Source: a virus
Lineage: Duplodnaviria; Caudoviricetes
Virus record (IMG/VR): IMGVR_UViG_3300042567_001420
Direction: 5' to 3' (one strand)
Length of the DNA: 64,000 bases
Shown: piece after piece, positions 1-64,000 of the stretch
Numbering within the stretch: the first letter of the stretch is position 1
Layout: every line of letters starts with the position of its first letter
Translations under genes and position numbers: made by a program
Notes under the pieces: model-generated
Told to the model about the DNA's origin: nothing
Database searches by the model: none
Seen by the model: the letters and a program-made list of their open reading frames with translations, nothing else

Positions 1-2148
1 AGATGCATTAACAGTAAATGTTAAAACAGTCCCAGCTTCAACTGTAATAGCTATATTATTTCCAGAACTGTACCCTGTAAACACATAGGCACTGGAACCA
101 GAAGCAGATACCCCATATGTTCTATTTGTTAAAGTGGCAAAACTTTCTATAACATTGGCCGTGGTTAAATCTACTACATTGGCTTTTAAAGCTAAATTAG
201 ATTCTACTTGTGCATTGACTCTTGCATTGGTATAATATAAATTACCGGCAGTTTCTATAACATTAGCAGTTGTTAAATCTGTAACATTGGCTTTTAATCT
301 TAAATTGGATTCTACTTGCGCATTGACTCTTGCATTTGTGTAATATAAATTACTTGCAGATTCTTGCACATTAGCAGTGGTTAAATCTACTACATTAGCC
401 TTTAATGCTAAATTTCCAGTAATAGCAGAATATACTCTTGCATTGGTAAAGTATAAATTTGTACCTTCTGCTAAATTAGCAGTTGTAAAATTACTTAATG
501 ATAATACTGTATTTGCAACATTAGCAGTGATTGAGCTTTGTACAATACCAATAACGGTGTTTGCAATATTAGCAGAGAGTGAGGTTGAAACAACGTTAAT
601 AACGGTGTTTGCAATATTAGCATATTCCGCGGAAGGAATATTAACACTGTTTGCTTCCCAAAATGAACCATTCCAGTAAAGAACTTGTCCTATTGCGGGA
701 TTATTTGCGTTAACATCCGCAAATACGTTAAGGTTTGCTAAACTTAAATTGGCATATACTCTTGCATTGGTAAAGTATAAACTTGAACCTTCTGTTAAAT
801 TAGCAGTTGTAAAATTACTTAATGATAATACTGTATTTGCAACATTTGCAGATGCAGCTGTATTAGCAGAATCAATGGTGCCGGAGAAAGTGGTTGCAGA
901 AATTACGTTAGGTATCCACTTTACTCCATTCCAAACTAATGCATAACCAGTTTGAGGCGCAATCGTTACTGTATCAACGTCAACAAGAGCATCAATACTT
1001 GCCAATCTTAAATTAGCGTGAACTCTTGCATTTGAATAATATAAGTTAACTGCACCTTCAGGAATACTATCCGAATTAGGAATAATGTTACCAAGATTAA
1101 TATTACTTAATGCTAATACGTTAGCTCTAATAGAACCAGTAGTTGCATTGTAAATTAAAGTATTATCAGGAACGCTAATAGCAGCTCTTGCTCTAGCATT
1201 TGTAAAGTATAATTTTTGACCTTCTGGAATATCGTCAGAAGTGCCAGAGAATGAAGTCTGTAATCCTGGATTAGAACCAACTAAAATCCAAGCATTACCA
1301 GAATACATTAAGAATGCAGAATCGCCCGCTTTTCTTAATTCAATTGCCAAGTTATTTTGAATGTTACTAGATATTACGAACTGTCCGCCACCCGTAGATA
1401 CTAAGTTAATAACCTTTAATTGACCGTCTACACCTTTAGGTATATCTAAATAATTTCTACCGCCTTGGTCAATACTAACATTAGCAGGAGTAAATTCAAC
1501 TGTTGCCCCCGCATTACCAGGATTTCCAGTTCTAACTACACCCGGAGTATATTCTAGACCAAGAGTATTTGTTCCATCAATAGATGTCGAAAGTCCAATT
1601 ATATTACCAGCATTTGTAGGGTGGCTAACGTCAAAGGTATATGCCGAACCCTTGACAAAATACAATCCATCATTAAACGGTCTTAAACCAGTTGTACCAA
1701 CCCAACTTTCCGGAGCATGATTTAATGTACCTGTTGCATTTGCACCAAGTGACAAATTGATCTTGCCATTTACATGCTGGACATAAATGGTCTTGAAGAA
1801 TGGAGTACCATTTGCAAATTGTAAACCTCTACCGGAGGCAGATACGCCCTCAGTATACAAATAGATAGTGGAAGGCAGTACCGAGCCATTTGCAATGGCT
1901 GTAGTATCGGCAGATACACCGCCGAATAAATCGGTTCTAGTTGTGGTAATACTGACGGTGCCAATCCCTGTTAAGGATTGGACAGGTCCGCCAAAAAAGA
2001 TATTACCTGATAATGTAGGATCTGTGATTGAAGAAAAGAGTGTTCCTGCTGAAACATTCTTGCTAGAATCATCTTGTACTAATAAGAATAGGTCGTTCTT
2101 ATTAACTACATTGGCCGATACCAGATCCGATATTTTTACATCTGCCAT
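1..2148 (-). CDS. Tail fibre-like structural protein, 3' end outside the window
   Basis: Manual translation from ATG at 2148 (MADVKISDL...) stays open to position 1; repeated EG..LY(F/Y)TNARV and ANVVDLTTANV motifs. Absent from the ORF track because there is no stop in the window. Confidence 0.7.
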   Translation of the reverse strand, partial: MADVKISDLVSANVVNKNDLFLLVQDDSSKNVSAGTLFSSITDPTLSGNIFFGGPVQSLTGIGTVSITTTRTDLFGGVSADTTAIANGSVLPSTIYLYTEGVSASGRGLQFANGTPFFKTIYVQHVNGKINLSLGANATGTLNHAPESWVGTTGLRPFNDGLYFVKGSAYTFDVSHPTNAGNIIGLSTSIDGTNTLGLEYTPGVVRTGNPGNAGATVEFTPANVSIDQGGRNYLDIPKGVDGQLKVINLVSTGGGQFVISSNIQNNLAIELRKAGDSAFLMYSGNAWILVGSNPGLQTSFSGTSDDIPEGQKLYFTNARARAAISVPDNTLIYNATTGSIRANVLALSNINLGNIIPNSDSIPEGAVNLYYSNARVHANLRLASIDALVDVDTVTIAPQTGYALVWNGVKWIPNVISATTFSGTIDSANTAASANVANTVLSLSNFTTANLTEGSSLYFTNARVYANLSLANLNVFADVNANNPAIGQVLYWNGSFWEANSVNIPSAEYANIANTVINVVSTSLSANIANTVIGIVQSSITANVANTVLSLSNFTTANLAEGTNLYFTNARVYSAITGNLALKANVVDLTTANVQESASNLYYTNARVNAQVESNLRLKANVTDLTTANVIETAGNLYYTNARVNAQVESNLALKANVVDLTTANVIESFATLTNRTYGVSASGSSAYVFTGYSSGNNIAITVEAGTVLTFTVNAS
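472..846. repeat. Identical 51-nt direct repeat (472-522, 796-846) within the fibre gene
   Basis: taaattagcagttgtaaaattacttaatgataatactgtatttgcaacatt occurs twice. Confidence 0.9.
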
Positions 2149-2191
2149 TACTGTCCCTGTTAGTTAAAACTTAAAATAATATATTTAGATT

Positions 2192-2737
2192 TTAGCTATT
2201 TGGCAATATAGTGTTATCGTTAGCATCACCTTGCAATACACCTGTGGCATTAGCATTAAAGTTCTTTGAACTTGCTACTAATACTTCAACTTTGTTTCTT
2301 GTTGCGCCCTGAGTGGTAGTATATGTTTTATATGAAACCCAACCTGGTTGGCTAAACCCGTTTGCTTTATTACCAGCAACACCAACTTCAGTACGGTCAA
2401 CACCGTATACGTTGGCCTTATTGGTTGTGTTAGGACCACGACCAGAAGCCATTGTAGTGCCACGCCCATTTGTTGTAATCCATTTTGGATCTTCTTGAAT
2501 AGCAATATTGGCAGCTGCTACATTTGCGCCACGATATGCGGTATCAAGAATAATTGTAGTATTTGAACTAATAGTTTCAATTCTATAGTCCACGTTTGCA
2601 ATTACCAATGAATACCCCGCTTGAAAGCCATTCGCAGCAGTAACTGCAGCAGTGCTTGTAACAACTGTTGTGCTACCTAAATTAGCGCGTGCTGTTGCGC
2701 CAACTTCTCTTCTATCTAATTTTCCCCATGCTGACAT
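2192..2737 (-). CDS. Putative virion structural protein
   Basis: MSAWG start, PGWV and RNKVEVLVA motifs recalled from T4-like virion proteins; TATAAATA upstream. Confidence 0.55.
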   Translation of the reverse strand: MSAWGKLDRREVGATARANLGSTTVVTSTAAVTAANGFQAGYSLVIANVDYRIETISSNTTIILDTAYRGANVAAANIAIQEDPKWITTNGRGTTMASGRGPNTTNKANVYGVDRTEVGVAGNKANGFSQPGWVSYKTYTTTQGATRNKVEVLVASSKNFNANATGVLQGDANDNTILPNS

Positions 2738-2757
2738 TTTGTGTCTCCTATTTTAAT

Positions 2758-2765
2758 TATTTATA
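2758..2765 (-). promoter_or_regulatory. T4-type late promoter TATAAATA
   Basis: Exact consensus upstream of 2737. Confidence 0.7.
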
Positions 2766-2784
2766 ATAGCATTTTAGATGCGTA

Positions 2785-3882
2785 TTACTCTTTATCTTTT
2801 TTGGTTGTGCCTGGCATTGATTCCATGCGACGAACCGATCCATGGTGAATATATTTCTTACGTCCACCTTCCTTATCAGTCACAACATACTCAGCATAAG
2901 GTTGTCCGTTTTTAGTACTAAACTTATCGTTTGATACTGTGTTGCCCGCCTTGCGGTGAGCAGCTAACTTATCTTCAATTTCCATTCTGGTGAATGATTC
3001 AATAATCACATCTTCATAATTTTCTGCATATGCTTCTTCAGCAATAGCTACTATTTCCTGTTGAATAGATTCTTCATCTGTTCTAACAATAGATTGAACT
3101 GCTCTTAAGAAGTCACCATATGTAGGATTATCAGTAATTTCGATTGTAAAGTCATTATGCTTAACAATAGTTTCTGAAATTCCTTCTTCAACCGATTCTC
3201 TTTTAATACCTGCGGCATTAAGAGCAGCCGCTCTGTCGCCATAAGATTTAATATCAGGTGCAGCTTTTTTAATTGCTTTCTTAACTGTAGGCGATGCGCT
3301 GCTTTTGTTAACTTGCTTCATTGTAACAGTTCCAGCATTGCCCATAGTTCCTTCTTTAACTGCTTTTTGTTTTTTGCCTGCGCGAAGCATTTCAAAATCT
3401 TTAGCAGTTAATTTATCTTTCTCTGGCTCATGTACATCTAATACTTGTTGATTGGGGTGCAGTTTCTTTTCTTCAATTGATTCTGCATCTGCTTCAGCAT
3501 GTTCATGCATCTTGCCCTTTTTAACTTTAACTGCTTCTGTTTGTACTTTGCGAACACCGTCAGCAAATTGTACTGTGTACCAAGCAATATTGCCATTCTC
3601 ATCTGGGTCAGCATGTGCTTCTGAAATGCACTCGCCTTCGCCATACAAATCGTGTTCAACGTGTGTTGCACAGAAGTGAGCAGCATCTACTCTGCCTTCT
3701 TTGACAGTTGCAGTAATTTTATCTCTACGATTCTTTAAATAAGTATCGCTTTGATCAATTTTTTTATTGTTGTTGATGTCTGCGTCTTCTTTACCAACTG
3801 CATCCATTTTTGCTTCTTGAACTGGAGTTGGGTGTGTAATTTGTCTGATTGATTCAAACAATTCATTTGTAATTCTTGTCAT
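2785..3882 (-). CDS. Hypothetical protein, possible head-internal protein
   Basis: 365-aa ORF with many (I/V/L)xE sites. Confidence 0.6.
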   Translation of the reverse strand: MTRITNELFESIRQITHPTPVQEAKMDAVGKEDADINNNKKIDQSDTYLKNRRDKITATVKEGRVDAAHFCATHVEHDLYGEGECISEAHADPDENGNIAWYTVQFADGVRKVQTEAVKVKKGKMHEHAEADAESIEEKKLHPNQQVLDVHEPEKDKLTAKDFEMLRAGKKQKAVKEGTMGNAGTVTMKQVNKSSASPTVKKAIKKAAPDIKSYGDRAAALNAAGIKRESVEEGISETIVKHNDFTIEITDNPTYGDFLRAVQSIVRTDEESIQQEIVAIAEEAYAENYEDVIIESFTRMEIEDKLAAHRKAGNTVSNDKFSTKNGQPYAEYVVTDKEGGRKKYIHHGSVRRMESMPGTTKKDKE

Positions 3883-3929
3883 TCTAGGTCCTTTAATGAA
3901 TTCTATTTATTATTTATGGCTAACCGAAA

Positions 3930-4382
3930 TCATTTCTTTTTGCCAGCTAATCTTGATCGCTCTAAACTTCTAATCTTAGGAATCATTCTTACGACGAGTC
4001 CTTTTTGTCCTGCTAAAATATTAGATGCTTGTTTTTCAATTCTGTCTTTTTCAGCAGCAGATAATTGTTTTTTATCTCTGCCTTTTAAAAGTTTTCTAAT
4101 TACCATTTGTCTTGCAGCAACTTTTGATCTACGATTAATAACATCTGTAGATGATGCTCGTCTTAATTTTAATCTGCGAGCTTGTCCGACTGCCGTTTTT
4201 CTGGATTTAAATTTTTGCGATTTTTGCATTCTTGCTGTTGCAGAAAGAGCTTCATCTAATCCATTTTCAAATTCGTCATCTGCATATAGATGCTCGATGT
4301 CTTCCCATTGTAGTTCTTCCACAATAGAATCTAATTCTTCTTCCGTTATATCGGTACTTAAAAATTCTTGAAAAGTAATCAT
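3930..4382 (-). CDS. Hypothetical basic protein, possible head-internal protein
   Basis: Start MITFQEFL at 4382 overlaps the Dps stop (ATGA); acidic N-terminus, very basic C-terminal part. Confidence 0.6.
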   Translation of the reverse strand: MITFQEFLSTDITEEELDSIVEELQWEDIEHLYADDEFENGLDEALSATARMQKSQKFKSRKTAVGQARRLKLRRASSTDVINRRSKVAARQMVIRKLLKGRDKKQLSAAEKDRIEKQASNILAGQKGLVVRMIPKIRSLERSRLAGKKK

Positions 4383-4813
4383 TTTAGTGTTGCTTTTAGC
4401 ATCCAAGCATGTTTCTGATGAGCAGTAATTCTATCTTGCAAGAAATTTGCCAAACCTAATTCTGATGCATTGTCTGCATCTCTATAAGAAAGCATTAATG
4501 AAGCAAGTACCATGCTGTTTGTGTCCATTAAACTTTTAATCATTTGTAACGCTGGCATTACAGTTTCTTCTTCAGATACAACTGTAAGGTCTAGAAGTTG
4601 TTTTAATGATGTAGGTGTATATGCATCAATTTGTCGAATCTGTTCACCTAGCAAATCTATAGATCCATATACTTCTTCATAGATATCACCTAACAAATCG
4701 TGATACTGCGAAAAATCAGGTCCCTCTACATTCCAATGAAATGTATGAGCCTTGAAGTACATTGTAAACACATCTGCCAATGTCTTTTGTAAAGATAATT
4801 GCAACGATTCCAT
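4379..4813 (-). CDS. dps: Dps family ferritin-like protein
   Basis: KAHTFHWNVEG, HDLLGDIYEE, EQIRQI, HQKHAWML signatures. Confidence 0.9.
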   Translation of the reverse strand: MESLQLSLQKTLADVFTMYFKAHTFHWNVEGPDFSQYHDLLGDIYEEVYGSIDLLGEQIRQIDAYTPTSLKQLLDLTVVSEEETVMPALQMIKSLMDTNSMVLASLMLSYRDADNASELGLANFLQDRITAHQKHAWMLKATLK

Positions 4814-4814
4814 A

Positions 4815-6761
4815 TTATTCTGCCTGACTAGCTTTCTTCATCATTTTATATGCGGATGACTTTTGTCCTGCAATCTTTGCCTGTGCTGCATGGACTTCTT
4901 GTCTATCAGCATCATGATATGTCTTAAATGCTTGATTAGCGGGATCTTGTATAAAGGATTTAAATGATACCATTCCAACTGGTTTGTCTGGATGACCTTG
5001 ACCAGCAATGGGTTTATCTATGCCATGAAATACATCTTTGTTGTCTGTAAAGTTGACATCTCTCTCACTTGCTTCTTTGAGTTTCATTTTGTTTTCCTCA
5101 TCTTTATCTTTTTGACTCTGTCTAATTGAAGATAAAGTCTTTGGTTGTTCTTTAGTAGAAGTATCTATCATTTTAGCACGATGCTTAACGTATTTTACTT
5201 TGCCTGTTATTGGATCTTTGCTTGGAACATATTCAAAATCTGCAGACGCAACATCTTCTTCTACTCCCCTTGCACCAATAACTGTTACTGTTGAGCCTGG
5301 ATCATTTGCATATGTGCCATCTCTATGCATATTAAGGTCGGACATGGTTTTCAAATGTGTTTGCATATACAGTAAATCCTTATCTGCAACACCTAATACA
5401 TTCATTGTATCGTGTGCAATAGCAAACTTCATATTAAAGTCATGAATCATTTGATCATCCGCAAAGCCTTTGGCTTTTGCTTCCTTTTCAATTTCAAGAT
5501 ATTGATCTGTTGCCATAATTGCTTGCAGAACATATTTCTTTGGAAGTTGGACTCTGGTAATTAATTCTTTTAATTGAGCAGATGCACCTGGGCACGTATG
5601 AAGAAATGATGTGGTATAACCATCGAATGTAAGTTCCATTCTACTGTTGCTCATCTCAGCCAATTGTTCTTTGGATAGGAACAATGCAGGAATTTGTTTT
5701 CCTTCAACATAAGCAGGCTTATATGCGCCGTTGTATTTAATTTTTTCTTTTTCCTGAGGTCCGTCAGAAAATTTCTTGAAGTTTTGTAACTTCGAAGTCT
5801 TAGATAATTTGGGGCGTAGATCAACGTGTAGTCCTGTGCCTGCTTTTTCGCCAAATATTTCTTGTATATCTTTTAGCCAGTGTTTAGATGTATCGCCGCT
5901 TTTTTGTTGTATCGTAACGTATGAAGATCCTCTGTATACGATCTCGCCCCGTGTTCCGTTAGTTGATTCAACTATATCGCCTAATTTAAAAATCTCGCCT
6001 GCTATGTAAGACTCTCTTACTGGCACGCACATTCCTTTATCTTTGCTGAATACTTCACCAACGGGACAAACAATCTTCATTTCAGGAGTCATACCGATGG
6101 CATGGTCTGTGCCTTCTGGTGTGCCCCAATCAAATCTATTTGGATTTTCGTAATCTTCTTTAACCGCTTTGATGTGGTTGACAATTTCCTCCGCATGAGG
6201 ATGTAATGCCTTAGGAAGACCAGATTTAAATTGCTTCATTTCGCCTGCTCTGGCATGAGCACGCATCTTAGTTCCGGACATTCCCTCTACGCCTTCTGCG
6301 TCAGGGTCTCTTTGTCCTGCAGAAACTACTTTAATTGATTTAAAATTGTAGTGGCCGTGTTTACCGGCAACATTATTATACTTGTTTAATGTCTTGTGAT
6401 ACTCATCCACACGATCAGAACCAGCAACCATAACCAAATGTTTATATCCTTGACTATGTATTTTAGATGCAGCGTGAAGGAAAGTAGGAGATTCTTTAGA
6501 AGCACCTGATACTTTGGTGCCTTCTGGTGCCACGTGTTTTAGATATCCTACCTTGGCCTTGGCGGGAACAGGATCTTTTGATGTACCTTCAGAATGAGAT
6601 GCAACAATATGTGCAGTAGCATTGTGCTCATCCGCAACAGATTTGACTTTATTAATGAGTTTTTCGTGTCCAACGGTAGGCGGATTGAATCGCCCAAAGG
6701 CAAAAGCTGCTGTTTTTTCAGGCGCTTCTGTGATGAATTGTTTAAAGTCCATGTGGTCCAT
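4815..6761 (-). CDS. Cytidyltransferase-like (HIGH superfamily) nucleotidyltransferase with long C-terminal extension
   Basis: FGRFNPPTVGHEKL, VAGSDRV and MSGTKMR motifs in the first ~200 aa. Confidence 0.8.
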   Translation of the reverse strand: MDHMDFKQFITEAPEKTAAFAFGRFNPPTVGHEKLINKVKSVADEHNATAHIVASHSEGTSKDPVPAKAKVGYLKHVAPEGTKVSGASKESPTFLHAASKIHSQGYKHLVMVAGSDRVDEYHKTLNKYNNVAGKHGHYNFKSIKVVSAGQRDPDAEGVEGMSGTKMRAHARAGEMKQFKSGLPKALHPHAEEIVNHIKAVKEDYENPNRFDWGTPEGTDHAIGMTPEMKIVCPVGEVFSKDKGMCVPVRESYIAGEIFKLGDIVESTNGTRGEIVYRGSSYVTIQQKSGDTSKHWLKDIQEIFGEKAGTGLHVDLRPKLSKTSKLQNFKKFSDGPQEKEKIKYNGAYKPAYVEGKQIPALFLSKEQLAEMSNSRMELTFDGYTTSFLHTCPGASAQLKELITRVQLPKKYVLQAIMATDQYLEIEKEAKAKGFADDQMIHDFNMKFAIAHDTMNVLGVADKDLLYMQTHLKTMSDLNMHRDGTYANDPGSTVTVIGARGVEEDVASADFEYVPSKDPITGKVKYVKHRAKMIDTSTKEQPKTLSSIRQSQKDKDEENKMKLKEASERDVNFTDNKDVFHGIDKPIAGQGHPDKPVGMVSFKSFIQDPANQAFKTYHDADRQEVHAAQAKIAGQKSSAYKMMKKASQAE

Positions 6762-6781
6762 TAGAATATAGTTGATACTTA

Positions 6782-6880
6782 TTATTTATAAAATAAGGAT
6801 GTTTGGTTTATAGGAGGTATCGGATAAGGATGTTTTGGTTTAGGGGGATTTTTTTTAGGTTTGTGTTTGAACCAGCTCAT
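6782..6880 (-). CDS. Small Pro/Lys-rich protein (32 aa)
   Basis: MSWFKHKPKKNPPKPKHPYPIPPINQTSLFYK, GGAGG Shine-Dalgarno. Confidence 0.45.
   Translation of the reverse strand: MSWFKHKPKKNPPKPKHPYPIPPINQTSLFYK
6783..6790 (-). promoter_or_regulatory. T4-type late promoter TATAAATA
   Basis: Exact consensus upstream of 6761. Confidence 0.7.
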
Positions 6881-6973
6881 GTTGCCTCCGTTTTATCCAA
6901 AGTTAACCAAAAGTTATAGACAATCTATTGACATGATGTTATTATATGCTATGAGGCTCAGTGATAAGAAGCA

Positions 6974-7663
6974 TTAACAATTCCACTTTCTCAGTGCTTT
7001 GTTGATTCTTGAATCAGGGTCTCTAGCAGTCTCTGCAGATGTCAATCGCTTCTTCATTCCACCCATACGAGCACAAAAAGATTTTCTTCTATTAGCTGCT
7101 TTGCTTCCTGGCTTTAATTTAGATGGTTTAGTAGTTACGGCCATTTGTAACTTTGAACCGGGATTTTCTCTACGATATGAAGCAACACCCTTAGCATTTA
7201 ATCCGCCTTCAGGATTCTTACCCTCTTTGCGTTGCCAAGCAGCGACTTCAAATAGGTCTTCATCTGAAATATCTTTAAGGTCTTCCCAAATCACATCCGA
7301 ATCAACATTGTTTTCTTTTGCAATATCTTCGATCACATCTTCAATTAGATCAAACAGTTCTTCGGCTTCTTCAACTTTAACGCAATCATCTTTGCCGTTT
7401 GTTGTACCACTGTAACGATATCCATCCCAGCATGCTTTACCGTCGGCACCCTTGGCTTTGTCTTTTTTGGCTTCTGCCACGGTTTCTGACGCATTTTTAA
7501 AGTCTTGTTTGGATGGCGCGCCATCACTTCCAGGTGCACGCATACGTTCTCCGGATCCAGATTTGATTCGTTTGCGTTTTGCGTGAATGTTATCCCATAA
7601 CCCGGGACGATTGCCTTCGTCAATGGATTGAATTTCTTCTATTAGTTGTTTAAATGTTTTCAT
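6974..7663 (-). CDS. Hypothetical modular protein, possible head-internal protein
   Basis: MKTFKQLIEE start; GLWDNIHAKR, CWDGY and AWQRKEGKNPEGGLN modules. Confidence 0.7.
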   Translation of the reverse strand: MKTFKQLIEEIQSIDEGNRPGLWDNIHAKRKRIKSGSGERMRAPGSDGAPSKQDFKNASETVAEAKKDKAKGADGKACWDGYRYSGTTNGKDDCVKVEEAEELFDLIEDVIEDIAKENNVDSDVIWEDLKDISDEDLFEVAAWQRKEGKNPEGGLNAKGVASYRRENPGSKLQMAVTTKPSKLKPGSKAANRRKSFCARMGGMKKRLTSAETARDPDSRINKALRKWNC

Positions 7664-7669
7664 TTTAAT

Positions 7670-8104
7670 TTACTTTGTAGCTACATTAATTGCAGGACCT
7701 TTGCGTTCTGCATTAGGATCTTCTCTGCGTTTTCTTGCGGCGGCTTTGGCGCGCCCTTCTTTTCCCAAACTATGCGCTTGACTTTGCGGTAAACATTTTG
7801 GTTTACCTTCAGTATCATCTTCTCTCGCACAATCTCCTCGTATTTTACCATCAGGTCCAAAACGAACCCATTTGTCTTTAAACCATTTGTTTAAATTTTC
7901 ATCTACTTGTACGGTAGTATCTGCGATTGTATCTTCATTTTTACTAGAATTTCCCCAATTTGCCGCACCAACTTTGCGGCATTTAACTAACGCTCCGCTA
8001 GCATATGCCGAAGGCCAAACGCTATAGCGGCTTTTGACTTTATAATAGCAAGCATCTTTATTTTCATAAAGCAATTCTTCTCTTACTTGTTTAAATGTTT
8101 TCAT
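7670..8104 (-). CDS. Hypothetical protein, possible head-internal protein
   Basis: MKTFKQVREE start; WPSAYASG and KWFKDKW modules. Confidence 0.7.
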   Translation of the reverse strand: MKTFKQVREELLYENKDACYYKVKSRYSVWPSAYASGALVKCRKVGAANWGNSSKNEDTIADTTVQVDENLNKWFKDKWVRFGPDGKIRGDCAREDDTEGKPKCLPQSQAHSLGKEGRAKAAARKRREDPNAERKGPAINVATK

Positions 8105-9270
8105 CTTGGTCTCGCTGCAAAATTGGCTGCACTAAATTCTTCTCTATCTACTAGCTTTGTTGGTCTGTTGTTTAATACTGCAACATGACCTTCGGGTTTA
8201 ACTTTTTTACCATCAATGCTATGATGGAATTTATAATCCGCATTTGACATTGTTTGTACTAAAACATTTTTTGCATTTTGCAAATGTTTATGTATATCCA
8301 ACGTCTTTTTAAATGAATCTTTATTGGTATCAATATGATCCAACTTTTCATTCATATCCGCAGCTTTGTTTTGTTTGGCTTTATCGGTTTTAACTTTATC
8401 AATGCCTTTTTGCAGAGAACTTTGTAGATGTTTCTTATAGCCTTCTACCGATGGCTTTGAGGTGTCTCTCACAGTTGAATTAATATAAGTCTTTAATGAT
8501 TCATCGTGACCTTCGAGATGATCGTAATTGGGTAAATCATTGTGTGCTTCAACGGCCTTGGCCATGTGAGAATGATATTCTTGTTGAGCATCTGGGGTAT
8601 AATGTGCAGTCTTAGGATCAAATTTGGTATCAATTACATGAACATCTGGATGTGAATTAAATTTAGAAGTGTCAGTATTATATTCTGCCTTCATGTTCTC
8701 AAGTGTATCTCCGCGATATGCTGTGTGAACTGCTACACCAAATTTTGCATCTTTGATCTTTTGGCCTTCTTCACTGCCCTTTTTAGCAGAGTATGTAATT
8801 GTGTTAGGCTTAAAATGATAGGATCCGCCAGAATCGGATACATCTTTATCCGACTTATTATACATTACGTCACCTTGAAACACCCCTTCGTTAGGTGTTA
8901 CTTTAGGCAAGTGGTATAGCGCTGCTTTTAATTTGGCAACAAGTCCAGGTGAATGACCGTGGTTCTTTTCAATATCAGATTCTGTAAAATTTAATTTGGG
9001 ATTCTTGTTGAATGCAGATTTAGATGCAACAAAGAATCTAGGAAACTCCGGGTGAGTGCCAAACACAATACTAGGCGAGCCATCATACTTTGTGGATAAA
9101 GATACCTTTGATCTTTTGCCTAACAAAGCATTGTGTGTTTCGTTTAAAGTATTGAATACGTGCTTAAAGCCTTCTTCCCCTGCATTAATAGGGTGATCTT
9201 CTGCGTGTTCGAGGTGTGTTAACTTTTCCTCGTTCGCAGACTCAACTAAGTATGTGCTAAATGATAACAT
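8101..9270 (-). CDS. Ligase-fold (covalent nucleotidyltransferase-like) protein
   Basis: KYDG, FVASKS, FQGD, PEGHV and TKLV occur in the order of ligase motifs I, Ia, III, IV, V. Confidence 0.55.
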   Translation of the reverse strand: MLSFSTYLVESANEEKLTHLEHAEDHPINAGEEGFKHVFNTLNETHNALLGKRSKVSLSTKYDGSPSIVFGTHPEFPRFFVASKSAFNKNPKLNFTESDIEKNHGHSPGLVAKLKAALYHLPKVTPNEGVFQGDVMYNKSDKDVSDSGGSYHFKPNTITYSAKKGSEEGQKIKDAKFGVAVHTAYRGDTLENMKAEYNTDTSKFNSHPDVHVIDTKFDPKTAHYTPDAQQEYHSHMAKAVEAHNDLPNYDHLEGHDESLKTYINSTVRDTSKPSVEGYKKHLQSSLQKGIDKVKTDKAKQNKAADMNEKLDHIDTNKDSFKKTLDIHKHLQNAKNVLVQTMSNADYKFHHSIDGKKVKPEGHVAVLNNRPTKLVDREEFSAANFAARPR

Positions 9271-10670
9271 TAGAAACCACTCGCAGGTGTAAAATTATAC
9301 ATTTGGCTCGAATATGCCCCATGCGAATTTGGTTTTGTTGCTATTCGAACTAGCATCGTAGGCTTACCGTCTTTTTCAACCCTATGTATGGACACGGCTG
9401 ATCCAGATCGATGTATTACAAATCTTGTATCTTTATGTTTTAATATAGCACCCAGTGGCGACTCACTGCCATGTTTAACTACTGCATGGATTTTCTTAAG
9501 GTCTTTTCCGTGTCCGGTTGCTTTGATCCAAGTCATACCTTTATCTGATACTAAATTATTATGCAACCATTGTCCTATATGTTGATGGCCCTTTGCCCCC
9601 TTTGACATAAGGTGTTCTAATTGTTTTTGTAATTCACGCGCAGTTTCCTCATTATTTTCTTTAAAATCTACATTCATTTTTTTGCCAAGTGCATTAACTA
9701 CCGGTTTGCCTGTTTTAGGATCCGGATCGGTAACTCTAGCGTGTATAGAATCACCTGTTTTAGATCTAGCTGGCAAATGATCCATTTTAAATTTTTTAAG
9801 TATTTTTTCTTTACCTGCTTTGGCAATTTCGTTTGCTTCAGATTTTCGTGTTGCCGGCCCACCTGATAAAAATTCATCTTGTCCGGCAACTCCGGGATTT
9901 TTTGCTGTAATATTACCAGAAGTTTTACCGGTAGACTTTGCGGACACTCCTAAATAAGACTGTTCTACGTCTGAATGTGTTAACTCTAAAGTTACATCTG
10001 ATGGATTTTCTTGACCATCGGTATGAACGCCTTTTGTAAATCTACCAATATCCCCATCTTTGGATGTTCTACCCACACGAGTTATTGTTGCTCCAGGATG
10101 ATGTTCTTCCACATGCTTAATTACGGCAGCTGCCATTGCTTTACCGTGAGCTGCTCTTATTGCTACTTGATTTTGATCTTGGCCTTTAGTAATTTTATTT
10201 AATTCATCATCATGCTGTTTTAATTCTGTTTTATGTTCTTTCGAACCAAATGTTCCTGTTTGGGAATGTCTATGATTTACTAATTCTTTATATAAATGAA
10301 TCTCAGCAATTTTTCCTGCAGGATCATTATCTAGTTTAGTTGGAGGTTCTCCGCTACTAGGAGTCACCGTCTGCATTTTTTCTTGAATGAATTCTACAGA
10401 TTCATTCAGCTTATCTTGTTGAACTTCTTTTCCTGCATGCATTAATTCTTCTTTACTTAAATTAGAAGTATGCGGAAAGGCAACAATCTTTGTGATTGCG
10501 TCTAAACTTTTATTGTGAAATATTGCGGTTTTGTGTTCCCCGTTTCGAAAAATATGAACGTCTACATCATGTCCATCATCTGTGGAATAACTATGATACG
10601 GGGTTAGATTTGAGAAATCATGAGATTCGATAAGCGCACTATACGCCTTGAATGTGATTAATTCTTGCAT
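9270..10670 (-). CDS. Hypothetical protein with possible PD-(D/E)xK nuclease-like domain
   Basis: SDVTL...YLGVSAK spacing. Confidence 0.45.
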   Translation of the reverse strand: MQELITFKAYSALIESHDFSNLTPYHSYSTDDGHDVDVHIFRNGEHKTAIFHNKSLDAITKIVAFPHTSNLSKEELMHAGKEVQQDKLNESVEFIQEKMQTVTPSSGEPPTKLDNDPAGKIAEIHLYKELVNHRHSQTGTFGSKEHKTELKQHDDELNKITKGQDQNQVAIRAAHGKAMAAAVIKHVEEHHPGATITRVGRTSKDGDIGRFTKGVHTDGQENPSDVTLELTHSDVEQSYLGVSAKSTGKTSGNITAKNPGVAGQDEFLSGGPATRKSEANEIAKAGKEKILKKFKMDHLPARSKTGDSIHARVTDPDPKTGKPVVNALGKKMNVDFKENNEETARELQKQLEHLMSKGAKGHQHIGQWLHNNLVSDKGMTWIKATGHGKDLKKIHAVVKHGSESPLGAILKHKDTRFVIHRSGSAVSIHRVEKDGKPTMLVRIATKPNSHGAYSSQMYNFTPASGF

Positions 10671-10699
10671 TTTGAGTCCATTGAAACGAATTATACTTA

Positions 10700-10707
10700 T
10701 ATTTATA
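10700..10707 (-). promoter_or_regulatory. T4-type late promoter TATAAATA
   Basis: Exact consensus upstream of 10670. Confidence 0.7.
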
Positions 10708-10764
10708 TAAATTAAAGTTGCGGAACTCGTAGGAAACCGGCGATTACTGCCGGCTTTAGTATAA

Positions 10765-11337
10765 TTAGATGTTAGTATTCCATGCTTTAATTACAGGATG
10801 CAGTACATCATCAGTATAATCCATCTTCATTGTGTTAACAATCGCCAGAATAATCTGAATATTGCCTTTGACATAACCCTTTTTAGAGTTAATACGATCT
10901 ACGCTAGGACGGAATGGGTTTCGATTGCCCTTTGTGCCCAGTTCCATACTAAAAGGAAGTTTGGTGATAGCACATTTACCTTCGCATGCGTCGAACTTGC
11001 TCTGAATATATTGCGGAGTAAGATTAAACGACATCTTACGACCTTTTTTCTCATGAGCAGCAACTCTATTCTTAAGAGCAACGTATTCAGTAATACCGAA
11101 TTTTTCAGGCGATGCTTTCTTTGCTCTATTCGCAATACGAGTTTTGACTCTAATTGCTGCTTTTTGCTCAGGAGTCAAGCTCTCTTTTTTCTTTTGATAA
11201 TCCCATTTACCAAATGCTGTAGCAATGGCATCCTCATCTGCAGTAAGTGGTCTGGCATCTAAACGTCTGATCTGATGTAGACGTTTTGCTTCTTTGCGAA
11301 CTTTGGGATCTTCAAAATTATACATAACCATCCACAT
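10765..11337 (-). CDS. HNH/His-Me-finger-like putative homing endonuclease
   Basis: CAITKLPF...PSVDRINSKKGYVKGNIQI...VNTMK. Confidence 0.65.
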   Translation of the reverse strand: MWMVMYNFEDPKVRKEAKRLHQIRRLDARPLTADEDAIATAFGKWDYQKKKESLTPEQKAAIRVKTRIANRAKKASPEKFGITEYVALKNRVAAHEKKGRKMSFNLTPQYIQSKFDACEGKCAITKLPFSMELGTKGNRNPFRPSVDRINSKKGYVKGNIQIILAIVNTMKMDYTDDVLHPVIKAWNTNI

Positions 11338-11608
11338 TACTTGCGTGATTAGGTTGATTGGAATTGCCGTAATCTACTTTATGAATTAGTTTTTCTGCAA
11401 TATGTCCGTTCATGCTGTCTTTTGCAATTTGATAAAATTCTTTAGTAGTAATTTCTCGGGTTGATACAATGGTCTCGCCTAAACATTTTTGGTCTAGTTC
11501 TTGAGCTTCTTGCATAACTACTGTGTCTTCAGCGTGTTCTGCTGACTCACACTCAATAGCATAGTAATGACGAAATGTAGTAATAGTTTCAACGATGAAT
11601 AGTGGCAT
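11318..11608 (-). CDS. Hypothetical protein
   Basis: 96-aa ORF in the operon direction. Confidence 0.55.
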   Translation of the reverse strand: MPLFIVETITTFRHYYAIECESAEHAEDTVVMQEAQELDQKCLGETIVSTREITTKEFYQIAKDSMNGHIAEKLIHKVDYGNSNQPNHASNVDGYV

Positions 11609-11697
11609 GATATACTTTAAAATTTATTCCGCTTACGCCATGCGGAAACACTTTATCGAATGTGGCTCGAATGGTAGAAGTGTTCGACTCGAGTTAA

Positions 11698-11949
11698 TTA
11701 AGCACGAGTGAAAGCATCGCTACCCATAGTAGCATAAGCTGCTGCTACCATTGTGCGGGATGGGGTACCCAAGCGATATGCTGTTTTACCATTCTTAGTA
11801 GAATTGGTATAGATTGCGTGACCTTCAGAACGAAGCTCACTGATACGAGGACGAACGCTGCCCTCAGTTGTGCCAGTCAAACCTGCCAATTGGGCGGGTG
11901 TGAATTGACGACCAGACAAAAGAACTTTCAATACACGGTCTTTAACCAT
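11698..11949 (-). CDS. Winged helix-turn-helix DNA-binding protein
   Basis: TPAQLAGLTGTTEGSVRPRISELRSEGHAI. Confidence 0.7.
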   Translation of the reverse strand: MVKDRVLKVLLSGRQFTPAQLAGLTGTTEGSVRPRISELRSEGHAIYTNSTKNGKTAYRLGTPSRTMVAAAYATMGSDAFTRA

Positions 11950-12023
11950 ATAATATCTCCATTAAATAAACAGTCGCTTCAAAATATATCAGTAACGGCG
12001 ACTTTTCATTACTGTATATAACT

Positions 12024-12052
12024 ATTATACAGCATTTAGCTGTATCTGTCAA
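12024..12052 (-). promoter_or_regulatory. sigma70-type early promoter
   Basis: TTGACA-N17-TATAAT exact. Confidence 0.85.
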
Positions 12053-12060
12053 GCACTTAG

Positions 12061-12282
12061 TTAGCCTTTTTGTGGCTTCTTGACCTTGTTCAAATATTCT
12101 CTACCAATAAAACCCTGCTCAACTTCATTCAAAGCAGTTACAATTGGCTTATGATGTTTTGCATCAATTTTTGGTGCATATCCTTTGCGCAATTCTCTGG
12201 CGCGAGCTGATGCAATTAGCACCAGATCATACCGATTACCTACCATGTTAACTGCATCTTCTGATGTGATTTGATTTGACAT
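12061..12282 (-). CDS. rpoZ: RNA polymerase omega subunit homologue
   Basis: ITSEDAV...NRYDLVLIASARAREL..G...KP.V.AL.E. Confidence 0.85.
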   Translation of the reverse strand: MSNQITSEDAVNMVGNRYDLVLIASARARELRKGYAPKIDAKHHKPIVTALNEVEQGFIGREYLNKVKKPQKG

Positions 12283-12752
12283 TATGCTACCTTTACGATT
12301 TCTTTTAAACGATCTGCACAGTATGTTGCCGCGAATGCTTTTGGTTTAACAAAAGGAACCACATTACACATACCCTTAATATACCCAATGGCTTCACCTA
12401 CAACGCAAGAAGAGCCAAACATTTCATCTGGGTTAATATCTAAATGAACTTCAATTGGTCTATCATCAATTAGTTTTTCCAATTCAAGATATAAATTTGC
12501 AATTTTGATTACTTCATTCATCAAACGCATACGAGGTTTGTTTTTACGTTGGTCATAATCTTTTTCGGTTTGAACTTCTCCAAAAATTTTACAACCATGT
12601 TTACCATCAATATGAACTACAATTGCCAAAGTATAATCGGCAAACCACATATCATTTTTACGGAAACGTTCTGAATCGCAACCAATATAAATTTTTGTAT
12701 CTGGACCTTGAGCATCAATATACTCTTTAATTTTTACGAAATCGAATTTCAT
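12282..12752 (-). CDS. RNase H-like YkuK family protein
   Basis: KIYIGCDS, RLMNEV, VHLDINPD, VKPKAFAATYCADR. Confidence 0.75.
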   Translation of the reverse strand: MKFDFVKIKEYIDAQGPDTKIYIGCDSERFRKNDMWFADYTLAIVVHIDGKHGCKIFGEVQTEKDYDQRKNKPRMRLMNEVIKIANLYLELEKLIDDRPIEVHLDINPDEMFGSSCVVGEAIGYIKGMCNVVPFVKPKAFAATYCADRLKEIVKVA

Positions 12753-12761
12753 TTTTATTCC

Positions 12762-12835
12762 TGGAGCGGGGTAGGAGAATCGAACTCCTCGCTTTAGCTT
12801 GGAAGGCTAAGGTATTACCACTATACGAACCCCGC
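12762..12835 (-). tRNA. tRNA-Gly(TCC)
   Basis: Cloverleaf, loop CTTCCAA, CCA end. Confidence 0.9.
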
Positions 12836-12837
12836 AT

Positions 12838-13617
12838 TTACAATATTACTTCATTTGTTTTGCGCATATCTGCACAAGTATACTCCTGATAACTTGCCTT
12901 TAAAATTTCTGGCATCGGAATAATTTCAATCTCCGCATGATATTCTTCTGCAACCATATCCGCAACATCATAAAAACTCATAGTTTTACCTGTGCCCATA
13001 TTAAAGATTCCAGATCTACTTGATTCTAAAAACTTTAAATGATAATCCACAATAGATTTCACATGAACAAAATCTCTACGATAATTTTCACTATTCTCAA
13101 ATAATTTAATCTTACCTGTTTCTATGGCTTGTTTCTTAAACTGAGCAAATGGGCTTGCCTGATTGCCTTTATGTTCTTCACCTTCCCAAGCCCATACATT
13201 AAAATATCTAAATCCTTGCACAATGGGACTATCATGATGATGTTGTTTTACATATCTTTCAAACAAATACTTTGACCAAGCATAAGGCGTTCTTGGATCC
13301 AACGGAGAATTTTCGCAAAACTCTTTATTCAATCCATACACACTTGCAGAACTAGAATACTGTAAATTAACTCCGAATGTTTTACACTCATCGTATAAAT
13401 CCATGGAGAATTCGTAATTTTGTCTTAGTACTTTATCAATATCTTTTTCGGTTGTTGAACTAATAGCACCAGCATGAATAACCCATTCAAAATCCATAAC
13501 ACCTGGTCTCGGACCATCATCATATTCATACGTTGCAACATCATCACCTCGATCGCGCAAGGCCGTCAATAGTCTAGAACCAATAAATCCTCTATGACCT
13601 GTTAGCAATATTTTCAT
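12838..13617 (-). CDS. hldD: ADP-L-glycero-D-manno-heptose 6-epimerase-like SDR
   Basis: TGHRGFIG, YSSSASVYG, YAWSK, RYFNVW, RDFVHV, YQEYTCAD. Confidence 0.75.
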   Translation of the reverse strand: MKILLTGHRGFIGSRLLTALRDRGDDVATYEYDDGPRPGVMDFEWVIHAGAISSTTEKDIDKVLRQNYEFSMDLYDECKTFGVNLQYSSSASVYGLNKEFCENSPLDPRTPYAWSKYLFERYVKQHHHDSPIVQGFRYFNVWAWEGEEHKGNQASPFAQFKKQAIETGKIKLFENSENYRRDFVHVKSIVDYHLKFLESSRSGIFNMGTGKTMSFYDVADMVAEEYHAEIEIIPMPEILKASYQEYTCADMRKTNEVIL

Positions 13618-13906
13618 TGTAATATACCTCGCTGTTTACCGCTTTATCATCGATCCAAATATCGTATGCGGGTTTACCTAATTTTAATGTTGTATACTTA
13701 ACTTGCCAGTTGGCAAATTGTTGTCTTGTAAGAGTTGTCCAATCAATACCAGAGTTACCACCTCTTGCTGTCCAATAATGAATCTCATTTCCCGCATCAA
13801 ACAGTTTATTAAAATGTGCAATTCGATCCGCAAAAGGTTGAGCACTATGATAATCACCTACAGTATTACTACAAATTGTGCCATCAATATCTACAAGGTA
13901 TTTCAT
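13592..13906 (-). CDS. Small HAD-superfamily phosphatase
   Basis: VDIDGTI, TARG, GKP...IDDK. Confidence 0.8.
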   Translation of the reverse strand: MKYLVDIDGTICSNTVGDYHSAQPFADRIAHFNKLFDAGNEIHYWTARGGNSGIDWTTLTRQQFANWQVKYTTLKLGKPAYDIWIDDKAVNSEVYYNENIANRS

Positions 13907-14259
13907 GTCTGACTATCTCCAGGTGCAACTCTATAATTATCTTCTACCGAATCAGGTGTACTAACTTCAATGATAGTACCTTCTTCCTGACAAACCAATT
14001 GATGCGGTAAACATGGAGGATTGTGCCAAGTATCGCCCGATTTAAGATACTTAATTTGTTCTTTGGCTGTTTTGGTATCAATCCATTTGACAAAGAATAA
14101 CCCGTCAAGTACATACCATGATTCATCTTTTTCAGAATGAAAGTGCATACTAAATTTTGCACCAGAGTTGAACTTCATCAACTTGCCGCAATATTTATCG
14201 TTAGTAGCCCAGATTAATTCGTGACCCCAACCTTTTTTAACAAAACCCTCAAGCCTCAT
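13903..14259 (-). CDS. Cupin (sugar-phosphate isomerase-like) protein
   Basis: KKGWGHE, SMHFHSEKDESW, PHQL, EVSTPD. Confidence 0.75.
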   Translation of the reverse strand: MRLEGFVKKGWGHELIWATNDKYCGKLMKFNSGAKFSMHFHSEKDESWYVLDGLFFVKWIDTKTAKEQIKYLKSGDTWHNPPCLPHQLVCQEEGTIIEVSTPDSVEDNYRVAPGDSQT

Positions 14260-15035
14260 TTTATTTCCTTTAGTGTAGGTGCATAATTGCCAACATGCTG
14301 TACTGTAATTGACGATGCTTTATTTGCAAATCTGATTGCATCTTCAATACTATTCGTCACCAGATATTGATAAGCTAAGGCGGCTAAGAATGTATCACCT
14401 GCCCCACACGCATCAAGAACATCAACTTTTTTGGTTGCGTAATTTGTGTTGACATACTCACTCCGTAACATTGCACCATTGGCACCCAACGTCACAATCA
14501 TATCCCATGCATACGACTCAGCCGCTTCAAATTCTTTTTCGTTGATTTTAACGTAAGCACCATTAAACGCTTCTAAGTTTCTTTTCTTCGTATCGATAAA
14601 AACTGGCCCATTAAAATTGTGAATCAGATTTTGAATGTGTTCGTAAGTTAAAAAGCCTTTATTGTAATCAGACACAACAACAGCATCATAACCTTCCGTA
14701 TCTACAATTCCATCCCATGGCTCTATCTTTGGCTCATCATCTATTCTAACAATTTGATATCCAGATTTTTCGTCTATGATTCTAGTCTTTGTGATCCTAG
14801 GTTCACCATTAATGCCAGCAGACGGATTTGAAATTATGGTTGTGTTACACCCAAGTTTATGCAGATTGCTATGGACATTTCGTGCCATACCAAGTCTGGT
14901 TTCTTTTCGTGTTAGTTTGATTATGGGAATTGGGGCTTCTGGACTCAATCTATCGATTGTTCCATATTGATAAACATCTATGCAAGAATCACCGAGCAAT
15001 AATATTTTGAATTGTTTTTGTTGTTGAATATCCAT
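14256..15035 (-). CDS. PfkB family kinase, HldE/RfaE domain I-like (heptose-7-phosphate kinase)
   Basis: LLGDSCIDVY, RLSPEAPIP, SDYNKG, DACGAGDTF. Confidence 0.8.
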   Translation of the reverse strand: MDIQQQKQFKILLLGDSCIDVYQYGTIDRLSPEAPIPIIKLTRKETRLGMARNVHSNLHKLGCNTTIISNPSAGINGEPRITKTRIIDEKSGYQIVRIDDEPKIEPWDGIVDTEGYDAVVVSDYNKGFLTYEHIQNLIHNFNGPVFIDTKKRNLEAFNGAYVKINEKEFEAAESYAWDMIVTLGANGAMLRSEYVNTNYATKKVDVLDACGAGDTFLAALAYQYLVTNSIEDAIRFANKASSITVQHVGNYAPTLKEIK

Positions 15036-15384
15036 TTACCAAATCCACAAATCTAATCTCTTTACAATATTGACTTCCCACAATAGGCTTATCTTTATAA
15101 TCACTACCCTTAACCATTATAGGGGAATACTGTTTACAAAGCATTTCTAATTCTTTAGCTGAATCAAATATATGAACAGCACTAACTGCTCTTAAATTTT
15201 GTAACAGATGTTTTCTATCATCTTGATTATTAATAGGTCTACTATTGCCTTTTAATTCTTTAACTCGTCTATCCGAATCAATACAGACTATAAGTTGTTG
15301 ACCACAACCTCTGGCATAATTAAGTAATTCGATATGTCCTCTATGGACAATATCAAAGGTGCCGTTGACAAGAATATTAATCAT
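14989..15384 (-). CDS. Heptose-1-phosphate adenylyltransferase-like, HldE/RfaE domain II
   Basis: NGTFDIVHRGH, KGNSRPIN, VKGSDY, GYSTT. Confidence 0.85.
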   Translation of the reverse strand: MINILVNGTFDIVHRGHIELLNYARGCGQQLIVCIDSDRRVKELKGNSRPINNQDDRKHLLQNLRAVSAVHIFDSAKELEMLCKQYSPIMVKGSDYKDKPIVGSQYCKEIRFVDLVNGYSTTKTIQNIIAR

Positions 15385-15390
15385 ATAAAA

Positions 15391-15467
<77 letters not shown>

Positions 15468-15484
15468 GTTGTTTCTATTAAAAA

Positions 15485-15569
15485 TGGTACCTGAGACCGG
15501 AATCGAACCGGTACACCTTGCGGCGAGAGATTTTAAGTCTCTTGTGTCTACCTATTTCACCACTCAGGC
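15485..15569 (-). tRNA. tRNA-Leu(TAA)
   Basis: Cloverleaf with long variable arm. Confidence 0.9.
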
Positions 15570-15575
15570 GTTTGG

Positions 15576-15872
15576 TTATCCTCGGTAGTCTACATCTATT
15601 TCCGACCAAGTACGCAGCTTATCGAATTTTCTTTGTTTAAACTGAATTACATTATTATAAGAAATAACTTTGTGCGAATCTAACAATTCAATCATTGCGA
15701 GAACATCGCCCAATTCTTCTTCAAGATGGTTTGTATTTGTTTTGCTTGGGGTATTTGGATGTGTATCAAACAATCCGAATCGAAATACTTTCGATGTTGC
15801 TTGAATTACTTCTGCGCATTCTTCTTGTAAAATCTGAAGAATGGCTGCTTGATCTTTGTTAAGTTCATTCAT
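15576..15872 (-). CDS. MazG-like NTP pyrophosphohydrolase
   Basis: LQEECAEVIQA...LEEELGDVL. Confidence 0.8.
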   Translation of the reverse strand: MNELNKDQAAILQILQEECAEVIQATSKVFRFGLFDTHPNTPSKTNTNHLEEELGDVLAMIELLDSHKVISYNNVIQFKQRKFDKLRTWSEIDVDYRG

Positions 15873-15891
15873 ATTGTCACCTTAAAAATAT

Positions 15892-15920
15892 ATTATAACA
15901 GAATACGTGTTATATGTCAA
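15892..15920 (-). promoter_or_regulatory. sigma70-type early promoter
   Basis: TTGACA-N17-TATAAT with TG extended -10. Confidence 0.85.
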
Positions 15921-16348
15921 GCATATTCGTAATTTACGGTATCCAAATTCTTTCTAAATTCTGTCGCACCGTTTTTCAAATGGAATCGTTTGGCCATTTC
16001 AGTAGGTGGGCTTAGTGTAACAAATCTTTTTATACTTGGACGAGTACTTGTTATATGGTCTCTGGCTTTAAAGATAAGTTCGCGACCTGCACCCGGAGTA
16101 TAACTCCATATGGTGTAGAATATAACGGTATCTGGTTCAGCGGGTTTGAAGAAAAGTTCCTCGCAGGTTGTCGGGATGCTGTCCATATAGGCAACACATA
16201 CTACTGCTTGCGGTTTTTCATCTTTGAGGAGTATGAGAACTTCCCTATTTTCGGTGATTCGAAAAGCGACGGGAATCTCAGGGCGGACAGGGTCGTCTTC
16301 GATTACTCGAAGAATCGGATCATCTAAATTTTGTGGTTTATATATCAT
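15917..16348 (-). CDS. Hypothetical protein, possibly GNAT-like
   Basis: FYTIWSYTPGAGRELI...AKRFHLKNG; TATAAATA at 16371-16378. Confidence 0.5.
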   Translation of the reverse strand: MIYKPQNLDDPILRVIEDDPVRPEIPVAFRITENREVLILLKDEKPQAVVCVAYMDSIPTTCEELFFKPAEPDTVIFYTIWSYTPGAGRELIFKARDHITSTRPSIKRFVTLSPPTEMAKRFHLKNGATEFRKNLDTVNYEYA

Positions 16349-16451
16349 AACTAAGTCCCGGTGTCAATTATATTTATACCGGCCATATAGGGTTATTTAA
16401 CTTTTTCAAACTTTATTTTTGCCGATAAATATAAAAACTATTTTATCTATT

Positions 16452-17018
16452 ATGAATCCATACGAAGAACTTGGCGTTTCAAAAAATGCATCTACCGAAG
16501 ACATAAGACAACGGTATAGGACGCTTGCGCAATTCCATCATCCTGACAAAGGAGGAGATGAGGAAGTATTCAAACGCATAAAACTTGCATATGAAATTCT
16601 AAGCGATTTTATTCGTAGAAAAGAATATGATAAAACAGGAAATATTTTAGAATCTCGTGGCACCAGAGGTGAAGCGCTTGAACGTATTGCTCAAATGCTA
16701 TTTAGTATTGTTCCAAACTTTAATCCAGAACATGATAATTTAATTGTACTAATGACTAACGAAGTCATAGCTGTCAAAAATGGGGTGATGCAAAATATAG
16801 ATAGTTGCAATAATCATTTGCAAAAACTCAGTAGGGTTATTGAACGTCTTTCTATTAAGACTGCGGATGAGAATATCATATTGCAGTTCCTAGAAAAGCA
16901 TGTGGAAATTCGCAAACAAGAGAATCTAGAATTAAAAAGAAGACTAGAAGTCTGCGATGTTGTTATCGAAATACTAAAAGATTACGAATACGGGCTAATT
17001 AGCTTGCCCGATATGTAA
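16452..17018 (+). CDS. DnaJ-domain protein
   Basis: NPYEELGV...YRTLAQFHHPDKGGD (HPD motif); ATG at 16452. Confidence 0.85.
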   Translation: MNPYEELGVSKNASTEDIRQRYRTLAQFHHPDKGGDEEVFKRIKLAYEILSDFIRRKEYDKTGNILESRGTRGEALERIAQMLFSIVPNFNPEHDNLIVLMTNEVIAVKNGVMQNIDSCNNHLQKLSRVIERLSIKTADENIILQFLEKHVEIRKQENLELKRRLEVCDVVIEILKDYEYGLISLPDM

Positions 17019-17107
17019 TGGCGGAGAGTGTGGGAATCGAACCCACTCACCGGTATAAGCCGATGACAGATTAGCAATCTGCTGCATTACCATCCTGCCC
17101 ACTCTCC
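17019..17107 (-). tRNA. tRNA-Ser(GCT)
   Basis: Cloverleaf, long variable arm. Confidence 0.9.
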
Positions 17108-17111
17108 TATA

Positions 17112-17199
17112 TGGCGGAAACGGTGAGATTCGAACTCACGGATCCTTTCGAATCGCTAGTTTTCAAGACTAGAGCCATAGACCACTCGACCACATTTCC
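17112..17199 (-). tRNA. tRNA-Ser(TGA)
   Basis: Cloverleaf, long variable arm. Confidence 0.9.
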
Positions 17200-17378
17200 T
17201 AAATTCTTTTTTCTTCTACTTGTCGTAACGAATCTTTTCGGATTAGAAATTTTCTGCTATTCTCGATACGCCTAACGTGCAAATACTCTACTCCATCAAT
17301 CAATTGTACATTCTTTAAATTGTCACAATAAAACTTTTCAGTCTTATTGAATTGATTTTCAAATATAACTACTTTCAT
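17199..17378 (-). CDS. Hypothetical protein (59 aa)
   Basis: MKVVIFEN start with AAAGGAG Shine-Dalgarno; the track's longer start overlaps a tRNA. Confidence 0.6.
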   Translation of the reverse strand: MKVVIFENQFNKTEKFYCDNLKNVQLIDGVEYLHVRRIENSRKFLIRKDSLRQVEEKRI

Positions 17379-17393
17379 ATTTGCTCCTTTAAA

Positions 17394-17470
17394 TGGCCGG
17401 ACCGGAGAGATTCGAACTCCCAACCTCAAGTTTCGAAGACTTGCTTTCTATCCAATTGAATTACGGTCCG
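17394..17470 (-). tRNA. tRNA-Arg(TCG)
   Basis: Cloverleaf, loop CTTCGAA. Confidence 0.85.
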
Positions 17471-17472
17471 TT

Positions 17473-17546
17473 TGGCAGAGGGTACAAGAATCGAACTTGT
17501 GATCTCGGAATCAAAATCCGATGTTATGCCATTTAACTAACCCCCA
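17473..17546 (-). tRNA. tRNA-Gln(TTG)
   Basis: Cloverleaf, loop TTTTGAT. Confidence 0.85.
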
Positions 17547-17549
17547 ATA

Positions 17550-17819
17550 TTATTCTTCTTCAATAACAGCAAGAACATCTTCTTCATTAATAATGCCTAA
17601 GAATTCTTCACCATTTTTGAATGGTTTTACTTTGCTCCATGACAAGTAAATTTTATCGCCTGCTTTTACTTCTTGAACATCTGGCCCTACAGAAACAACA
17701 ATACTAATTCTAGTATCATTAGATGCAAGTGCACCTTGTAGGATAATGCCACTTTCAGTTTCTTCAGGAAGTTTTTCTTCGCGAATAACAATACGATCAT
17801 GCAATGGAATAAAGTTCAT
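17550..17819 (-). CDS. groES: Co-chaperonin GroES
   Basis: FIPLHDRIVIR, ESGIIL, VVSVGP, EEDVLAVIE. Confidence 0.9.
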   Translation of the reverse strand: MNFIPLHDRIVIREEKLPEETESGIILQGALASNDTRISIVVSVGPDVQEVKAGDKIYLSWSKVKPFKNGEEFLGIINEEDVLAVIEEE

Positions 17820-17842
17820 AATTTTCTTTCTAAAAAATAAAG

Positions 17843-17917
17843 TGGTCCGGCGACCAGGAATCGAACCTGGATTGATAGCTTAGAAGGCTACTGTTCTATC
17901 CATTGAACTACCGCCAG
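17843..17917 (-). tRNA. tRNA-Arg(TCT)
   Basis: Cloverleaf. Confidence 0.9.
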
Positions 17918-17923
17918 ATGTTT

Positions 17924-17998
17924 TGGTGCCGACTATCGGATTCGAACTGATGACCTATCGCTTACAAGGCGATTGCACTACCACTGTGCTAAGTCGGC
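17924..17998 (-). tRNA. tRNA-Thr(TGT)
   Basis: Cloverleaf. Confidence 0.9.
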
Positions 17999-18005
17999 AA
18001 AATTT

Positions 18006-18034
18006 ATTATAACATACTAGACATCATATGTCAA
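18006..18034 (-). promoter_or_regulatory. sigma70-type early promoter
   Basis: TTGACA-N17-TATAAT with TG extended -10. Confidence 0.85.
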
Positions 18035-18042
18035 GCATTATT

Positions 18043-18116
18043 TGGCATCCCCCAAGAGACTCGAACTCTTACTAACGGTTTTGGAGACCGTGGTGCTGCC
18101 ATTACACTAGGGAGAA
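18043..18116 (-). tRNA. tRNA-Trp(CCA)
   Basis: Cloverleaf. Confidence 0.85.
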
Positions 18117-18122
18117 ATAATT

Positions 18123-18198
18123 TGGTACGCGGTGACGGGTTCGAACCGCCGACATTCTGCGTGTAAGGCAGACGCTCTACCAACTGAGCTAACCGCGC
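18123..18198 (-). tRNA. tRNA-Val(TAC)
   Basis: Cloverleaf. Confidence 0.9.
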
Positions 18199-18200
18199 AT

Positions 18201-18275
18201 TGGTGGTGATAGTAAGAATCGAACTTACACTGAACAGCGTATGAAGCTGGTGCACTACCGTTATGCTATATCACC
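18201..18275 (-). tRNA. tRNA-Met(CAT)
   Basis: Cloverleaf, loop TTCATAC. Confidence 0.8.
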
Positions 18276-18280
18276 GGAAG

Positions 18281-18353
18281 ATTGGGAGTGAGAGTCGAAC
18301 TCACATTACGCGGCTTATACATCCCCGTTTCTAACCAATTGAAATATCCCAAT
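18281..18353 (-). pseudogene. Degenerate tRNA-like gene (nominal anticodon TAT)
   Basis: Intact acceptor, D and T arms; two mismatches in the anticodon stem, G at position 33, no encoded CCA. Confidence 0.6.
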
Positions 18354-18359
18354 CTAATC

Positions 18360-18435
18360 TGGGCAGAAGTATGGGAATCGAACCCATATTAACGGAATCA
18401 CAATCCGTGGTGTTAACCGTTACACTAACAACTGC
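18360..18435 (-). tRNA. tRNA-His(GTG)
   Basis: Cloverleaf with G-1:C73. Confidence 0.85.
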
Positions 18436-18440
18436 ATATT

Positions 18441-18534
18441 ACCATATAGAAACACTCTTGTTTGGATTCGAACCTTGTTCTAGTATTGTCTATCTGCGCT
18501 TCCCACAGTGCTGACAAGAGTGCTTTTATATGGT
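18441..18534 (-). ncRNA. Candidate structured RNA: 21-bp closing stem with internal T-loop-like motif
   Basis: Arms 18441-18461 and 18514-18534 pair (with G-U); GGTTCGAATCC inside. Confidence 0.55.
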
Positions 18535-18606
18535 ACGAGTAGGGGGATTCGAACCCACGACCAATAGATTAAAAGTCTACTGCTCTACCAACTGAGCTAT
18601 ACTCGC
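18531..18606 (-). tRNA. tRNA-Lys(TTT)
   Basis: Cloverleaf. Confidence 0.9.
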
Positions 18607-18717
18607 ATTATGTTGCCTTCGCAAAGCTTTGTTGCTTTTACGATGGACTCCCGCTTTGCGTTGTAAAGCCAAAACAACGAAACGGTTACGTTGCTTGACG
18701 ATTATCTTGTGTTTCAT
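18577..18717 (-). CDS. Small basic protein (46 aa) overlapping tRNA-Lys
   Basis: MKHKIIVKQRNRFVVLALQRKAGVHRKSNKALRR..., AAGGAG Shine-Dalgarno. Confidence 0.55.
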   Translation of the reverse strand: MKHKIIVKQRNRFVVLALQRKAGVHRKSNKALRRQHNASIAQLVEQ

Positions 18718-18743
18718 AACTGCTCCTTGTTAAAAATTAAAAA

Positions 18744-18828
18744 TGGTGGAGATGATTGGGATCGAACCAATTGTGACGTGAGTCGGAAGATTTACAGTCT
18801 CCTGCCATACCATTACGGCGGCATCTCC
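18744..18828 (-). tRNA. tRNA-Tyr(GTA)
   Basis: Cloverleaf, long variable arm. Confidence 0.9.
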
Positions 18829-18833
18829 AAATT

Positions 18834-18909
18834 TGGCTGGCCAACCTGGGCTCGAACCAGGGACATTTTGATTAACAGTCAAACGCTCTACCAACTGAGC
18901 TATAGGCCA
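18834..18909 (-). tRNA. tRNA-Asn(GTT)
   Basis: Cloverleaf. Confidence 0.9.
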
Positions 18910-18919
18910 ATAAAAACTA

Positions 18920-18993
18920 TGGTCTCGGTAGGAAGAATCGAACTTCCGTCTCATGGTCCCAAACCACGAATTCTACCATTAAACTACACCGAG
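18920..18993 (-). tRNA. tRNA-Pro(TGG)
   Basis: Cloverleaf. Confidence 0.9.
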
Positions 18994-19001
18994 TTAAAAA
19001 T

Positions 19002-19077
19002 TGGTGGAGGAGACAGGGATCGAACCTGCGACCTATTGCTTGCAAAGCAACCGCTCTCCCAACTGAGCTACACCCCC
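19002..19077 (-). tRNA. tRNA-Ala(TGC)
   Basis: Cloverleaf with G3:U70. Confidence 0.9.
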
Positions 19078-19171
19078 ATATTGAAACACTCTCGTTCTCC
19101 ATACCTTCTTGGGGATCAATCAAGGTCTTACTTCTTAGAACCTGCGTCCAGTTTAGAATGTTTCAATATGG
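19076..19171 (-). ncRNA. Candidate structured RNA: 17-bp closing stem, related to 18441-18534
   Basis: ccatattgaaacactct pairs with agaatgtttcaatatgg. Confidence 0.5.
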
Positions 19172-19245
19172 TGCCTAAGGAGAGACTCGAACTCTCAAAA
19201 TTTGGCTTCTAAGACCAACACGTATACCAATTCCGTCACCTAGGC
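19169..19245 (-). tRNA. tRNA-Leu(TAG), short variable region
   Basis: Cloverleaf, loop CTTAGAA, 77 nt. Confidence 0.85.
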
Positions 19246-19249
19246 AAAT

Positions 19250-19455
19250 GCTCTGCGTCCTCCGGCGGTAATTATAGTACAAAAAAATATGACGCTATCA
19301 TATTCCCCATGCGTACCTTCCACCCGCTCCCCGACAAGGACCGCTCTCGTGCTGCCAACGGCCTTTAGGTAAAAAGACTACCACCCTTGAGTGACGAACT
19401 CACTTCGCTTCGTATGGGTCATACTAGCCAGACGTTACTCCGGCGGGTTCTAAAA
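19250..19455 (-). ncRNA. Candidate structured ncRNA with RNase P S-domain-like landmarks
   Basis: GC-richer, no convincing ORF, several hairpins, 9-bp long-range helix 19377-19385/19264-19272. Confidence 0.45.
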
Positions 19456-19526
19456 TGGTTGGTCCCACTTTGAGGTGCCATTTAACTTAGACTCTCTTTA
19501 TGCATTTATAGACTAAGACCATAACT

Positions 19527-19602
19527 TGGCGGTCTGTAGGGAATTCGAATCCCTGCTACAAGCGTGACAGGCTCGCGTGCTTACCGCTAACACTAACAGA
19601 CC
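19527..19602 (-). tRNA. tRNA-Asp(GTC)
   Basis: Cloverleaf. Confidence 0.9.
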
Positions 19603-19611
19603 AAAAACTTT

Positions 19612-19807
19612 TTAATTGGGGGACTACGCATATCTCACAAGACCGTCTCTTGTGCCTTCTGCCTCAACATTACAGGCCCACATACTCCAGCGTGACCACC
19701 GTATCAACCTTGCGGCTTCGTTTCCATCTTTCGTGTAATATAAAAGCTCTAGTCCGTCGACTTGAACACTTGTTATATTACCTACTGGTGAGGGTAACCC
19801 CAATTAA
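19612..19807 (-). ncRNA. Candidate ~195-nt multibranch ncRNA
   Basis: 10-bp terminal stem TTAATTGGGG/CCCCAATTAA, nested helices, starts just downstream of a consensus promoter. Confidence 0.55.
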
Positions 19808-19815
19808 TTAACTTA

Positions 19816-19844
19816 ATTATAACATCTTAACACACTTGTGTCAA
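19816..19844 (-). promoter_or_regulatory. sigma70-type early promoter
   Basis: TTGACA-N17-TATAAT with TG extended -10. Confidence 0.85.
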
Positions 19845-19854
19845 GCATTATTTT

Positions 19855-19932
19855 TGGAACCTAGAGTCAGATTCGAACTGACGATCTTACGGATTTGCAA
19901 TCCGTTGCATTTGACCACTCTGCCATCTAGGC
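19855..19932 (-). tRNA. tRNA-Cys(GCA)
   Basis: Cloverleaf. Confidence 0.9.
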
Positions 19933-19970
19933 GTACCATTATTTTATACACTTGGTAATGCACAAAATAA

Positions 19971-20046
19971 TGGCGTCCCGTACCAGATTCGAACTGGTGT
20001 AGTCACCGTGAAAGGGTGGTGTCCTAGGCCTCTAGACGAACGGGAC
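19971..20046 (-). tRNA. tRNA-Glu(TTC)
   Basis: Cloverleaf. Confidence 0.9.
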
Positions 20047-20051
20047 AAAAT

Positions 20052-20125
20052 TGGTATCCAGTAGAGGTAACGCTCCTCTGTCTCTGGCTTATCAAGCCAT
20101 TGCTCTACTATTGAGCTAACCGGAT
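20052..20125 (-). tRNA. tRNA-Ile(GAT) with non-canonical T-loop
   Basis: Cloverleaf; T arm AGAGG-AGCGTTA-CCTCT. Confidence 0.75.
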
Positions 20126-20186
20126 ACAATAATATCATGCGCAAATTTTAAAAGAACTTAGCTTAAATAACGATCTATTTAAACTT

Positions 20187-20215
20187 ATTATAACATCTTT
20201 TAGTATCCTTGTCAA
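20187..20215 (-). promoter_or_regulatory. sigma70-type early promoter for the tRNA array
   Basis: TTGACA-N17-TATAAT with TG extended -10. Confidence 0.85.
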
Positions 20216-20240
20216 ATGTAAGGGTACTAAAGCATACTAC

Positions 20241-20278
20241 AAAAGAAAAACCCTCGGACTGTAGAAGTGCCGAGGGTT
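20241..20278 (-). terminator. Rho-independent terminator
   Basis: AACCCTCGG/CCGAGGGTT stem followed by a U-rich tract. Confidence 0.75.
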
Positions 20279-20307
20279 CTAAGATAAACTTGTATGAAAT
20301 TTAAATT

Positions 20308-20415
20308 CTAACCCTGAAGCACACTCCATGAATTTTTGTCTGCAACGCGCTCTGACGTTCCAATATAAGAAGTCGGTTCTTGATGCTGACAGAAAAGGTT
20401 AAATTTATTGTTCAT
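20308..20415 (-). CDS. Possible small protein (35 aa)
   Basis: MNNKFNLFCQHQ... between TATAAATA (20421-20428) and the terminator. Confidence 0.35.
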   Translation of the reverse strand: MNNKFNLFCQHQEPTSYIGTSERVADKNSWSVLQG

Positions 20416-20462
20416 AAAAATATTTATACATCTCGGCACCGTCTTACTGGTGCTTTTAAAAA

Positions 20463-20876
20463 TTAAATTGGCGCGTCTTCCAACTCAGCCAACTGTTTCA
20501 ATTCTTCAAGTTCCAAGTCATCCTCGACAACTTTTGCCTTGACTACTTTAGGTGCTGCTACTTTCGCAGGAGCAACTGTCTTTGCCTTTACAGGTGCTGC
20601 TTTAGCTTTTGCCTTAACTGGCTTGCTAATAACTGTACCTTGTTTCTTGCCCATTGTCTCGATGATGAGACCAGACCATTGTTCAAAGACACCGCCTGTA
20701 TCAAGAAGATACTGACATGCTTCGGACTTTGTCATGCCTCTTGGCAACTCAATCAACTCCAAAGGAGAGTGACCACCTTTAGACAAGAGTTTGTATCGAG
20801 ATACCATGTCATTGGCAAAACGAACTTTAGTGATACCGTACTGTGTAGAAACGCCGGCTACTGTGAATGTACTCAT
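20463..20876 (-). CDS. Hypothetical protein
   Basis: 137-aa ORF with Lys/Ala-rich tail, directly behind an early promoter. Confidence 0.65.
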   Translation of the reverse strand: MSTFTVAGVSTQYGITKVRFANDMVSRYKLLSKGGHSPLELIELPRGMTKSEACQYLLDTGGVFEQWSGLIIETMGKKQGTVISKPVKAKAKAAPVKAKTVAPAKVAAPKVVKAKVVEDDLELEELKQLAELEDAPI

Positions 20877-20925
20877 AATATAGATCCTTCAAAAAAATGT
20901 AAAAATTAACAACTTCACAATTCAT

Positions 20926-20954
20926 ATTATATAGCCTTTCGGCTGGCCTGTCAA
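20926..20954 (-). promoter_or_regulatory. sigma70-type early promoter
   Basis: TTGACA-N17-TATAAT. Confidence 0.85.
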
Positions 20955-21334
20955 GCATTTTGGATAAATTCTTTAACTTTATTTGCATGCTTGCAAGTTC
21001 TACGGAATTGAAATCCTACACAACTACAGGAAACAATACCGTTATCTGAAACGACATTATATACATGCCCTTTCGATTTTGATTTAATCCTGAATATACG
21101 AGTTTCTACTCGATTATCTGGAAAATCAAATCCAACAATAAATCGCTTATTAATATGGGATGTAGGATATTCTGGATTACCTGTATATACAGAGACATAA
21201 TCATTATCTAACCATTTAGGATTATTAACGACTTTACCTTTGAATATATTATCCTGATATTCTTCACCCAATATATTCGATTTCCACCGAGTTTGAATCT
21301 CGACTTCTGCACCGATTGAAAAGTTCTTTATCAT
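20951..21334 (-). CDS. SWIM zinc-finger protein
   Basis: CSCVGFQFRRTCKH. Confidence 0.8.
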   Translation of the reverse strand: MIKNFSIGAEVEIQTRWKSNILGEEYQDNIFKGKVVNNPKWLDNDYVSVYTGNPEYPTSHINKRFIVGFDFPDNRVETRIFRIKSKSKGHVYNVVSDNGIVSCSCVGFQFRRTCKHANKVKEFIQNA

Positions 21335-21340
21335 ATGCTT

Positions 21341-21382
21341 ATTATAACAGAAAAAAGAACCCGAGTCAAATGCTCGGGTTCT
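21341..21382 (-). terminator. Terminator hairpin overlapping a TTGACT-N17-TATAAT promoter
   Basis: AGAACCCGAG/CTCGGGTTCT stem plus U tract; -10 at 21341-21346, -35 at 21364-21369. Confidence 0.7.
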
Positions 21383-21422
21383 ACGGTGTTGTTCTAGGAC
21401 AACGGTTAATTTTGCTTAAAAA

Positions 21423-21581
21423 TTAAGCATTTTCCTCTTTTTCTATAACGCCTTCTGATTCGAAAAAGTCCAACGTGTCATCTACGCCTTTGTTGTGTCC
21501 CCATTTGTAACAGGCAAAACAAGCTGCTAACATTAGAGAAATTTGAATTAGGTCATATAACGAAAATGTAATACTTTCCAT
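21423..21581 (-). CDS. Small membrane protein (52 aa)
   Basis: MESITFSLYDLIQISLMLAACFACY..., AAGGAG Shine-Dalgarno. Confidence 0.55.
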   Translation of the reverse strand: MESITFSLYDLIQISLMLAACFACYKWGHNKGVDDTLDFFESEGVIEKEENA

Positions 21582-21597
21582 ACCGTGCTCCTTTTAA

Positions 21598-22116
21598 TTA
21601 TTCTTTTAACGACTCCTCTGTGAACCAATCTGCGTGCTTCTGCCTTAGATTTTTAAATTGGTCATGTTCCACTAAAAATTTTGCAACAAGACTATTTTCC
21701 AAACCATAGGCTTCTATTTCCCAAGGTTGGTCCCAGTAGGATGTATCATCATCATATTTTTCACCAAACCATAATGTTATATACTTATCTTTTTTAAACT
21801 TATCTTTAGCTTCGCCCTTGGCATGTTGCTTCACATGAACCATCTCATGTGCCAGGACCTTGAACATATTAATCTTTTTTCGTGTCCTTAAAAGTTCAAT
21901 GTTAAATTCTCTTGGATTGCCGGCTGGATCAATTTCGTAATCACAAAAGCCGCCGGCGTCTAGCTTGTCACGTACAATAATTTTAATAGATAAGTGTTTG
22001 GTCAATTGTGGGGACATTAAATTTTTGGCAAATGAATCGGCAGCTAACTTTAGTAAATACACTAACATTCTATCTCTTGCATTTCTAACGGAAACCTTCA
22101 TTTTATTGTCCTCCAC
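21598..22116 (-). CDS. Zincin-like (HExxH) metallopeptidase
   Basis: LAHEMVHVKQ...PWEIEAY. Confidence 0.75.
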   Translation of the reverse strand: MEDNKMKVSVRNARDRMLVYLLKLAADSFAKNLMSPQLTKHLSIKIIVRDKLDAGGFCDYEIDPAGNPREFNIELLRTRKKINMFKVLAHEMVHVKQHAKGEAKDKFKKDKYITLWFGEKYDDDTSYWDQPWEIEAYGLENSLVAKFLVEHDQFKNLRQKHADWFTEESLKE

Positions 22117-22132
22117 TTTTATTTATAACGCT

Positions 22133-22312
22133 TTAGTCGGTGAAGTGATTCGGTTCCTCACCATATAGTTTAGATAAATTCTCGCCGTAAACTTCACTCT
22201 CAGATTTCAATATACTATCTGTAGATGATCTAGGTCCGTTTTCAATGACTTCTTGCAGAAACCCTGGCTTATTTGTTTCAATAAGTGTTTCGGGATTTGT
22301 TTTAGTTTGCAT
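22133..22312 (-). CDS. Hypothetical protein (59 aa)
   Basis: MQTKTNPETL... with Shine-Dalgarno. Confidence 0.45.
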   Translation of the reverse strand: MQTKTNPETLIETNKPGFLQEVIENGPRSSTDSILKSESEVYGENLSKLYGEEPNHFTD

Positions 22313-22342
22313 TAGTTTCTCCTGTTGAGTTACAAATAATAT

Positions 22343-22516
22343 TTAGCCTATTATCGTTTTGGATAAAATGATTTGTTCACCAGACATTTTCCATTCCAAA
22401 GTATCGCCTTCTACCCATTGAACTTGTTTAAGAAGATCCTCGGGCAATTCAATAATAAATTCGCCAGGTTGATCTGGATCATCTTGTACAATGGTGTGCC
22501 AAACCTTATCATTCAT
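22343..22516 (-). CDS. AbrB/MazE-like small protein (57 aa)
   Basis: IIELPEDLLKQVQWVEGDTLEW. Confidence 0.6.
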   Translation of the reverse strand: MNDKVWHTIVQDDPDQPGEFIIELPEDLLKQVQWVEGDTLEWKMSGEQIILSKTIIG

Positions 22517-22517
22517 T

Positions 22518-22724
22518 TTAGCACTTTTCTAATTCGTTTGCTTCTTTAAGCAATGTAGTTACTTCGTCTAGATTAGAACATAAGATTTTTACGTTTGTCC
22601 AATCATCGTCAAGCCCTCTTCCGCTGACTTCAACCATATATCCGTTGTCATATAAATTGATAGTTATTGAATCGTTAACTTTTGATAGTTTGTCGCTAAT
22701 TTTTTTAACTTGTTTCTTTGTCAT
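22518..22724 (-). CDS. Hypothetical protein
   Basis: 68-aa ORF in operon. Confidence 0.55.
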   Translation of the reverse strand: MTKKQVKKISDKLSKVNDSITINLYDNGYMVEVSGRGLDDDWTNVKILCSNLDEVTTLLKEANELEKC

Positions 22725-22734
22725 TTTATTTCCT

Positions 22735-23547
22735 TTAAGTCCAAAGTGCGTGTCTAATTTTAATGAGGCGAATCAACATTGCTTCATCCTCTGCCATATA
22801 TTCTGCTTCAATTTTATGTGACAAATCTAAAGCAGTCATACATTCTTTTCGTTCTTCTTCTGTTTCATTTTCGTGACCCCATAGATCACCTCCAGCTTTT
22901 TGCCTACGTTTTTCGCAATATGCAGACCATCCGCTTGCTTCATGGGCATCTGGTCTTTTAGGGTATACTGTAGTCCACCACAAGTAAAGTTCTTTAATTT
23001 CTTTTGCAGAAGATGCTTGACTTGTGTCTTCCACTTTACCATTTTCATCTTCATGGGTAAGTGTTGCCGCCCAATCAAGATGATCTAAACCAGCTTGAGG
23101 ACTACGCCATGTTCTCCAACGGAACCAACCTTTGGCATAGAATGGGGGATTATATTTTTTAGTTGCTTCGTCATCCCATGCAATATGCAACCAAGCTGTT
23201 TCTACCTCAACAAACTCCACAAGCTCATTGAATAAGCAAGGCAAAAAGCGATTACCCACGTCTTGCCACTGACCAGGTTTGATGTCTCTGGGATGTGCAG
23301 TAAGACTGTTAGTGCGAGTAACCCAACGATTGTTAATGTAATATTTTGCATTGTATAATGTATCCATCGGTAACCGAATAAAGGTTTGGATTTTATCAAG
23401 ACCTTCTTCTACAATCCAATAACGAATTGGATGTTTTTCTTTTGCGTCTTTTTCCCAGTTATGCCAACCAGAACTAGTTGCAGACGTAGGCTTAATGCTA
23501 CCTCGAATCCAATTCGCAATGTTTGTGTTTGACCAATATTGTTTCAT
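22735..23547 (-). CDS. Hypothetical Trp-rich protein
   Basis: 270-aa ORF coupled to the helicase gene. Confidence 0.65.
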   Translation of the reverse strand: MKQYWSNTNIANWIRGSIKPTSATSSGWHNWEKDAKEKHPIRYWIVEEGLDKIQTFIRLPMDTLYNAKYYINNRWVTRTNSLTAHPRDIKPGQWQDVGNRFLPCLFNELVEFVEVETAWLHIAWDDEATKKYNPPFYAKGWFRWRTWRSPQAGLDHLDWAATLTHEDENGKVEDTSQASSAKEIKELYLWWTTVYPKRPDAHEASGWSAYCEKRRQKAGGDLWGHENETEEERKECMTALDLSHKIEAEYMAEDEAMLIRLIKIRHALWT

Positions 23548-23549
23548 TT

Positions 23550-24962
23550 TTATAACTTTATAGATGAGAAATCTCTAGACCGTTTATTAAACGCATCTCC
23601 TATATTATAATTGCTTTTTTGTGGTTTGTCAACTCTATCGATATCCAAATTGGCATCTGTTAGTCCTTTTTGAGCAGACTGTTCCAAATCATATAATTTC
23701 ATCTTAGATCTATCAACACCAATCATAAATCGTTTATTAGCTGTCGGGTCATTATATCGATTCTTCAATTGCTTAACCATAATCTGATTTGTTTGTTCAA
23801 GTTCCTCAGTCGAAATCAAAGCAAACATAAAGTCAACTGTTGCAGGCAAACCAAAAGATTCAGATGTATCTGTTAGTTCAACATCTGTATTTCCATACCC
23901 ACTTCGAGTTGTCTGTGTAGCTGATAGAATCGGAAGATCTTCTTCAACCGCCAAACCACGAAGTTCTTCTGCAATAGACTTAATCAAAGTATAAGAATTA
24001 ATATTTGAACCAGATTTGAATCTTGAACTCGAACAAATATTCAAGTAGTCAATAATAATCATTGCAGGTTTAAATTGTTTCTTTAGTTGCAATTCATTTA
24101 ACAAAGCCTTAAAGTGTCCAGTATGTGCGCCAGCAGTAGGATATTCTTTAATGATTAATCTGCCTTCAGTCTTGTTTCTAATCTTTTCAATTCGATTGTC
24201 AAATATAGACTTCGGCAAATCTTTCAATTGATCCAAAGTAATATTCATTAAGTTCGCATCAATACGTTCCGCAATTCTTTCTTCAGCCATCTCAAGAGTA
24301 ATATACAAAACATTCTTACCTTGAGCCAAAGTCGATGCTGCTACGTGACACATGAACAAAGACTTACCAACACCTGTACCTGCAAGAACAACATTCAATG
24401 TCTTATTAGGCAACCCGCCATTTGTGATCTTGTTAAAATACTCAAGATCAAAGGGTGTTCTTGATTCTACCCTATGATAAAATTCATATCGACTATCTGC
24501 ATTCTCAATATAATCATGTCCAACATTGTTGTCAAAACAAACACCAAGTGCATCCTGCAATAATTGAGGAATACCATCTTGAGTCTTGGCCGCATCTCTA
24601 CCATCAATGATTGCAATTGAATTTAAAATTGCGTTATAAATTGCTTTGTCTTTACAGAACTTTTCAGTCTCTTTGTAGAGCCAATCTTTATTGTGTTCTG
24701 TAGGGTTTAGCTCTTGAATGATACCTGCAACTTCTTTGTACTGTTCTTCATTTAAAGTTTTATCATTTTGAAGTGCAACAATCAAAGCATCTTTGTTCGG
24801 AGGTGTATTATACTCATCTATAAACGCTTTGACTCTATCAAAAATTAATCGATCACTATTTTCTAAAAAATAATCCCGCTTTAAGAAAGGGATTACTTTT
24901 CTCATATACGCATCATCTGTTACCAGGTTTTGCAGAATCACCTGTTCGATTTTCGAATTCAT
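23550..24962 (-). CDS. 41: Replicative DNA helicase (T4 gp41)
   Basis: LAGTGVGKS, YITLEMAE, IIIDYLNI, SATQTTRSG, QLKNRY. Confidence 0.95.
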   Translation of the reverse strand: MNSKIEQVILQNLVTDDAYMRKVIPFLKRDYFLENSDRLIFDRVKAFIDEYNTPPNKDALIVALQNDKTLNEEQYKEVAGIIQELNPTEHNKDWLYKETEKFCKDKAIYNAILNSIAIIDGRDAAKTQDGIPQLLQDALGVCFDNNVGHDYIENADSRYEFYHRVESRTPFDLEYFNKITNGGLPNKTLNVVLAGTGVGKSLFMCHVAASTLAQGKNVLYITLEMAEERIAERIDANLMNITLDQLKDLPKSIFDNRIEKIRNKTEGRLIIKEYPTAGAHTGHFKALLNELQLKKQFKPAMIIIDYLNICSSSRFKSGSNINSYTLIKSIAEELRGLAVEEDLPILSATQTTRSGYGNTDVELTDTSESFGLPATVDFMFALISTEELEQTNQIMVKQLKNRYNDPTANKRFMIGVDRSKMKLYDLEQSAQKGLTDANLDIDRVDKPQKSNYNIGDAFNKRSRDFSSIKL

Positions 24963-25224
24963 TAATTGCCTTTGCTAATATATCGTTAATTATGTCTGCT
25001 ACCACGCCGTTGAACTCTGCAGAATTTAAATCTTCTTCTGTTTTTCCTTTTGGTCTTTGGACAAAGTTGAAGTCAAGTGCAACGGTTCCGTCGTCAGATT
25101 TATCATCCATCTCGACGGAATTAATACTGATGATTGTTCCGGTATAATTACCTTCCAGAAGTTTGAAACCCCATAGATCACCTTTTTCATTTTTAATTGC
25201 CCACGGTTCATACTTCACTGGCAT
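24913..25224 (-). CDS. Hypothetical protein, gp40-like by position
   Basis: Lies between uvsX and 41 as T4 gp40 does; start set to MPVKYEPW. Confidence 0.5.
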   Translation of the reverse strand: MPVKYEPWAIKNEKGDLWGFKLLEGNYTGTIISINSVEMDDKSDDGTVALDFNFVQRPKGKTEEDLNSAEFNGVVADIINDILAKAINEFENRTGDSAKPGNR

Positions 25225-26287
25225 TTGTAAATTCCTCATCCAAATCAATGTTACTAAAGCTAGCACCTAACATCTCGCCACCTGCGATACGATACTTGTT
25301 CTCAATAAAAGTTCTGAAGTCTTGCGATGTAATAATTGGTAACCAAAACTCTTTAGTGTATGTGTCTTTAAGTCTAAGCTTCTTGTCCGATACTACACCG
25401 GTCTCTTTATTGACCGAAGAATACCAACCATTAGATGGCTTAATAACAAACCCACCTTCAAGTGCTACATCCAATAGACCAGACCATTTGCTAATACCAC
25501 CTTCGAATGTAACTTCAACTGGAATCTTAGACTTCTCACGAACAAACCTAGACTTCTCAACATTGATAATAAAGTTATATCCAATAACTTCTGTACCTTC
25601 TTTTTCTTGTTGACGACCAATAATAAAGATTTGATCTGCAGAATAATAAATGCCTGTACCGCCTGAAACAATTTGTTTAGGGAACAAACCAATTTCAGAA
25701 TAAGTATGATTAACAACAACCATTGGAATATCTTTAATAGTCAAGTGAGGTGTAATCATTCTGAATAAAGACTTCATCTGTTTAGCGCGAGTCATATCTG
25801 CAACAGACTTGCCTTCAAGTGCATCATCAACTTCTTTCTTTGAAGCTAGATTACCTACTGAATCAACTACAATTATAACATGATCGCCACGCTCTACATT
25901 GTTAATTTGGCTCATCACATCAAATTTAAGTTGTTCAATGTCAGTAATAGGAGTGTGCAAAACACGCCCAGGATCAATTCCAAAGTTGTCAAAGTAGGAT
26001 TGAGGTGAACCAAATTCTGAATCATAGAATAAAACGACAGCATCCTCATACTTATCCAAATAGGCTTTGGCAAGCAATAACGAGAATGCTGTTTTAAAAT
26101 GTTTAGATGGACCTGCAAATACTGTGAGACCCGGAGTCAACCCGCCCTCAAGACTTCCAGACATCGCGACGTTAACCATAGGAACAGAGGTTTGAATCAT
26201 ATCCTTCTTTGCAAAGAATTTGGATTTGCTCAAAGTTTCTGTTTCTTTGATTGTCGAATTTTTCTTTAATTTTTCAAGTAACGACAT
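25208..26287 (-). CDS. uvsX: RecA-like recombinase UvsX
   Basis: GPSKHFKT, FYDSEFG, VVNHTY, SGGTG. Confidence 0.95.
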   Translation of the reverse strand: MSLLEKLKKNSTIKETETLSKSKFFAKKDMIQTSVPMVNVAMSGSLEGGLTPGLTVFAGPSKHFKTAFSLLLAKAYLDKYEDAVVLFYDSEFGSPQSYFDNFGIDPGRVLHTPITDIEQLKFDVMSQINNVERGDHVIIVVDSVGNLASKKEVDDALEGKSVADMTRAKQMKSLFRMITPHLTIKDIPMVVVNHTYSEIGLFPKQIVSGGTGIYYSADQIFIIGRQQEKEGTEVIGYNFIINVEKSRFVREKSKIPVEVTFEGGISKWSGLLDVALEGGFVIKPSNGWYSSVNKETGVVSDKKLRLKDTYTKEFWLPIITSQDFRTFIENKYRIAGGEMLGASFSNIDLDEEFTNASEV

Positions 26288-26311
26288 AATAACTCCTTAA
26301 GTAATTTCAAT

Positions 26312-26340
26312 ATTATAATATAACCATGACAAAAAGTCAA
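26312..26340 (-). promoter_or_regulatory. sigma70-type promoter
   Basis: TTGACT-N17-TATAAT. Confidence 0.7.
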
Positions 26341-26343
26341 TAG

Positions 26344-26784
26344 TTAGTTGCACCAACTTTGTTTGGCATCTCCGTAATATTCACGGGCGAATCCGTTTTT
26401 AATTAATTCTGCTCTTAGGCTTACACCGTTTAGAATTAGATCACCTAAAACACGTCCACCGAATTTATCCCAACCATATAACATGACTTGATGTTTTTGT
26501 GTGGAATTTATTGCATTTTTGGTAAACACACTAGCAGCTTCTCCGCGTTGTTTTTCCAAATCGCATTGTCCTCTAAATCCCTTTTCGGGAGTATCTACTC
26601 CAAATACTCGAACGGCAATTTCTGGTTTGATGGGTGCAGGCAAATACGGTGCAGCAATAACTACAGTATCTCCGTCTGTCACTCTTATAATGTTAGCATC
26701 ATATAATACTCCTTTTGGAGTCTTTTGAGCATAACTTGTAGATGCACATAATAGAAATGCAAGTGTTAATAATAATTTTTTCAT
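26344..26784 (-). CDS. Thermonuclease (SNase-like) with signal peptide
   Basis: RVTDGDT, VRVFGVDTPE, DKFGGRVLG; MKKLLLTLAFLLCASTSYA. Confidence 0.85.
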   Translation of the reverse strand: MKKLLLTLAFLLCASTSYAQKTPKGVLYDANIIRVTDGDTVVIAAPYLPAPIKPEIAVRVFGVDTPEKGFRGQCDLEKQRGEAASVFTKNAINSTQKHQVMLYGWDKFGGRVLGDLILNGVSLRAELIKNGFAREYYGDAKQSWCN

Positions 26785-29270
26785 GCGAATAATCCTTCCA
26801 ATGTTGCTTGTGGCTTTGCAGACCAACCCACACCATTCAATATTGTTGTTAACGGTTCAAGAAATGATTTCTCAAACATTGTGTCATAATCTACATACTG
26901 CTTCAAATTGAACTCTTCAGGAATCACATTGATAAAAGCAATACAATTTTCTTTAATCAAGTTTGGTTCTTTTAAGTAAATGAATTTGATCTTATCGCCT
27001 TCACTTATAAGTTCATACTTTTTATCTATTTGCTTTTCTTTTAAATAGAAGTTATACAGCAAGGCTCCCCGAACGTGCATTGGAGTAGCTGGTTTATAAA
27101 TAGATGATCTATCTGTATATTTATCGACTCCATTTACACCTCTAGGGAATGCGATTAATTCTGGTTCTAATTTACGATACTTAGTTTCAAACTCTCGAAT
27201 GTAATCTTGTAGCTCTTGTTCTGTTCCGGTCAATGCCAATTTAACTGCCTGCTTCAACGCGTCTCGTACAGGTTCGGGAGTAGATGATCTAACAATCTCC
27301 AATCCCATAACCTTTAGCTTTGGTTCCTTATATTGAACACCCTCATTGTTATAAACATTTAAAGCATATCGTTTCTTAGCAACCCAAATGCCTCGATCTG
27401 CAATAACCTCACGCTTAAAATAAATCTTTGTCTCAAAGGCATTAGTATATTCTGCAAGCATATCGCATGACTTGTTAATTGCCTTTTCAATCTTCTCATT
27501 ACAAATCTTATCGAGAATCTCTACGATCTTTTCTTTTGGTTGATCTTTGTAGAACTTTTGAACCAATGGGTCAAGTGTAATATAACACGCATCTGTATCT
27601 GAATAGAATGAATAAATGTGATCTTTTGTGTCACACACTTTGTTCAAATACTCATTCAATGCTGCACCCACAGTCTGAATAATATACTGTCCGGTCAACG
27701 TAATACCTTCAGCAATATTTGAATCATAGAATCTAAAAAACTCATTGCCCCATGCACCAAACAAAGAGTTTAATTGAATCTTACGAGCCATCTGAAAGTT
27801 GTTATATTTTGCAATCTCTTTTTGCCACTTCTTATCTTTTGATTCTTCATACTTAGATTGAGCGACCAACATCAACTTCTTATACTTTTGTCGATCGTCA
27901 AATAACTTCTGAACAATCTCGGGAAACAATCCTTGCTTCTCTCTGGTATAGCAAAAGCCATTTGCAGACATACAATAGTTGTTATCTTTTAGATCATCTA
28001 GATTGATAGATTGTTTTAACAATGAATTTACATCTGCATTTTTTGTTGCTTTTCTAATTTGTGTTTCTGGCGACAAATTATACTGCATAATAATACTAGG
28101 ATACAGACTTGTTGCATCAAAAGAAACCACCCAATCATATTTGCCTGGTCGTGGTTCTTGAACAAATGCCCCGACAATTTGTCTACCGGGCAAACCTTCT
28201 CGCTGATGCACAACAATGTTTTGTTTCCACAAATGATTCCATAAGATACAGTCCCAAGTTCTTACAGCTGAGAATACATCAACATAATTACATTTCGCAT
28301 CATATGCCATTGTAAGAATCAATTCAATCAACTTCATCTTGTCTTCAAGCTGGTCAACAAGTTCTACGTCAACTACGTTATACTCGACAAACTTTTGCCA
28401 ATCATTTTTATAGAAGTCTCGGAACGAAGTATATTCGTCATACGATAATTTCTCTTTGCCAAGTTCTACTTTGGCAATGTGATCCAACTTATATGATTCT
28501 TGAGCACTGTAGGTAAACTTCTTATACAGATCAAGATAGTCTAGAATGGCTACACCAAGAATATCATAAATAAGTTCTGTGCGACTCATGCGGGTAAATT
28601 CTTTTGGATTTACCACACCCCAAGGTGATAGCTTTTTAACAGCATCATCTCCAAGAATACGTGCCATTCTAGAACACAAATATGGAATATCAAAGAATTC
28701 AATGTTCCATCCTGTAAGAATGTTAGGGCAATTCTCTTGGAAATAAATTAAGAACTTCTGAAATAGATCATACTCATCTCTACATTGAATATAGGTATGA
28801 TTGTCTTTTGTTACTTTAAATTGTTTCGATCCAAATGTCACAAGCTCTTTAGTACTTGCATCTTGAATCGTAATCAATAACAATTCTTCTTTTGGATCTC
28901 TGACATTGGGGAATCCAAGTTCTGCAGAGGTCTCAATATCAAGAGACCAAATTTTAATCTGCGAAATATCGAATTCTACTTCGTCGGGAAACGTCTTTGT
29001 GATATACTGATATGCGTAATTTGTGTTGCCAAAGATGGGATAATTTTCTACTTCTTTATATCTTTTGACATAATCTTTGGCATCGTTTATATCTGCGAAT
29101 TCTATTTCTTCAAGATTATCTCCGAATAACGACTTATAGTATGATTCTTTCTGTGACTTTGTAAATAAGCTTGGTTTGAATTCGATCTTTTCCTGAACGG
29201 TTTTGCCGTTATTTACGCCCCTGACCAGAATACGATTACCATACTGATTCACGTTAGTGTAGAACTTCAT
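26781..29270 (-). CDS. 43: Family B DNA polymerase (T4 gp43)
   Basis: DIET exonuclease motif, FDATSLYPS, KIQLNSLFG, YSDTD. Confidence 0.97.
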   Translation of the reverse strand: MKFYTNVNQYGNRILVRGVNNGKTVQEKIEFKPSLFTKSQKESYYKSLFGDNLEEIEFADINDAKDYVKRYKEVENYPIFGNTNYAYQYITKTFPDEVEFDISQIKIWSLDIETSAELGFPNVRDPKEELLLITIQDASTKELVTFGSKQFKVTKDNHTYIQCRDEYDLFQKFLIYFQENCPNILTGWNIEFFDIPYLCSRMARILGDDAVKKLSPWGVVNPKEFTRMSRTELIYDILGVAILDYLDLYKKFTYSAQESYKLDHIAKVELGKEKLSYDEYTSFRDFYKNDWQKFVEYNVVDVELVDQLEDKMKLIELILTMAYDAKCNYVDVFSAVRTWDCILWNHLWKQNIVVHQREGLPGRQIVGAFVQEPRPGKYDWVVSFDATSLYPSIIMQYNLSPETQIRKATKNADVNSLLKQSINLDDLKDNNYCMSANGFCYTREKQGLFPEIVQKLFDDRQKYKKLMLVAQSKYEESKDKKWQKEIAKYNNFQMARKIQLNSLFGAWGNEFFRFYDSNIAEGITLTGQYIIQTVGAALNEYLNKVCDTKDHIYSFYSDTDACYITLDPLVQKFYKDQPKEKIVEILDKICNEKIEKAINKSCDMLAEYTNAFETKIYFKREVIADRGIWVAKKRYALNVYNNEGVQYKEPKLKVMGLEIVRSSTPEPVRDALKQAVKLALTGTEQELQDYIREFETKYRKLEPELIAFPRGVNGVDKYTDRSSIYKPATPMHVRGALLYNFYLKEKQIDKKYELISEGDKIKFIYLKEPNLIKENCIAFINVIPEEFNLKQYVDYDTMFEKSFLEPLTTILNGVGWSAKPQATLEGLFA

Positions 29271-29304
29271 TAAAAACCTTTTAGACACAATAAATAATTA
29301 TATC

Positions 29305-29333
29305 ATTATATATGAAAAGTGCTTATTTGTCAA
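29305..29333 (-). promoter_or_regulatory. sigma70-type early promoter for gp43
   Basis: TTGACA-N17-TATAAT. Confidence 0.8.
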
Positions 29334-29377
29334 TAGGTTATGTAATAAAGATGACCAAATCTTTATATTTGATTAGA

Positions 29378-29385
29378 TATAAATA
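29378..29385 (+). promoter_or_regulatory. T4-type late promoter for the plus-strand island
   Basis: TATAAATA upstream of 29418. Confidence 0.65.
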
Positions 29386-29417
29386 TATGAATACGCATAT
29401 ATTAGTAGGATAATCAA

Positions 29418-30536
29418 ATGGAATTTACAGCTGGATTTACGTTAGTTGGTGGTGGGACTTTTGTTGCGCCTCCACCGCCTCCCCCTGATCCATATCTATG
29501 GGCATGGGGCGACAATGACTTTGGTCGATTGGGATTAGGTAATACTACAGATTATTCAAGTCCAAAACAAGTTGGTGCACTAACTACTTGGTCAAGTATT
29601 TCCGGTGGTGAATTGCACAGCGCGGCCATTAAAACAGATGGTACAATATGGTCTTGGGGCAAAAATGAGTACGGCCAACTGGGCCTAGGCAATACTACAA
29701 ATATATCTAGTCCAGTACAAGTTGGAGCCCTAACTACTTGGTTAAATATTGCTGCGGGTGAGGAACACGCCCTGGCCGTTAAAACAGATGGTACCTTGTG
29801 GTCATGGGGTAGAGCTTCGAACGGTAGATTGGGTCTAGGCAATACTATAAATAGATCTAGTCCAGTACAAGTTGGTGCATTAACTACTTGGTCAAGTATT
29901 AGTGCGGGCGGTGGTCACAGCTTAGCTGTCAAAACAGATGGTACCATGTGGTCTTGGGGAAGCGGTGGCCAAGGCAAATTAGGATTAGGGGACACTACGG
30001 CTAGATCTAGTCCAGTACAGGTTGGTGCGTTAAACACTTGGTCAAGTGTTGCTGGAGGCAATTATCACAGTTTAGCAATTAAAACAGATGGTACCATGTG
30101 GTCATGGGGGTACAATTTCACTTATGGCCTGCTAGGGTTAGGAGATACTAACGATAGATCTAGTCCAGTACAGATTGGAGCTTTAACTACCTGGTCAAGT
30201 ATTTCTGCAGGTTATTTTCATAGCATGGCAGTCAAAACAGATGGTACCATGTGGGCATGGGGTTTCAATAGCGGTCGATTAGGTGTAGGCGATACTGCAA
30301 ACAGATCAAGTCCAGTACAGGTTGGAGCATTAACTACTTGGTTAAATGTTAGTGCAGGTAGGTATCACAGCTTGGCCATTAAAACAGATGGTACATTATG
30401 GTCGTGGGGGGAGAATAATGGCGGCATTTTGGGATTAGGGGACACTACGGCTAGATCTAGTCCAGTACAGGTTGGTGCGTTAAACACTTGGGCAAGTGTT
30501 GCTGCAGGCCATATACACAGCATGGCAATCGGTTAA
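29418..30536 (+). CDS. RCC1/BLIP-II repeat beta-propeller protein
   Basis: Seven ~50-aa repeats: AIKTDGT.W.WG.N..G.LGLG....SSPVQVGALTTW. Confidence 0.9.
   Translation: MEFTAGFTLVGGGTFVAPPPPPPDPYLWAWGDNDFGRLGLGNTTDYSSPKQVGALTTWSSISGGELHSAAIKTDGTIWSWGKNEYGQLGLGNTTNISSPVQVGALTTWLNIAAGEEHALAVKTDGTLWSWGRASNGRLGLGNTINRSSPVQVGALTTWSSISAGGGHSLAVKTDGTMWSWGSGGQGKLGLGDTTARSSPVQVGALNTWSSVAGGNYHSLAIKTDGTMWSWGYNFTYGLLGLGDTNDRSSPVQIGALTTWSSISAGYFHSMAVKTDGTMWAWGFNSGRLGVGDTANRSSPVQVGALTTWLNVSAGRYHSLAIKTDGTLWSWGENNGGILGLGDTTARSSPVQVGALNTWASVAAGHIHSMAIG
29982..30491. repeat. Identical 60-nt direct repeat (29982-30041, 30432-30491)
   Basis: Direct comparison, offset 450 nt. Confidence 0.9.
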
Positions 30537-30573
30537 AGTATCAAATTAAAAGTAAAACAAAATAGGAGAAAAA

Positions 30574-31788
30574 ATGTTCAACAAAAAGGTAGCCGCATTG
30601 GCACTTTTTGTTATGATGTTTGGTAGCACTTTAGCACAAACGACAAGTGGAACCTCTAGCACAACTGGGGGAACAACGACAGGGACTACAAGTCTTATCA
30701 ATCAAGGCACATACGATAGTAAATCATTAGTAGATACTAATAGTACTTCTAATAGTGTCAGTACAGTTAACAGTAATAGCAATGCTACAAGTACAAGCAC
30801 TGCTACAAGCAATTCAACTGTTAACAGTACCTCGGTAAATACTAACAATAATAATAGTGCAAGTACCAGCACAAATGTTAATACCAACAACAATATTAAC
30901 AGCGGTACTCAGACGTTAAATAATAACAACGTCAATTCTGGCACAATGACGTACAATAATAACAACGTCAATTCTGGCACAATGACAAACATTAATCAGA
31001 ATACATCAACATCTACAAGTAACAATACTAACGTTAATACTAATCACAATATTAATAGCGGTACTCAGACGTTTAATAATAACAATGTCAGTACCAGCAC
31101 TTCAACCAATACCAATATTAATAAAAATGAAAATAGCGGTACAATGACGTACAATAACAACAATGTTAGTACATCTACAAATAACAACGTAAATACTTCT
31201 ACAAATAATAATGTAAATACTGGAGATATGACTAATCGCAATATTAGTACATCTACATCGCAAAGTGTTAATACAAATAATAATGTTAACCAAAATGCAA
31301 ACATTAATCAGAACATAAATTCTGGCGAAGTAACTAACATTAATAAAAACGAAACTCTTATTACACAAAGAGTAATTCAACCTCCACCCACAGCAGTTGC
31401 ACCTTCAATGATGAGTGGGGGAAACAATGATCTATGTAGTACTGGATCATCTGGCTCAGTACAAACACAAGTATTTGGTGTTTCATCTGGAGGCACAATA
31501 CGAGATCTAAATTGTGAAAGATTAAAACTTTCTAAAACTCTGTATGACATGGGCATGAAGGTTGCGGCAGTTAGCACTATGTGTCAAGATTATCGTGTAT
31601 TTAAAGCAATGATGGATGCCGGAACACCTTGTCCAATTGATGGCAAGATTGGTGAACAGGCTAAACTTGCATGGGAAGAGAACAAAGATAAAATCCCAAC
31701 ACCACCAAAAGAAGACAAATATGAAACTGCTAAAAACATTGGCTTCGGCTCTTTGCTTGGCGTTATCGTTCACGCCGCTTTTAAGTAA
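30574..31788 (+). CDS. Secreted Asn/Thr/Ser-rich protein with Cys-containing C-terminal domain
   Basis: Signal peptide, NNNNVNSGTMT repeats, DLNCERLKLS...MCQD...PCP. Confidence 0.75.
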   Translation: MFNKKVAALALFVMMFGSTLAQTTSGTSSTTGGTTTGTTSLINQGTYDSKSLVDTNSTSNSVSTVNSNSNATSTSTATSNSTVNSTSVNTNNNNSASTSTNVNTNNNINSGTQTLNNNNVNSGTMTYNNNNVNSGTMTNINQNTSTSTSNNTNVNTNHNINSGTQTFNNNNVSTSTSTNTNINKNENSGTMTYNNNNVSTSTNNNVNTSTNNNVNTGDMTNRNISTSTSQSVNTNNNVNQNANINQNINSGEVTNINKNETLITQRVIQPPPTAVAPSMMSGGNNDLCSTGSSGSVQTQVFGVSSGGTIRDLNCERLKLSKTLYDMGMKVAAVSTMCQDYRVFKAMMDAGTPCPIDGKIGEQAKLAWEENKDKIPTPPKEDKYETAKNIGFGSLLGVIVHAAFK

Positions 31789-33544
31789 AGCACAAACAGT
31801 AGAGCCCGGGCAAGTCTACACTACCGGGAATATTGTACAAGATACTCCCTATGGTGGACCTACCCCTTGGGTTGGCGGTGTTTATCAAGACAATCTAACT
31901 TGTTGGGGACAACAAGGCGATACAGGATACTGTGGACCGAATGCTATCGTGCGTCCAGGCGGTAACATTAACTTCTCTTATGGTTCAACATATCTGTATC
32001 AACAACAACATATTTCAACGTTGTTACCTTCTGCTACGGGACTTCAAGTCAATGGATATAACTTTGGATTCACAGCAAAGAATGGTAATGGTTGGGATGA
32101 TGGCCGTGTAGACCAACTGACAGCACTTGTTCGCTTTTGGGATAACACAGGCGGCAGAGGTGCTAACAATTTATTATACGGAGATGTTTACGATTTAACT
32201 CGTAAATATAATTGGACTACATTTGATTACTCCAAAACATTTACGACACCTCTTGCAGTACCTTCTATCGGACAAGTACAATACGGATTTATTGGTAGAG
32301 ACAATAATTTTTGGGCAGGCCCATATGGCCCAGAATTATACAATGTAAATTTCAGCTTAAAATATTCTGTAGACCCATGTGCAAGTAATCCATTATACAG
32401 CCCAACTTGTTCTGGATATTTAGATGCATTAGCAAAATTAATACCCAAGACTGCAGCATCTCCTTTAGAAACAGCATCACCTCCCCCTCCTTTTGAAACA
32501 GTTGCAATTGCACCAGGTGCTCCTCCCCCTCCTGGATCACCTCCGCCACCAGGCGCACCGCCGGTTCAAGAATCACCGCAACAACCTCAACCGGGACAAA
32601 ATCCACCCGGGCCAGCAGCGGCTGGACCAGCACCACAGCAAGCTGCGTCACAACCTGCTGCCAACAATCAACAACCAAGAGCAGGAGAAGTAGCAGATTC
32701 TGGAGGTGGAAAAAGTTCATCACCTGTTTCTCTATCATCAGTTCTTAGTATGATTAGTTCTAATCAAGATAAAACAGCATCATTAGAAAAATCAGTAGTA
32801 CAATCTGCAGATGCTCAGGCATTTTCTGCAGGGGAGACTGCAAAACAACAAGCAGAGAAAGTTGCAGGAGATGCGCAATCGCAAAGTCTCGGTGGCGGTG
32901 CAGGATCATCTACCGGCGGCCAAACGGCAGGAACACAATCTTCATTTACACAAACACAAAGTTCGATGGCGGCTTTGCAAGGAAATCAGCAATCAAGCAA
33001 TGCATCCAATTCTGCAAGAATACAACAATCTATTAATACCAGTGTTAGTTCACAATCAAGCGAAGTAAATTTTGCCGGAGCAACTACTCAACAGAATAGT
33101 TATCAAAATACTACAAGGCAAGAAGTTAATGTAGCAATGGCTGCACCTATTACCTCATATAGTTTAGCTGCACCTACAAGATCTTCTGCTCAGCCTCAAA
33201 TTGAAATACCTATGCTCGAAGGAATAAAATTTGGACATAGAGGTGCGGTTGATAATGCAATGGAAGCAAAACCATTTATTCCTCAGTTGAATGATAACTC
33301 TCAACAAAGTGATAGTGTAAAAAAGAATATAGACAACAATGAATTAGCCGGTAATATAACAATAGAATCAATTGCAAAACAGCCTGCAAATTATTCACAA
33401 TATTTCTTTATGCTACAAGATGTTGCATTTTACGCACCAAAAGAAATTTACAAGAATCAAAAGACAGTAGATAATGTTAGAGCATTAAGACAAATGAGTT
33501 CAGATAAACTACATCAAGACTTAGTTAACTTACAATACAAATAA
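31721..33544 (+). CDS. Secreted protein with Pro/Gln/Ser-rich linker
   Basis: Start set to MKLLKTLASALC at 31721 (signal peptide); DPCASNPLYSPTC motif. Confidence 0.7.
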   Translation: MKLLKTLASALCLALSFTPLLSKAQTVEPGQVYTTGNIVQDTPYGGPTPWVGGVYQDNLTCWGQQGDTGYCGPNAIVRPGGNINFSYGSTYLYQQQHISTLLPSATGLQVNGYNFGFTAKNGNGWDDGRVDQLTALVRFWDNTGGRGANNLLYGDVYDLTRKYNWTTFDYSKTFTTPLAVPSIGQVQYGFIGRDNNFWAGPYGPELYNVNFSLKYSVDPCASNPLYSPTCSGYLDALAKLIPKTAASPLETASPPPPFETVAIAPGAPPPPGSPPPPGAPPVQESPQQPQPGQNPPGPAAAGPAPQQAASQPAANNQQPRAGEVADSGGGKSSSPVSLSSVLSMISSNQDKTASLEKSVVQSADAQAFSAGETAKQQAEKVAGDAQSQSLGGGAGSSTGGQTAGTQSSFTQTQSSMAALQGNQQSSNASNSARIQQSINTSVSSQSSEVNFAGATTQQNSYQNTTRQEVNVAMAAPITSYSLAAPTRSSAQPQIEIPMLEGIKFGHRGAVDNAMEAKPFIPQLNDNSQQSDSVKKNIDNNELAGNITIESIAKQPANYSQYFFMLQDVAFYAPKEIYKNQKTVDNVRALRQMSSDKLHQDLVNLQYK

Positions 33545-33553
33545 GGAAGTAAA

Positions 33554-34141
33554 ATGGGAGAAGAAATTAAAAACGTCAACGCTAAGATTGACGACGCAGA
33601 AGCTGCCGTAAAGAAATATGCAAGTAAAGATACTGTTATTAGTATTGGTGGTTATGAATTTACTCCTGCAAAATTAATGGTCGCTGCTACTATTGTGTCA
33701 TCTGTGTTAGGTGGCTTATATGGGACATTTGAAGTATATAAAGATTACGTAGGTATGAAGAAAAAGATTGCATCATACGAAGCGCCAGACTTGTCGGGAT
33801 TTGATAAGCGTCTGGCGGTTATAGAAGAAAATAGTCAAAAGGGTGCAGATTATACCCGTGATATTAAAGTTGATTTGAAAAACGATATTCGCCGTAATGA
33901 AACAGTAACCGAACAAGTGGAACGTAGTGTTAAAAATGCGCAACGTGAAACAGAATCAGAAATGCGTGATATGCGTAAAGCAGTTCGTGAGGATTTAGAA
34001 AAAGCTCGTAATGAAGCCAATGTTATTCGTAGAGAAATGGCTGAAGCACGTAGAGAGATCGAACGTGAGGTTATCCAGTTGAAGAAAGAAGTTGATAGCA
34101 AAATTCAAAAAGCTATTGACAATCCATTAGCGAATAAATAA
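33554..34141 (+). CDS. Membrane-anchored coiled-coil protein
   Basis: One hydrophobic segment then a charged helical region. Confidence 0.65.
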   Translation: MGEEIKNVNAKIDDAEAAVKKYASKDTVISIGGYEFTPAKLMVAATIVSSVLGGLYGTFEVYKDYVGMKKKIASYEAPDLSGFDKRLAVIEENSQKGADYTRDIKVDLKNDIRRNETVTEQVERSVKNAQRETESEMRDMRKAVREDLEKARNEANVIRREMAEARREIEREVIQLKKEVDSKIQKAIDNPLANK

Positions 34142-34283
34142 TGTTTGCTACAGTTCTGGCCTTTGCCTTGCAGGTACAACTACCTGCTTGTAAAAAATGG
34201 ACCTGGATTGGCGATGTCTATAATAGAAAAGTGATTTGTTTGGAGTGGAGAAAAGAAGAAAAACCCAAAGAAGGTAAAAAGAA

Positions 34284-34781
34284 ATGATAGATCCAATGAC
34301 AGCACTCGCAGGCATACAGTCTGCAATAAGCATGGTTAAAAAAGCTAGTAAAGTAGCTAATGATCTAGGCTCTCTTGCTCCCATGATTGGGAAAATGTTT
34401 GACGCTAAGAGTACTGCTACTAAAGCATTGATGGAAGCCAAAAAGTCTAAGAAAGGTTCTAATATGGGAACCGCACTTCAGATTGAAATGGCATTAGAAC
34501 AAGCCAGAGCATTTGAAGAAGAATTAAAGATGTTGTTTATGCAGACAGGCAAGATTGACGTATGGAATAAGATCAAAGCTCGCCAAGCAGAAATGGACGC
34601 GGACGATGCTAATGATATAAGAATGTTCAACGATCAAGAACGCAAGCGTAAACAAAAAGAAGAAGAATTAAACGAATGGGCAATGATACTTGGTGGAGCT
34701 GCTTTTGTCTTGTTCATATTGTTTATTGGTGGCTATGAACTAATGCAGTTTTGTCAAACAGGTAATAGGTGCGGAAGATGA
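34284..34781 (+). CDS. Hypothetical protein with C-terminal TM helix
   Basis: MIDPMTALAGIQSAIS...; hydrophobic C-terminus. Confidence 0.65.
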   Translation: MIDPMTALAGIQSAISMVKKASKVANDLGSLAPMIGKMFDAKSTATKALMEAKKSKKGSNMGTALQIEMALEQARAFEEELKMLFMQTGKIDVWNKIKARQAEMDADDANDIRMFNDQERKRKQKEEELNEWAMILGGAAFVLFILFIGGYELMQFCQTGNRCGR

Positions 34782-34927
34782 ACGAATACCAAAAAACATT
34801 TGATATGTGTTTAAAAATATTTGTATATGGTAGCGTGGCGTTATATTTTTTAGGGTTTCTTAAATTTCTTCCAGATGACTTATCAGATAGATTAGTTAAC
34901 GGGTTAATAGGTAGATTTTTACCTTAA
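34778..34927 (+). CDS. Small membrane protein (49 aa)
   Basis: ATGA overlap with the upstream gene; hydrophobic segment. Confidence 0.5.
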   Translation: MNEYQKTFDMCLKIFVYGSVALYFLGFLKFLPDDLSDRLVNGLIGRFLP

Positions 34928-34946
34928 TATTTAAAAGGAGACAATT

Positions 34947-35063
34947 ATGTTAGATATTTTACTTTGGGTAGCAGTAGGGGCATTTATCGGCTGGAATTTT
35001 CCACAACCATTCTGGGCTAAGATGATGCAAGAAAAAATTCAAGCAATGATTGCTAAGAAATAA
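34947..35063 (+). CDS. Small membrane protein (38 aa)
   Basis: MLDILLWVAVGAFIGWNFPQP..., AAGGAG Shine-Dalgarno. Confidence 0.55.
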   Translation: MLDILLWVAVGAFIGWNFPQPFWAKMMQEKIQAMIAKK

Positions 35064-35072
35064 GGAAGCAGT

Positions 35073-35621
35073 ATGTCAGAAGAAAAGAAACCATTATCAC
35101 GTTCTGAGCGTGAAGCGCAAATTAAAGATAAAGCAGGTTGGTTAATTACTGTACTTGCTGCTCTTTTAGCTATTAATACTTACATTGCGTCAGGCAATAG
35201 TTCTAAGGTATTAAACAATACTATTAAAGCAAATGATACTTGGGCATTCTATCAGGCAAAATCTATTAAACAGACATTAGCTGAAATGGCTAGAGACGAT
35301 GCGGTTGAAAGAAAACAATTTGAAAAGGCAGATAAATTAACTGCAAAAATTAATAGATACGAGAGCGAGCCTGCAACGGGTGAGGGTAAGAAAGAGTTAT
35401 TTGCTAAAGCCCGAGCATTAGAAGCAGAGCGCGATCAAGTACGTAAATCAGGGCCCTGGATGACATTTGCTGGCTCAGGGTTCCAGATTTCTATTGTTCT
35501 ACTATCAGCTAGTATCTTAGCTGTTGCACCTGCCTTGTATTTGGCAAGTATTGCTGTTGGCGCATTATCCGCGTTGTTAATGAGCCAAGGAATATGGCTC
35601 TGGTTGCCGATTGTACTATAA
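35073..35621 (+). CDS. DUF4337-like membrane protein
   Basis: WAFYQAKSIKQ motif and TM helices at both ends (family name from recall). Confidence 0.6.
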   Translation: MSEEKKPLSRSEREAQIKDKAGWLITVLAALLAINTYIASGNSSKVLNNTIKANDTWAFYQAKSIKQTLAEMARDDAVERKQFEKADKLTAKINRYESEPATGEGKKELFAKARALEAERDQVRKSGPWMTFAGSGFQISIVLLSASILAVAPALYLASIAVGALSALLMSQGIWLWLPIVL

Positions 35622-36028
35622 TGGCCTATTCACAACAAGTAATTGATCATTATGAAAATCCCAGGAATGTGGGATCTTTTGACAAGACTGATACTGATAT
35701 TGGTACCGGTATGGTCGGTGCGCCAGCTTGCGGCGACGTAATGAAACTACAAATAAAGGTTGACCATGATACAGGTATTATTACAGATGCGAAATTTAAA
35801 ACGTATGGCTGCGGATCGGCTATTGCGAGTTCGAGTCTCATTACAGAATGGGTCAAAGGAAAAACCCTTGACCAAGCAGGATCAATTAAAAATTCCGACA
35901 TTGCCGAAGAACTAGCACTGCCGCCGGTAAAGATACATTGTTCGATCCTAGCAGAAGATGCAATTAAAGCCGCAGTAGCCGACTACAAAAGAAAAGAATG
36001 GTTAGCAAATCATGATCTCATTAACTGA
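35621..36028 (+). CDS. iscU: Fe-S cluster scaffold IscU
   Basis: MAYSQQVIDHYENPRNVG, GAPACGDVM, FKTYGCGSA, PVKIHCS. Confidence 0.95.
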   Translation: MAYSQQVIDHYENPRNVGSFDKTDTDIGTGMVGAPACGDVMKLQIKVDHDTGIITDAKFKTYGCGSAIASSSLITEWVKGKTLDQAGSIKNSDIAEELALPPVKIHCSILAEDAIKAAVADYKRKEWLANHDLIN

Positions 36029-36338
36029 AAAGGCATATGAGAAAGTTAAAACCCTACTTCAGAAACGAGGCAAAGGAGTCGGTATTCGATTGGGTGTAAA
36101 GACTACTGGTTGTAGTGGTTTAGCGTATACCATGGAATATGTTGACAACTATGTTACTGACGTTAGCACAACAAACTACGCTCAAAAAGATTTTGTAGTA
36201 TTAGTAGATACTAAAAGTTTAGCTTACTTAAACGGAGTAGTAATGGATTGGGTTCGTAATGGACTTAATGAAGGATTTGATTTTAAAAACCCCAACGAAC
36301 GTGACCGATGCGGATGCGGAGAAAGTTTCAGAGTATGA
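36012..36338 (+). CDS. iscA: A-type Fe-S carrier IscA
   Basis: [17 protein letters not shown]. Confidence 0.9.
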
Positions 36339-36658
36339 TAACAATAACAGAATCAGCAAAAACAAAAATTCTAGATCTTTTCGCAGAAGAAGGTAATCCT
36401 GACTTATGTTTAAGAACATTTGTGCAGGGTGGAGGATGTAGCGGAATGAGTTATGGATTCACATTCGATGAGATAATGAACGAAGACGATTTCGAAATGC
36501 CGCTTGAAAAAACTAAAATATTAATTGATGCCATGAGCATGCAATATCTAACAGGCGCAACTGTGGATTACAAAGAAGATATACAAGGTTCACAGTTTGT
36601 TATAACTAATCCAAATGCTCAATCCACTTGCGGTTGCGGTAGTTCGTTTAGTGTATGA
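36335..36658 (+). CDS. erpA: A-type Fe-S carrier ErpA-like
   Basis: [25 protein letters not shown]. Confidence 0.85.
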
Positions 36659-37413
36659 AATATCGTGCGATATTTATAAGTGATGTTCACTTAGGTACTC
36701 GTGATTGTCAAGCAAACAAGTTAAATAATTTTCTCAAACATAATACCGGCGACACCCTCTATTTGGTCGGAGATATTATTGATGCATGGCGTATACAACA
36801 GAACAACTGGCGGTGGAAACAAAGCCATACCAACGTTGTGCGCAGAGTATTAGGTCACGCTAAACGCGGTACGCGGGTTGTTTATGTTGCAGGAAATCAC
36901 GATGAGTTCTTAAGACCAATGATACCGTATGGTTTTAGTTTTGGTCTAGTAGAAATTCATAATCAAATAGAACACATAGGTGCTGATGGTAAGCACTATT
37001 TAGTAACACACGGTGACTTGTTTGATGGTATAACAAGGCTAGCACCGTGGATATCATTTTTAGGAGATAAAGCATATGACTTCATTTTGTCACTCAATAG
37101 CAAGTTCAATTGGATACGTCATCGTATGGGTTTTGGGTACTTTAGCCTTAGCAAGTTCCTTAAACACAAAGTAAAAAAAGCAGTAGACTTTATATTTCAG
37201 TTTGAAAAGAATCTAGCTGCCTATTGTAAGAAGCGTGGGTATGATGGAGTTATATGTGGCCACATACACCATGCTGAGATCAAAGAGATAGATGGAATTA
37301 TCTATATGAATGATGGTGACTGGGTTGAATCATGTACGGCACTTGTAGAGCATCATGATGGTCGATGGGAAATAGTTACCTGGACTAAGGAAAAAGATGA
37401 TGAACCTCAGTAA
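36655..37413 (+). CDS. LpxH-like metallophosphoesterase
   Basis: SDVHLG, VGDIID, GNHD, HGD, GHIH. Confidence 0.85.
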
Positions 37414-38110
37414 TAAAATTACGATTGTTGTGCCTTGTAAGAATGAAGAAAACTATATTCATCATTTGTTAGATGCTTTGCGCCAACAAGACATTGGCGA
37501 TACAAGAATCATTATTGCCGATTGCTCTACTGACAATACTAGACAAGTTATACAGGATAATAGCTCTTCATTAAATGTTGAAATTATTGAAGGTGGGCCA
37601 GTTTCATTTGCCAAGAATAACGGAGCAAGATTAGTTACTACTCCCTACATTTTATTCATTGATGCAGATGTTCGGTTCTTTAAAAACACAGTAATCAAAG
37701 ATGCCGTTAACGAAATTGTGTCCAATGACTTAGATCTAATTGGGTTAAACATTAAATGTTATGACAAAGACTTACGTGCAATAATTGGATTTACAATTTT
37801 TAATATTATAAATCACATATTAAAATTCTTTTCCCCATTTGCAATCGGGGCATTTATGTTGACTCGCAGAGATAGATTTGAAGAATATGGCGGGTTCCCT
37901 GAAAAGACAGTAACATCTGAAGATTACTTTCTATCAAGAATGTATAACCCAAAGAAGTTTAAAATTGCAAATCACTACTTTGGCCAAGATTCTCGCAGGT
38001 TTAAAAAGATGGGATACTTCGGTATGGGATGGTATCTAATTAAGAATTTTATAAACCGAAACAACAAGGCATATTGGGATCGCCTAGATTCTTCCAAATA
38101 TTGGAATTAA
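37397..38110 (+). CDS. Family 2 glycosyltransferase
   Basis: VVPCKNEE, IADCSTD, FIDAD. Confidence 0.85.
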   Translation: MMNLSNKITIVVPCKNEENYIHHLLDALRQQDIGDTRIIIADCSTDNTRQVIQDNSSSLNVEIIEGGPVSFAKNNGARLVTTPYILFIDADVRFFKNTVIKDAVNEIVSNDLDLIGLNIKCYDKDLRAIIGFTIFNIINHILKFFSPFAIGAFMLTRRDRFEEYGGFPEKTVTSEDYFLSRMYNPKKFKIANHYFGQDSRRFKKMGYFGMGWYLIKNFINRNNKAYWDRLDSSKYWN

Positions 38111-38112
38111 TA

Positions 38113-38295
38113 ATGTCTCATATAAAAAAATTTATTGCTCTTTTTCCCACCCCATTGTTTATGATTATGGGGTTTGTTAATTTGTTTTACTTCAATCTAC
38201 CCATGTGTGGTGGCCAATCATTTGAAATGGCGTTAATGTGGTTTGCCATGTCAATTGCACATTCTAAACCATGGATTAATTTTATAGACAATTAA
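38113..38295 (+). CDS. Small membrane protein
   Basis: Two hydrophobic segments. Confidence 0.45.
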   Translation: MSHIKKFIALFPTPLFMIMGFVNLFYFNLPMCGGQSFEMALMWFAMSIAHSKPWINFIDN

Positions 38296-38373
38296 GGTGC
38301 TTTAGGTATTGTCCTTGGTCTAGGAATATCCCCAGATACAATCTGAATACCTGTACCAAATATTGGAATTGAA

Positions 38374-39102
38374 TTAGTAAATTTTATCTAATTGATATTC
38401 CTGAAGTGCGATAAATTCGGCTTCAGGAATTCTTGTCTTACCGTTTTTACTTCCAAGAACAACAACGATACGTCTGCCGATATCGGTATCAAGCATCATA
38501 ACGATGCAACCACCGGCAGCATTTGTTGTTCCAGTTTTACTCACAATAAAATTATGTCTCTTTCCAATAATAGGGTTTGTATTATTAAAAAAGAGCCACT
38601 TCTTTTTGATCTGAATTTTTACTTGCGGAGTTTTACTTGCTTCAACGATTTCAGGATAGTAGCTTGCAGCCAAAGTTAATTCCAACAAATCTTTAGCAGT
38701 ACTAATATTCATTGGGCTTAATCCCGATGCCTCAACAAATTTGGTGTTGTGCATATTAAGTGCAACAGCTTTTTCATTCATATCTCGAATACATTTAGAT
38801 TTGCCGCCGGGATATTTGTCACATAATAAAATAGCAGATTCATTACTTGACTTAACAAGAGCCAACTGTATATGTTGTTCCCTTGTAAACTTTCCAATTT
38901 TTTCTTTTGGATTTTGCCCAGCATCTATTACAACCATTGCAGCCATAAGTTTTGTGATACTGGCAATTGAACGAGATTCATTAATATTCTCGCCTTCAAT
39001 AATTTTACCGTTACTATTAGAAACAAGCCATGATTGAGCAGTCAAGTTCATGGAAAAGGCATTACCCGTTAAAAGTAATGCCAATAATAATATATACTTC
39101 AT
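38374..39102 (-). CDS. Peptidase S11 (D-Ala-D-Ala carboxy/endopeptidase, PBP7-like)
   Basis: Signal peptide; SITK (SxxK), SSN (SxN), KTG. Confidence 0.85.
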   Translation of the reverse strand: MKYILLLALLLTGNAFSMNLTAQSWLVSNSNGKIIEGENINESRSIASITKLMAAMVVIDAGQNPKEKIGKFTREQHIQLALVKSSNESAILLCDKYPGGKSKCIRDMNEKAVALNMHNTKFVEASGLSPMNISTAKDLLELTLAASYYPEIVEASKTPQVKIQIKKKWLFFNNTNPIIGKRHNFIVSKTGTTNAAGGCIVMMLDTDIGRRIVVVLGSKNGKTRIPEAEFIALQEYQLDKIY

Positions 39103-39401
39103 ATGTAATCTTTACTTGATACTCGCCCCAGTATCTTATAATTTTTTCCGGAACCTAACAGACATGCCTTTTCAGTATTATACTCGACCAATGACCATGT
39201 TTTTGTAGAGGAGTTAACGGTTAATACAATCTTGGTAGTAAATGAATCTTGATCAAATACCATAAGTATTGTCTCGCGGTATTCTTCAAATATTGCGTCA
39301 AACATTTCTTTTGTATCTAAACAAATTACGGGTTTGTTTCTTTCTTCACTACACGCAATTGTGGATATAGTTAATAGCAGTGATAATATAATTTTTTTCA
39401 T
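39099..39401 (-). CDS. Hypothetical secreted/lipoprotein-like protein
   Basis: MKKIILSLLLTISTIAC. Confidence 0.55.
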   Translation of the reverse strand: MKKIILSLLLTISTIACSEERNKPVICLDTKEMFDAIFEEYRETILMVFDQDSFTTKIVLTVNSSTKTWSLVEYNTEKACLLGSGKNYKILGRVSSKDYI

Positions 39402-39403
39402 AA

Positions 39404-39477
39404 TGGATGCGGACCCCAGAGTTGAACTAGGAACTAAGGATTATGAGTCCTTTGTGATACCATTTCACCAATCCGCG
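39404..39477 (-). tRNA. tRNA with CAT anticodon and C1:A72 mismatch
   Basis: Cloverleaf, CCA end; TATAAATA at 39486-39493 upstream. Confidence 0.8.
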
Positions 39478-39484
39478 GTATAAT

Positions 39485-39664
39485 TTATTTATAATCTTTT
39501 TCTGTTAACTTCTCAGAATCTTCATAGTATTCATTTTTCATAATCGCATCATCAAATTTTTCTTCATCTGTTTTTTTATAATTACGAAAAATAGCATCGT
39601 AATTATTATCAAATGTAGCAATTGGAACACTATATGGTCTAGGTTTACTACCCTTACCGCTCAT
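39485..39664 (-). CDS. Small hypothetical protein (59 aa)
   Basis: MSGKGSKPRP start. Confidence 0.55.
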   Translation of the reverse strand: MSGKGSKPRPYSVPIATFDNNYDAIFRNYKKTDEEKFDDAIMKNEYYEDSEKLTEKDYK

Positions 39665-39781
39665 TTATTTGCCCTGGCCTCTATATGCTTTGTAGGTTCT
39701 CTTTTGAGTCTTATTCATACTTGAGGTTTTTGCTCTGCCGCCTTGCTTGGTGCGCTTTTTAAAGTTGTGTACTGTTTTCAT
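39665..39781 (-). CDS. Small basic protein (38 aa)
   Basis: KTSSMNKTQKRTYKAYRGQGK. Confidence 0.55.
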   Translation of the reverse strand: MKTVHNFKKRTKQGGRAKTSSMNKTQKRTYKAYRGQGK

Positions 39782-39783
39782 TT

Positions 39784-40101
39784 TTATGCCTTAGTATTAA
39801 GTTCTTGCTCAATTTTAGTCAATGACACATTTAGAGATGTTAATGCACGATTGTAGTCTGCAATCATACTATCGGGTAATTCTGCAATCCATATAACTTT
39901 TGAAGCATCGACTTCAATTGTATGGTTAACAACATATGGGGCATATGGAAACAATGCCAATGTCATTTCTTTCTCAAACCCAGGTTCACGATTGGGAGTC
40001 ATTGTTAAAATGAATGGTTGCACAAGTTTAATACTTGCTGTTTCCATTGTCATATCGGCAACTAATTCTTCGCCAGTTTGTAGCTTTAAAATTTTAATCA
40101 T
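39784..40101 (-). CDS. Hypothetical protein
   Basis: MIKILKLQTGEELVA start, recalled from T4-like phages. Confidence 0.65.
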   Translation of the reverse strand: MIKILKLQTGEELVADMTMETASIKLVQPFILTMTPNREPGFEKEMTLALFPYAPYVVNHTIEVDASKVIWIAELPDSMIADYNRALTSLNVSLTKIEQELNTKA

Positions 40102-40177
40102 TCAATTCTCCGTTATAATAAGTCTTATTATAACATCTTTCATATAGAAAACATATTATAATAAAGAGTTTTGGACA

Positions 40178-40197
40178 ACTAGGGCCGAAGCCCTAGT
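40178..40197 (-). terminator. Hairpin terminator with UUCG loop
   Basis: ACTAGGGC-TTCG-GCCCTAGT. Confidence 0.65.
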
Positions 40198-40290
40198 GTT
40201 TTTATGAACCAATTGAAGGATGCTTGTTCCTACGTGTGGCCAATCGGTGTCGTACTTCATGTACGATTTTAATAAAAGCCTTAATGAATT

Positions 40291-40476
40291 TCATAATAAT
40301 CCTCTACGTGCTAATACCTGCATTCTATGTTCTAGATCTTTGTAATCTACAGAATCTTTCAAATACATATCAATTTCTTTTTGATATGAAGGAGTAAAGG
40401 CTTTTTCAACCCATGACCAAAAGTCTTTCATTGCAGGGAAATGAACTCCCTCAAATTCTTTTAGATCATTATTCAT
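40291..40476 (-). CDS. Hypothetical protein
   Basis: 61-aa ORF coupled to hsp20. Confidence 0.5.
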   Translation of the reverse strand: MNNDLKEFEGVHFPAMKDFWSWVEKAFTPSYQKEIDMYLKDSVDYKDLEHRMQVLARRGLL

Positions 40477-41000
40477 TATAGGTCTCTATTTTCTACAGGA
40501 TCTTCTGTAAGCAATTGAGGTTTAGATTTCTTTGTAGGCTTTGTGCTTACTTCAGAATCTTTAACTTCAATTTTCTTTGGCTTTTTATGTTCTGGAATAA
40601 TACGCTCTAAGAAAATCTTAAGCATACCATTTAACATGGCAGCATCTTGAACTTCAATATGGTCTTCCAAAGCAAATGTACGAGTGAATGCTCTATTAGC
40701 AATACCCTTGAACAAGAAATTATCTTCTTGCTCTGCACCATTTACATTACCTTTAATAATCATTTTGCCATCGGCAAGTTCAATTTCAATATCCTGTCTG
40801 GCAAAACCAGCAACTGCAACTTCAATAACATAAGTTGTATCGCCAGTTTTCTTAATATTATATGGTGGATAATTTGGAATGCTCTTTGTTAGATCATCAT
40901 GAATCTTAGCCATCTTGCTAAATTGATCGTCAAAGCCTACATATAGTTTATCAAAGTCTTTGAACATATCACGGCCAAATATTTGTGGAACAAATGTCAT
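40476..41000 (-). CDS. Small heat-shock protein (Hsp20)
   Basis: NYPPYNI, EVAVAGF, LFKGIANRAFTRTF, NGMLKI. Confidence 0.92.
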   Translation of the reverse strand: MTFVPQIFGRDMFKDFDKLYVGFDDQFSKMAKIHDDLTKSIPNYPPYNIKKTGDTTYVIEVAVAGFARQDIEIELADGKMIIKGNVNGAEQEDNFLFKGIANRAFTRTFALEDHIEVQDAAMLNGMLKIFLERIIPEHKKPKKIEVKDSEVSTKPTKKSKPQLLTEDPVENRDL

Positions 41001-41227
41001 TTTGATTCTCCCTTTTTACTTGTTTTACCAGTAATCGAATTGGCAAAAGTCTCTGAGGCAATATTCATTACATCGTTAGCAGACTTAGCAACTTGTTTTG
41101 TAAAGACACGTTGTGCTTCTACAAAATCGACTAGAGGTTTTTGAAGGGAATCTTCCTTGACTGTTTGTTTGAGGAAGTTGATTTTGGCGTCTTGAATTGA
41201 ATCGATAGCCATGTTTGCGTAAAACAT
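40997..41227 (-). CDS. Hypothetical helical protein
   Basis: 76-aa ORF with AGGAG Shine-Dalgarno. Confidence 0.6.
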   Translation of the reverse strand: MFYANMAIDSIQDAKINFLKQTVKEDSLQKPLVDFVEAQRVFTKQVAKSANDVMNIASETFANSITGKTSKKGESK

Positions 41228-41234
41228 ATAGTTC

Positions 41235-41427
41235 TCCTATTAAGCGAGTTTAAAATTTGCTACCCCGAAGGCATAGCGTTAATCCTGCTTACTGACTACA
41301 GGGGTACCATACGTTGTACCAGCTTTAGACGTTCCCAAGGTAGTGGGACTTAAATTAGTTCGGCTTCTGGTTTATACAGCCCACACCGATTGCTGCGTTT
41401 CCCATCCCGGGGATATTATTATTTATA
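41235..41427 (-). promoter_or_regulatory. Late promoter plus ~185-nt multi-hairpin 5' leader
   Basis: TATAAATA at 41420-41427; at least five hairpins, one with a UUCG loop. Confidence 0.55.
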
Positions 41428-41431
41428 CAGA

Positions 41432-41872
41432 TTATTCATCTGTAGGTTGTTTTTTCTTACCAATATTATACTTTGTTTGTAAAGACCATTCGCTTTTATC
41501 TTTAAAAGCAATTACTTTGATTTGCGACAATGGTGCTAAATCTGTAAATTTATCAGGATCAATAATTTTTACTAGGCCCCAATCTATTAGCAATTTGGCA
41601 ATTGTATTACGTCTTTGTAAATCGTTCTCTGTTAAATCTGCAGTCTTACCATCAAGAGCAAAAAGCTCTTTAAAATGCACAATGAAATATCTACCTTGCT
41701 TATGTAAAATATGGCAGGATTGATACAGTACTTTATCTTTGCGTGATGCTACACCTATGCGTGTGAGAGTTTCTCTGACTTTCAAAAAATCGTCAGGTTG
41801 TGCCATGGTTACTTCCAGCGGGTTGTATCCAGGATAATCAATGTGAAAAATATCTTCAGCCATTACGACCAC
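41432..41872 (-). CDS. regA: Translational repressor RegA
   Basis: FLKVRETLTRIG, LYQSCHILHKQGRY, VHFKELFALDG. Confidence 0.95.
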   Translation of the reverse strand: MVVMAEDIFHIDYPGYNPLEVTMAQPDDFLKVRETLTRIGVASRKDKVLYQSCHILHKQGRYFIVHFKELFALDGKTADLTENDLQRRNTIAKLLIDWGLVKIIDPDKFTDLAPLSQIKVIAFKDKSEWSLQTKYNIGKKKQPTDE

Positions 41873-42296
41873 CTTTTATTAGTTTTGTTCTTAAATAATC
41901 TAATTTTGAGTCGTCGAGAAGAGGGAGTACTTGGCGGGCCTTTTCTGTGCTATATCCATAGTATTCTTTTATTACTTCGATCGATTCAATTTTCTCCGCT
42001 TTGATCCATTTGTTGAATCTTTTACGGGGCCTAATAGTATTTATAAGAAACGAAAACTGCATCTTTTTCTCAAGATGTGGTCGCGAATTCATCTCATTCG
42101 CAGGGATTACTGTGTCATGTCCGTAAGATAGTCCTTTATTAATAATAAATGCGTTATACTGTTTCTCCGACCAATCGTCTACGATTAAATTATCTTTGCT
42201 ATAATGAATAGCATTAATAAAGTCAAAGGGGGAAATTGCAGGAGCCTTATATGGAACTTCTGCTGGTTTTTCCACAGGGGTTCCAAACAAACTCAT
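41856..42296 (-). CDS. 62: Clamp loader small subunit (gp62)
   Basis: YNAFIINKGLS, ANEMN, KEYYGYS; synteny. Confidence 0.9.
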   Translation of the reverse strand: MSLFGTPVEKPAEVPYKAPAISPFDFINAIHYSKDNLIVDDWSEKQYNAFIINKGLSYGHDTVIPANEMNSRPHLEKKMQFSFLINTIRPRKRFNKWIKAEKIESIEVIKEYYGYSTEKARQVLPLLDDSKLDYLRTKLIKGGRNG

Positions 42297-42580
42297 GATA
42301 GCATCCTTATCAATCCTACCGAATCTATTGTTACCAATAACAGGTAGTTAGCCAGCATGCCAAAAGATTTGCGAGTCCAAGCAGCCCAAGCATACATACC
42401 ACAGCCGACGATCCATATAGGGTAAAGAGAAAGTAAGGGCGGATTGGGAACTGTGACAGCCATGGTAATTGAACACCCAATACTAATAGCCCAAGCAAGC
42501 AACTCAACGCAAAAACGAAAGCGATTAGTAATGTAGTCATCTTTGATCCAATCAAATGTAGGTTTTAATAAGTCATTCAT
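42293..42580 (-). CDS. Hypothetical membrane protein
   Basis: About three hydrophobic helices. Confidence 0.6.
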   Translation of the reverse strand: MNDLLKPTFDWIKDDYITNRFRFCVELLAWAISIGCSITMAVTVPNPPLLSLYPIWIVGCGMYAWAAWTRKSFGMLANYLLLVTIDSVGLIRMLS

Positions 42581-43518
42581 TTAAATTCAACCGATGCCAT
42601 AATCTCTGTTAAACACGCAACAAGATTAATTTCTTGGTCTGCACAAAATGCCGCTTTATACTGATAGTCTGCAAGCAACAAAACAAGTTGTGGAACTTGA
42701 ACAACGGAATCTAATAGGGTATCGTATATTTTTCTAAAAAGAGTTTGCGGATCGTTATCTAGATTGTTAACAACCCAGGTACGCATCTTTTTCCAATCTT
42801 TGTCTTTGAGAGCAGAGATAAGGTCTTGCATATTAACCTCACCCATATTAACAAGAATGCCCTCATCAATTTTACCCGAAGATGCATAACGCTGTAACTC
42901 ATTAAGTACACGACGGTAATCGGGAAAATGTTTCTCAAGAACTTTTGCTACAACTTTAGGGTCGGCTTCGACCTTTTCGTTTGCCAAGATTTCATTAACA
43001 CGTTTAAAGAAACGAGCAGCAATCTTAGGACGCTCTTCTTTACCAATTTTAAATTCGATTACCGCACATCGAGAATGAAGCGGAGGAATAATACGATTTT
43101 TAAAATTACAAGTAAAAATAAATCTGCAATTTGCTGAGAATTCTTCAATGAATGCTCGCAATGCAGGTTGTGTAGAATTAGGGTTTAGATAATCAGCCTC
43201 GTCTAGAATAACAACTTTAGTCTTGCCACTAAAGGATACTGTAGATGCGAACTGTTTGATTTTAGTTCTAAGAACATCAATACCAGATTCTTCTGAACCG
43301 TTAATGATGATATAGTCTGTACCTAGTTCTTCACACAATGCTCGGGCAATAGTAGTCTTGCCCACACCGGCCGAACCACACAATAGCATGTTTTGTATTT
43401 CATCTTTTTCAACCATGTCCTGAAAGACCTTCTTTTGGTCTACAGGTAAAATACATTCATCTAGTTTACGAGGGCGATACTTTTCAACCCACAAAAATTG
43501 ATCTTCACGAAATTCCAT
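42577..43518 (-). CDS. 44: Clamp loader large subunit (gp44)
   Basis: WVEKYRP, GSAGVGKT, ILDEAD, SRC. Confidence 0.95.
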   Translation of the reverse strand: MEFREDQFLWVEKYRPRKLDECILPVDQKKVFQDMVEKDEIQNMLLCGSAGVGKTTIARALCEELGTDYIIINGSEESGIDVLRTKIKQFASTVSFSGKTKVVILDEADYLNPNSTQPALRAFIEEFSANCRFIFTCNFKNRIIPPLHSRCAVIEFKIGKEERPKIAARFFKRVNEILANEKVEADPKVVAKVLEKHFPDYRRVLNELQRYASSGKIDEGILVNMGEVNMQDLISALKDKDWKKMRTWVVNNLDNDPQTLFRKIYDTLLDSVVQVPQLVLLLADYQYKAAFCADQEINLVACLTEIMASVEFK

Positions 43519-43546
43519 AATAACTCCATAATATTAAAATTGCGTA

Positions 43547-44218
43547 TTAACGCAGCCAGTTTCGATTGAACAACGAATCTGGATTACTTACAATGTCGGT
43601 AGGGACCCCGACTTTTTCAATCAAATCATTTCTAATGTAGATATTGTTTCCTGTATGCATAACTAAAGTATATCCCTTTTCTTTAGCAACTTCGTTTGTT
43701 GCGGAGAATGTATTACCGCCCGGCAATCCATCTTGTCGTATAGATTCGGGATCTCCATTGCGCCATACAATCCCAGGTGCAATACTACTATTAACTTCGA
43801 TAACTACAATCTTAGGAGAATATTCTTTAAGTGATTCCCACACAGCAAGATCATACGAATCAATATCAATTGATATACATTCAAAATCTTTAGGTATAGG
43901 TGTTCTTTTTAAAATATTATCTAGACTATTTTCGTCTGCGGGATTGTGTGATACAAATGCTTCAATTGGAATAATTTTTTTATAAAATTTAGCTGTATTA
44001 TTTAAATCAGGAATTTTTTCACTTGCACCTTCTACAAACACACCGTGCATACCTTTTTTTACAAGATTGTATGTATTACTATACAGTATACCATCCCATG
44101 CACCAATGTCTACACACCAAGAGGTGTTATAATCAACATCTAACCTATGAAGAATTTCTTCGATAATTCCATCTTCTCCATTTTGAGAATGAACATTTTT
44201 ATTATAATTTCCAAACAT
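43547..44218 (-). CDS. FkbM-like SAM-dependent methyltransferase
   Basis: SQNGEDGII, VDIGAWDG, SIDIDSYD. Confidence 0.75.
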   Translation of the reverse strand: MFGNYNKNVHSQNGEDGIIEEILHRLDVDYNTSWCVDIGAWDGILYSNTYNLVKKGMHGVFVEGASEKIPDLNNTAKFYKKIIPIEAFVSHNPADENSLDNILKRTPIPKDFECISIDIDSYDLAVWESLKEYSPKIVVIEVNSSIAPGIVWRNGDPESIRQDGLPGGNTFSATNEVAKEKGYTLVMHTGNNIYIRNDLIEKVGVPTDIVSNPDSLFNRNWLR

Positions 44219-44219
44219 T

Positions 44220-44876
44220 TTATATTACCGAATCGGGTTCCATTGCAATAAAATATTCTAATGGCTTTGTAGCGTTTTTAAAGTGGAACAATTTCTTTTT
44301 AGCAACTGTTACTGCATAAGCATCGGGAATGATCTTAAAGTTTTCAACTGCCATATGACATTCAAATGTTGCATCTGATGCTCCGATTGTCTTTTTATAA
44401 GTGTTTGCAGTATCATTTTTCTTATCACCAATGGTCAATGTAACTTGTCCATTTTTGCTAATAACAGAAATTGTAGGTGCTGCTGTAATTGCGGCTGCCT
44501 TCATAATCATGTTAACATCTTCAGATGATAGATTGAATTTAAAGTGTTCGTCAATCTCAATGTTCTTATCGGGTGCTGCTACAATAACGCTTGCGTTAGA
44601 ATAGAAGTATTCAAATTTACCATTGTCTTTAGAGATAGTCAAAGACTTTTCGCCAAAATCAACTTGCTGATTCTCCATCAATGTTAACAATGCCAACAAT
44701 GAATTCAAATCATAAACAGGAACTTCTACTGGGAAGTCTTCGTTAACTGTTACACGCGCAAATATATTCTTTGCTGTGCTGATTGTAGATAACGTCTGAC
44801 CTTTACGGATCAAGATGTTACTATTAATTGCGGCGAAGTTCTTTAAGAACTGGATTGTTTCATTACTAAATTGCAT
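44220..44876 (-). CDS. 45: Sliding clamp (gp45)
   Basis: LKNFAAINSNI, YDLNSLL, YFIAME; synteny. Confidence 0.92.
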   Translation of the reverse strand: MQFSNETIQFLKNFAAINSNILIRKGQTLSTISTAKNIFARVTVNEDFPVEVPVYDLNSLLALLTLMENQQVDFGEKSLTISKDNGKFEYFYSNASVIVAAPDKNIEIDEHFKFNLSSEDVNMIMKAAAITAAPTISVISKNGQVTLTIGDKKNDTANTYKKTIGASDATFECHMAVENFKIIPDAYAVTVAKKKLFHFKNATKPLEYFIAMEPDSVI

Positions 44877-44915
44877 AATATCTCCTAAATTGCAATATCA
44901 TTTACATAAAAATAT

Positions 44916-44944
44916 ATTATAACACCTATGTGCGTATAAGTCTA
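44916..44944 (-). promoter_or_regulatory. sigma70-type promoter for gp45
   Basis: TAGACT-N17-TATAAT with TG extended -10. Confidence 0.6.
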
Positions 44945-44946
44945 TA

Positions 44947-45822
44947 CTATTTCCCATACATAGCCATCATTTTTTCATAGGTCTCTGTTAGACCTTCTTC
45001 CAAATTATATTTCGGTTCCCATTCAATTAATTTCTTAATCAATGTATTGTCCGAAACAAATTGCATATGTCCAGTTGCTGGACCGTCACCTATTTCAATT
45101 TTAATTCCAGAAAGTTTTTCTAAAATTTTAACAACATCACTTATGGAATGCATTTGACCTGTAGCAACATTAACGGGACCTGTATAATCAGTATCCAATA
45201 ATTTTACAATTGCGTCAGAAGCATCTGCAGTATAAATAAAATCTCGCTGTGGTCTTAAATTTAATACTCGTGCTTTTTTACGAATAACCAAACCTTCAAC
45301 TAATTGATTAACCAAATCTGGTCTATCTAATGCTGTAGTTGGTCCGTAAATGTTTGTTAATCTCACAATGATGTTAGGTACATCAGAATAAAATTTTGCC
45401 ACTTCTTCGCCTAAGAACTTACTGAAAATGTATTCATTCTGATAAGTACTTAATGGTTGTGATTCGTCAACCGGCAAAGTCATTTTACTGCGATCATATA
45501 AAAGAATAGAACTAAAACTTAATAGCTTTTTAATTGGTCTATTCTTGAAATATGCAAATACCTTTTTCAACGGTATTACATTCTTTTCAATCGCTAACAT
45601 ATTCTGACAATTTAATTCTGTATGATTAGAACTACCAATCATCATAATCACTTTATCAAAATCTAATTTGTCTAGAACTTCAGGTAGATGCTCCAATGTA
45701 GGACAATCCACGTGCTTCATTCCTGTTGCAGGTTTTGTGCGACCAACAGAAACAATATCAGGATATTTTTCTAATATTTGTGGGCCTAGAAACCCGCTTG
45801 AACCTAGAAGAATAGTGCTCAT
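44947..45822 (-). CDS. NAD-dependent epimerase/dehydratase (SDR)
   Basis: GSSGFLG, YIFSK, RLTNIYGP, RDFIY. Confidence 0.85.
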   Translation of the reverse strand: MSTILLGSSGFLGPQILEKYPDIVSVGRTKPATGMKHVDCPTLEHLPEVLDKLDFDKVIMMIGSSNHTELNCQNMLAIEKNVIPLKKVFAYFKNRPIKKLLSFSSILLYDRSKMTLPVDESQPLSTYQNEYIFSKFLGEEVAKFYSDVPNIIVRLTNIYGPTTALDRPDLVNQLVEGLVIRKKARVLNLRPQRDFIYTADASDAIVKLLDTDYTGPVNVATGQMHSISDVVKILEKLSGIKIEIGDGPATGHMQFVSDNTLIKKLIEWEPKYNLEEGLTETYEKMMAMYGK

Positions 45823-46136
45823 TTATTTACCTTACGTATTTCAAAATTATCAGCATTGCCTTCGCCTGTTTCAAGATCATGCACATATAACAACATCAAT
45901 GCGTAGTGTAAAACCTTTAACAAGTCTTGTCTGTTACGACCAGCTTTTTTGCCATATCTTTGGACGTATTTCATTACATTGCCTGCAGTAAATCCTACAC
46001 CATGCCCATTATCAATAATAAACTCGGATGCTTGGAATCTATTCATTGAATAATGTTGTCCATATGTTGCATCAATGTATTCTTGAAACTCTTTAATTAA
46101 CCCACCCTCATTATATTTGTAGTCTATTTCTGCCAT
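45819..46136 (-). CDS. Conserved T4-like hypothetical protein (DUF3310-like)
   Basis: GFTAGNVMKYVQRYGKK...DLLKVLHY (family name from recall). Confidence 0.65.
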   Translation of the reverse strand: MAEIDYKYNEGGLIKEFQEYIDATYGQHYSMNRFQASEFIIDNGHGVGFTAGNVMKYVQRYGKKAGRNRQDLLKVLHYALMLLYVHDLETGEGNADNFEIRKVNK

Positions 46137-46849
46137 GGTAGCTCTCCATTATATTTTTGTTTCATTATTTCATTACCTTGCAGGAAAAATTTAGCTTGAA
46201 CCGAATCTGCTCTATTTCCTGCTCGGTAGTTTACAGTATACTTTCCCGTCACCTCACATGCTATTTTATTATCTTTTAGCGTGTACGTCAATGCTCGATC
46301 TACTTCAGGTTGATCGTCTGGATGTCTTGCACGTCTATACCAAATAGGACTTAATTGAAGCGCAAGAGGTTTGGTGAAGAAGAAACAATTAACATCTACA
46401 AAATAATCTCTAATAACCGATTCCCAATTACACAGACTTTCGCAATCATCATTACAAATGAACTTACCTTCGTTATCTACAATCTTACGCAAGGTTGCTG
46501 CCCATTGATTATCTTTTACAGTATCAAGCAATACTTCCACATGTTCTGGCTCTAGCCAGTTATCTTCATCTAGGTAACCAATGTAATCACCTTTTGCAAT
46601 GTGGGTAAATCCGCCATAGATTCGGTGACCATTATATTGTTCTTTACCTGTAGCATAAGGCAAAACAACCATATCTATATTTGGAAAATCGTGCTCTGCT
46701 AATATAGCAGCAACCTTCTCAAAATGTTCCTCACCATCAACAACAATTAGATGCTGAATATCTTTATGTGTTTGCAATTGAACCGATTTAATATTATCGT
46801 GAAGATAATTAGAACCAGTTGTTGCTGTTATAATAGTCACTTCACTCAT
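46124..46849 (-). CDS. Family 2 glycosyltransferase
   Basis: IVVDG, YLDEDNW. Confidence 0.8.
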   Translation of the reverse strand: MSEVTIITATTGSNYLHDNIKSVQLQTHKDIQHLIVVDGEEHFEKVAAILAEHDFPNIDMVVLPYATGKEQYNGHRIYGGFTHIAKGDYIGYLDEDNWLEPEHVEVLLDTVKDNQWAATLRKIVDNEGKFICNDDCESLCNWESVIRDYFVDVNCFFFTKPLALQLSPIWYRRARHPDDQPEVDRALTYTLKDNKIACEVTGKYTVNYRAGNRADSVQAKFFLQGNEIMKQKYNGELPWQK

Positions 46850-47640
46850 CGTTTTCCCTCAAAATAATTTCTATATGTTCTTGCAAGATATTGTCTATTG
46901 CGTTCCTGTATTTGTCCCATCTTAGAATTAACTTCTGTTTCAGCCTTTTCTCTTGTAGAACCCCAATCAACATCGCTTCTATATTTTAAAGCATATACAC
47001 CATTGCGATATCCATTCATATTCATACGAATACTAAAATCTTGGCAGTCGTAACCGCAAGGAGCAAGATCGTCATTGTAGAATCCTACCTCCTGATAACG
47101 CTTCCATAGAACGCAAGTAGGACTTCTAATAACTGCTTCAGCTTCAACTAAATCACCGTGTTTAATTTCCCGAAAATGTTTTAGACCTAATTGTTTCCAA
47201 TGTCCAAATTCAGACTCTGCAAAGTTATATTCAGATATACCATCACCCGCTAATTGCATACTGATACCCAATCTAAAAGACATGTATCCTAAATCAGTAT
47301 ATTCCTCAAACAAATTAGTAAATAGTATATCAATATTTTCTTCTTCAATAATTACATCGTCTTGTACTGTGAATATTAAATCATTTGGGTTGGGATTGCA
47401 ATTATCTCTAATATATGATAGACCAATATTTAAACTTTTAATCTCATGAACATTCGGGGCATGCAATAAAACAATATTTGGATTGTTATAGCTCTTAATA
47501 ACTTCTTCGCTTTTATCAGTGCATCCATCAATAATAAAAATTGCAGTATATTTACCTGCAACAGATTGCGCAATTCCTTCAAGTACTTTCCCAATCATAT
47601 TCTCTTTATTGAATACGGGAGTAATAAAATAGCTTTTCAT
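46846..47640 (-). CDS. Family 2 glycosyltransferase
   Basis: ITPVFNKE, IIDGCTDKS, VQDD. Confidence 0.8.
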   Translation of the reverse strand: MKSYFITPVFNKENMIGKVLEGIAQSVAGKYTAIFIIDGCTDKSEEVIKSYNNPNIVLLHAPNVHEIKSLNIGLSYIRDNCNPNPNDLIFTVQDDVIIEEENIDILFTNLFEEYTDLGYMSFRLGISMQLAGDGISEYNFAESEFGHWKQLGLKHFREIKHGDLVEAEAVIRSPTCVLWKRYQEVGFYNDDLAPCGYDCQDFSIRMNMNGYRNGVYALKYRSDVDWGSTREKAETEVNSKMGQIQERNRQYLARTYRNYFEGKR

Positions 47641-48335
47641 TTTGTTAAAATGCCTTTGTTAAATTTAAATTCTTTAGAGGTATTTTTAGGGTCAAATCCT
47701 GCGCATTCCGCTAAAGTTGGCGGATACAACGGCATATCATTTTCGTCATATCCGTTGCCACAAAAATCATATGGATTAACTAATTGTGTTCTTGTTTCTT
47801 TGAACCATCCATCTTTCATGCAATGAATCATTGCATCGTCTTTAACTAATGGCCAAATTACATCTCTTAAAAATATTTGATCGCCCACATAATAATTCAT
47901 CTGAGATGTATAAGAATTTAATAAATTTAATATAGGAGTTCCAAATTTACCCTTGTATCCAAATGCGCATCCGATAATAGGGAATTCAAAATGTGCTTCG
48001 TGATCTCGGAATGTGTGGAATTTTTCATTAGATTGCAACCATTGATTGACTGCTTGATGTTCTCTGAAAGTAATTCTACTATCCGAGTCTCTGACAATTA
48101 CAATATTAGATTCATCCTCAAACATTGCTCTGAACCTCCAGAACATACCATATGTTCCATCAGTTACTTCTATAATGTTAGCATCTGTTAGATTAGAAAA
48201 TTTATTTTTATCATCAGTATAAATTCTAAATTCCCAATCAGGATAATATTTCTTTGCTAATTCATACTGACGATTTGCGCCAACGATATATCTGGGATCA
48301 TTTCCCCAAACACTTAATGATATAATTTTTACCAT
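47637..48335 (-). CDS. Glycosyltransferase-like hypothetical protein
   Basis: GMFWRF, RDSDSR (DxD), GDQIFL. Confidence 0.5.
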   Translation of the reverse strand: MVKIISLSVWGNDPRYIVGANRQYELAKKYYPDWEFRIYTDDKNKFSNLTDANIIEVTDGTYGMFWRFRAMFEDESNIVIVRDSDSRITFREHQAVNQWLQSNEKFHTFRDHEAHFEFPIIGCAFGYKGKFGTPILNLLNSYTSQMNYYVGDQIFLRDVIWPLVKDDAMIHCMKDGWFKETRTQLVNPYDFCGNGYDENDMPLYPPTLAECAGFDPKNTSKEFKFNKGILTK

Positions 48336-49279
48336 ATAAAATTCTTTTTATAGTATTCCACAATCTCAACTAATGAATCTTTAAACTCTGCTTCTGGTTT
48401 CCAACCCAATGCTTTTAATTTAGAATCATCTATAGCATATCTAACATCTTGGCCGACACGCTTTTCTGAAAAATCCATAAATTCTGTATAGTGGATAACA
48501 TTCCAATTAAAGAATAAATCAACTAAATGTTTAGCAACAATAATATTTTGTTCCTCATAATTGCCTGATATATTGTAGGTTTCGTTAACTGTTCCCGATT
48601 CAATAATTTTTAATACTGCAGTTGCTGTATCGGATACGTGCAACCAAGTTCTTCTAGGAGATCCGTTGTCATGCATAATAATAGGTCTACCTAGAGATAA
48701 ATTTTTAATTGCTTTAGGAATAAACTTCTCAACATATTGACCAATTCCATAATTATTAGTTGGTCTAACAATTACATAGGGAACATCATATGTTCTTGCC
48801 CATGCTGTTACCAACATATCAGCTGCAGCTTTTGTCGCTGAATACGGATTGCTTGGTTTTAATAAATCTGTTTCAGTATGAAACCCATCTACGATATCCC
48901 CATACACTTCATCTGTACTAAAGTGTAATAATATTGGTCTACGAGCTTTTGGTATAGCTTTAATTAGTTCTAGTATTTTATGGACACCGTTGATGTTGCT
49001 TCTAAGGAAAACATCTGAACTAACAATACTATTGTCGACGTGTGTTTCAGCTGCGGTATTAATAAAATAATCGCAGTCATGAAGTCTGTCTAGATCATTA
49101 ATATCCAATTCTAAAAATTTGAATTTTGGATACTTTAATAAGTCTGGAAGTAAATTTAGATTGCTCGCATATGTTTTACTATCTATCCCTAAAACATGAT
49201 ACCCCGCATCTAAACATTTTTTGGTTACATGATAACCTATAAATCCAATGCACCCTGTAACATAAACAACTTTAGTCAT
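48329..49279 (-). CDS. rfbB: dTDP-glucose 4,6-dehydratase-like
   Basis: AAETHVDNSI, FSTDEVYG, SNPYSATK, NNYG, RVGQDVRY. Confidence 0.88.
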   Translation of the reverse strand: MTKVVYVTGCIGFIGYHVTKKCLDAGYHVLGIDSKTYASNLNLLPDLLKYPKFKFLELDINDLDRLHDCDYFINTAAETHVDNSIVSSDVFLRSNINGVHKILELIKAIPKARRPILLHFSTDEVYGDIVDGFHTETDLLKPSNPYSATKAAADMLVTAWARTYDVPYVIVRPTNNYGIGQYVEKFIPKAIKNLSLGRPIIMHDNGSPRRTWLHVSDTATAVLKIIESGTVNETYNISGNYEEQNIIVAKHLVDLFFNWNVIHYTEFMDFSEKRVGQDVRYAIDDSKLKALGWKPEAEFKDSLVEIVEYYKKNFIW

Positions 49280-50054
49280 TATAAACTTTCAATCCATGTC
49301 CAATGCCATACAACTTCAATCCTCCGAACTCTTCTAGAGTACTGATATCAACTGGATGGCCTATATATTTTTCATCACTTGTAGATTCAACTACAAATCT
49401 TTTCTCTATATTATTTATATCGCAGTACATCCCCAAAAATTCACTTAGGGTAATTTTGTTCCGATATACACAATCTATATCATTACCTACTAACCAATCG
49501 CTAGTGGCATAATTATTCAATGAATAATCAATAACATTGTATAAATCTTGTACTGAAAAATAGTCGAATTCGCGATCATTCTTTATTTTAAATTCACCTT
49601 CGGTTGCATTGTATTGTTTTAACAATCTATGCGAGGGTTCACCTGCACCAAAACATCCATATATTCTTAGTGTCAGATACTTAGGACCAAAACACAAATT
49701 CTTAATTAATCTTTTGGAAAATACATACGCATTTCTTGCATTGGTTTTTTCAATGCCAGAACCCAAATTAATATAAAATTTAAATTTATCCTCATTAGTA
49801 TAGAAGTTATAGAACAATGACATGTTCTTGCCAACATTCGAAGCATTGTTTTCGTGTAGTTCTGTTTTGCCGCCGAAGGTTAAACAATTAATAACAACAT
49901 CGGGACGAAGAACATCTAATATCTTTGTAACTGTTTGATTATCTAAAAGATCTATCTCATTTTTATAGATAGGAATAACTTCATGTTTTTTAGATAATAA
50001 CGGAACGATATATGAGCCAACAAATCCGCCGGCGCCTACAACTAATATTTTCAT
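49272..50054 (-). CDS. NAD-dependent epimerase/reductase (SDR)
   Basis: GAGGFVG, YVFSK, LRIYGCFG. Confidence 0.8.
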   Translation of the reverse strand: MKILVVGAGGFVGSYIVPLLSKKHEVIPIYKNEIDLLDNQTVTKILDVLRPDVVINCLTFGGKTELHENNASNVGKNMSLFYNFYTNEDKFKFYINLGSGIEKTNARNAYVFSKRLIKNLCFGPKYLTLRIYGCFGAGEPSHRLLKQYNATEGEFKIKNDREFDYFSVQDLYNVIDYSLNNYATSDWLVGNDIDCVYRNKITLSEFLGMYCDINNIEKRFVVESTSDEKYIGHPVDISTLEEFGGLKLYGIGHGLKVYND

Positions 50055-50066
50055 AAAATACTCAAT

Positions 50067-50855
50067 TTAATAAAGCTTAGCTAATATACATAAATTATTT
50101 TTATGGGCGACAGCAAATGAATCAAACCCATACTCACACACATCTATGACCTTAAATCCATTACGATTTAACAATGCCGTGGCTGATTTAATATTAAAGA
50201 AATTAATATGTTCGTGGATAATACCAATGTACGGTGCAGGGTTGTTTGGTATTTCAAAATAAATCCAGGTATTATCATTCGCATGTTCTTTTATTTTACC
50301 CAATGTATCATTAGGATCAGACACGTGTTCTAATAGATGCGTGCATAATATAAAATCAAAAATTTTGTTTTCATTAAGAGATATTGATTCAACCTTAGAT
50401 GTCAATGGAACGTTACTAATATCAAAAACATATTTTTTAGATTTATCAAACCAATCAGGAATAACCGATCCATTGTCGCCACCGTAATCTAATACTGTAT
50501 GTATTTGATCAACATCGATATATTGTTTAATTAATTTTTGTATACCTTCTTGTCTATGTGTTTTATAGGCAATACTATTAAACTTTTCTATATCAGTATA
50601 TCCTGGCTCAAACATAATTCGAGTACGCGTATATTCGTTGTCTCTATATCCGTTATAATATATTTTAGTTTCATCATCTGTGAATCTATCAGCAGATCCA
50701 ACAAAAGAACAATCTAAACATTTCATACCAACTATTGGCATGCCATTATCTGTATTATTTCCGAATATACGAAATTGTATAAATTTAGCTAAACCAGTTT
50801 CTTTGTATTCAACATTATTAGAATCACATGCTACACACTTAAAAACTTTATACAT
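50067..50855 (-). CDS. Class I SAM-dependent methyltransferase with N-terminal Cys pairs
   Basis: CVAC...CLDC, LDYGGDNG, HLLEHVSDP, HEHINFF. Confidence 0.8.
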   Translation of the reverse strand: MYKVFKCVACDSNNVEYKETGLAKFIQFRIFGNNTDNGMPIVGMKCLDCSFVGSADRFTDDETKIYYNGYRDNEYTRTRIMFEPGYTDIEKFNSIAYKTHRQEGIQKLIKQYIDVDQIHTVLDYGGDNGSVIPDWFDKSKKYVFDISNVPLTSKVESISLNENKIFDFILCTHLLEHVSDPNDTLGKIKEHANDNTWIYFEIPNNPAPYIGIIHEHINFFNIKSATALLNRNGFKVIDVCEYGFDSFAVAHKNNLCILAKLY

Positions 50856-51588
50856 TATATTTTACAATCATCTCTCGGTTTAATTCTTCGTCACTTAAAA
50901 ATGGGAATAAATCATGCAGGCCTGCTTGTTTACCATTCTTTAGCCCTTGTGCTGGAGCAATTTCTTGGTCTGTATTACATTTACAAACTACAAGCATAGG
51001 GCCAGGAGTGTTTAATATATGTTCAAATTCTTTTAACTGATCTACATCATTTATTTCTTTATAACCTAAACCAAATGTAGTTGCTACATTCTCAAACAAT
51101 GGAAACCAAATACCTGTAGTATTACTTGTACCATATACTCTACCTTGATAGTATTTTGTTTGCGTATTCCGAATACAAGAATATCCGTTGTTATTGAGAA
51201 TGACAAATTTAATATCTAGATTGTGTTGTTTAGCAACGGCAAGTTCTTGTATGTTAGACATAAAACTGCCATCGCCTAAGAATGTTATAGCTTGTTGTTT
51301 ACTCGCTAATGCTACGCCCACTGCCGCAGGAACTGCCCAGCCCATATCTGCTTGGGATACGCTACAAACAAATCGTTGTCCTTGTTTGGGTTTAAATGCA
51401 GTGCTTCCGATATAATACCCACTACCCGCGTCTGCCATTACTGTAGCAGTTGGTTTACTATATTTGTTTATAGCATCTATCACTGCGTACATATTAATTT
51501 CGTCACCGGCTTGTAAATATTCCTGTTGTATTACCGGCCATTTATTTTTCCAATGATTACATTTGTCTATCCATTCAGTTCTATTCAT
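50848..51588 (-). CDS. TPP-dependent enzyme, C-terminal (TPP-binding) half
   Basis: ADMGWAVPAA, GDGSFM...NNNGY. Confidence 0.85.
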   Translation of the reverse strand: MNRTEWIDKCNHWKNKWPVIQQEYLQAGDEINMYAVIDAINKYSKPTATVMADAGSGYYIGSTAFKPKQGQRFVCSVSQADMGWAVPAAVGVALASKQQAITFLGDGSFMSNIQELAVAKQHNLDIKFVILNNNGYSCIRNTQTKYYQGRVYGTSNTTGIWFPLFENVATTFGLGYKEINDVDQLKEFEHILNTPGPMLVVCKCNTDQEIAPAQGLKNGKQAGLHDLFPFLSDEELNREMIVKYNV

Positions 51589-52610
51589 ACCATAACCTCA
51601 AAGAAATCGGAAAGATCCATATTGTATTTTTCACTTATGTCTAATATATCTTTATTTAGTTCGTCAGAATCAATATCAACAACGATCTTTTTGCTACCAA
51701 TACTAAACTGTTTAGGGTCATAACCTATCACACTACTATTTAAACTACTACCAAGAACTAATAATAGACTTGCATTTTGTACTACAAAATTTCCATATCG
51801 GCAACCCTTGATACCAATTGCTCCCATATTTAATTCATGATCGTTACTTGCATAATCGGTTGCGCCGTATGTTGTTACAAATGGTAGTTTATATTTTTCT
51901 ATAAATTTAATAAAGGAATCTACTGTATTTGTTTGTCTAATGCCCTGACCAACTAACACAACTGGTCTTTCTGATTGTTCTAATTGATTCTTTAATTCGT
52001 CAAGATTTGTATGAATACGATTAATAGGATCATCTGCAATAAACAATTTATATGTTTCTGGCATTTCTGCAGTTTGTATATCTCCGGGAATATCAACCCA
52101 GCACGGCCCAGGTCTTCCTTCTTTTGCCATATATAACGCCTTTGTAATTACATATGCAACTTCATCTATGCTTGTTATAAAATGAGCATACTTAGTCATG
52201 TTCTTATACATAGAAACAACATTGTGTTCCTGAATACCATACTTACGCAAGTTAATGTTCTTTGTGGTATTAATCCAACTAGAACAAGTATTCATTCTAA
52301 CATTGCCAGATATGAATAATACCGGTACTCCATCTTGCCATGCATCTAATACAGATGTGGCACAATTTGTTCCTGCACACCCGGTAGTAGGATTAACAAC
52401 GGATACTTTACCGGTATAAATTGCTTCGCCCATTGCCGAATGGCCTGCACCTTGTTCGTTATGATAACAGATATAGTTTATTTTACCATTCTTAATAAAC
52501 CCATCATTTAATCCGCTAGCGCCGCCGCCCATAATCCCATGTACATTTTCAATGCCTAAATTATAAAGATAATCTGATATCCAATCGCATACACGCATAT
52601 TAACCTCCAA
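51585..52610 (-). CDS. TPP-dependent (acetolactate synthase/YerE-like) enzyme, N-terminal half
   Basis: HNEQGAG, GRPGPCWVDIPGDIQ. Confidence 0.85.
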   Translation of the reverse strand: MEVNMRVCDWISDYLYNLGIENVHGIMGGGASGLNDGFIKNGKINYICYHNEQGAGHSAMGEAIYTGKVSVVNPTTGCAGTNCATSVLDAWQDGVPVLFISGNVRMNTCSSWINTTKNINLRKYGIQEHNVVSMYKNMTKYAHFITSIDEVAYVITKALYMAKEGRPGPCWVDIPGDIQTAEMPETYKLFIADDPINRIHTNLDELKNQLEQSERPVVLVGQGIRQTNTVDSFIKFIEKYKLPFVTTYGATDYASNDHELNMGAIGIKGCRYGNFVVQNASLLLVLGSSLNSSVIGYDPKQFSIGSKKIVVDIDSDELNKDILDISEKYNMDLSDFFEVMV

Positions 52611-53934
52611 ATAAACTCATAAAACTATCTACTACTTCACCAATATATTTAATTTGTTCAGGAGTAATAACGGGACTAGTACCATGGAAATAAGTATTAG
52701 TCATTGTCATTGTAGCAATTGGAAAATTATCTCTTGCATCTGCAGGGTTCATTAAATGCGAATATGCAGGCTGTAGCATAATATTGCCAGCAAAATATGG
52801 TCTTGTCTGAATTAATTTTTCTTCTAAGTAATCTACAATGTCACTACGCTTGAAAGGAGATCCCGCCCGAATTGTTAATGGGAATGCGAACCAACTTGGG
52901 TCTGAGTATTCTTGTGCTCTTGGTAGATGGAAATACTCCTCGTACTTGCTGTAGATATCAAAAAGCAAACTATAATTACGACGACGTAGTGCATGTATTG
53001 TCCCCAATTTTTCTAATTGAACTAATCCCATTGCGCCTTGTAATTCAATAGGCTTAAGATTATATCCAATCTCGTCATAAACATATTTGTGGTCAAAAAT
53101 TTCACCTGGCATTTCAGGAATCCATTCTTGAAATCGTTTGCCACAAGAACCACATTTTAATTTATTAGCTTCCGGCCCTACACAGTAACAACCTCGGCCC
53201 CATTCTCTAAATGAACGAAGAATAACTTCTGTCTCATAATTCTTACATGCTACAAATCCGCCTTCGCCCATTGTCATATGGTGTGCTGGATAGAATGAGC
53301 AAGATGCCATTTCACCAAATGATCCCAATGGTTGTCCGCCATAGGTTGAACCTAAAGCATCGCAACAATCTTCTAATAGAATCAAATCATAACGATTGAC
53401 AAGTTCCATCACCCAACGCATATTAGGGGGATTGCCCAAGACGTGAGCAAATGTGATTACTCGAATGTCATGTTTCTTAATTAGTTCTTCCGCTCTAGTT
53501 AAATCTAAATTAAGTGTATCCAATTCAATATCTAAAAACACAGGTTCAAACCCTACTTGTAATGTAGGATTTAATGTTGTAGGAAAACCTGCAATAGGCA
53601 TCAACACCTTTGTACCTTTAGGTAAGTTGTATCCTCGCTTAGATGTAAGCGTAGACATCATTAATAAATTAGAACTTGATCCTGAATTAGTAAGTATTCC
53701 AAAGTTCTTTTGAAATTGCTTAGGAAATTGTTTCTCAAATTTTATTGATTGATCGCCCATTACAAGCCAGCTATCTAACAATGTAGAAACTGCCGCCATA
53801 ATTTCATGTTCGTCAAAATATGGACCAGCATAATTTACAAAATCCTTACCGGCAGTCCATGTCTTATTTGCTGCCTTGTTTTGGAAATATGCAGCTACTC
53901 CGTTAATGATGTCTTGTTTATTCATGGTTTCCAA
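52600..53934 (-). CDS. rfbH: CDP-4-keto-6-deoxyglucose 3-dehydrase (RfbH/DdhC, E1)
   Basis: NSGSSSNL, EDCCDALG, SFYPAHHMTMGEGG, GRGCYC, GYNLK. Confidence 0.88.
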   Translation of the reverse strand: METMNKQDIINGVAAYFQNKAANKTWTAGKDFVNYAGPYFDEHEIMAAVSTLLDSWLVMGDQSIKFEKQFPKQFQKNFGILTNSGSSSNLLMMSTLTSKRGYNLPKGTKVLMPIAGFPTTLNPTLQVGFEPVFLDIELDTLNLDLTRAEELIKKHDIRVITFAHVLGNPPNMRWVMELVNRYDLILLEDCCDALGSTYGGQPLGSFGEMASCSFYPAHHMTMGEGGFVACKNYETEVILRSFREWGRGCYCVGPEANKLKCGSCGKRFQEWIPEMPGEIFDHKYVYDEIGYNLKPIELQGAMGLVQLEKLGTIHALRRRNYSLLFDIYSKYEEYFHLPRAQEYSDPSWFAFPLTIRAGSPFKRSDIVDYLEEKLIQTRPYFAGNIMLQPAYSHLMNPADARDNFPIATMTMTNTYFHGTSPVITPEQIKYIGEVVDSFMSLFGG

Positions 53935-54854
53935 TAGGCATAATTGCCTTCCAAATGTCTTACTTGATTTTTATTCCTTGCTTCGTCTTCTTTAAAAGGA
54001 TATGTCCAATGTTCATTATAATATTCTGCCCATACTCTATATCCGTTGTTTGCCTCAGGTGACCAACGATATCCTAATATGCCGAAGAATAACTGATGCA
54101 CGCCGCCAGTTTGTATACCTACTTTGCCTCGTTTTTTCGCATGTTCTACATATATAGGAGAAGATGTGGATGCTCCAGAAATTAAAACGTCATATTCATA
54201 CTTATCAATTTCATTTTTTATGTATTCTACATTTTGTTCCCACGTTTCGCAACCAGGATATTGTCTGTCATCCATTAAAGGATGGTACGGAGTACGAATA
54301 CATCCTACTAAATCAAACGGTGCAACTAAATCTAAATTGTCTCCCCATATTTTATCAATCTGTTGCCATTGCGATTTAATAGTTTCACAATGCGTAGATA
54401 TAATTAATACTTTTTTATTTTTTAAATATTTTGTCCAAGGTGTTTCGACCTTAAATGTTCCGCATAGCCCGCCTCTTAGAACACCGATAGGATCCAAAAC
54501 CATAAGACTATCATGCCCAAAGAACATAGGCTTTTCGCCGAATGTTTTTGTAAAGGTCGTATCATTTTGTATGGCTAATGACATATCAACAAATCCGAGT
54601 ATATCACATTCTTTCATGGATTGTGTTAACATAGGAACAATGGTATCTATATAATAGTCAGTTGTACCTGGAGTTACCCCACCCTCAAAAGAAATAACAG
54701 TATTATTAAAGAATTGTGAGGATATACTAGTATTGTTAAACAGATTTTGTAGAACATACCCCGCACTATTATCTAGACGCAATAATGAAAAAGGTTCATT
54801 TGATTGCAATTTTTCTGAAATTAAATCATTAACCTCAAAGAAGTTTTTAAGCAT
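53922..54854 (-). CDS. Hypothetical protein, possibly GT-D-like
   Basis: PFSLLRL N-terminus; operon context. Confidence 0.4.
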   Translation of the reverse strand: MLKNFFEVNDLISEKLQSNEPFSLLRLDNSAGYVLQNLFNNTSISSQFFNNTVISFEGGVTPGTTDYYIDTIVPMLTQSMKECDILGFVDMSLAIQNDTTFTKTFGEKPMFFGHDSLMVLDPIGVLRGGLCGTFKVETPWTKYLKNKKVLIISTHCETIKSQWQQIDKIWGDNLDLVAPFDLVGCIRTPYHPLMDDRQYPGCETWEQNVEYIKNEIDKYEYDVLISGASTSSPIYVEHAKKRGKVGIQTGGVHQLFFGILGYRWSPEANNGYRVWAEYYNEHWTYPFKEDEARNKNQVRHLEGNYAYWKP

Positions 54855-55557
54855 AATATTTTCCTAAATGTTCTTTGTCTTGTTTAATATATTTAAATGC
54901 AGTCTGAATATCGGAAGGCAGTTTTGAGTAAAACGTATGCATCTCAGTCTCAGCTTGTTGTTTACTATAGTTTGTTCCTGGCGGATGTGAGATTGTGTAA
55001 CGATAATCTCTGATAACAGGCCTCTTACTAATATAACCAATTGCAGTATATACTATATCAAAGCTCCATCCCATTTTATAGGGGGCAAAATCGATATTAC
55101 GATTCTTAGCATCCTCAATAATATCTTTATGAATGAACCAACAAGTACAATCAGGATTTGCAACCATTTTATAATAAGGCTCTTCTAGATCAAAAGATTT
55201 AAGATCAGCTCTACTAGAATCATAGAATGTATAATCTACATTCGGAGCATAGATGCCCCAGTTGTAAGTGTCAAAACATTCTTCAGCGCCAGCATAAATT
55301 TCAGTCCAATTATCATAAGATGCATCTGCTTGAATGTGAAACATTACATCCGCATCAAACAACTCAATTGCTTTTAAAAATTGTGCTGTAAAATAACTGT
55401 CCTCGCCAATGTTGTGCCAATTAGGATCGTCCTCACGGTGATTGTCGTCACTATTAATAACGACAGGCACGACCCCAATGGCACTCAGTTGCTTTTGCTT
55501 TTCTTTTGTTTTTTCATACTGTCCGCGCCAGTTAAAGATAAATGTTTGTATTTTCAT
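54847..55557 (-). CDS. Hypothetical protein, possibly glycosyltransferase
   Basis: IQADA DxD-like motif; operon context. Confidence 0.4.
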   Translation of the reverse strand: MKIQTFIFNWRGQYEKTKEKQKQLSAIGVVPVVINSDDNHREDDPNWHNIGEDSYFTAQFLKAIELFDADVMFHIQADASYDNWTEIYAGAEECFDTYNWGIYAPNVDYTFYDSSRADLKSFDLEEPYYKMVANPDCTCWFIHKDIIEDAKNRNIDFAPYKMGWSFDIVYTAIGYISKRPVIRDYRYTISHPPGTNYSKQQAETEMHTFYSKLPSDIQTAFKYIKQDKEHLGKYYA

Positions 55558-56429
55558 CGTTTTAAAATTTTATTATACACTATAGCATCGAACCAATTAA
55601 GGAAGTTATCCAATACTACAAATGACGGAGGGATTCCGTTTAAAAATTTTGGAGCATTAACATAAGATGCATATAGTTCGTCATCTTGATCAACCTTCAT
55701 TATATGTGCAATAGCCTCTTCCTGGCTATTGAAATCGTGTAAATTTATGAATGCGGCAGGATTAAAGTCATTTGCAATTGTTTCGGACCCCCAATAAATT
55801 GGAACAGTTCCTGCATAGAATGCGTGAAGAATTTTCTCCGTAGTATAACCGGGATGAGAAGTATGTTCAAAACAAATATTAAATTTTCTTGTCGAAAGGA
55901 AATTTATTTTGCTTTCTTCGCCTGTTAAATTAGCATTGATGTTGTTATACAATTTGCCGCCGCTATCTACACGTTTAATATTATTTAGCTTATTAAAGAA
56001 TTCATTGCGCTCATTACAATTTGGATTCGATACTACAAACGTACAAAAGTCTGTTTTTTCTTTAATCTCGGGATTAAAGATATAGTTAAAATCAAATCTT
56101 GTTTCATGGATATGCTCTAATGCCCACATATAAATTACATACAAGGGTAATCTGTAATGCCATGGTTCAAATATATGGTCAAAACTAATAGCATAGTCGC
56201 AATCAAAATTCTCAGGTCTACGATTTTCACCTGTGAACAATATCTTAGTACATTGATCTCTGGTGATATTTAAGTTATTACGACCAAAGTTATCATCACC
56301 GAATAATAAAAAATCCGGCGATTCACTCATGCCTACGATATCTACTTTATATCTAGTCTGAAAAAGATATATAAAGAACGTTGCAAGATGATCATGTGTA
56401 TCTGCAAATGCTATTCTCAACGGCTTCAT
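55554..56429 (-). CDS. Family 10 glycosyltransferase (alpha-1,3-fucosyltransferase-like)
   Basis: FTGEN, VDSGG, KFNICFEH...GYTTEKI, PIYWGS. Confidence 0.88.
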   Translation of the reverse strand: MKPLRIAFADTHDHLATFFIYLFQTRYKVDIVGMSESPDFLLFGDDNFGRNNLNITRDQCTKILFTGENRRPENFDCDYAISFDHIFEPWHYRLPLYVIYMWALEHIHETRFDFNYIFNPEIKEKTDFCTFVVSNPNCNERNEFFNKLNNIKRVDSGGKLYNNINANLTGEESKINFLSTRKFNICFEHTSHPGYTTEKILHAFYAGTVPIYWGSETIANDFNPAAFINLHDFNSQEEAIAHIMKVDQDDELYASYVNAPKFLNGIPPSFVVLDNFLNWFDAIVYNKILKR

Positions 56430-57346
56430 GCAAATGCCTGATTCAATGCAGACATAATGTTTTCGTGATCTTTAGCAGTCAATGAATTGCTAAAGATTGG
56501 GATTGCATGATACGTACATTTGATATTTAAATCTTTTGACATTGTCTCATGTACATCTTCATAATCTGGATGCTTAGTATTAAATGATACAAATGTTTTT
56601 GTGTCATCCATATAATTATCATAAGTCTCGCAGAATACATACGGGCCAGAGTTCTTACCAACAATAACATTGCAGTATGTACTTAGATAAGAAATCTCCT
56701 GTAGATCTCCATCGGTAACAGGACCTATAATATCGCCGGTGAATAAAATATTTGTAGCACCCTCAGTATCAAATTTATTAGTGCAGATAAAATGTGTATT
56801 GGGATACATTTCTGCAAAGGGCAAAATGTGTTCCTTCATATCAGAAGAGAATGACTGATTAGATTGAGGTACATTATTGCAGACTAATACTTTTCGAACA
56901 CCAATTGTAGAATTAACATATTGATCTACGCCTGCAATACTTAAAGCATTGTAGCTGATACGAGGCAAATAATCTTCTTTATCTTTATGTAATTTAACAG
57001 AAGTACCGAATGTCTCATTAATTGTATCTACAATGTCGCCCCATTCTTCGTAGATAGTATTCATATTAATACCACCATACTTACAGAACACATCCCAGTT
57101 ACATCCAACCCACGTATTAACAAACAAAGTATCTTCATCCTGATAGAATGGAGTCTTGTTGTCTAAATCATCAGGCGACCCTATTAAAGGAATGCCCAAT
57201 TCTGCAGTTAACTTTTCTGCATTTTTATGCAGATATTCGAATGTAAATTCTGGTAGTTGTGATTGAATGTGACGAATAAATTCTTTATGCGTATGTAGAT
57301 CACCTTTGTGATAATGATTAAAGAAAACAATTTTAGACATTATCAA
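56426..57346 (-). CDS. Hypothetical protein, GT-B-like
   Basis: IVGKNSGP motif; operon context. Confidence 0.45.
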   Translation of the reverse strand: MIMSKIVFFNHYHKGDLHTHKEFIRHIQSQLPEFTFEYLHKNAEKLTAELGIPLIGSPDDLDNKTPFYQDEDTLFVNTWVGCNWDVFCKYGGINMNTIYEEWGDIVDTINETFGTSVKLHKDKEDYLPRISYNALSIAGVDQYVNSTIGVRKVLVCNNVPQSNQSFSSDMKEHILPFAEMYPNTHFICTNKFDTEGATNILFTGDIIGPVTDGDLQEISYLSTYCNVIVGKNSGPYVFCETYDNYMDDTKTFVSFNTKHPDYEDVHETMSKDLNIKCTYHAIPIFSNSLTAKDHENIMSALNQAFA

Positions 57347-57692
57347 TACCTTTATACAATTTAACAGAATCTTCTCTCAAAGATTTTTCATTTTTAATAG
57401 CATCATCAACTAGCAAGTTAATAGCTTGAACATATTTAGGACGCTTAACCTTGAAGCAAATATCAACTTTGCGTTTTAGATCAGCCATCTCTTCATCTGA
57501 TTTTGCAGTTTGAAATGCATCTTCAAGCATCCACATTCTAATATGAATGATAGCAAGTTTCTCAACAATCTCACCAAGATTGTCAGTTGCAATATAATTA
57601 GAATCTGGCATACCAAAGTCTTTAGCATTATCTAAAACATCGTTAACTGTTCTTTTGATAACTTCCTCAATGCTTTCACCTAAATTGGTCAT
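57333..57692 (-). CDS. Hypothetical helical protein (DUF4254-like)
   Basis: EIVEKLAIIHIRMWMLED (family name from recall). Confidence 0.45.
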   Translation of the reverse strand: MTNLGESIEEVIKRTVNDVLDNAKDFGMPDSNYIATDNLGEIVEKLAIIHIRMWMLEDAFQTAKSDEEMADLKRKVDICFKVKRPKYVQAINLLVDDAIKNEKSLREDSVKLYKGIDNV

Positions 57693-58845
57693 TGATTTCT
57701 CCCACTACTTTATCTAAAAATTTCATGTCTGATTCTGTAACAAAATGATTGTTACCGATATAAACACCTTGTGTCTGAATAATGTCAGCATTGGTTCTTT
57801 TCTTAGTAGTTTCTATTTTATAATCTTTAAGAAAAGGCTGTGACAATAAATTACCCGCAACAACTGGTCTGTATTCAATTGTATGTTTAGTGAATGTATC
57901 CTTCATAGCTAACATGATCTCATTTGATCTGCAGATAAAAGGAAAACAGAAGCTGCTAATTGTTTTGGGGTTTTTAATAGTATAAAACAGATTGGGATAT
58001 TTGTCAATAATTTCCGTAAATAGTTTGTGATTTCTATTTCGAATCTCAACCATTTTATCCAAACGTTTTAATTGCGAGATACCAAGTACAGCACAAATTT
58101 CATGATTTCTAAAATTGTATCCGTCGGTAACAAACAAGAATTGTTTATCCACATCAGGATATTTTTTAGCATACTCATCGAATTTAATTGATTCTCTTGC
58201 CATACCATGGCTTCGTTTAATTTTCATCAAATCATAAAGCTTAGTATTGTTTGTGGAAATCATTCCACCTTCTACTGTAGACATATGATGTCCAAAATAG
58301 AAACTGAATGTGGCGCCTAAACTATTTGAACCACATTTTTCGCCGTATGGTGTTTTGCAACCATGTGATTCGCAGATATCATCTAATATAATTGCTCTAG
58401 GGAAAATGCGTTTAATACCTTCATTGTTTGCGGAAAACCCTAACAAATGAGTAATGAATACCATTTTAATATCATGCTTCAATGCAATCAATCTAGCTTC
58501 TTCGAGATCAAAACTAAAATTATCTAGATTAACATCACAAAATACTGGTTCAAGACCAAGCTGCATAATAGGTGAAACATTCGTCATCCATGTGCAAGCA
58601 GGAACTAATACTTTGTCACCCGCTTTTAATTTGTATAACTCTTTAACTGCCGCTACCAATAAGAAGTTTGCAGTACTTCCGCTAGAAACATATAAAGAAT
58701 GTTTTGCGCCAAGCCATTCACTCCATTCGTTTTCGAATTGTTTTACCTTTTCACCGAATGTGAATTTCTTAGCTGTCAGCGCAAAATGCGCCATCTTCAA
58801 TCTGTCCATAAAGGTGATTGTCTCACCCATCAACGGCCACTTCAT
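57676..58845 (-). CDS. DegT/DnrJ family PLP enzyme, ColD-like 3-dehydratase
   Basis: SSGSTAN, DICESHG, SFYFGHHMSTVEGG (His at the usual Lys position), GYNFR. Confidence 0.75.
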   Translation of the reverse strand: MKWPLMGETITFMDRLKMAHFALTAKKFTFGEKVKQFENEWSEWLGAKHSLYVSSGSTANFLLVAAVKELYKLKAGDKVLVPACTWMTNVSPIMQLGLEPVFCDVNLDNFSFDLEEARLIALKHDIKMVFITHLLGFSANNEGIKRIFPRAIILDDICESHGCKTPYGEKCGSNSLGATFSFYFGHHMSTVEGGMISTNNTKLYDLMKIKRSHGMARESIKFDEYAKKYPDVDKQFLFVTDGYNFRNHEICAVLGISQLKRLDKMVEIRNRNHKLFTEIIDKYPNLFYTIKNPKTISSFCFPFICRSNEIMLAMKDTFTKHTIEYRPVVAGNLLSQPFLKDYKIETTKKRTNADIIQTQGVYIGNNHFVTESDMKFLDKVVGEINDQFR

Positions 58846-59777
58846 AGTATACCTTTTTCTGTTTTATACCAATCAATCGTACGCTTGAGTCCTTCCTCAA
58901 ACGATACCTTTGGTTTCCATCCCATGGAAAACAATCTTGAGTTTTCCATTTTGCGTCTAGGTGTACCATTAGGTAGAGTTGTATCCCACTTAATTTCACC
59001 CTTGAAACCAACAGCATCTTTAATTAATTCTGAAAGTTCTTTAATTGGAATTTCAACATCGCTACCTACATTAATAAATTCAGCTTTGTCGTAATTATTC
59101 ATCAAGAACAAACAAGCATCTGCTAAATCATCTACATATAAAAATTCTCGTGTAGGTGATCCATCTCCCCAGCACATAATACTATCTTCATTGTTCTTCA
59201 TTGCGTTAAAGAACTTAGTAATGATACCTGGGATAACGTGACCTTGCTCAGGAATAAAATTGTCATGAGGCCCATACAAATTTGCAGGCATCAAACTAAT
59301 AGCGTTGAAACCATATTGACGTCTGTAATATTCGCACATACGCATACCTGTAATTTTAGCTAATGCGTAACCTTCATTAGAAGGTTCTAGTGGCGCTGTT
59401 AACAGGTATTCTTCTTTAATAGGTTGAGGGGTGACCTTAGGATAAATGCAGGCCGAACCCAAGAACAATAATTTACTACAATTGTTTCTATATGCTGCAT
59501 CAATTACGTTAGTCTGAATAGCAAGGTTATCATAAATAAACTCAGCAGGATTAGTTGCGTTATAATTGATACCTCCGACTTTAGCTGCTGCTAAGAAAAC
59601 ATATTCAGGTTTTTCTGTACTAAAGAAATTACGAACTGCTTGTTGATCTCGTAAATCCAATTCACTTTTAGAACGAAGAATTAGATTATCGTAACCCTCA
59701 TTCTGAAGTTTACGCACAATAGCAGATCCTACTAAACCATTATGACCTGCAATAAAAATTTTACTATTTTTTTCCAT
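58842..59777 (-). CDS. fcl: GDP-L-fucose synthase (or ColC-type epimerase-reductase)
   Basis: GHNGLVG, AAAKVGGI, GSACIYP, YALAK, NLYGP, GTPRR; start set to MEKNSKIF. Confidence 0.92.
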   Translation of the reverse strand: MEKNSKIFIAGHNGLVGSAIVRKLQNEGYDNLILRSKSELDLRDQQAVRNFFSTEKPEYVFLAAAKVGGINYNATNPAEFIYDNLAIQTNVIDAAYRNNCSKLLFLGSACIYPKVTPQPIKEEYLLTAPLEPSNEGYALAKITGMRMCEYYRRQYGFNAISLMPANLYGPHDNFIPEQGHVIPGIITKFFNAMKNNEDSIMCWGDGSPTREFLYVDDLADACLFLMNNYDKAEFINVGSDVEIPIKELSELIKDAVGFKGEIKWDTTLPNGTPRRKMENSRLFSMGWKPKVSFEEGLKRTIDWYKTEKGIL

Positions 59778-59784
59778 ATTATCC

Positions 59785-60792
59785 TCACTCAAAATTAGTA
59801 CACATATCTTCAACTAAACTATCGAATGTATGCTCAGGCTGCCAACCTAACACACTCTTTGCCTTTGATGGATCGCCCAATAAAGTTTCTACTTCTGCAG
59901 GGCGGAAGTATTTTTCATCTACTCGAATAATTACTTTATTATTGTAATTATTAATACCTACTTCGTTTAGGCCTGCGCCTTCCCAACGAATAGACAAGTG
60001 ATAGTATGGCGCGCACTTATTAACAAAATCTTTTACCGAATATTGTTCACCGGTGGCAATAACAAAATCATCAGGTGTGTCTTGTTGCAACATTAACCAC
60101 ATTGCTTTAACATAATCTTTAGCGTGCCCCCAATCACGTTTTGCATTTAAATTGCCCATAGATAAACATTCTTGCCGACCTGAACTAATTGCTTCAAGTC
60201 CATCTACAATTTTCTTGGTTACAAAATTATGTCCTCGACGAGGAGATTCATGATTAAATAAAATACCAGAACAGGCAAACATATTATAAGATTCACGATA
60301 ATTTTTAACAATCCAAAATCCATATAGTTTAGCTACACCATATGGTGAGCGAGGATAAAATGGGGTTGTTTCTTTTTGTGGGATTTCTTGCACCAATCCA
60401 TATAACTCAGATGTAGATGCCTGATAAATTTTAGTCTTATGTTCTAAATTTAGTAATCTAACTGATTCAAGAATTTTTAAAGTACCTAATGCATCAACTT
60501 GTGCAGTATATTCAGGAGTCTCAAATGAAACTTTAACATGACTTTGTGCAGCCAAATTATAGATTTCATCTGGCTCATACTTTTTAAGTATGTTCATAAG
60601 TGACAAAGAGTCAGTTACGTCGCCATAATGTAGTTTTAAATTTGGGTTATCGTAGATGTGGTCGATGCGACCTGTGTTGATTGACGAACTACGTCTAATA
60701 ATGCCGTGAACCATATAACCCTTTTCGAGTAATAGTTCTGCAAGGTACGATCCGTCTTGGCCTGTAATACCAGTAATTAATGCTGTTTTCAT
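59785..60792 (-). CDS. gmd: GDP-mannose 4,6-dehydratase
   Basis: [37 protein letters not shown]. Confidence 0.96.
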
Positions 60793-60826
60793 TTTCAATT
60801 CCTATAATGAATTTATAATATACATT

Positions 60827-60834
60827 TATTTATA
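60827..60834 (-). promoter_or_regulatory. T4-type late promoter for the glycan operon
   Basis: TATAAATA ~35 nt upstream of gmd. Confidence 0.7.
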
Positions 60835-60850
60835 ACACCTTAAATAGGTT

Positions 60851-60872
60851 AAAGGGCACTTTCGTGCCCTTT
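60851..60872. terminator. Hairpin terminator after the AAA+ gene
   Basis: AAAGGGCAC-TTTC-GTGCCCTTT. Confidence 0.7.
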
Positions 60873-60888
60873 GGTTAAATTAAAGTAT

Positions 60889-62076
60889 TTAAAATGGGAT
60901 GTCCTCATCCTCTGTAACCTTGTTTTCTTGAACTGGGGCAATTGGTTCTTCCATCGGAGGGGAATCAATCTTAGAATACAAATCCATAAACGCATTCTTT
61001 GTGTCATCGTCAAAACGATTAATACACAGATTAATTGCCTTGCTACGATCTTTAAATACTGAAAATGCTTTTACAATATGAACAAGACGTCGAGTAGAAA
61101 TCAATTCGTCAATTGCATCTTCCATATATGTCTTACGAATAATCTCTGCCCATGCAACCAACTTGTCTGCAAATTCTTCATCCACGCAATTGCTTGTTTC
61201 CATATTGTTGATAATGATCTTGCGCTCAATTGATGTTGAAGGATATTCTTGTTCAACTGTAATTGGGAATCGCTCTAAGAAAGCTTCGTCAAGAATTTGT
61301 GCCGCAATATACTTGCCGTCATCTGTACCTCGACCTTTAGTATTTGCTGTAGCAATAACATTAAAGCCTTCGGCCGGATAAATTACTTCACCGTTCTTTT
61401 TATTAAAGTATGACTTGCCTTCAAGGATACCCTGAATACACATCAACTTATTTGAACCACGATCAATTTCGTCAATCAAAAGAACTGCGCCACGCTTCAT
61501 TGCTGTAATAACTGGACCTTCACGGAATGTAACATTGCCGTCAATCAAAGTAGAACCACCTACAAGGTCATCCTCATCGGTTTCAATAGAAACATTGACA
61601 CGAATACATTCACGTTTTAATTTAGCACATACTTGTTCTACCATTGTAGTTTTACCGTTACCAGTAAGACCAGTAATAAACAATGGATAAAATGCTTTAG
61701 ATTTTACAATAGATTCTAGATCTTTATAAAAACCAAACGGCACATATGTTGCGTCTTTATTTGGAATTAGGTTGTCAACCTCTGTTACTAGTTTGCGTTG
61801 ACGCAATTGAACAACTTGAGCTTGCATTGCAGGCATTTCTACAGGAGAAGCTGTTACTGGAGTATGGGGAATGTTATTCATTTTATCTGTTCCAAATGCA
61901 TCAAGATTAATAATACCACGGCCTGCTCGATATGCCTCACCGTTGATCAACCAGTTAGGCATAGTAATGTCTTTTTGCTTGATAAAAGCAATAACATCTT
62001 TTCTAGCAGCGGTTTTACCAAATGCTTGAATCAGATCAGATACAATTTGTTTCTTTTGAATGTCAGTAGATTTCAT
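60889..62076 (-). CDS. MoxR/CobS-like AAA+ ATPase
   Basis: GLTGNGKT, LLIDEID, ATANTKG, FLERF. Confidence 0.9.
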   Translation of the reverse strand: MKSTDIQKKQIVSDLIQAFGKTAARKDVIAFIKQKDITMPNWLINGEAYRAGRGIINLDAFGTDKMNNIPHTPVTASPVEMPAMQAQVVQLRQRKLVTEVDNLIPNKDATYVPFGFYKDLESIVKSKAFYPLFITGLTGNGKTTMVEQVCAKLKRECIRVNVSIETDEDDLVGGSTLIDGNVTFREGPVITAMKRGAVLLIDEIDRGSNKLMCIQGILEGKSYFNKKNGEVIYPAEGFNVIATANTKGRGTDDGKYIAAQILDEAFLERFPITVEQEYPSTSIERKIIINNMETSNCVDEEFADKLVAWAEIIRKTYMEDAIDELISTRRLVHIVKAFSVFKDRSKAINLCINRFDDDTKNAFMDLYSKIDSPPMEEPIAPVQENKVTEDEDIPF

Positions 62077-62107
62077 AATAAAGTAGTCTCACGGTTAATC
62101 ATAATTA

Positions 62108-62136
62108 ATTATAACACCTTTTGGTTTCGGTGTCAA
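62108..62136 (-). promoter_or_regulatory. sigma70-type early promoter
   Basis: TTGACA-N17-TATAAT with TG extended -10. Confidence 0.85.
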
Positions 62137-64000
62137 GCAATTTCTGCAATAAATTTGTTCAAAAGCACACGATTAATTAGCTTTTTCTTTTGATTTGTAA
62201 TAAAAGCTTTCATAATATCCTTTTTGGACGAATCTTTTTCAACAGATAATTCGGAATTTTCTACAATCAAATCTTTATTATTTACCAAAAAATACTTGTC
62301 ATATCCTGCATCTTTTAGATCGTAAAATTTATTCTTTCGCATAAATGTATAAATCGAATCCACATTCTCAGTAGGCTGACCTGCAGTACCGAGGAATCCT
62401 TTAATACCATTTCTGCTAGTATATGAACTAATATAATATCCAACTAAATTTGTACCTGTGCGTTCTTTCAACAAACGAAGTAAAGCAGTAGTCATATGTT
62501 CACGGGGTTTTGCATAACCAACTTTACCTGTTTCTTTATCAGTTATAATAAGATTATAACCTTTATGCTTGCTTGCATTATATTCGGAAGATATCATACG
62601 ACCATAAGATCTCTGTTCGCCATTTTTTTCGTCAATCACAACTAGCATATCGGTATCGTTAGCTTCGCCATCTGTTAGGAAAATAGTGTTTACTACATCT
62701 AATCGATAAGCTGTCTTAAATTCTGGAATGATATAATTAGCAAGAACCAATGCTTCATTCAACGGGGTACCTGCTAAACGCAATTCAAGAGGTAATTGGC
62801 GTTCACGAAATCTTGCAATTGATGCGTCTGTATGGTTATATCTATCTTTAAGATAATATTCATACACTTTACCATATTGAAGCAGACGTGTTTGAGCTGT
62901 ACGATATTGTTTGCTATCCATAGTATTAGATAATAACTGCAACAAACGGAAACTTCTGTCTTCTAAGCAAAGATCTTTCGATCTGCGGGAATACCGAATT
63001 TTAGCATTTTTAGAAAAACCTAAATGAGATTCAAATCCTGCATCGCAGTTTGTAAACGCATAAACTTCAAAAGGAATATTAACCTTGCGACAAAAATCTG
63101 CAAGAATCAAAGTTTGTTCAATTGTAGATGTAATGTTGTTTGTCATTGAACCCGACCAATCAACGAACATTACCATGCCGTGATTCTTGCCGAATGGAAT
63201 TTTAGTAACACGCTTGAAAAGATCTTCTTTGAATTTATATGCGAATACTTTTTCAACATCCAACTCACCTGTCTTAGACACACTTGCTCTGGCAAATTGC
63301 GCAGCATTTCGTTTCAATTCAAATTCTTTAACAAGATATTGAATGAATCTTGAATTTGTTTCTTTGTATTCTGATAATAGTGTAGTTGGATTAAATGCGT
63401 CGCCTTCTTTCAATGTCATGTCATACGTTGCATTGGCAACCTGTTCTTTAACAAAGGTTTGATAATTATCAACTGAGGTCCAAGCAGATTGTTCGTATAC
63501 TTTTTTATAGGATACAATAAAATCTTTAGTATTTACTAATGGTAAATTGACATAACAGTATGGTCGGATTTCGTCAGAAATAAGGGTTTCTTCTTTTTGA
63601 CGGAATACTTTGTCTGTGAATGATTCTGGGTCAATATCCCTAGTCATTCCACGATATTGTTTTCTCTTTGAATCTAAGTCCTCGTCACCATCCTCATCTT
63701 CATCTGAAAAGTCTGAATCATATTCAGAATCAATATCATAATCGCCACCTTCGTCTTCACCATCTTCACCATCTTCCCCTGGTTCATATTCAAAATCGTC
63801 AAACGAGTTTGTTTGCATTTCTTCTTTGCGAAGCTCATAAAGACTTTTGGCAATTCTAAGAACATCATCCCAGTGCGATGCATTATCAATGTCAGTTAAA
63901 ATTGCTTGTTCATCGGATGAGAAATGAACATTCATAAAAGGACCAACCTTATAGTGCAGATTAATTCGGTCTATCAATGCCAAGCCATTAATATCCACAT
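62133..64000 (-). CDS. CobT-like vWA-domain protein, 5' end outside the window
   Basis: FVDWSGSM MIDAS, GTPL, FLTDGE; acidic linker. Confidence 0.8.
   Translation of the reverse strand, partial: VDINGLALIDRINLHYKVGPFMNVHFSSDEQAILTDIDNASHWDDVLRIAKSLYELRKEEMQTNSFDDFEYEPGEDGEDGEDEGGDYDIDSEYDSDFSDEDEDGDEDLDSKRKQYRGMTRDIDPESFTDKVFRQKEETLISDEIRPYCYVNLPLVNTKDFIVSYKKVYEQSAWTSVDNYQTFVKEQVANATYDMTLKEGDAFNPTTLLSEYKETNSRFIQYLVKEFELKRNAAQFARASVSKTGELDVEKVFAYKFKEDLFKRVTKIPFGKNHGMVMFVDWSGSMTNNITSTIEQTLILADFCRKVNIPFEVYAFTNCDAGFESHLGFSKNAKIRYSRRSKDLCLEDRSFRLLQLLSNTMDSKQYRTAQTRLLQYGKVYEYYLKDRYNHTDASIARFRERQLPLELRLAGTPLNEALVLANYIIPEFKTAYRLDVVNTIFLTDGEANDTDMLVVIDEKNGEQRSYGRMISSEYNASKHKGYNLIITDKETGKVGYAKPREHMTTALLRLLKERTGTNLVGYYISSYTSRNGIKGFLGTAGQPTENVDSIYTFMRKNKFYDLKDAGYDKYFLVNNKDLIVENSELSVEKDSSKKDIMKAFITNQKKKLINRVLLNKFIAEIA

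Follow-up and report, generated by a model that had tools for sequence, protein, structure and literature searches.

Organization of the island

The window analysed here is a 64,000-nucleotide stretch of DNA from an uncultured T4-like lake phage, and it carries a 16-kb island (44947-60834). ORF mapping revealed 19 minus-strand ORFs running from 60798/60792 to 44947, whose ends overlap or lie no more than 13 nt apart. An identical island is carried by four other assemblies, and gene calling done independently on these returned the same 19 genes, confirming the tight coupling reported in a preliminary description. The island lies in the replication-gene region, adjoining gp45. Its genes, assigned from Pfam, NCBIfam and PDB matches, are as follows.

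59785..60792, minus: g01, GDP-mannose 4,6-dehydratase (Gmd; TIGR01472 and Pfam)
58842..59777, minus: g02, GDP-L-fucose synthase-like 3,5-epimerase/4-reductase (Fcl, possibly ColC-like; NF047922, 1bsv)
57676..58845, minus: g03, ColD-type GDP-4-keto-6-deoxymannose 3-dehydratase (2gms)
57333..57692, minus: g04, 119-aa protein with a weak DUF4254 match (Pfam), overlapping g05
56426..57340, minus: g05, GT-B glycosyltransferase with a GT9 heptosyltransferase-like fold (model, fold matches)
55554..56429, minus: g06, GT10 fucosyltransferase with FucT_N domain (Pfam)
54847..55557, minus: g07, candidate GT-A-like transferase (conserved QxD motif)
53922..54854, minus: g08, glycosyltransferase with a GT-D (DUF1792) / TagA-TarA-like fold (model, fold matches)
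52600..53925, minus: g09, RfbH/E1-type NDP-4-keto-6-deoxyglucose 3-dehydrase (NF011936, 3bcx)
51585..52598, minus: g10, N-terminal and middle domains of a ThDP enzyme (YerE/acetolactate-synthase-like), first half of a split enzyme
50848..51588, minus: g11, C-terminal ThDP-binding domain, second half of the split enzyme
50067..50855, minus: g12, SAM methyltransferase with an N-terminal CxxC (Methyltransf_23, Pfam)
49272..50054, minus: g13, short RmlD-like SDR (family match)
48329..49279, minus: g14, NDP-glucose 4,6-dehydratase, closest to dTDP-type enzymes (TIGR01181, 2hun)
47637..48335, minus: g15, candidate transferase of a large family lacking a Pfam model (invariant RDxD motif)
46846..47640, minus: g16, GT2 glycosyltransferase (family match)
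46124..46849, minus: g17, GT2 glycosyltransferase (family match)
45819..46136, minus: g18, small phage protein (DUF3310, Pfam)
44947..45822, minus: g19, SDR epimerase/reductase, final gene of the island (family match)

Only g04, which is found together with g03/g05 in relatives, and g18 are not recognisable as sugar enzymes (2/19).

Two nucleotide-sugar branches

The first branch starts from GDP-mannose. Gmd scored above the TIGR01472 cut-off (545 bits), and g02 matched E. coli Fcl (1bsv) at 3e-97 and NF047922 at 440 bits, under the Fcl equivalog cut-off of 500. Alignment of g03 with 2gms extended over the full length (2.8e-58) and placed His-His, not the aminotransferase Lys, at the ColD H188 position. 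By homology, Gmd would convert host GDP-mannose to GDP-4-keto-6-deoxymannose, which the Fcl-like enzyme would turn into GDP-L-fucose and which, with the ColD-type dehydratase, could also lead to GDP-L-colitose. The 3-dehydratase makes colitose a likely product, and the predicted enzyme set points to GDP-L-colitose besides GDP-L-fucose.

In the second branch, g09 exceeded the NF011936 cut-off (434 against 423 bits) and matched 3bcx at 2.4e-94, and the alignment shows that it keeps both its catalytic His and its Cys (Fe-S) motif. The 4,6-dehydratase g14 reached 300 bits against TIGR01181, below its cut-off of 365, and 1e-61 against 2hun; the nucleotide carrier types of the two enzymes differ, the dehydratase being dTDP-like and the E1 enzyme CDP-like. 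The split of the ThDP enzyme into two overlapping genes is kept in a clade of phage relatives, and the g12 methyltransferase was found in 0/80 IMG/VR loci. Homology suggests that host NDP-glucose would be converted to NDP-4-keto-3,6-dideoxyhexose by the 4,6-dehydratase and the E1-type 3-dehydrase; the two-subunit ThDP enzyme would then probably add a two-carbon branch from pyruvate, and SDR reduction, possibly with methylation by the methyltransferase, would complete the sugar. The predicted product fits a yersiniose-like branched 3,6-dideoxyhexose, with g13 as a candidate side-chain or 4-keto reductase in the YerF role. Because the operon contains no E3 reductase and no sugar-1-phosphate nucleotidyltransferase, both branches depend on host supplies. 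The NTP_transferase family was not found in two complete relatives.

The two nucleotide-sugar routes proposed earlier are thus both present by homology, with the GDP-branch 3-dehydratase as an addition. The methyltransferase and the three further SDRs were also recovered, one SDR being dTDP-glucose-4,6-dehydratase-like.

Elsewhere in the window, additional sugar genes occur at 37397-38110, together with a separate operon:

12838..15384, minus: heptose-type nucleotide-sugar operon (nucleotidyltransferase, PfkB kinase, cupin, small ORF, SDR epimerase)

Homologs of its kinase and epimerase sit inside the island in four related loci (L015/L018/L063/L074). This operon probably feeds the same glycan, to which it would supply a further donor sugar.

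Soluble glycosyltransferases without an export pathway

Five glycosyltransferases are supported: the GT10 enzyme, two GT2 enzymes, the GT-D/TagA-like fold and the GT9-like GT-B fold. The GT10 and GT2 enzymes are the three that had been called clear. Among four others called possible, g08 and g05 gained fold support, and g07 and g15 stay candidates (2/7 unconfirmed). The g08 model (pLDDT 88.8) matched the GT-D (DUF1792) structure 5v4a at Z 11.5 and TagA/TarA at Z 10.1 (7mpk) and 9.8 (5wb4), the following match falling to Z 4. The g05 model (pLDDT 79.5) matched WaaF (1psw, E 1e-5), WaaC and TibC, and an Atlas lead was also found. No match to g07 emerged from Pfam and PDB searches; g15 had no PDB match, and its relatives include fusions to GT2 or TPR domains. 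In the Atlas, the g05, g07 and g15 families are almost entirely viral, with giant-virus members in some, and the neighbours of g15 include giant-virus clusters. Enzymes of the GT-D and TibC-type GT9 classes are known to glycosylate proteins in the cytoplasm.

No membrane segment was detected in any of the 19 island proteins, GT10 included, and the 414 ORFs of 23 islands at the same locus include no polytopic membrane protein. Two complete relatives contained no Wzx, Wzy/WaaL (Wzy_C), priming transferase (Bac_transf, WecA-type) or ABC2 family. The earlier statement that the enzymes are soluble is supported for the island, and the statement that flippase, polymerase and ligase are missing extends across the island, 23 related islands and two complete relatives. 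Peripheral membrane association of the predicted enzymes is possible. An oligosaccharide would be built by 5-7 soluble transferases, with no lipid-carrier export step.

Late-promoter motif, predicted insulating hairpin and mosaicism

The island is flanked by the following elements.

62108..62136, minus: perfect sigma-70-type promoter (TTGACA-17-TATAAT with TG), preceding the upstream AAA/CbbQ-like ATPase gene
60851..60872, minus: hairpin AAAGGGCAC-GAAA-GUGCCCUUU, then UUUAACCUAUUU (9-bp stem, GAAA loop)
60827..60834, minus: TATAAATA, T4-type late promoter consensus, 34 nt upstream of the gmd ATG
44916..44944, minus: Sigma-70-like promoter (TAGACT-17-TATAAT with TG), directly before gp45

The perfect sigma-70-type promoter marks the unit upstream of the island, whose ATPase gene is supported by a Pfam match, as early-type. 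A terminator at 60851 and an operon start at the late-promoter motif had both been proposed, and a stable hairpin and the motif are indeed present there. Folding of the 53-nt stretch around the hairpin gave -20 kcal/mol (z -5.4), and hairpin and TATAAATA are kept in 8-9 diverged relatives, with compensatory stem changes (GGGCAC/GTGCCC to GGGCGC/GCGCCC). In relative L008 the promoter is retained although the upstream gene differs. Of 16 TATAAATA sites in the window, 9-10 sit 10-100 nt before same-strand ORFs, among them those for a head-protein-like product and an RCC1 propeller. Between g19 and gp45 there is no hairpin.

We predict that the hairpin terminates transcription of the early unit or otherwise insulates the island from it. 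From the promoter motif we infer late expression: a phage late sigma factor would read from 60827-60834, and the hairpin would shield the island from the early unit upstream.

Comparison of relatives revealed that the island is mosaic between near-identical phage backbones. L008 is 93-96% identical to this phage in the backbone and 67-86% in the island, with cassettes missing; L066 shows the reverse pattern.

Target of the glycan

The island is a real operon whose soluble enzymes produce rare sugars of bacterial type and join them into a glycan. Its late promoter, together with the lack of membrane export genes, suggests that it probably sugar-coats something inside the infected cell. We tentatively favour virion proteins as the target of a phage-owned cytoplasmic glycan factory switched on late (probability about 0.45). 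Several proteins of the virion surface would most likely serve as the acceptor, receiving the glycan while particles assemble or earlier, and the mosaic island would then be a variable 'serotype' locus of the particle. Cytoplasmic virion glycosylation has precedents both in giant viruses (PMC10117803, PMC9614988) and among mycobacteriophages (as cited in PMC12619734).

Host-envelope remodelling is an unlikely alternative: soluble phage enzymes would build a foreign oligosaccharide on the host undecaprenyl-phosphate primer, and a host flippase, ligase or ABC transporter would transfer this product to LPS or capsule. The classical setting of GT2 and GT10 enzymes and of 3,6-dideoxy sugars is undecaprenyl-linked O-antigen. 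Gmd, Fcl, ColD, RfbH, ThDP, GT2, GT10 and GT9-like proteins are families of bacterial O-antigen and LPS-core loci, RfbH is accompanied by a ThDP enzyme in 17/68 bacterial loci, and missing export genes are also expected if host machinery is used. This reading is the published one for the P-SSM2 and S-SCSM2R clusters (PMC1079782, PMC12801897), and the mosaic diversity also fits phage-phage competition; an altered cell surface and debris would exclude competing phages or keep progeny from re-adsorbing. However, no priming transferase, flippase, polymerase, ligase or ABC2 permease was found in the island, its 23 variants or two complete relatives. Expression from a conserved late promoter, shielded by an insulating hairpin, would also be badly timed for a lytic phage to replace the cell surface, although the glycan could still be put together late on undecaprenyl carriers of the host and leave through the host's export machinery. 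Host Wzx and Wzy usually accept no repeat units but their own. The transferases are of viral type, and none of them occurs beside RfbH at the bacterial loci.

It is more doubtful still that the glycan sits off the particle surface, on another phage product or as a free or small-molecule-linked oligosaccharide. A Ser/Thr-rich phage protein that receives its sugars in the cytoplasm and is then exported by Sec is one candidate acceptor. GT-D (DUF1792) and TibC-type GT9 enzymes glycosylate Ser-rich adhesins or autotransporters before export, and the island's modelled folds appear to be of both kinds. A signal-peptide protein with an Asn/Ser/Thr-rich low-complexity stretch of ~250 aa is encoded at 30574-31788, adjoining the late-promoter RCC1 gene. 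This is pure association, however: in relatives the gene shows no linkage to the island, and a fold match does not reveal which acceptor an enzyme uses.

DNA, the other target named in the preliminary description, is highly improbable. Rare sugars would be placed on modified bases by the transferases, in keeping with the island's position beside gp45 in the replication-gene region, and phages are known to glycosylate their DNA with varied glycans (Pyle et al. 2024, as cited in PMC12619734). Yet the operon lacks the T4 alpha/beta-glucosyltransferase family, the proposed hydroxymethylase search returned no ThyA/dCMP-hydroxymethylase family in two complete relatives, a clamp-binding-like C-terminal tail occurs on 0/19 island proteins, and late timing would leave early-replicated DNA unmodified.

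Comparison with known systems

The closest counterparts of the island are the 'LPS / cell-wall' clusters of cyanophages (P-SSM2, 24 genes; S-SCSM1; S-SCSM2R, 22 genes), likewise lytic aquatic phages with a large, tight nucleotide-sugar operon and many soluble transferases (PMC1079782, PMC12801897). S-SKS1 carries Gmd, Fcl and a fucosyltransferase within one operon, and Synechococcus phages S-B05 and S-H68 have RfbH-type genes (41% identity). Identity is nevertheless low (38% between g06 and the S-SKS1 fucosyltransferase, ~50% for DNA polymerase), and none of the deposited phage genomes encodes a true counterpart of the ThDP branching enzyme. Unlike these clusters, the island adds a ColD-type dehydratase and GT-D-like and GT9-like transferases, and has a documented conserved hairpin and late promoter and fine-scale mosaicism.

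Among bacterial pathways, the island shares with colitose synthesis (Gmd-ColD-ColC) a ColD-type enzyme with the catalytic His, and with yersiniose A synthesis (Ep-Eod-E1-E3-YerE-YerF) an E1-type enzyme bearing the His and Cys motif, adjoined by a ThDP enzyme as in 17/68 bacterial loci; we liken the latter to YerE, whose chemistry has been described (PMC9306805). It differs from bacterial 3,6-dideoxyhexose pathways in lacking a nucleotidyltransferase and E3 reductase, in its dTDP-like rather than CDP-like dehydratase, in its split ThDP enzyme and in its extra methyltransferase.

Giant viruses (chlorovirus capsid, Mimivirus/Megavirinae fibril glycans) also encode pathways of their own for rare 'bacterial' sugars, Gmd-type routes among them, together with methyltransferases and soluble transferases of several families; their gene clusters are clade-specific and they do without a membrane export route, although their hosts are eukaryotic. 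Their glycans have been chemically shown on virions, whereas a virion glycan made by the phage island is a prediction, and the consulted portions of these accounts describe neither 3,6-dideoxy nor ThDP-branched sugars (PMC10117803, PMC9614988). In mycobacteriophages (Freeman et al. 2023, as cited in PMC12619734 and PMC12801897), phage transferases similarly decorate capsid and tail-tube subunits in the cytoplasm; these transferases are few, are encoded near structural genes and draw on host nucleotide sugars. The island, by contrast, comprises 19 genes, brings sugar pathways of its own and sits in a T4-like phage's replication module.

Gene content of the island

The island consists of 19 minus-strand ORFs (g01-g19) running from 60792 down to 44947, in which neighboring genes overlap or stand at most 13 nt apart. 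Independent gene calls on other assemblies return the same 19 products, so the nineteen tightly coupled genes of the preliminary description are borne out. Family and structure-database searches gave the following assignments.

Genes of the island with family-level assignments
g01: Gmd (above the equivalog cut-off)
g02: fucose-synthase-like (slightly below cut-off; E. coli Fcl match 3e-97)
g03: ColD-type 3-dehydratase (ColD is the best solved relative, full length, 2.8e-58)
g04: weak DUF4254 match only
g06: GT10 fucosyltransferase with FucT_N domain
g09: RfbH/E1 3-dehydrase (above cut-off; Yersinia E1 match 2.4e-94)
g10 and g11: ThDP enzyme of the acetolactate-synthase superfamily (N-terminal plus middle part, and C-terminal part, respectively)
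g12: Methyltransf_23 enzyme
g13, g19: SDRs
g14: 4,6-dehydratase (nearest to dTDP-glucose enzymes)
g16, g17: GT2 enzymes
g18: DUF3310 protein

Several glycosyltransferases and nucleotide-sugar synthesis genes therefore lie together in one cluster, as in an O-antigen locus, and the combination of virus-encoded soluble glycosyltransferases with sugar enzymes is also that of a virion-glycosylation system. For the g12 methyltransferase, a PDB sequence search found no relative.

Predicted sugar pathways

Two nucleotide-sugar branches can be proposed from these assignments. In g03, a His-His pair occupies the position of the catalytic His188 of ColD, the colitose-pathway dehydratase; since ColD is also its best full-length relative, g03 is not an ordinary aminotransferase. 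Gmd and a ColD in which the catalytic His replaces the aminotransferase Lys are thus both present for colitose synthesis, and the ColC role could fall to g02, which is Fcl-like by comparison with Fcl references and scores below the Fcl equivalog cut-off. Gmd would convert host GDP-mannose into the 4-keto-6-deoxy intermediate, which g02 would carry on to GDP-L-fucose; alternatively, C-3 deoxygenation by g03 would lead to GDP-L-colitose. Relatives lacking g03 retain the fucose route and GT10.

The second branch resembles the yersiniose pathway. It has a 4,6-dehydratase, which is dTDP-like rather than CDP-like, and an E1 enzyme, g09, that retains the active-site His and cysteines aligned with the E1 Fe-S region. 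Acting together, g14 and g09 would produce an NDP-4-keto-3,6-dideoxyhexose, onto which Yersinia YerE adds an acetyl branch from pyruvate before reduction by YerF (PMC9306805). In the island, the ThDP enzyme adjoins E1, and g13 and g19 are the YerF candidates among the SDRs. Of 68 bacterial loci, 17 likewise have a ThDP enzyme no more than 10 kb from RfbH, a recurrence indicating that the pairing is not accidental. On sequence grounds, g10/g11 are a candidate two-subunit YerE-like carboligase. A clade of about 25 phage loci with at least 50% identity to the ThDP genes of the window carries the enzyme as two genes in different frames, the halves overlapping or nearly abutting (0-29 nt gaps in alignments); phage alleles further removed, and almost all bacterial ones (L118 excepted), are single-frame. 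Assembly error as the source of the split was ruled out by its persistence in these diverged loci and in independent assemblies.

Neither a sugar-1-phosphate nucleotidyltransferase nor an E3-type reductase domain was found among the 19 proteins, so the phage needs host GDP-mannose, NDP-glucose and electron donors. PF00483 was likewise absent from two relatives with a completeness rating of 100% (one of 222 kb, the other of 203 kb and bearing terminal repeats). A further donor may originate elsewhere in the window:

12838-15384, minus strand: heptose-type operon of five genes (nucleotidyltransferase, PfkB kinase, cupin, small ORF, SDR epimerase)

An SIS isomerase is missing from this operon. 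In four relatives (L015, L018, L063, L074), the island itself contains homologues of the operon's kinase and epimerase, which ties the heptose-type donor to the island system; such a donor fits the GT9-like g05 described below.

Fold-supported and candidate transferases

The preliminary description had listed four possible transferases. Modelled folds now back two of them, g08 and g05, and g07 and g15 keep candidate status. The g08 model (pLDDT 88.8) adopts the GT-D fold of DUF1792 (Z 11.5 over 219 residues) and also matches TagA/TarA (Z about 10), the next match falling to Z 4; according to this model, g08 is a viral GT-D-type enzyme. The g05 model (pLDDT 79.5) is GT-B, nearest to the GT9 heptosyltransferases WaaF and WaaC and the protein heptosyltransferase TibC (E 1e-5 to 1e-4, probability 1.0).

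For g07 and g15, language-model neighbours fall in GT2-like and hexosyltransferase-like viral clusters, and both proteins have invariant acidic motifs, making them candidate transferases. The g15 domain belongs to a family of 5,839 representatives at E ≤0.001 that has no Pfam model, and elsewhere it is fused to GT2 or TPR domains. Profile-based searches contributed little: alignment profiles of g05, g07, g08 and g15 against PDB sequences returned only noise, a deeper g15 profile (34 sequences) against PDB returned nothing, as did Pfam scans of g07 and g15 homologues (14-16 for each protein), and a g15 homologue search retrieved only unnamed proteins. When g07 and g15 were compared locally with the island GT2 alignments by hhalign, no signal emerged, and the GT2-versus-GT2 positive control failed too.

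Two further arrangements were observed. In two close relatives (L007:1560-2966 and L008:7660-9066), the g07 homologue is part of a 469-aa fusion that also includes a further domain of roughly 230 aa. Outside the island lies the following pair:

36655-38110, plus strand: calcineurin-like phosphoesterase gene overlapping a clear GT2 gene (PF00535, 1e-19)

Absence of membrane export machinery

None of the 19 island proteins contains a hydrophobic stretch of the kind that spans a membrane, and no polytopic protein occurs among the 414 ORFs of 23 same-locus islands. The two complete relatives lack both classes of priming transferase (PF02397 Bac_transf and PF00953, WecA type) as well as Wzx, Wzy_C and ABC2 permease families (PF01943, PF04932, PF01061); the same searches succeeded on positive-control genomes. 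The earlier observation that flippase, polymerase and ligase are missing therefore holds for the operon, the 23 islands and the two complete relatives.

Transcriptional signals

The signals surrounding the island are as follows.

60889-62076, minus strand: upstream AAA/CbbQ-like ATPase gene, preceded by a perfect TTGACA-17-TATAAT promoter
60827-60834, minus strand: TATAAATA, T4 late-promoter consensus
49412-49419, minus strand: second TATAAATA, within g13 and about 130 nt before the g14 start; it may act as an internal late promoter or have arisen by chance

After the ATPase stop codon stands a 9-bp hairpin with a GNRA loop, and the 53-nt stretch containing it has a folding energy of -20 kcal/mol (z -5.4). 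The upstream TATAAATA follows 16 nt past the hairpin, with the gmd ATG another 34 nt on. Both elements are retained in eight relatives (L002, L003, L006, L009, L011, L014, L015, L063), where the hairpin stems show compensatory changes, and L008 retains TATAAATA though a different gene lies upstream. The window holds 16 such sites, 9-10 of them at 10-100 nt upstream of a same-strand ORF; among the ORFs behind them are a head-protein-like gene, an RCC1 propeller gene and further units. The gp45 gene, directly past the island, has its own sigma-70-like promoter. The conserved TATAAATA, the hairpin and the separate early and gp45 promoters are sequence signals that together support well the predicted late, insulated operon of the preliminary description. 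The ATPase itself ends in an acidic C-terminal tail (...DEDIPF), kept as D/E-x-I/V-P-F in most relatives.

Phage backbone and neighboring genes

The window derives from an uncultured T4-like myophage. Its family-B DNA polymerase shares about 50% identity with cyanomyovirus polymerases, UvsX and a DnaB-type helicase are also encoded, and gp45, gp44, gp62, RegA and HSP20 genes lie downstream of the island; the T4-like set found alongside the sugar cluster comprises gp43, gp44, gp45, gp62, regA and uvsX. Independent assemblies from at least four JGI and ENA samples contain the identical 19-gene island, whose g12 gene recurs letter-for-letter on contigs of up to 206.6 kb.

Three other genes of the window deserve mention.

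43547-44218, minus strand: 223-aa accessory gene, an insertion that separates gp45 from gp44
4815-6761, minus strand: 648-aa fusion of cytidylyltransferase-like and phrog_455/DUF6267-type domains, preceded by TATAAATA
8101-9270, minus strand: separate DUF6267 protein, after the 648-aa fusion gene

The accessory gene occurs in only 5 of 80 IMG/VR loci (L003, L005, L006, L023, L077) and had no match in Pfam and PHROG searches; its N-terminus, SQNGEDGII, may echo FkbM-type methyltransferases.

Population structure and origin

Flanked by the same ATPase and gp45 genes, an island of 14-18 kb occurs on at least 23 IMG/VR contigs. Comparison of the window with L008 revealed 93-96% nucleotide identity in the flanks and only 67-86% in the island, which in L008 lacks g03, g05 and g16. 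In L066, where the flanks are more divergent, the left and right island arms are near-identical and the center has been swapped; in L001, g08-g09 match at 98.8% and the ThDP cassette differs. None of the 80 IMG/VR loci contains the g12 methyltransferase, which recurs only in the identical-island assemblies. Cassette shuffling of this kind is reminiscent of receptor-binding genes and O-antigen loci, and it implies that glycan structure is under selection.

A single-sequence RfbH scan of genome contigs found nothing, whereas an alignment-based scan succeeded. Phage and bacterial RfbH proteins share at most 46% identity, save on three short MAG contigs at 57-64%, and no phage transferases lie near the bacterial RfbH genes in the neighborhoods examined. 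On both counts, recent copying from a host's O-antigen locus was ruled out, and the island is better regarded as a long-standing viral gene set. The three MAG contigs (L082, L083, L085) are labelled Terrimicrobiaceae, Pirellula and Omnitrophota; with RfbH at 57-64% and 4,6-dehydratase at 60-61%, they are far nearer the phage genes than other bacterial matches, and may be phage fragments binned into MAGs.

Target of glycosylation

Glycosylation of virion proteins appears to fit best with the predicted late promoter and with export-independent cytoplasmic assembly by virus-type transferases. As for co-expression with virion genes, the conserved T4-type late motif is common to the island, the head-protein-like gene and the RCC1 gene, a correspondence at the level of the motif. 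Virion-protein glycosylation is reported as proven in giant viruses (PMC10117803, PMC9614988) and in mycobacteriophages (as cited in PMC12619734). Two adjoining genes are relevant to possible acceptors:

29418-30536, plus strand: RCC1 propeller protein of seven blades; a short N-terminal peptide precedes a seven-proline run, and TATAAATA lies 33 nt upstream
30574-31788, plus strand: 404-aa protein with an N-terminal signal peptide, a roughly 250-aa Asn/Ser/Thr-rich low-complexity stretch and a short hydrophobic C-terminus; adjoins the late-promoter RCC1 gene

The second product is a possible mucin-like acceptor for glycans; it could also be a phage protein located at the surface or in the periplasm. 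It raises the option that an exported Ser/Thr-rich phage protein is glycosylated before secretion, as bacterial GT-D and TibC-type enzymes do with exported proteins. A possible alternative is that the sugars alter the host surface through host carriers and exporters; this is the classical reading of cyanophage clusters (PMC1079782, PMC12801897), but it matches the late timing poorly. Phage DNA, the other acceptor considered in the preliminary description, is an unlikely target: the hydroxymethylase family that it had suggested seeking (PF00303) was found neither in the operon nor in the two complete relatives, the operon has no alpha/beta-glucosyltransferase or other DNA-glucosyltransferase Pfam family, and a clamp-binding-like tail is missing from all 19 proteins.

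Collectively, the island is real, well delimited and mechanistically suggestive, and virion glycosylation is a putative reading of it. We tentatively propose, with a probability of about 0.4, that a lytic T4-like phage glycosylates its own particle autonomously (e.g., RCC1-propeller fibers or head decoration) with colitose, a ThDP-branched methylated dideoxyhexose and heptose, the 16-kb island being a recombining "virion serotype" locus and the bacterial-virus counterpart of giant-virus glycan factories.

Significance and comparison with known systems

Aquatic T4-like phages have been known since 2005 to carry large "LPS-like" gene clusters, and to our knowledge nobody has demonstrated what these clusters glycosylate. 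The island sharpens this question: it holds a full set for sugar tailoring and transfer with every membrane step stripped, is wired to a conserved late promoter, and is shuffled between near-identical phages, the pattern expected of a surface structure under diversifying selection. If its product is on the virion, glycan coats would be general among abundant freshwater phages, with bearing on adsorption, grazing, particle stability and host recognition. The island further offers several unusual enzymes: the putative two-subunit YerE-like carboligase, phage-encoded ColD and E1, a viral GT-D enzyme, and two large families of uncharacterized transferase-like proteins.

Megablast of the island against deposited phage genomes returned no match, and the ThDP branching enzyme had no true match among them. 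Comparable operons exist in the cultured phages P-SSM2 and S-SCSM2R (PMC1079782, PMC12801897); S-SKS1 carries Gmd, Fcl and a fucosyltransferase in a comparable operon, and several Synechococcus phages have RfbH-type genes, as the island does. The likeness of cluster genes to those of cultured cyanophages is distant (GT10 28-38%, RfbH 41%), with no match at the DNA level. With bacterial O-antigen/LPS loci of the Wzx/Wzy or ABC type, the island has sugar and transferase genes in common, but it differs from them in having no initiating transferase, flippase, polymerase, ligase or ABC genes.
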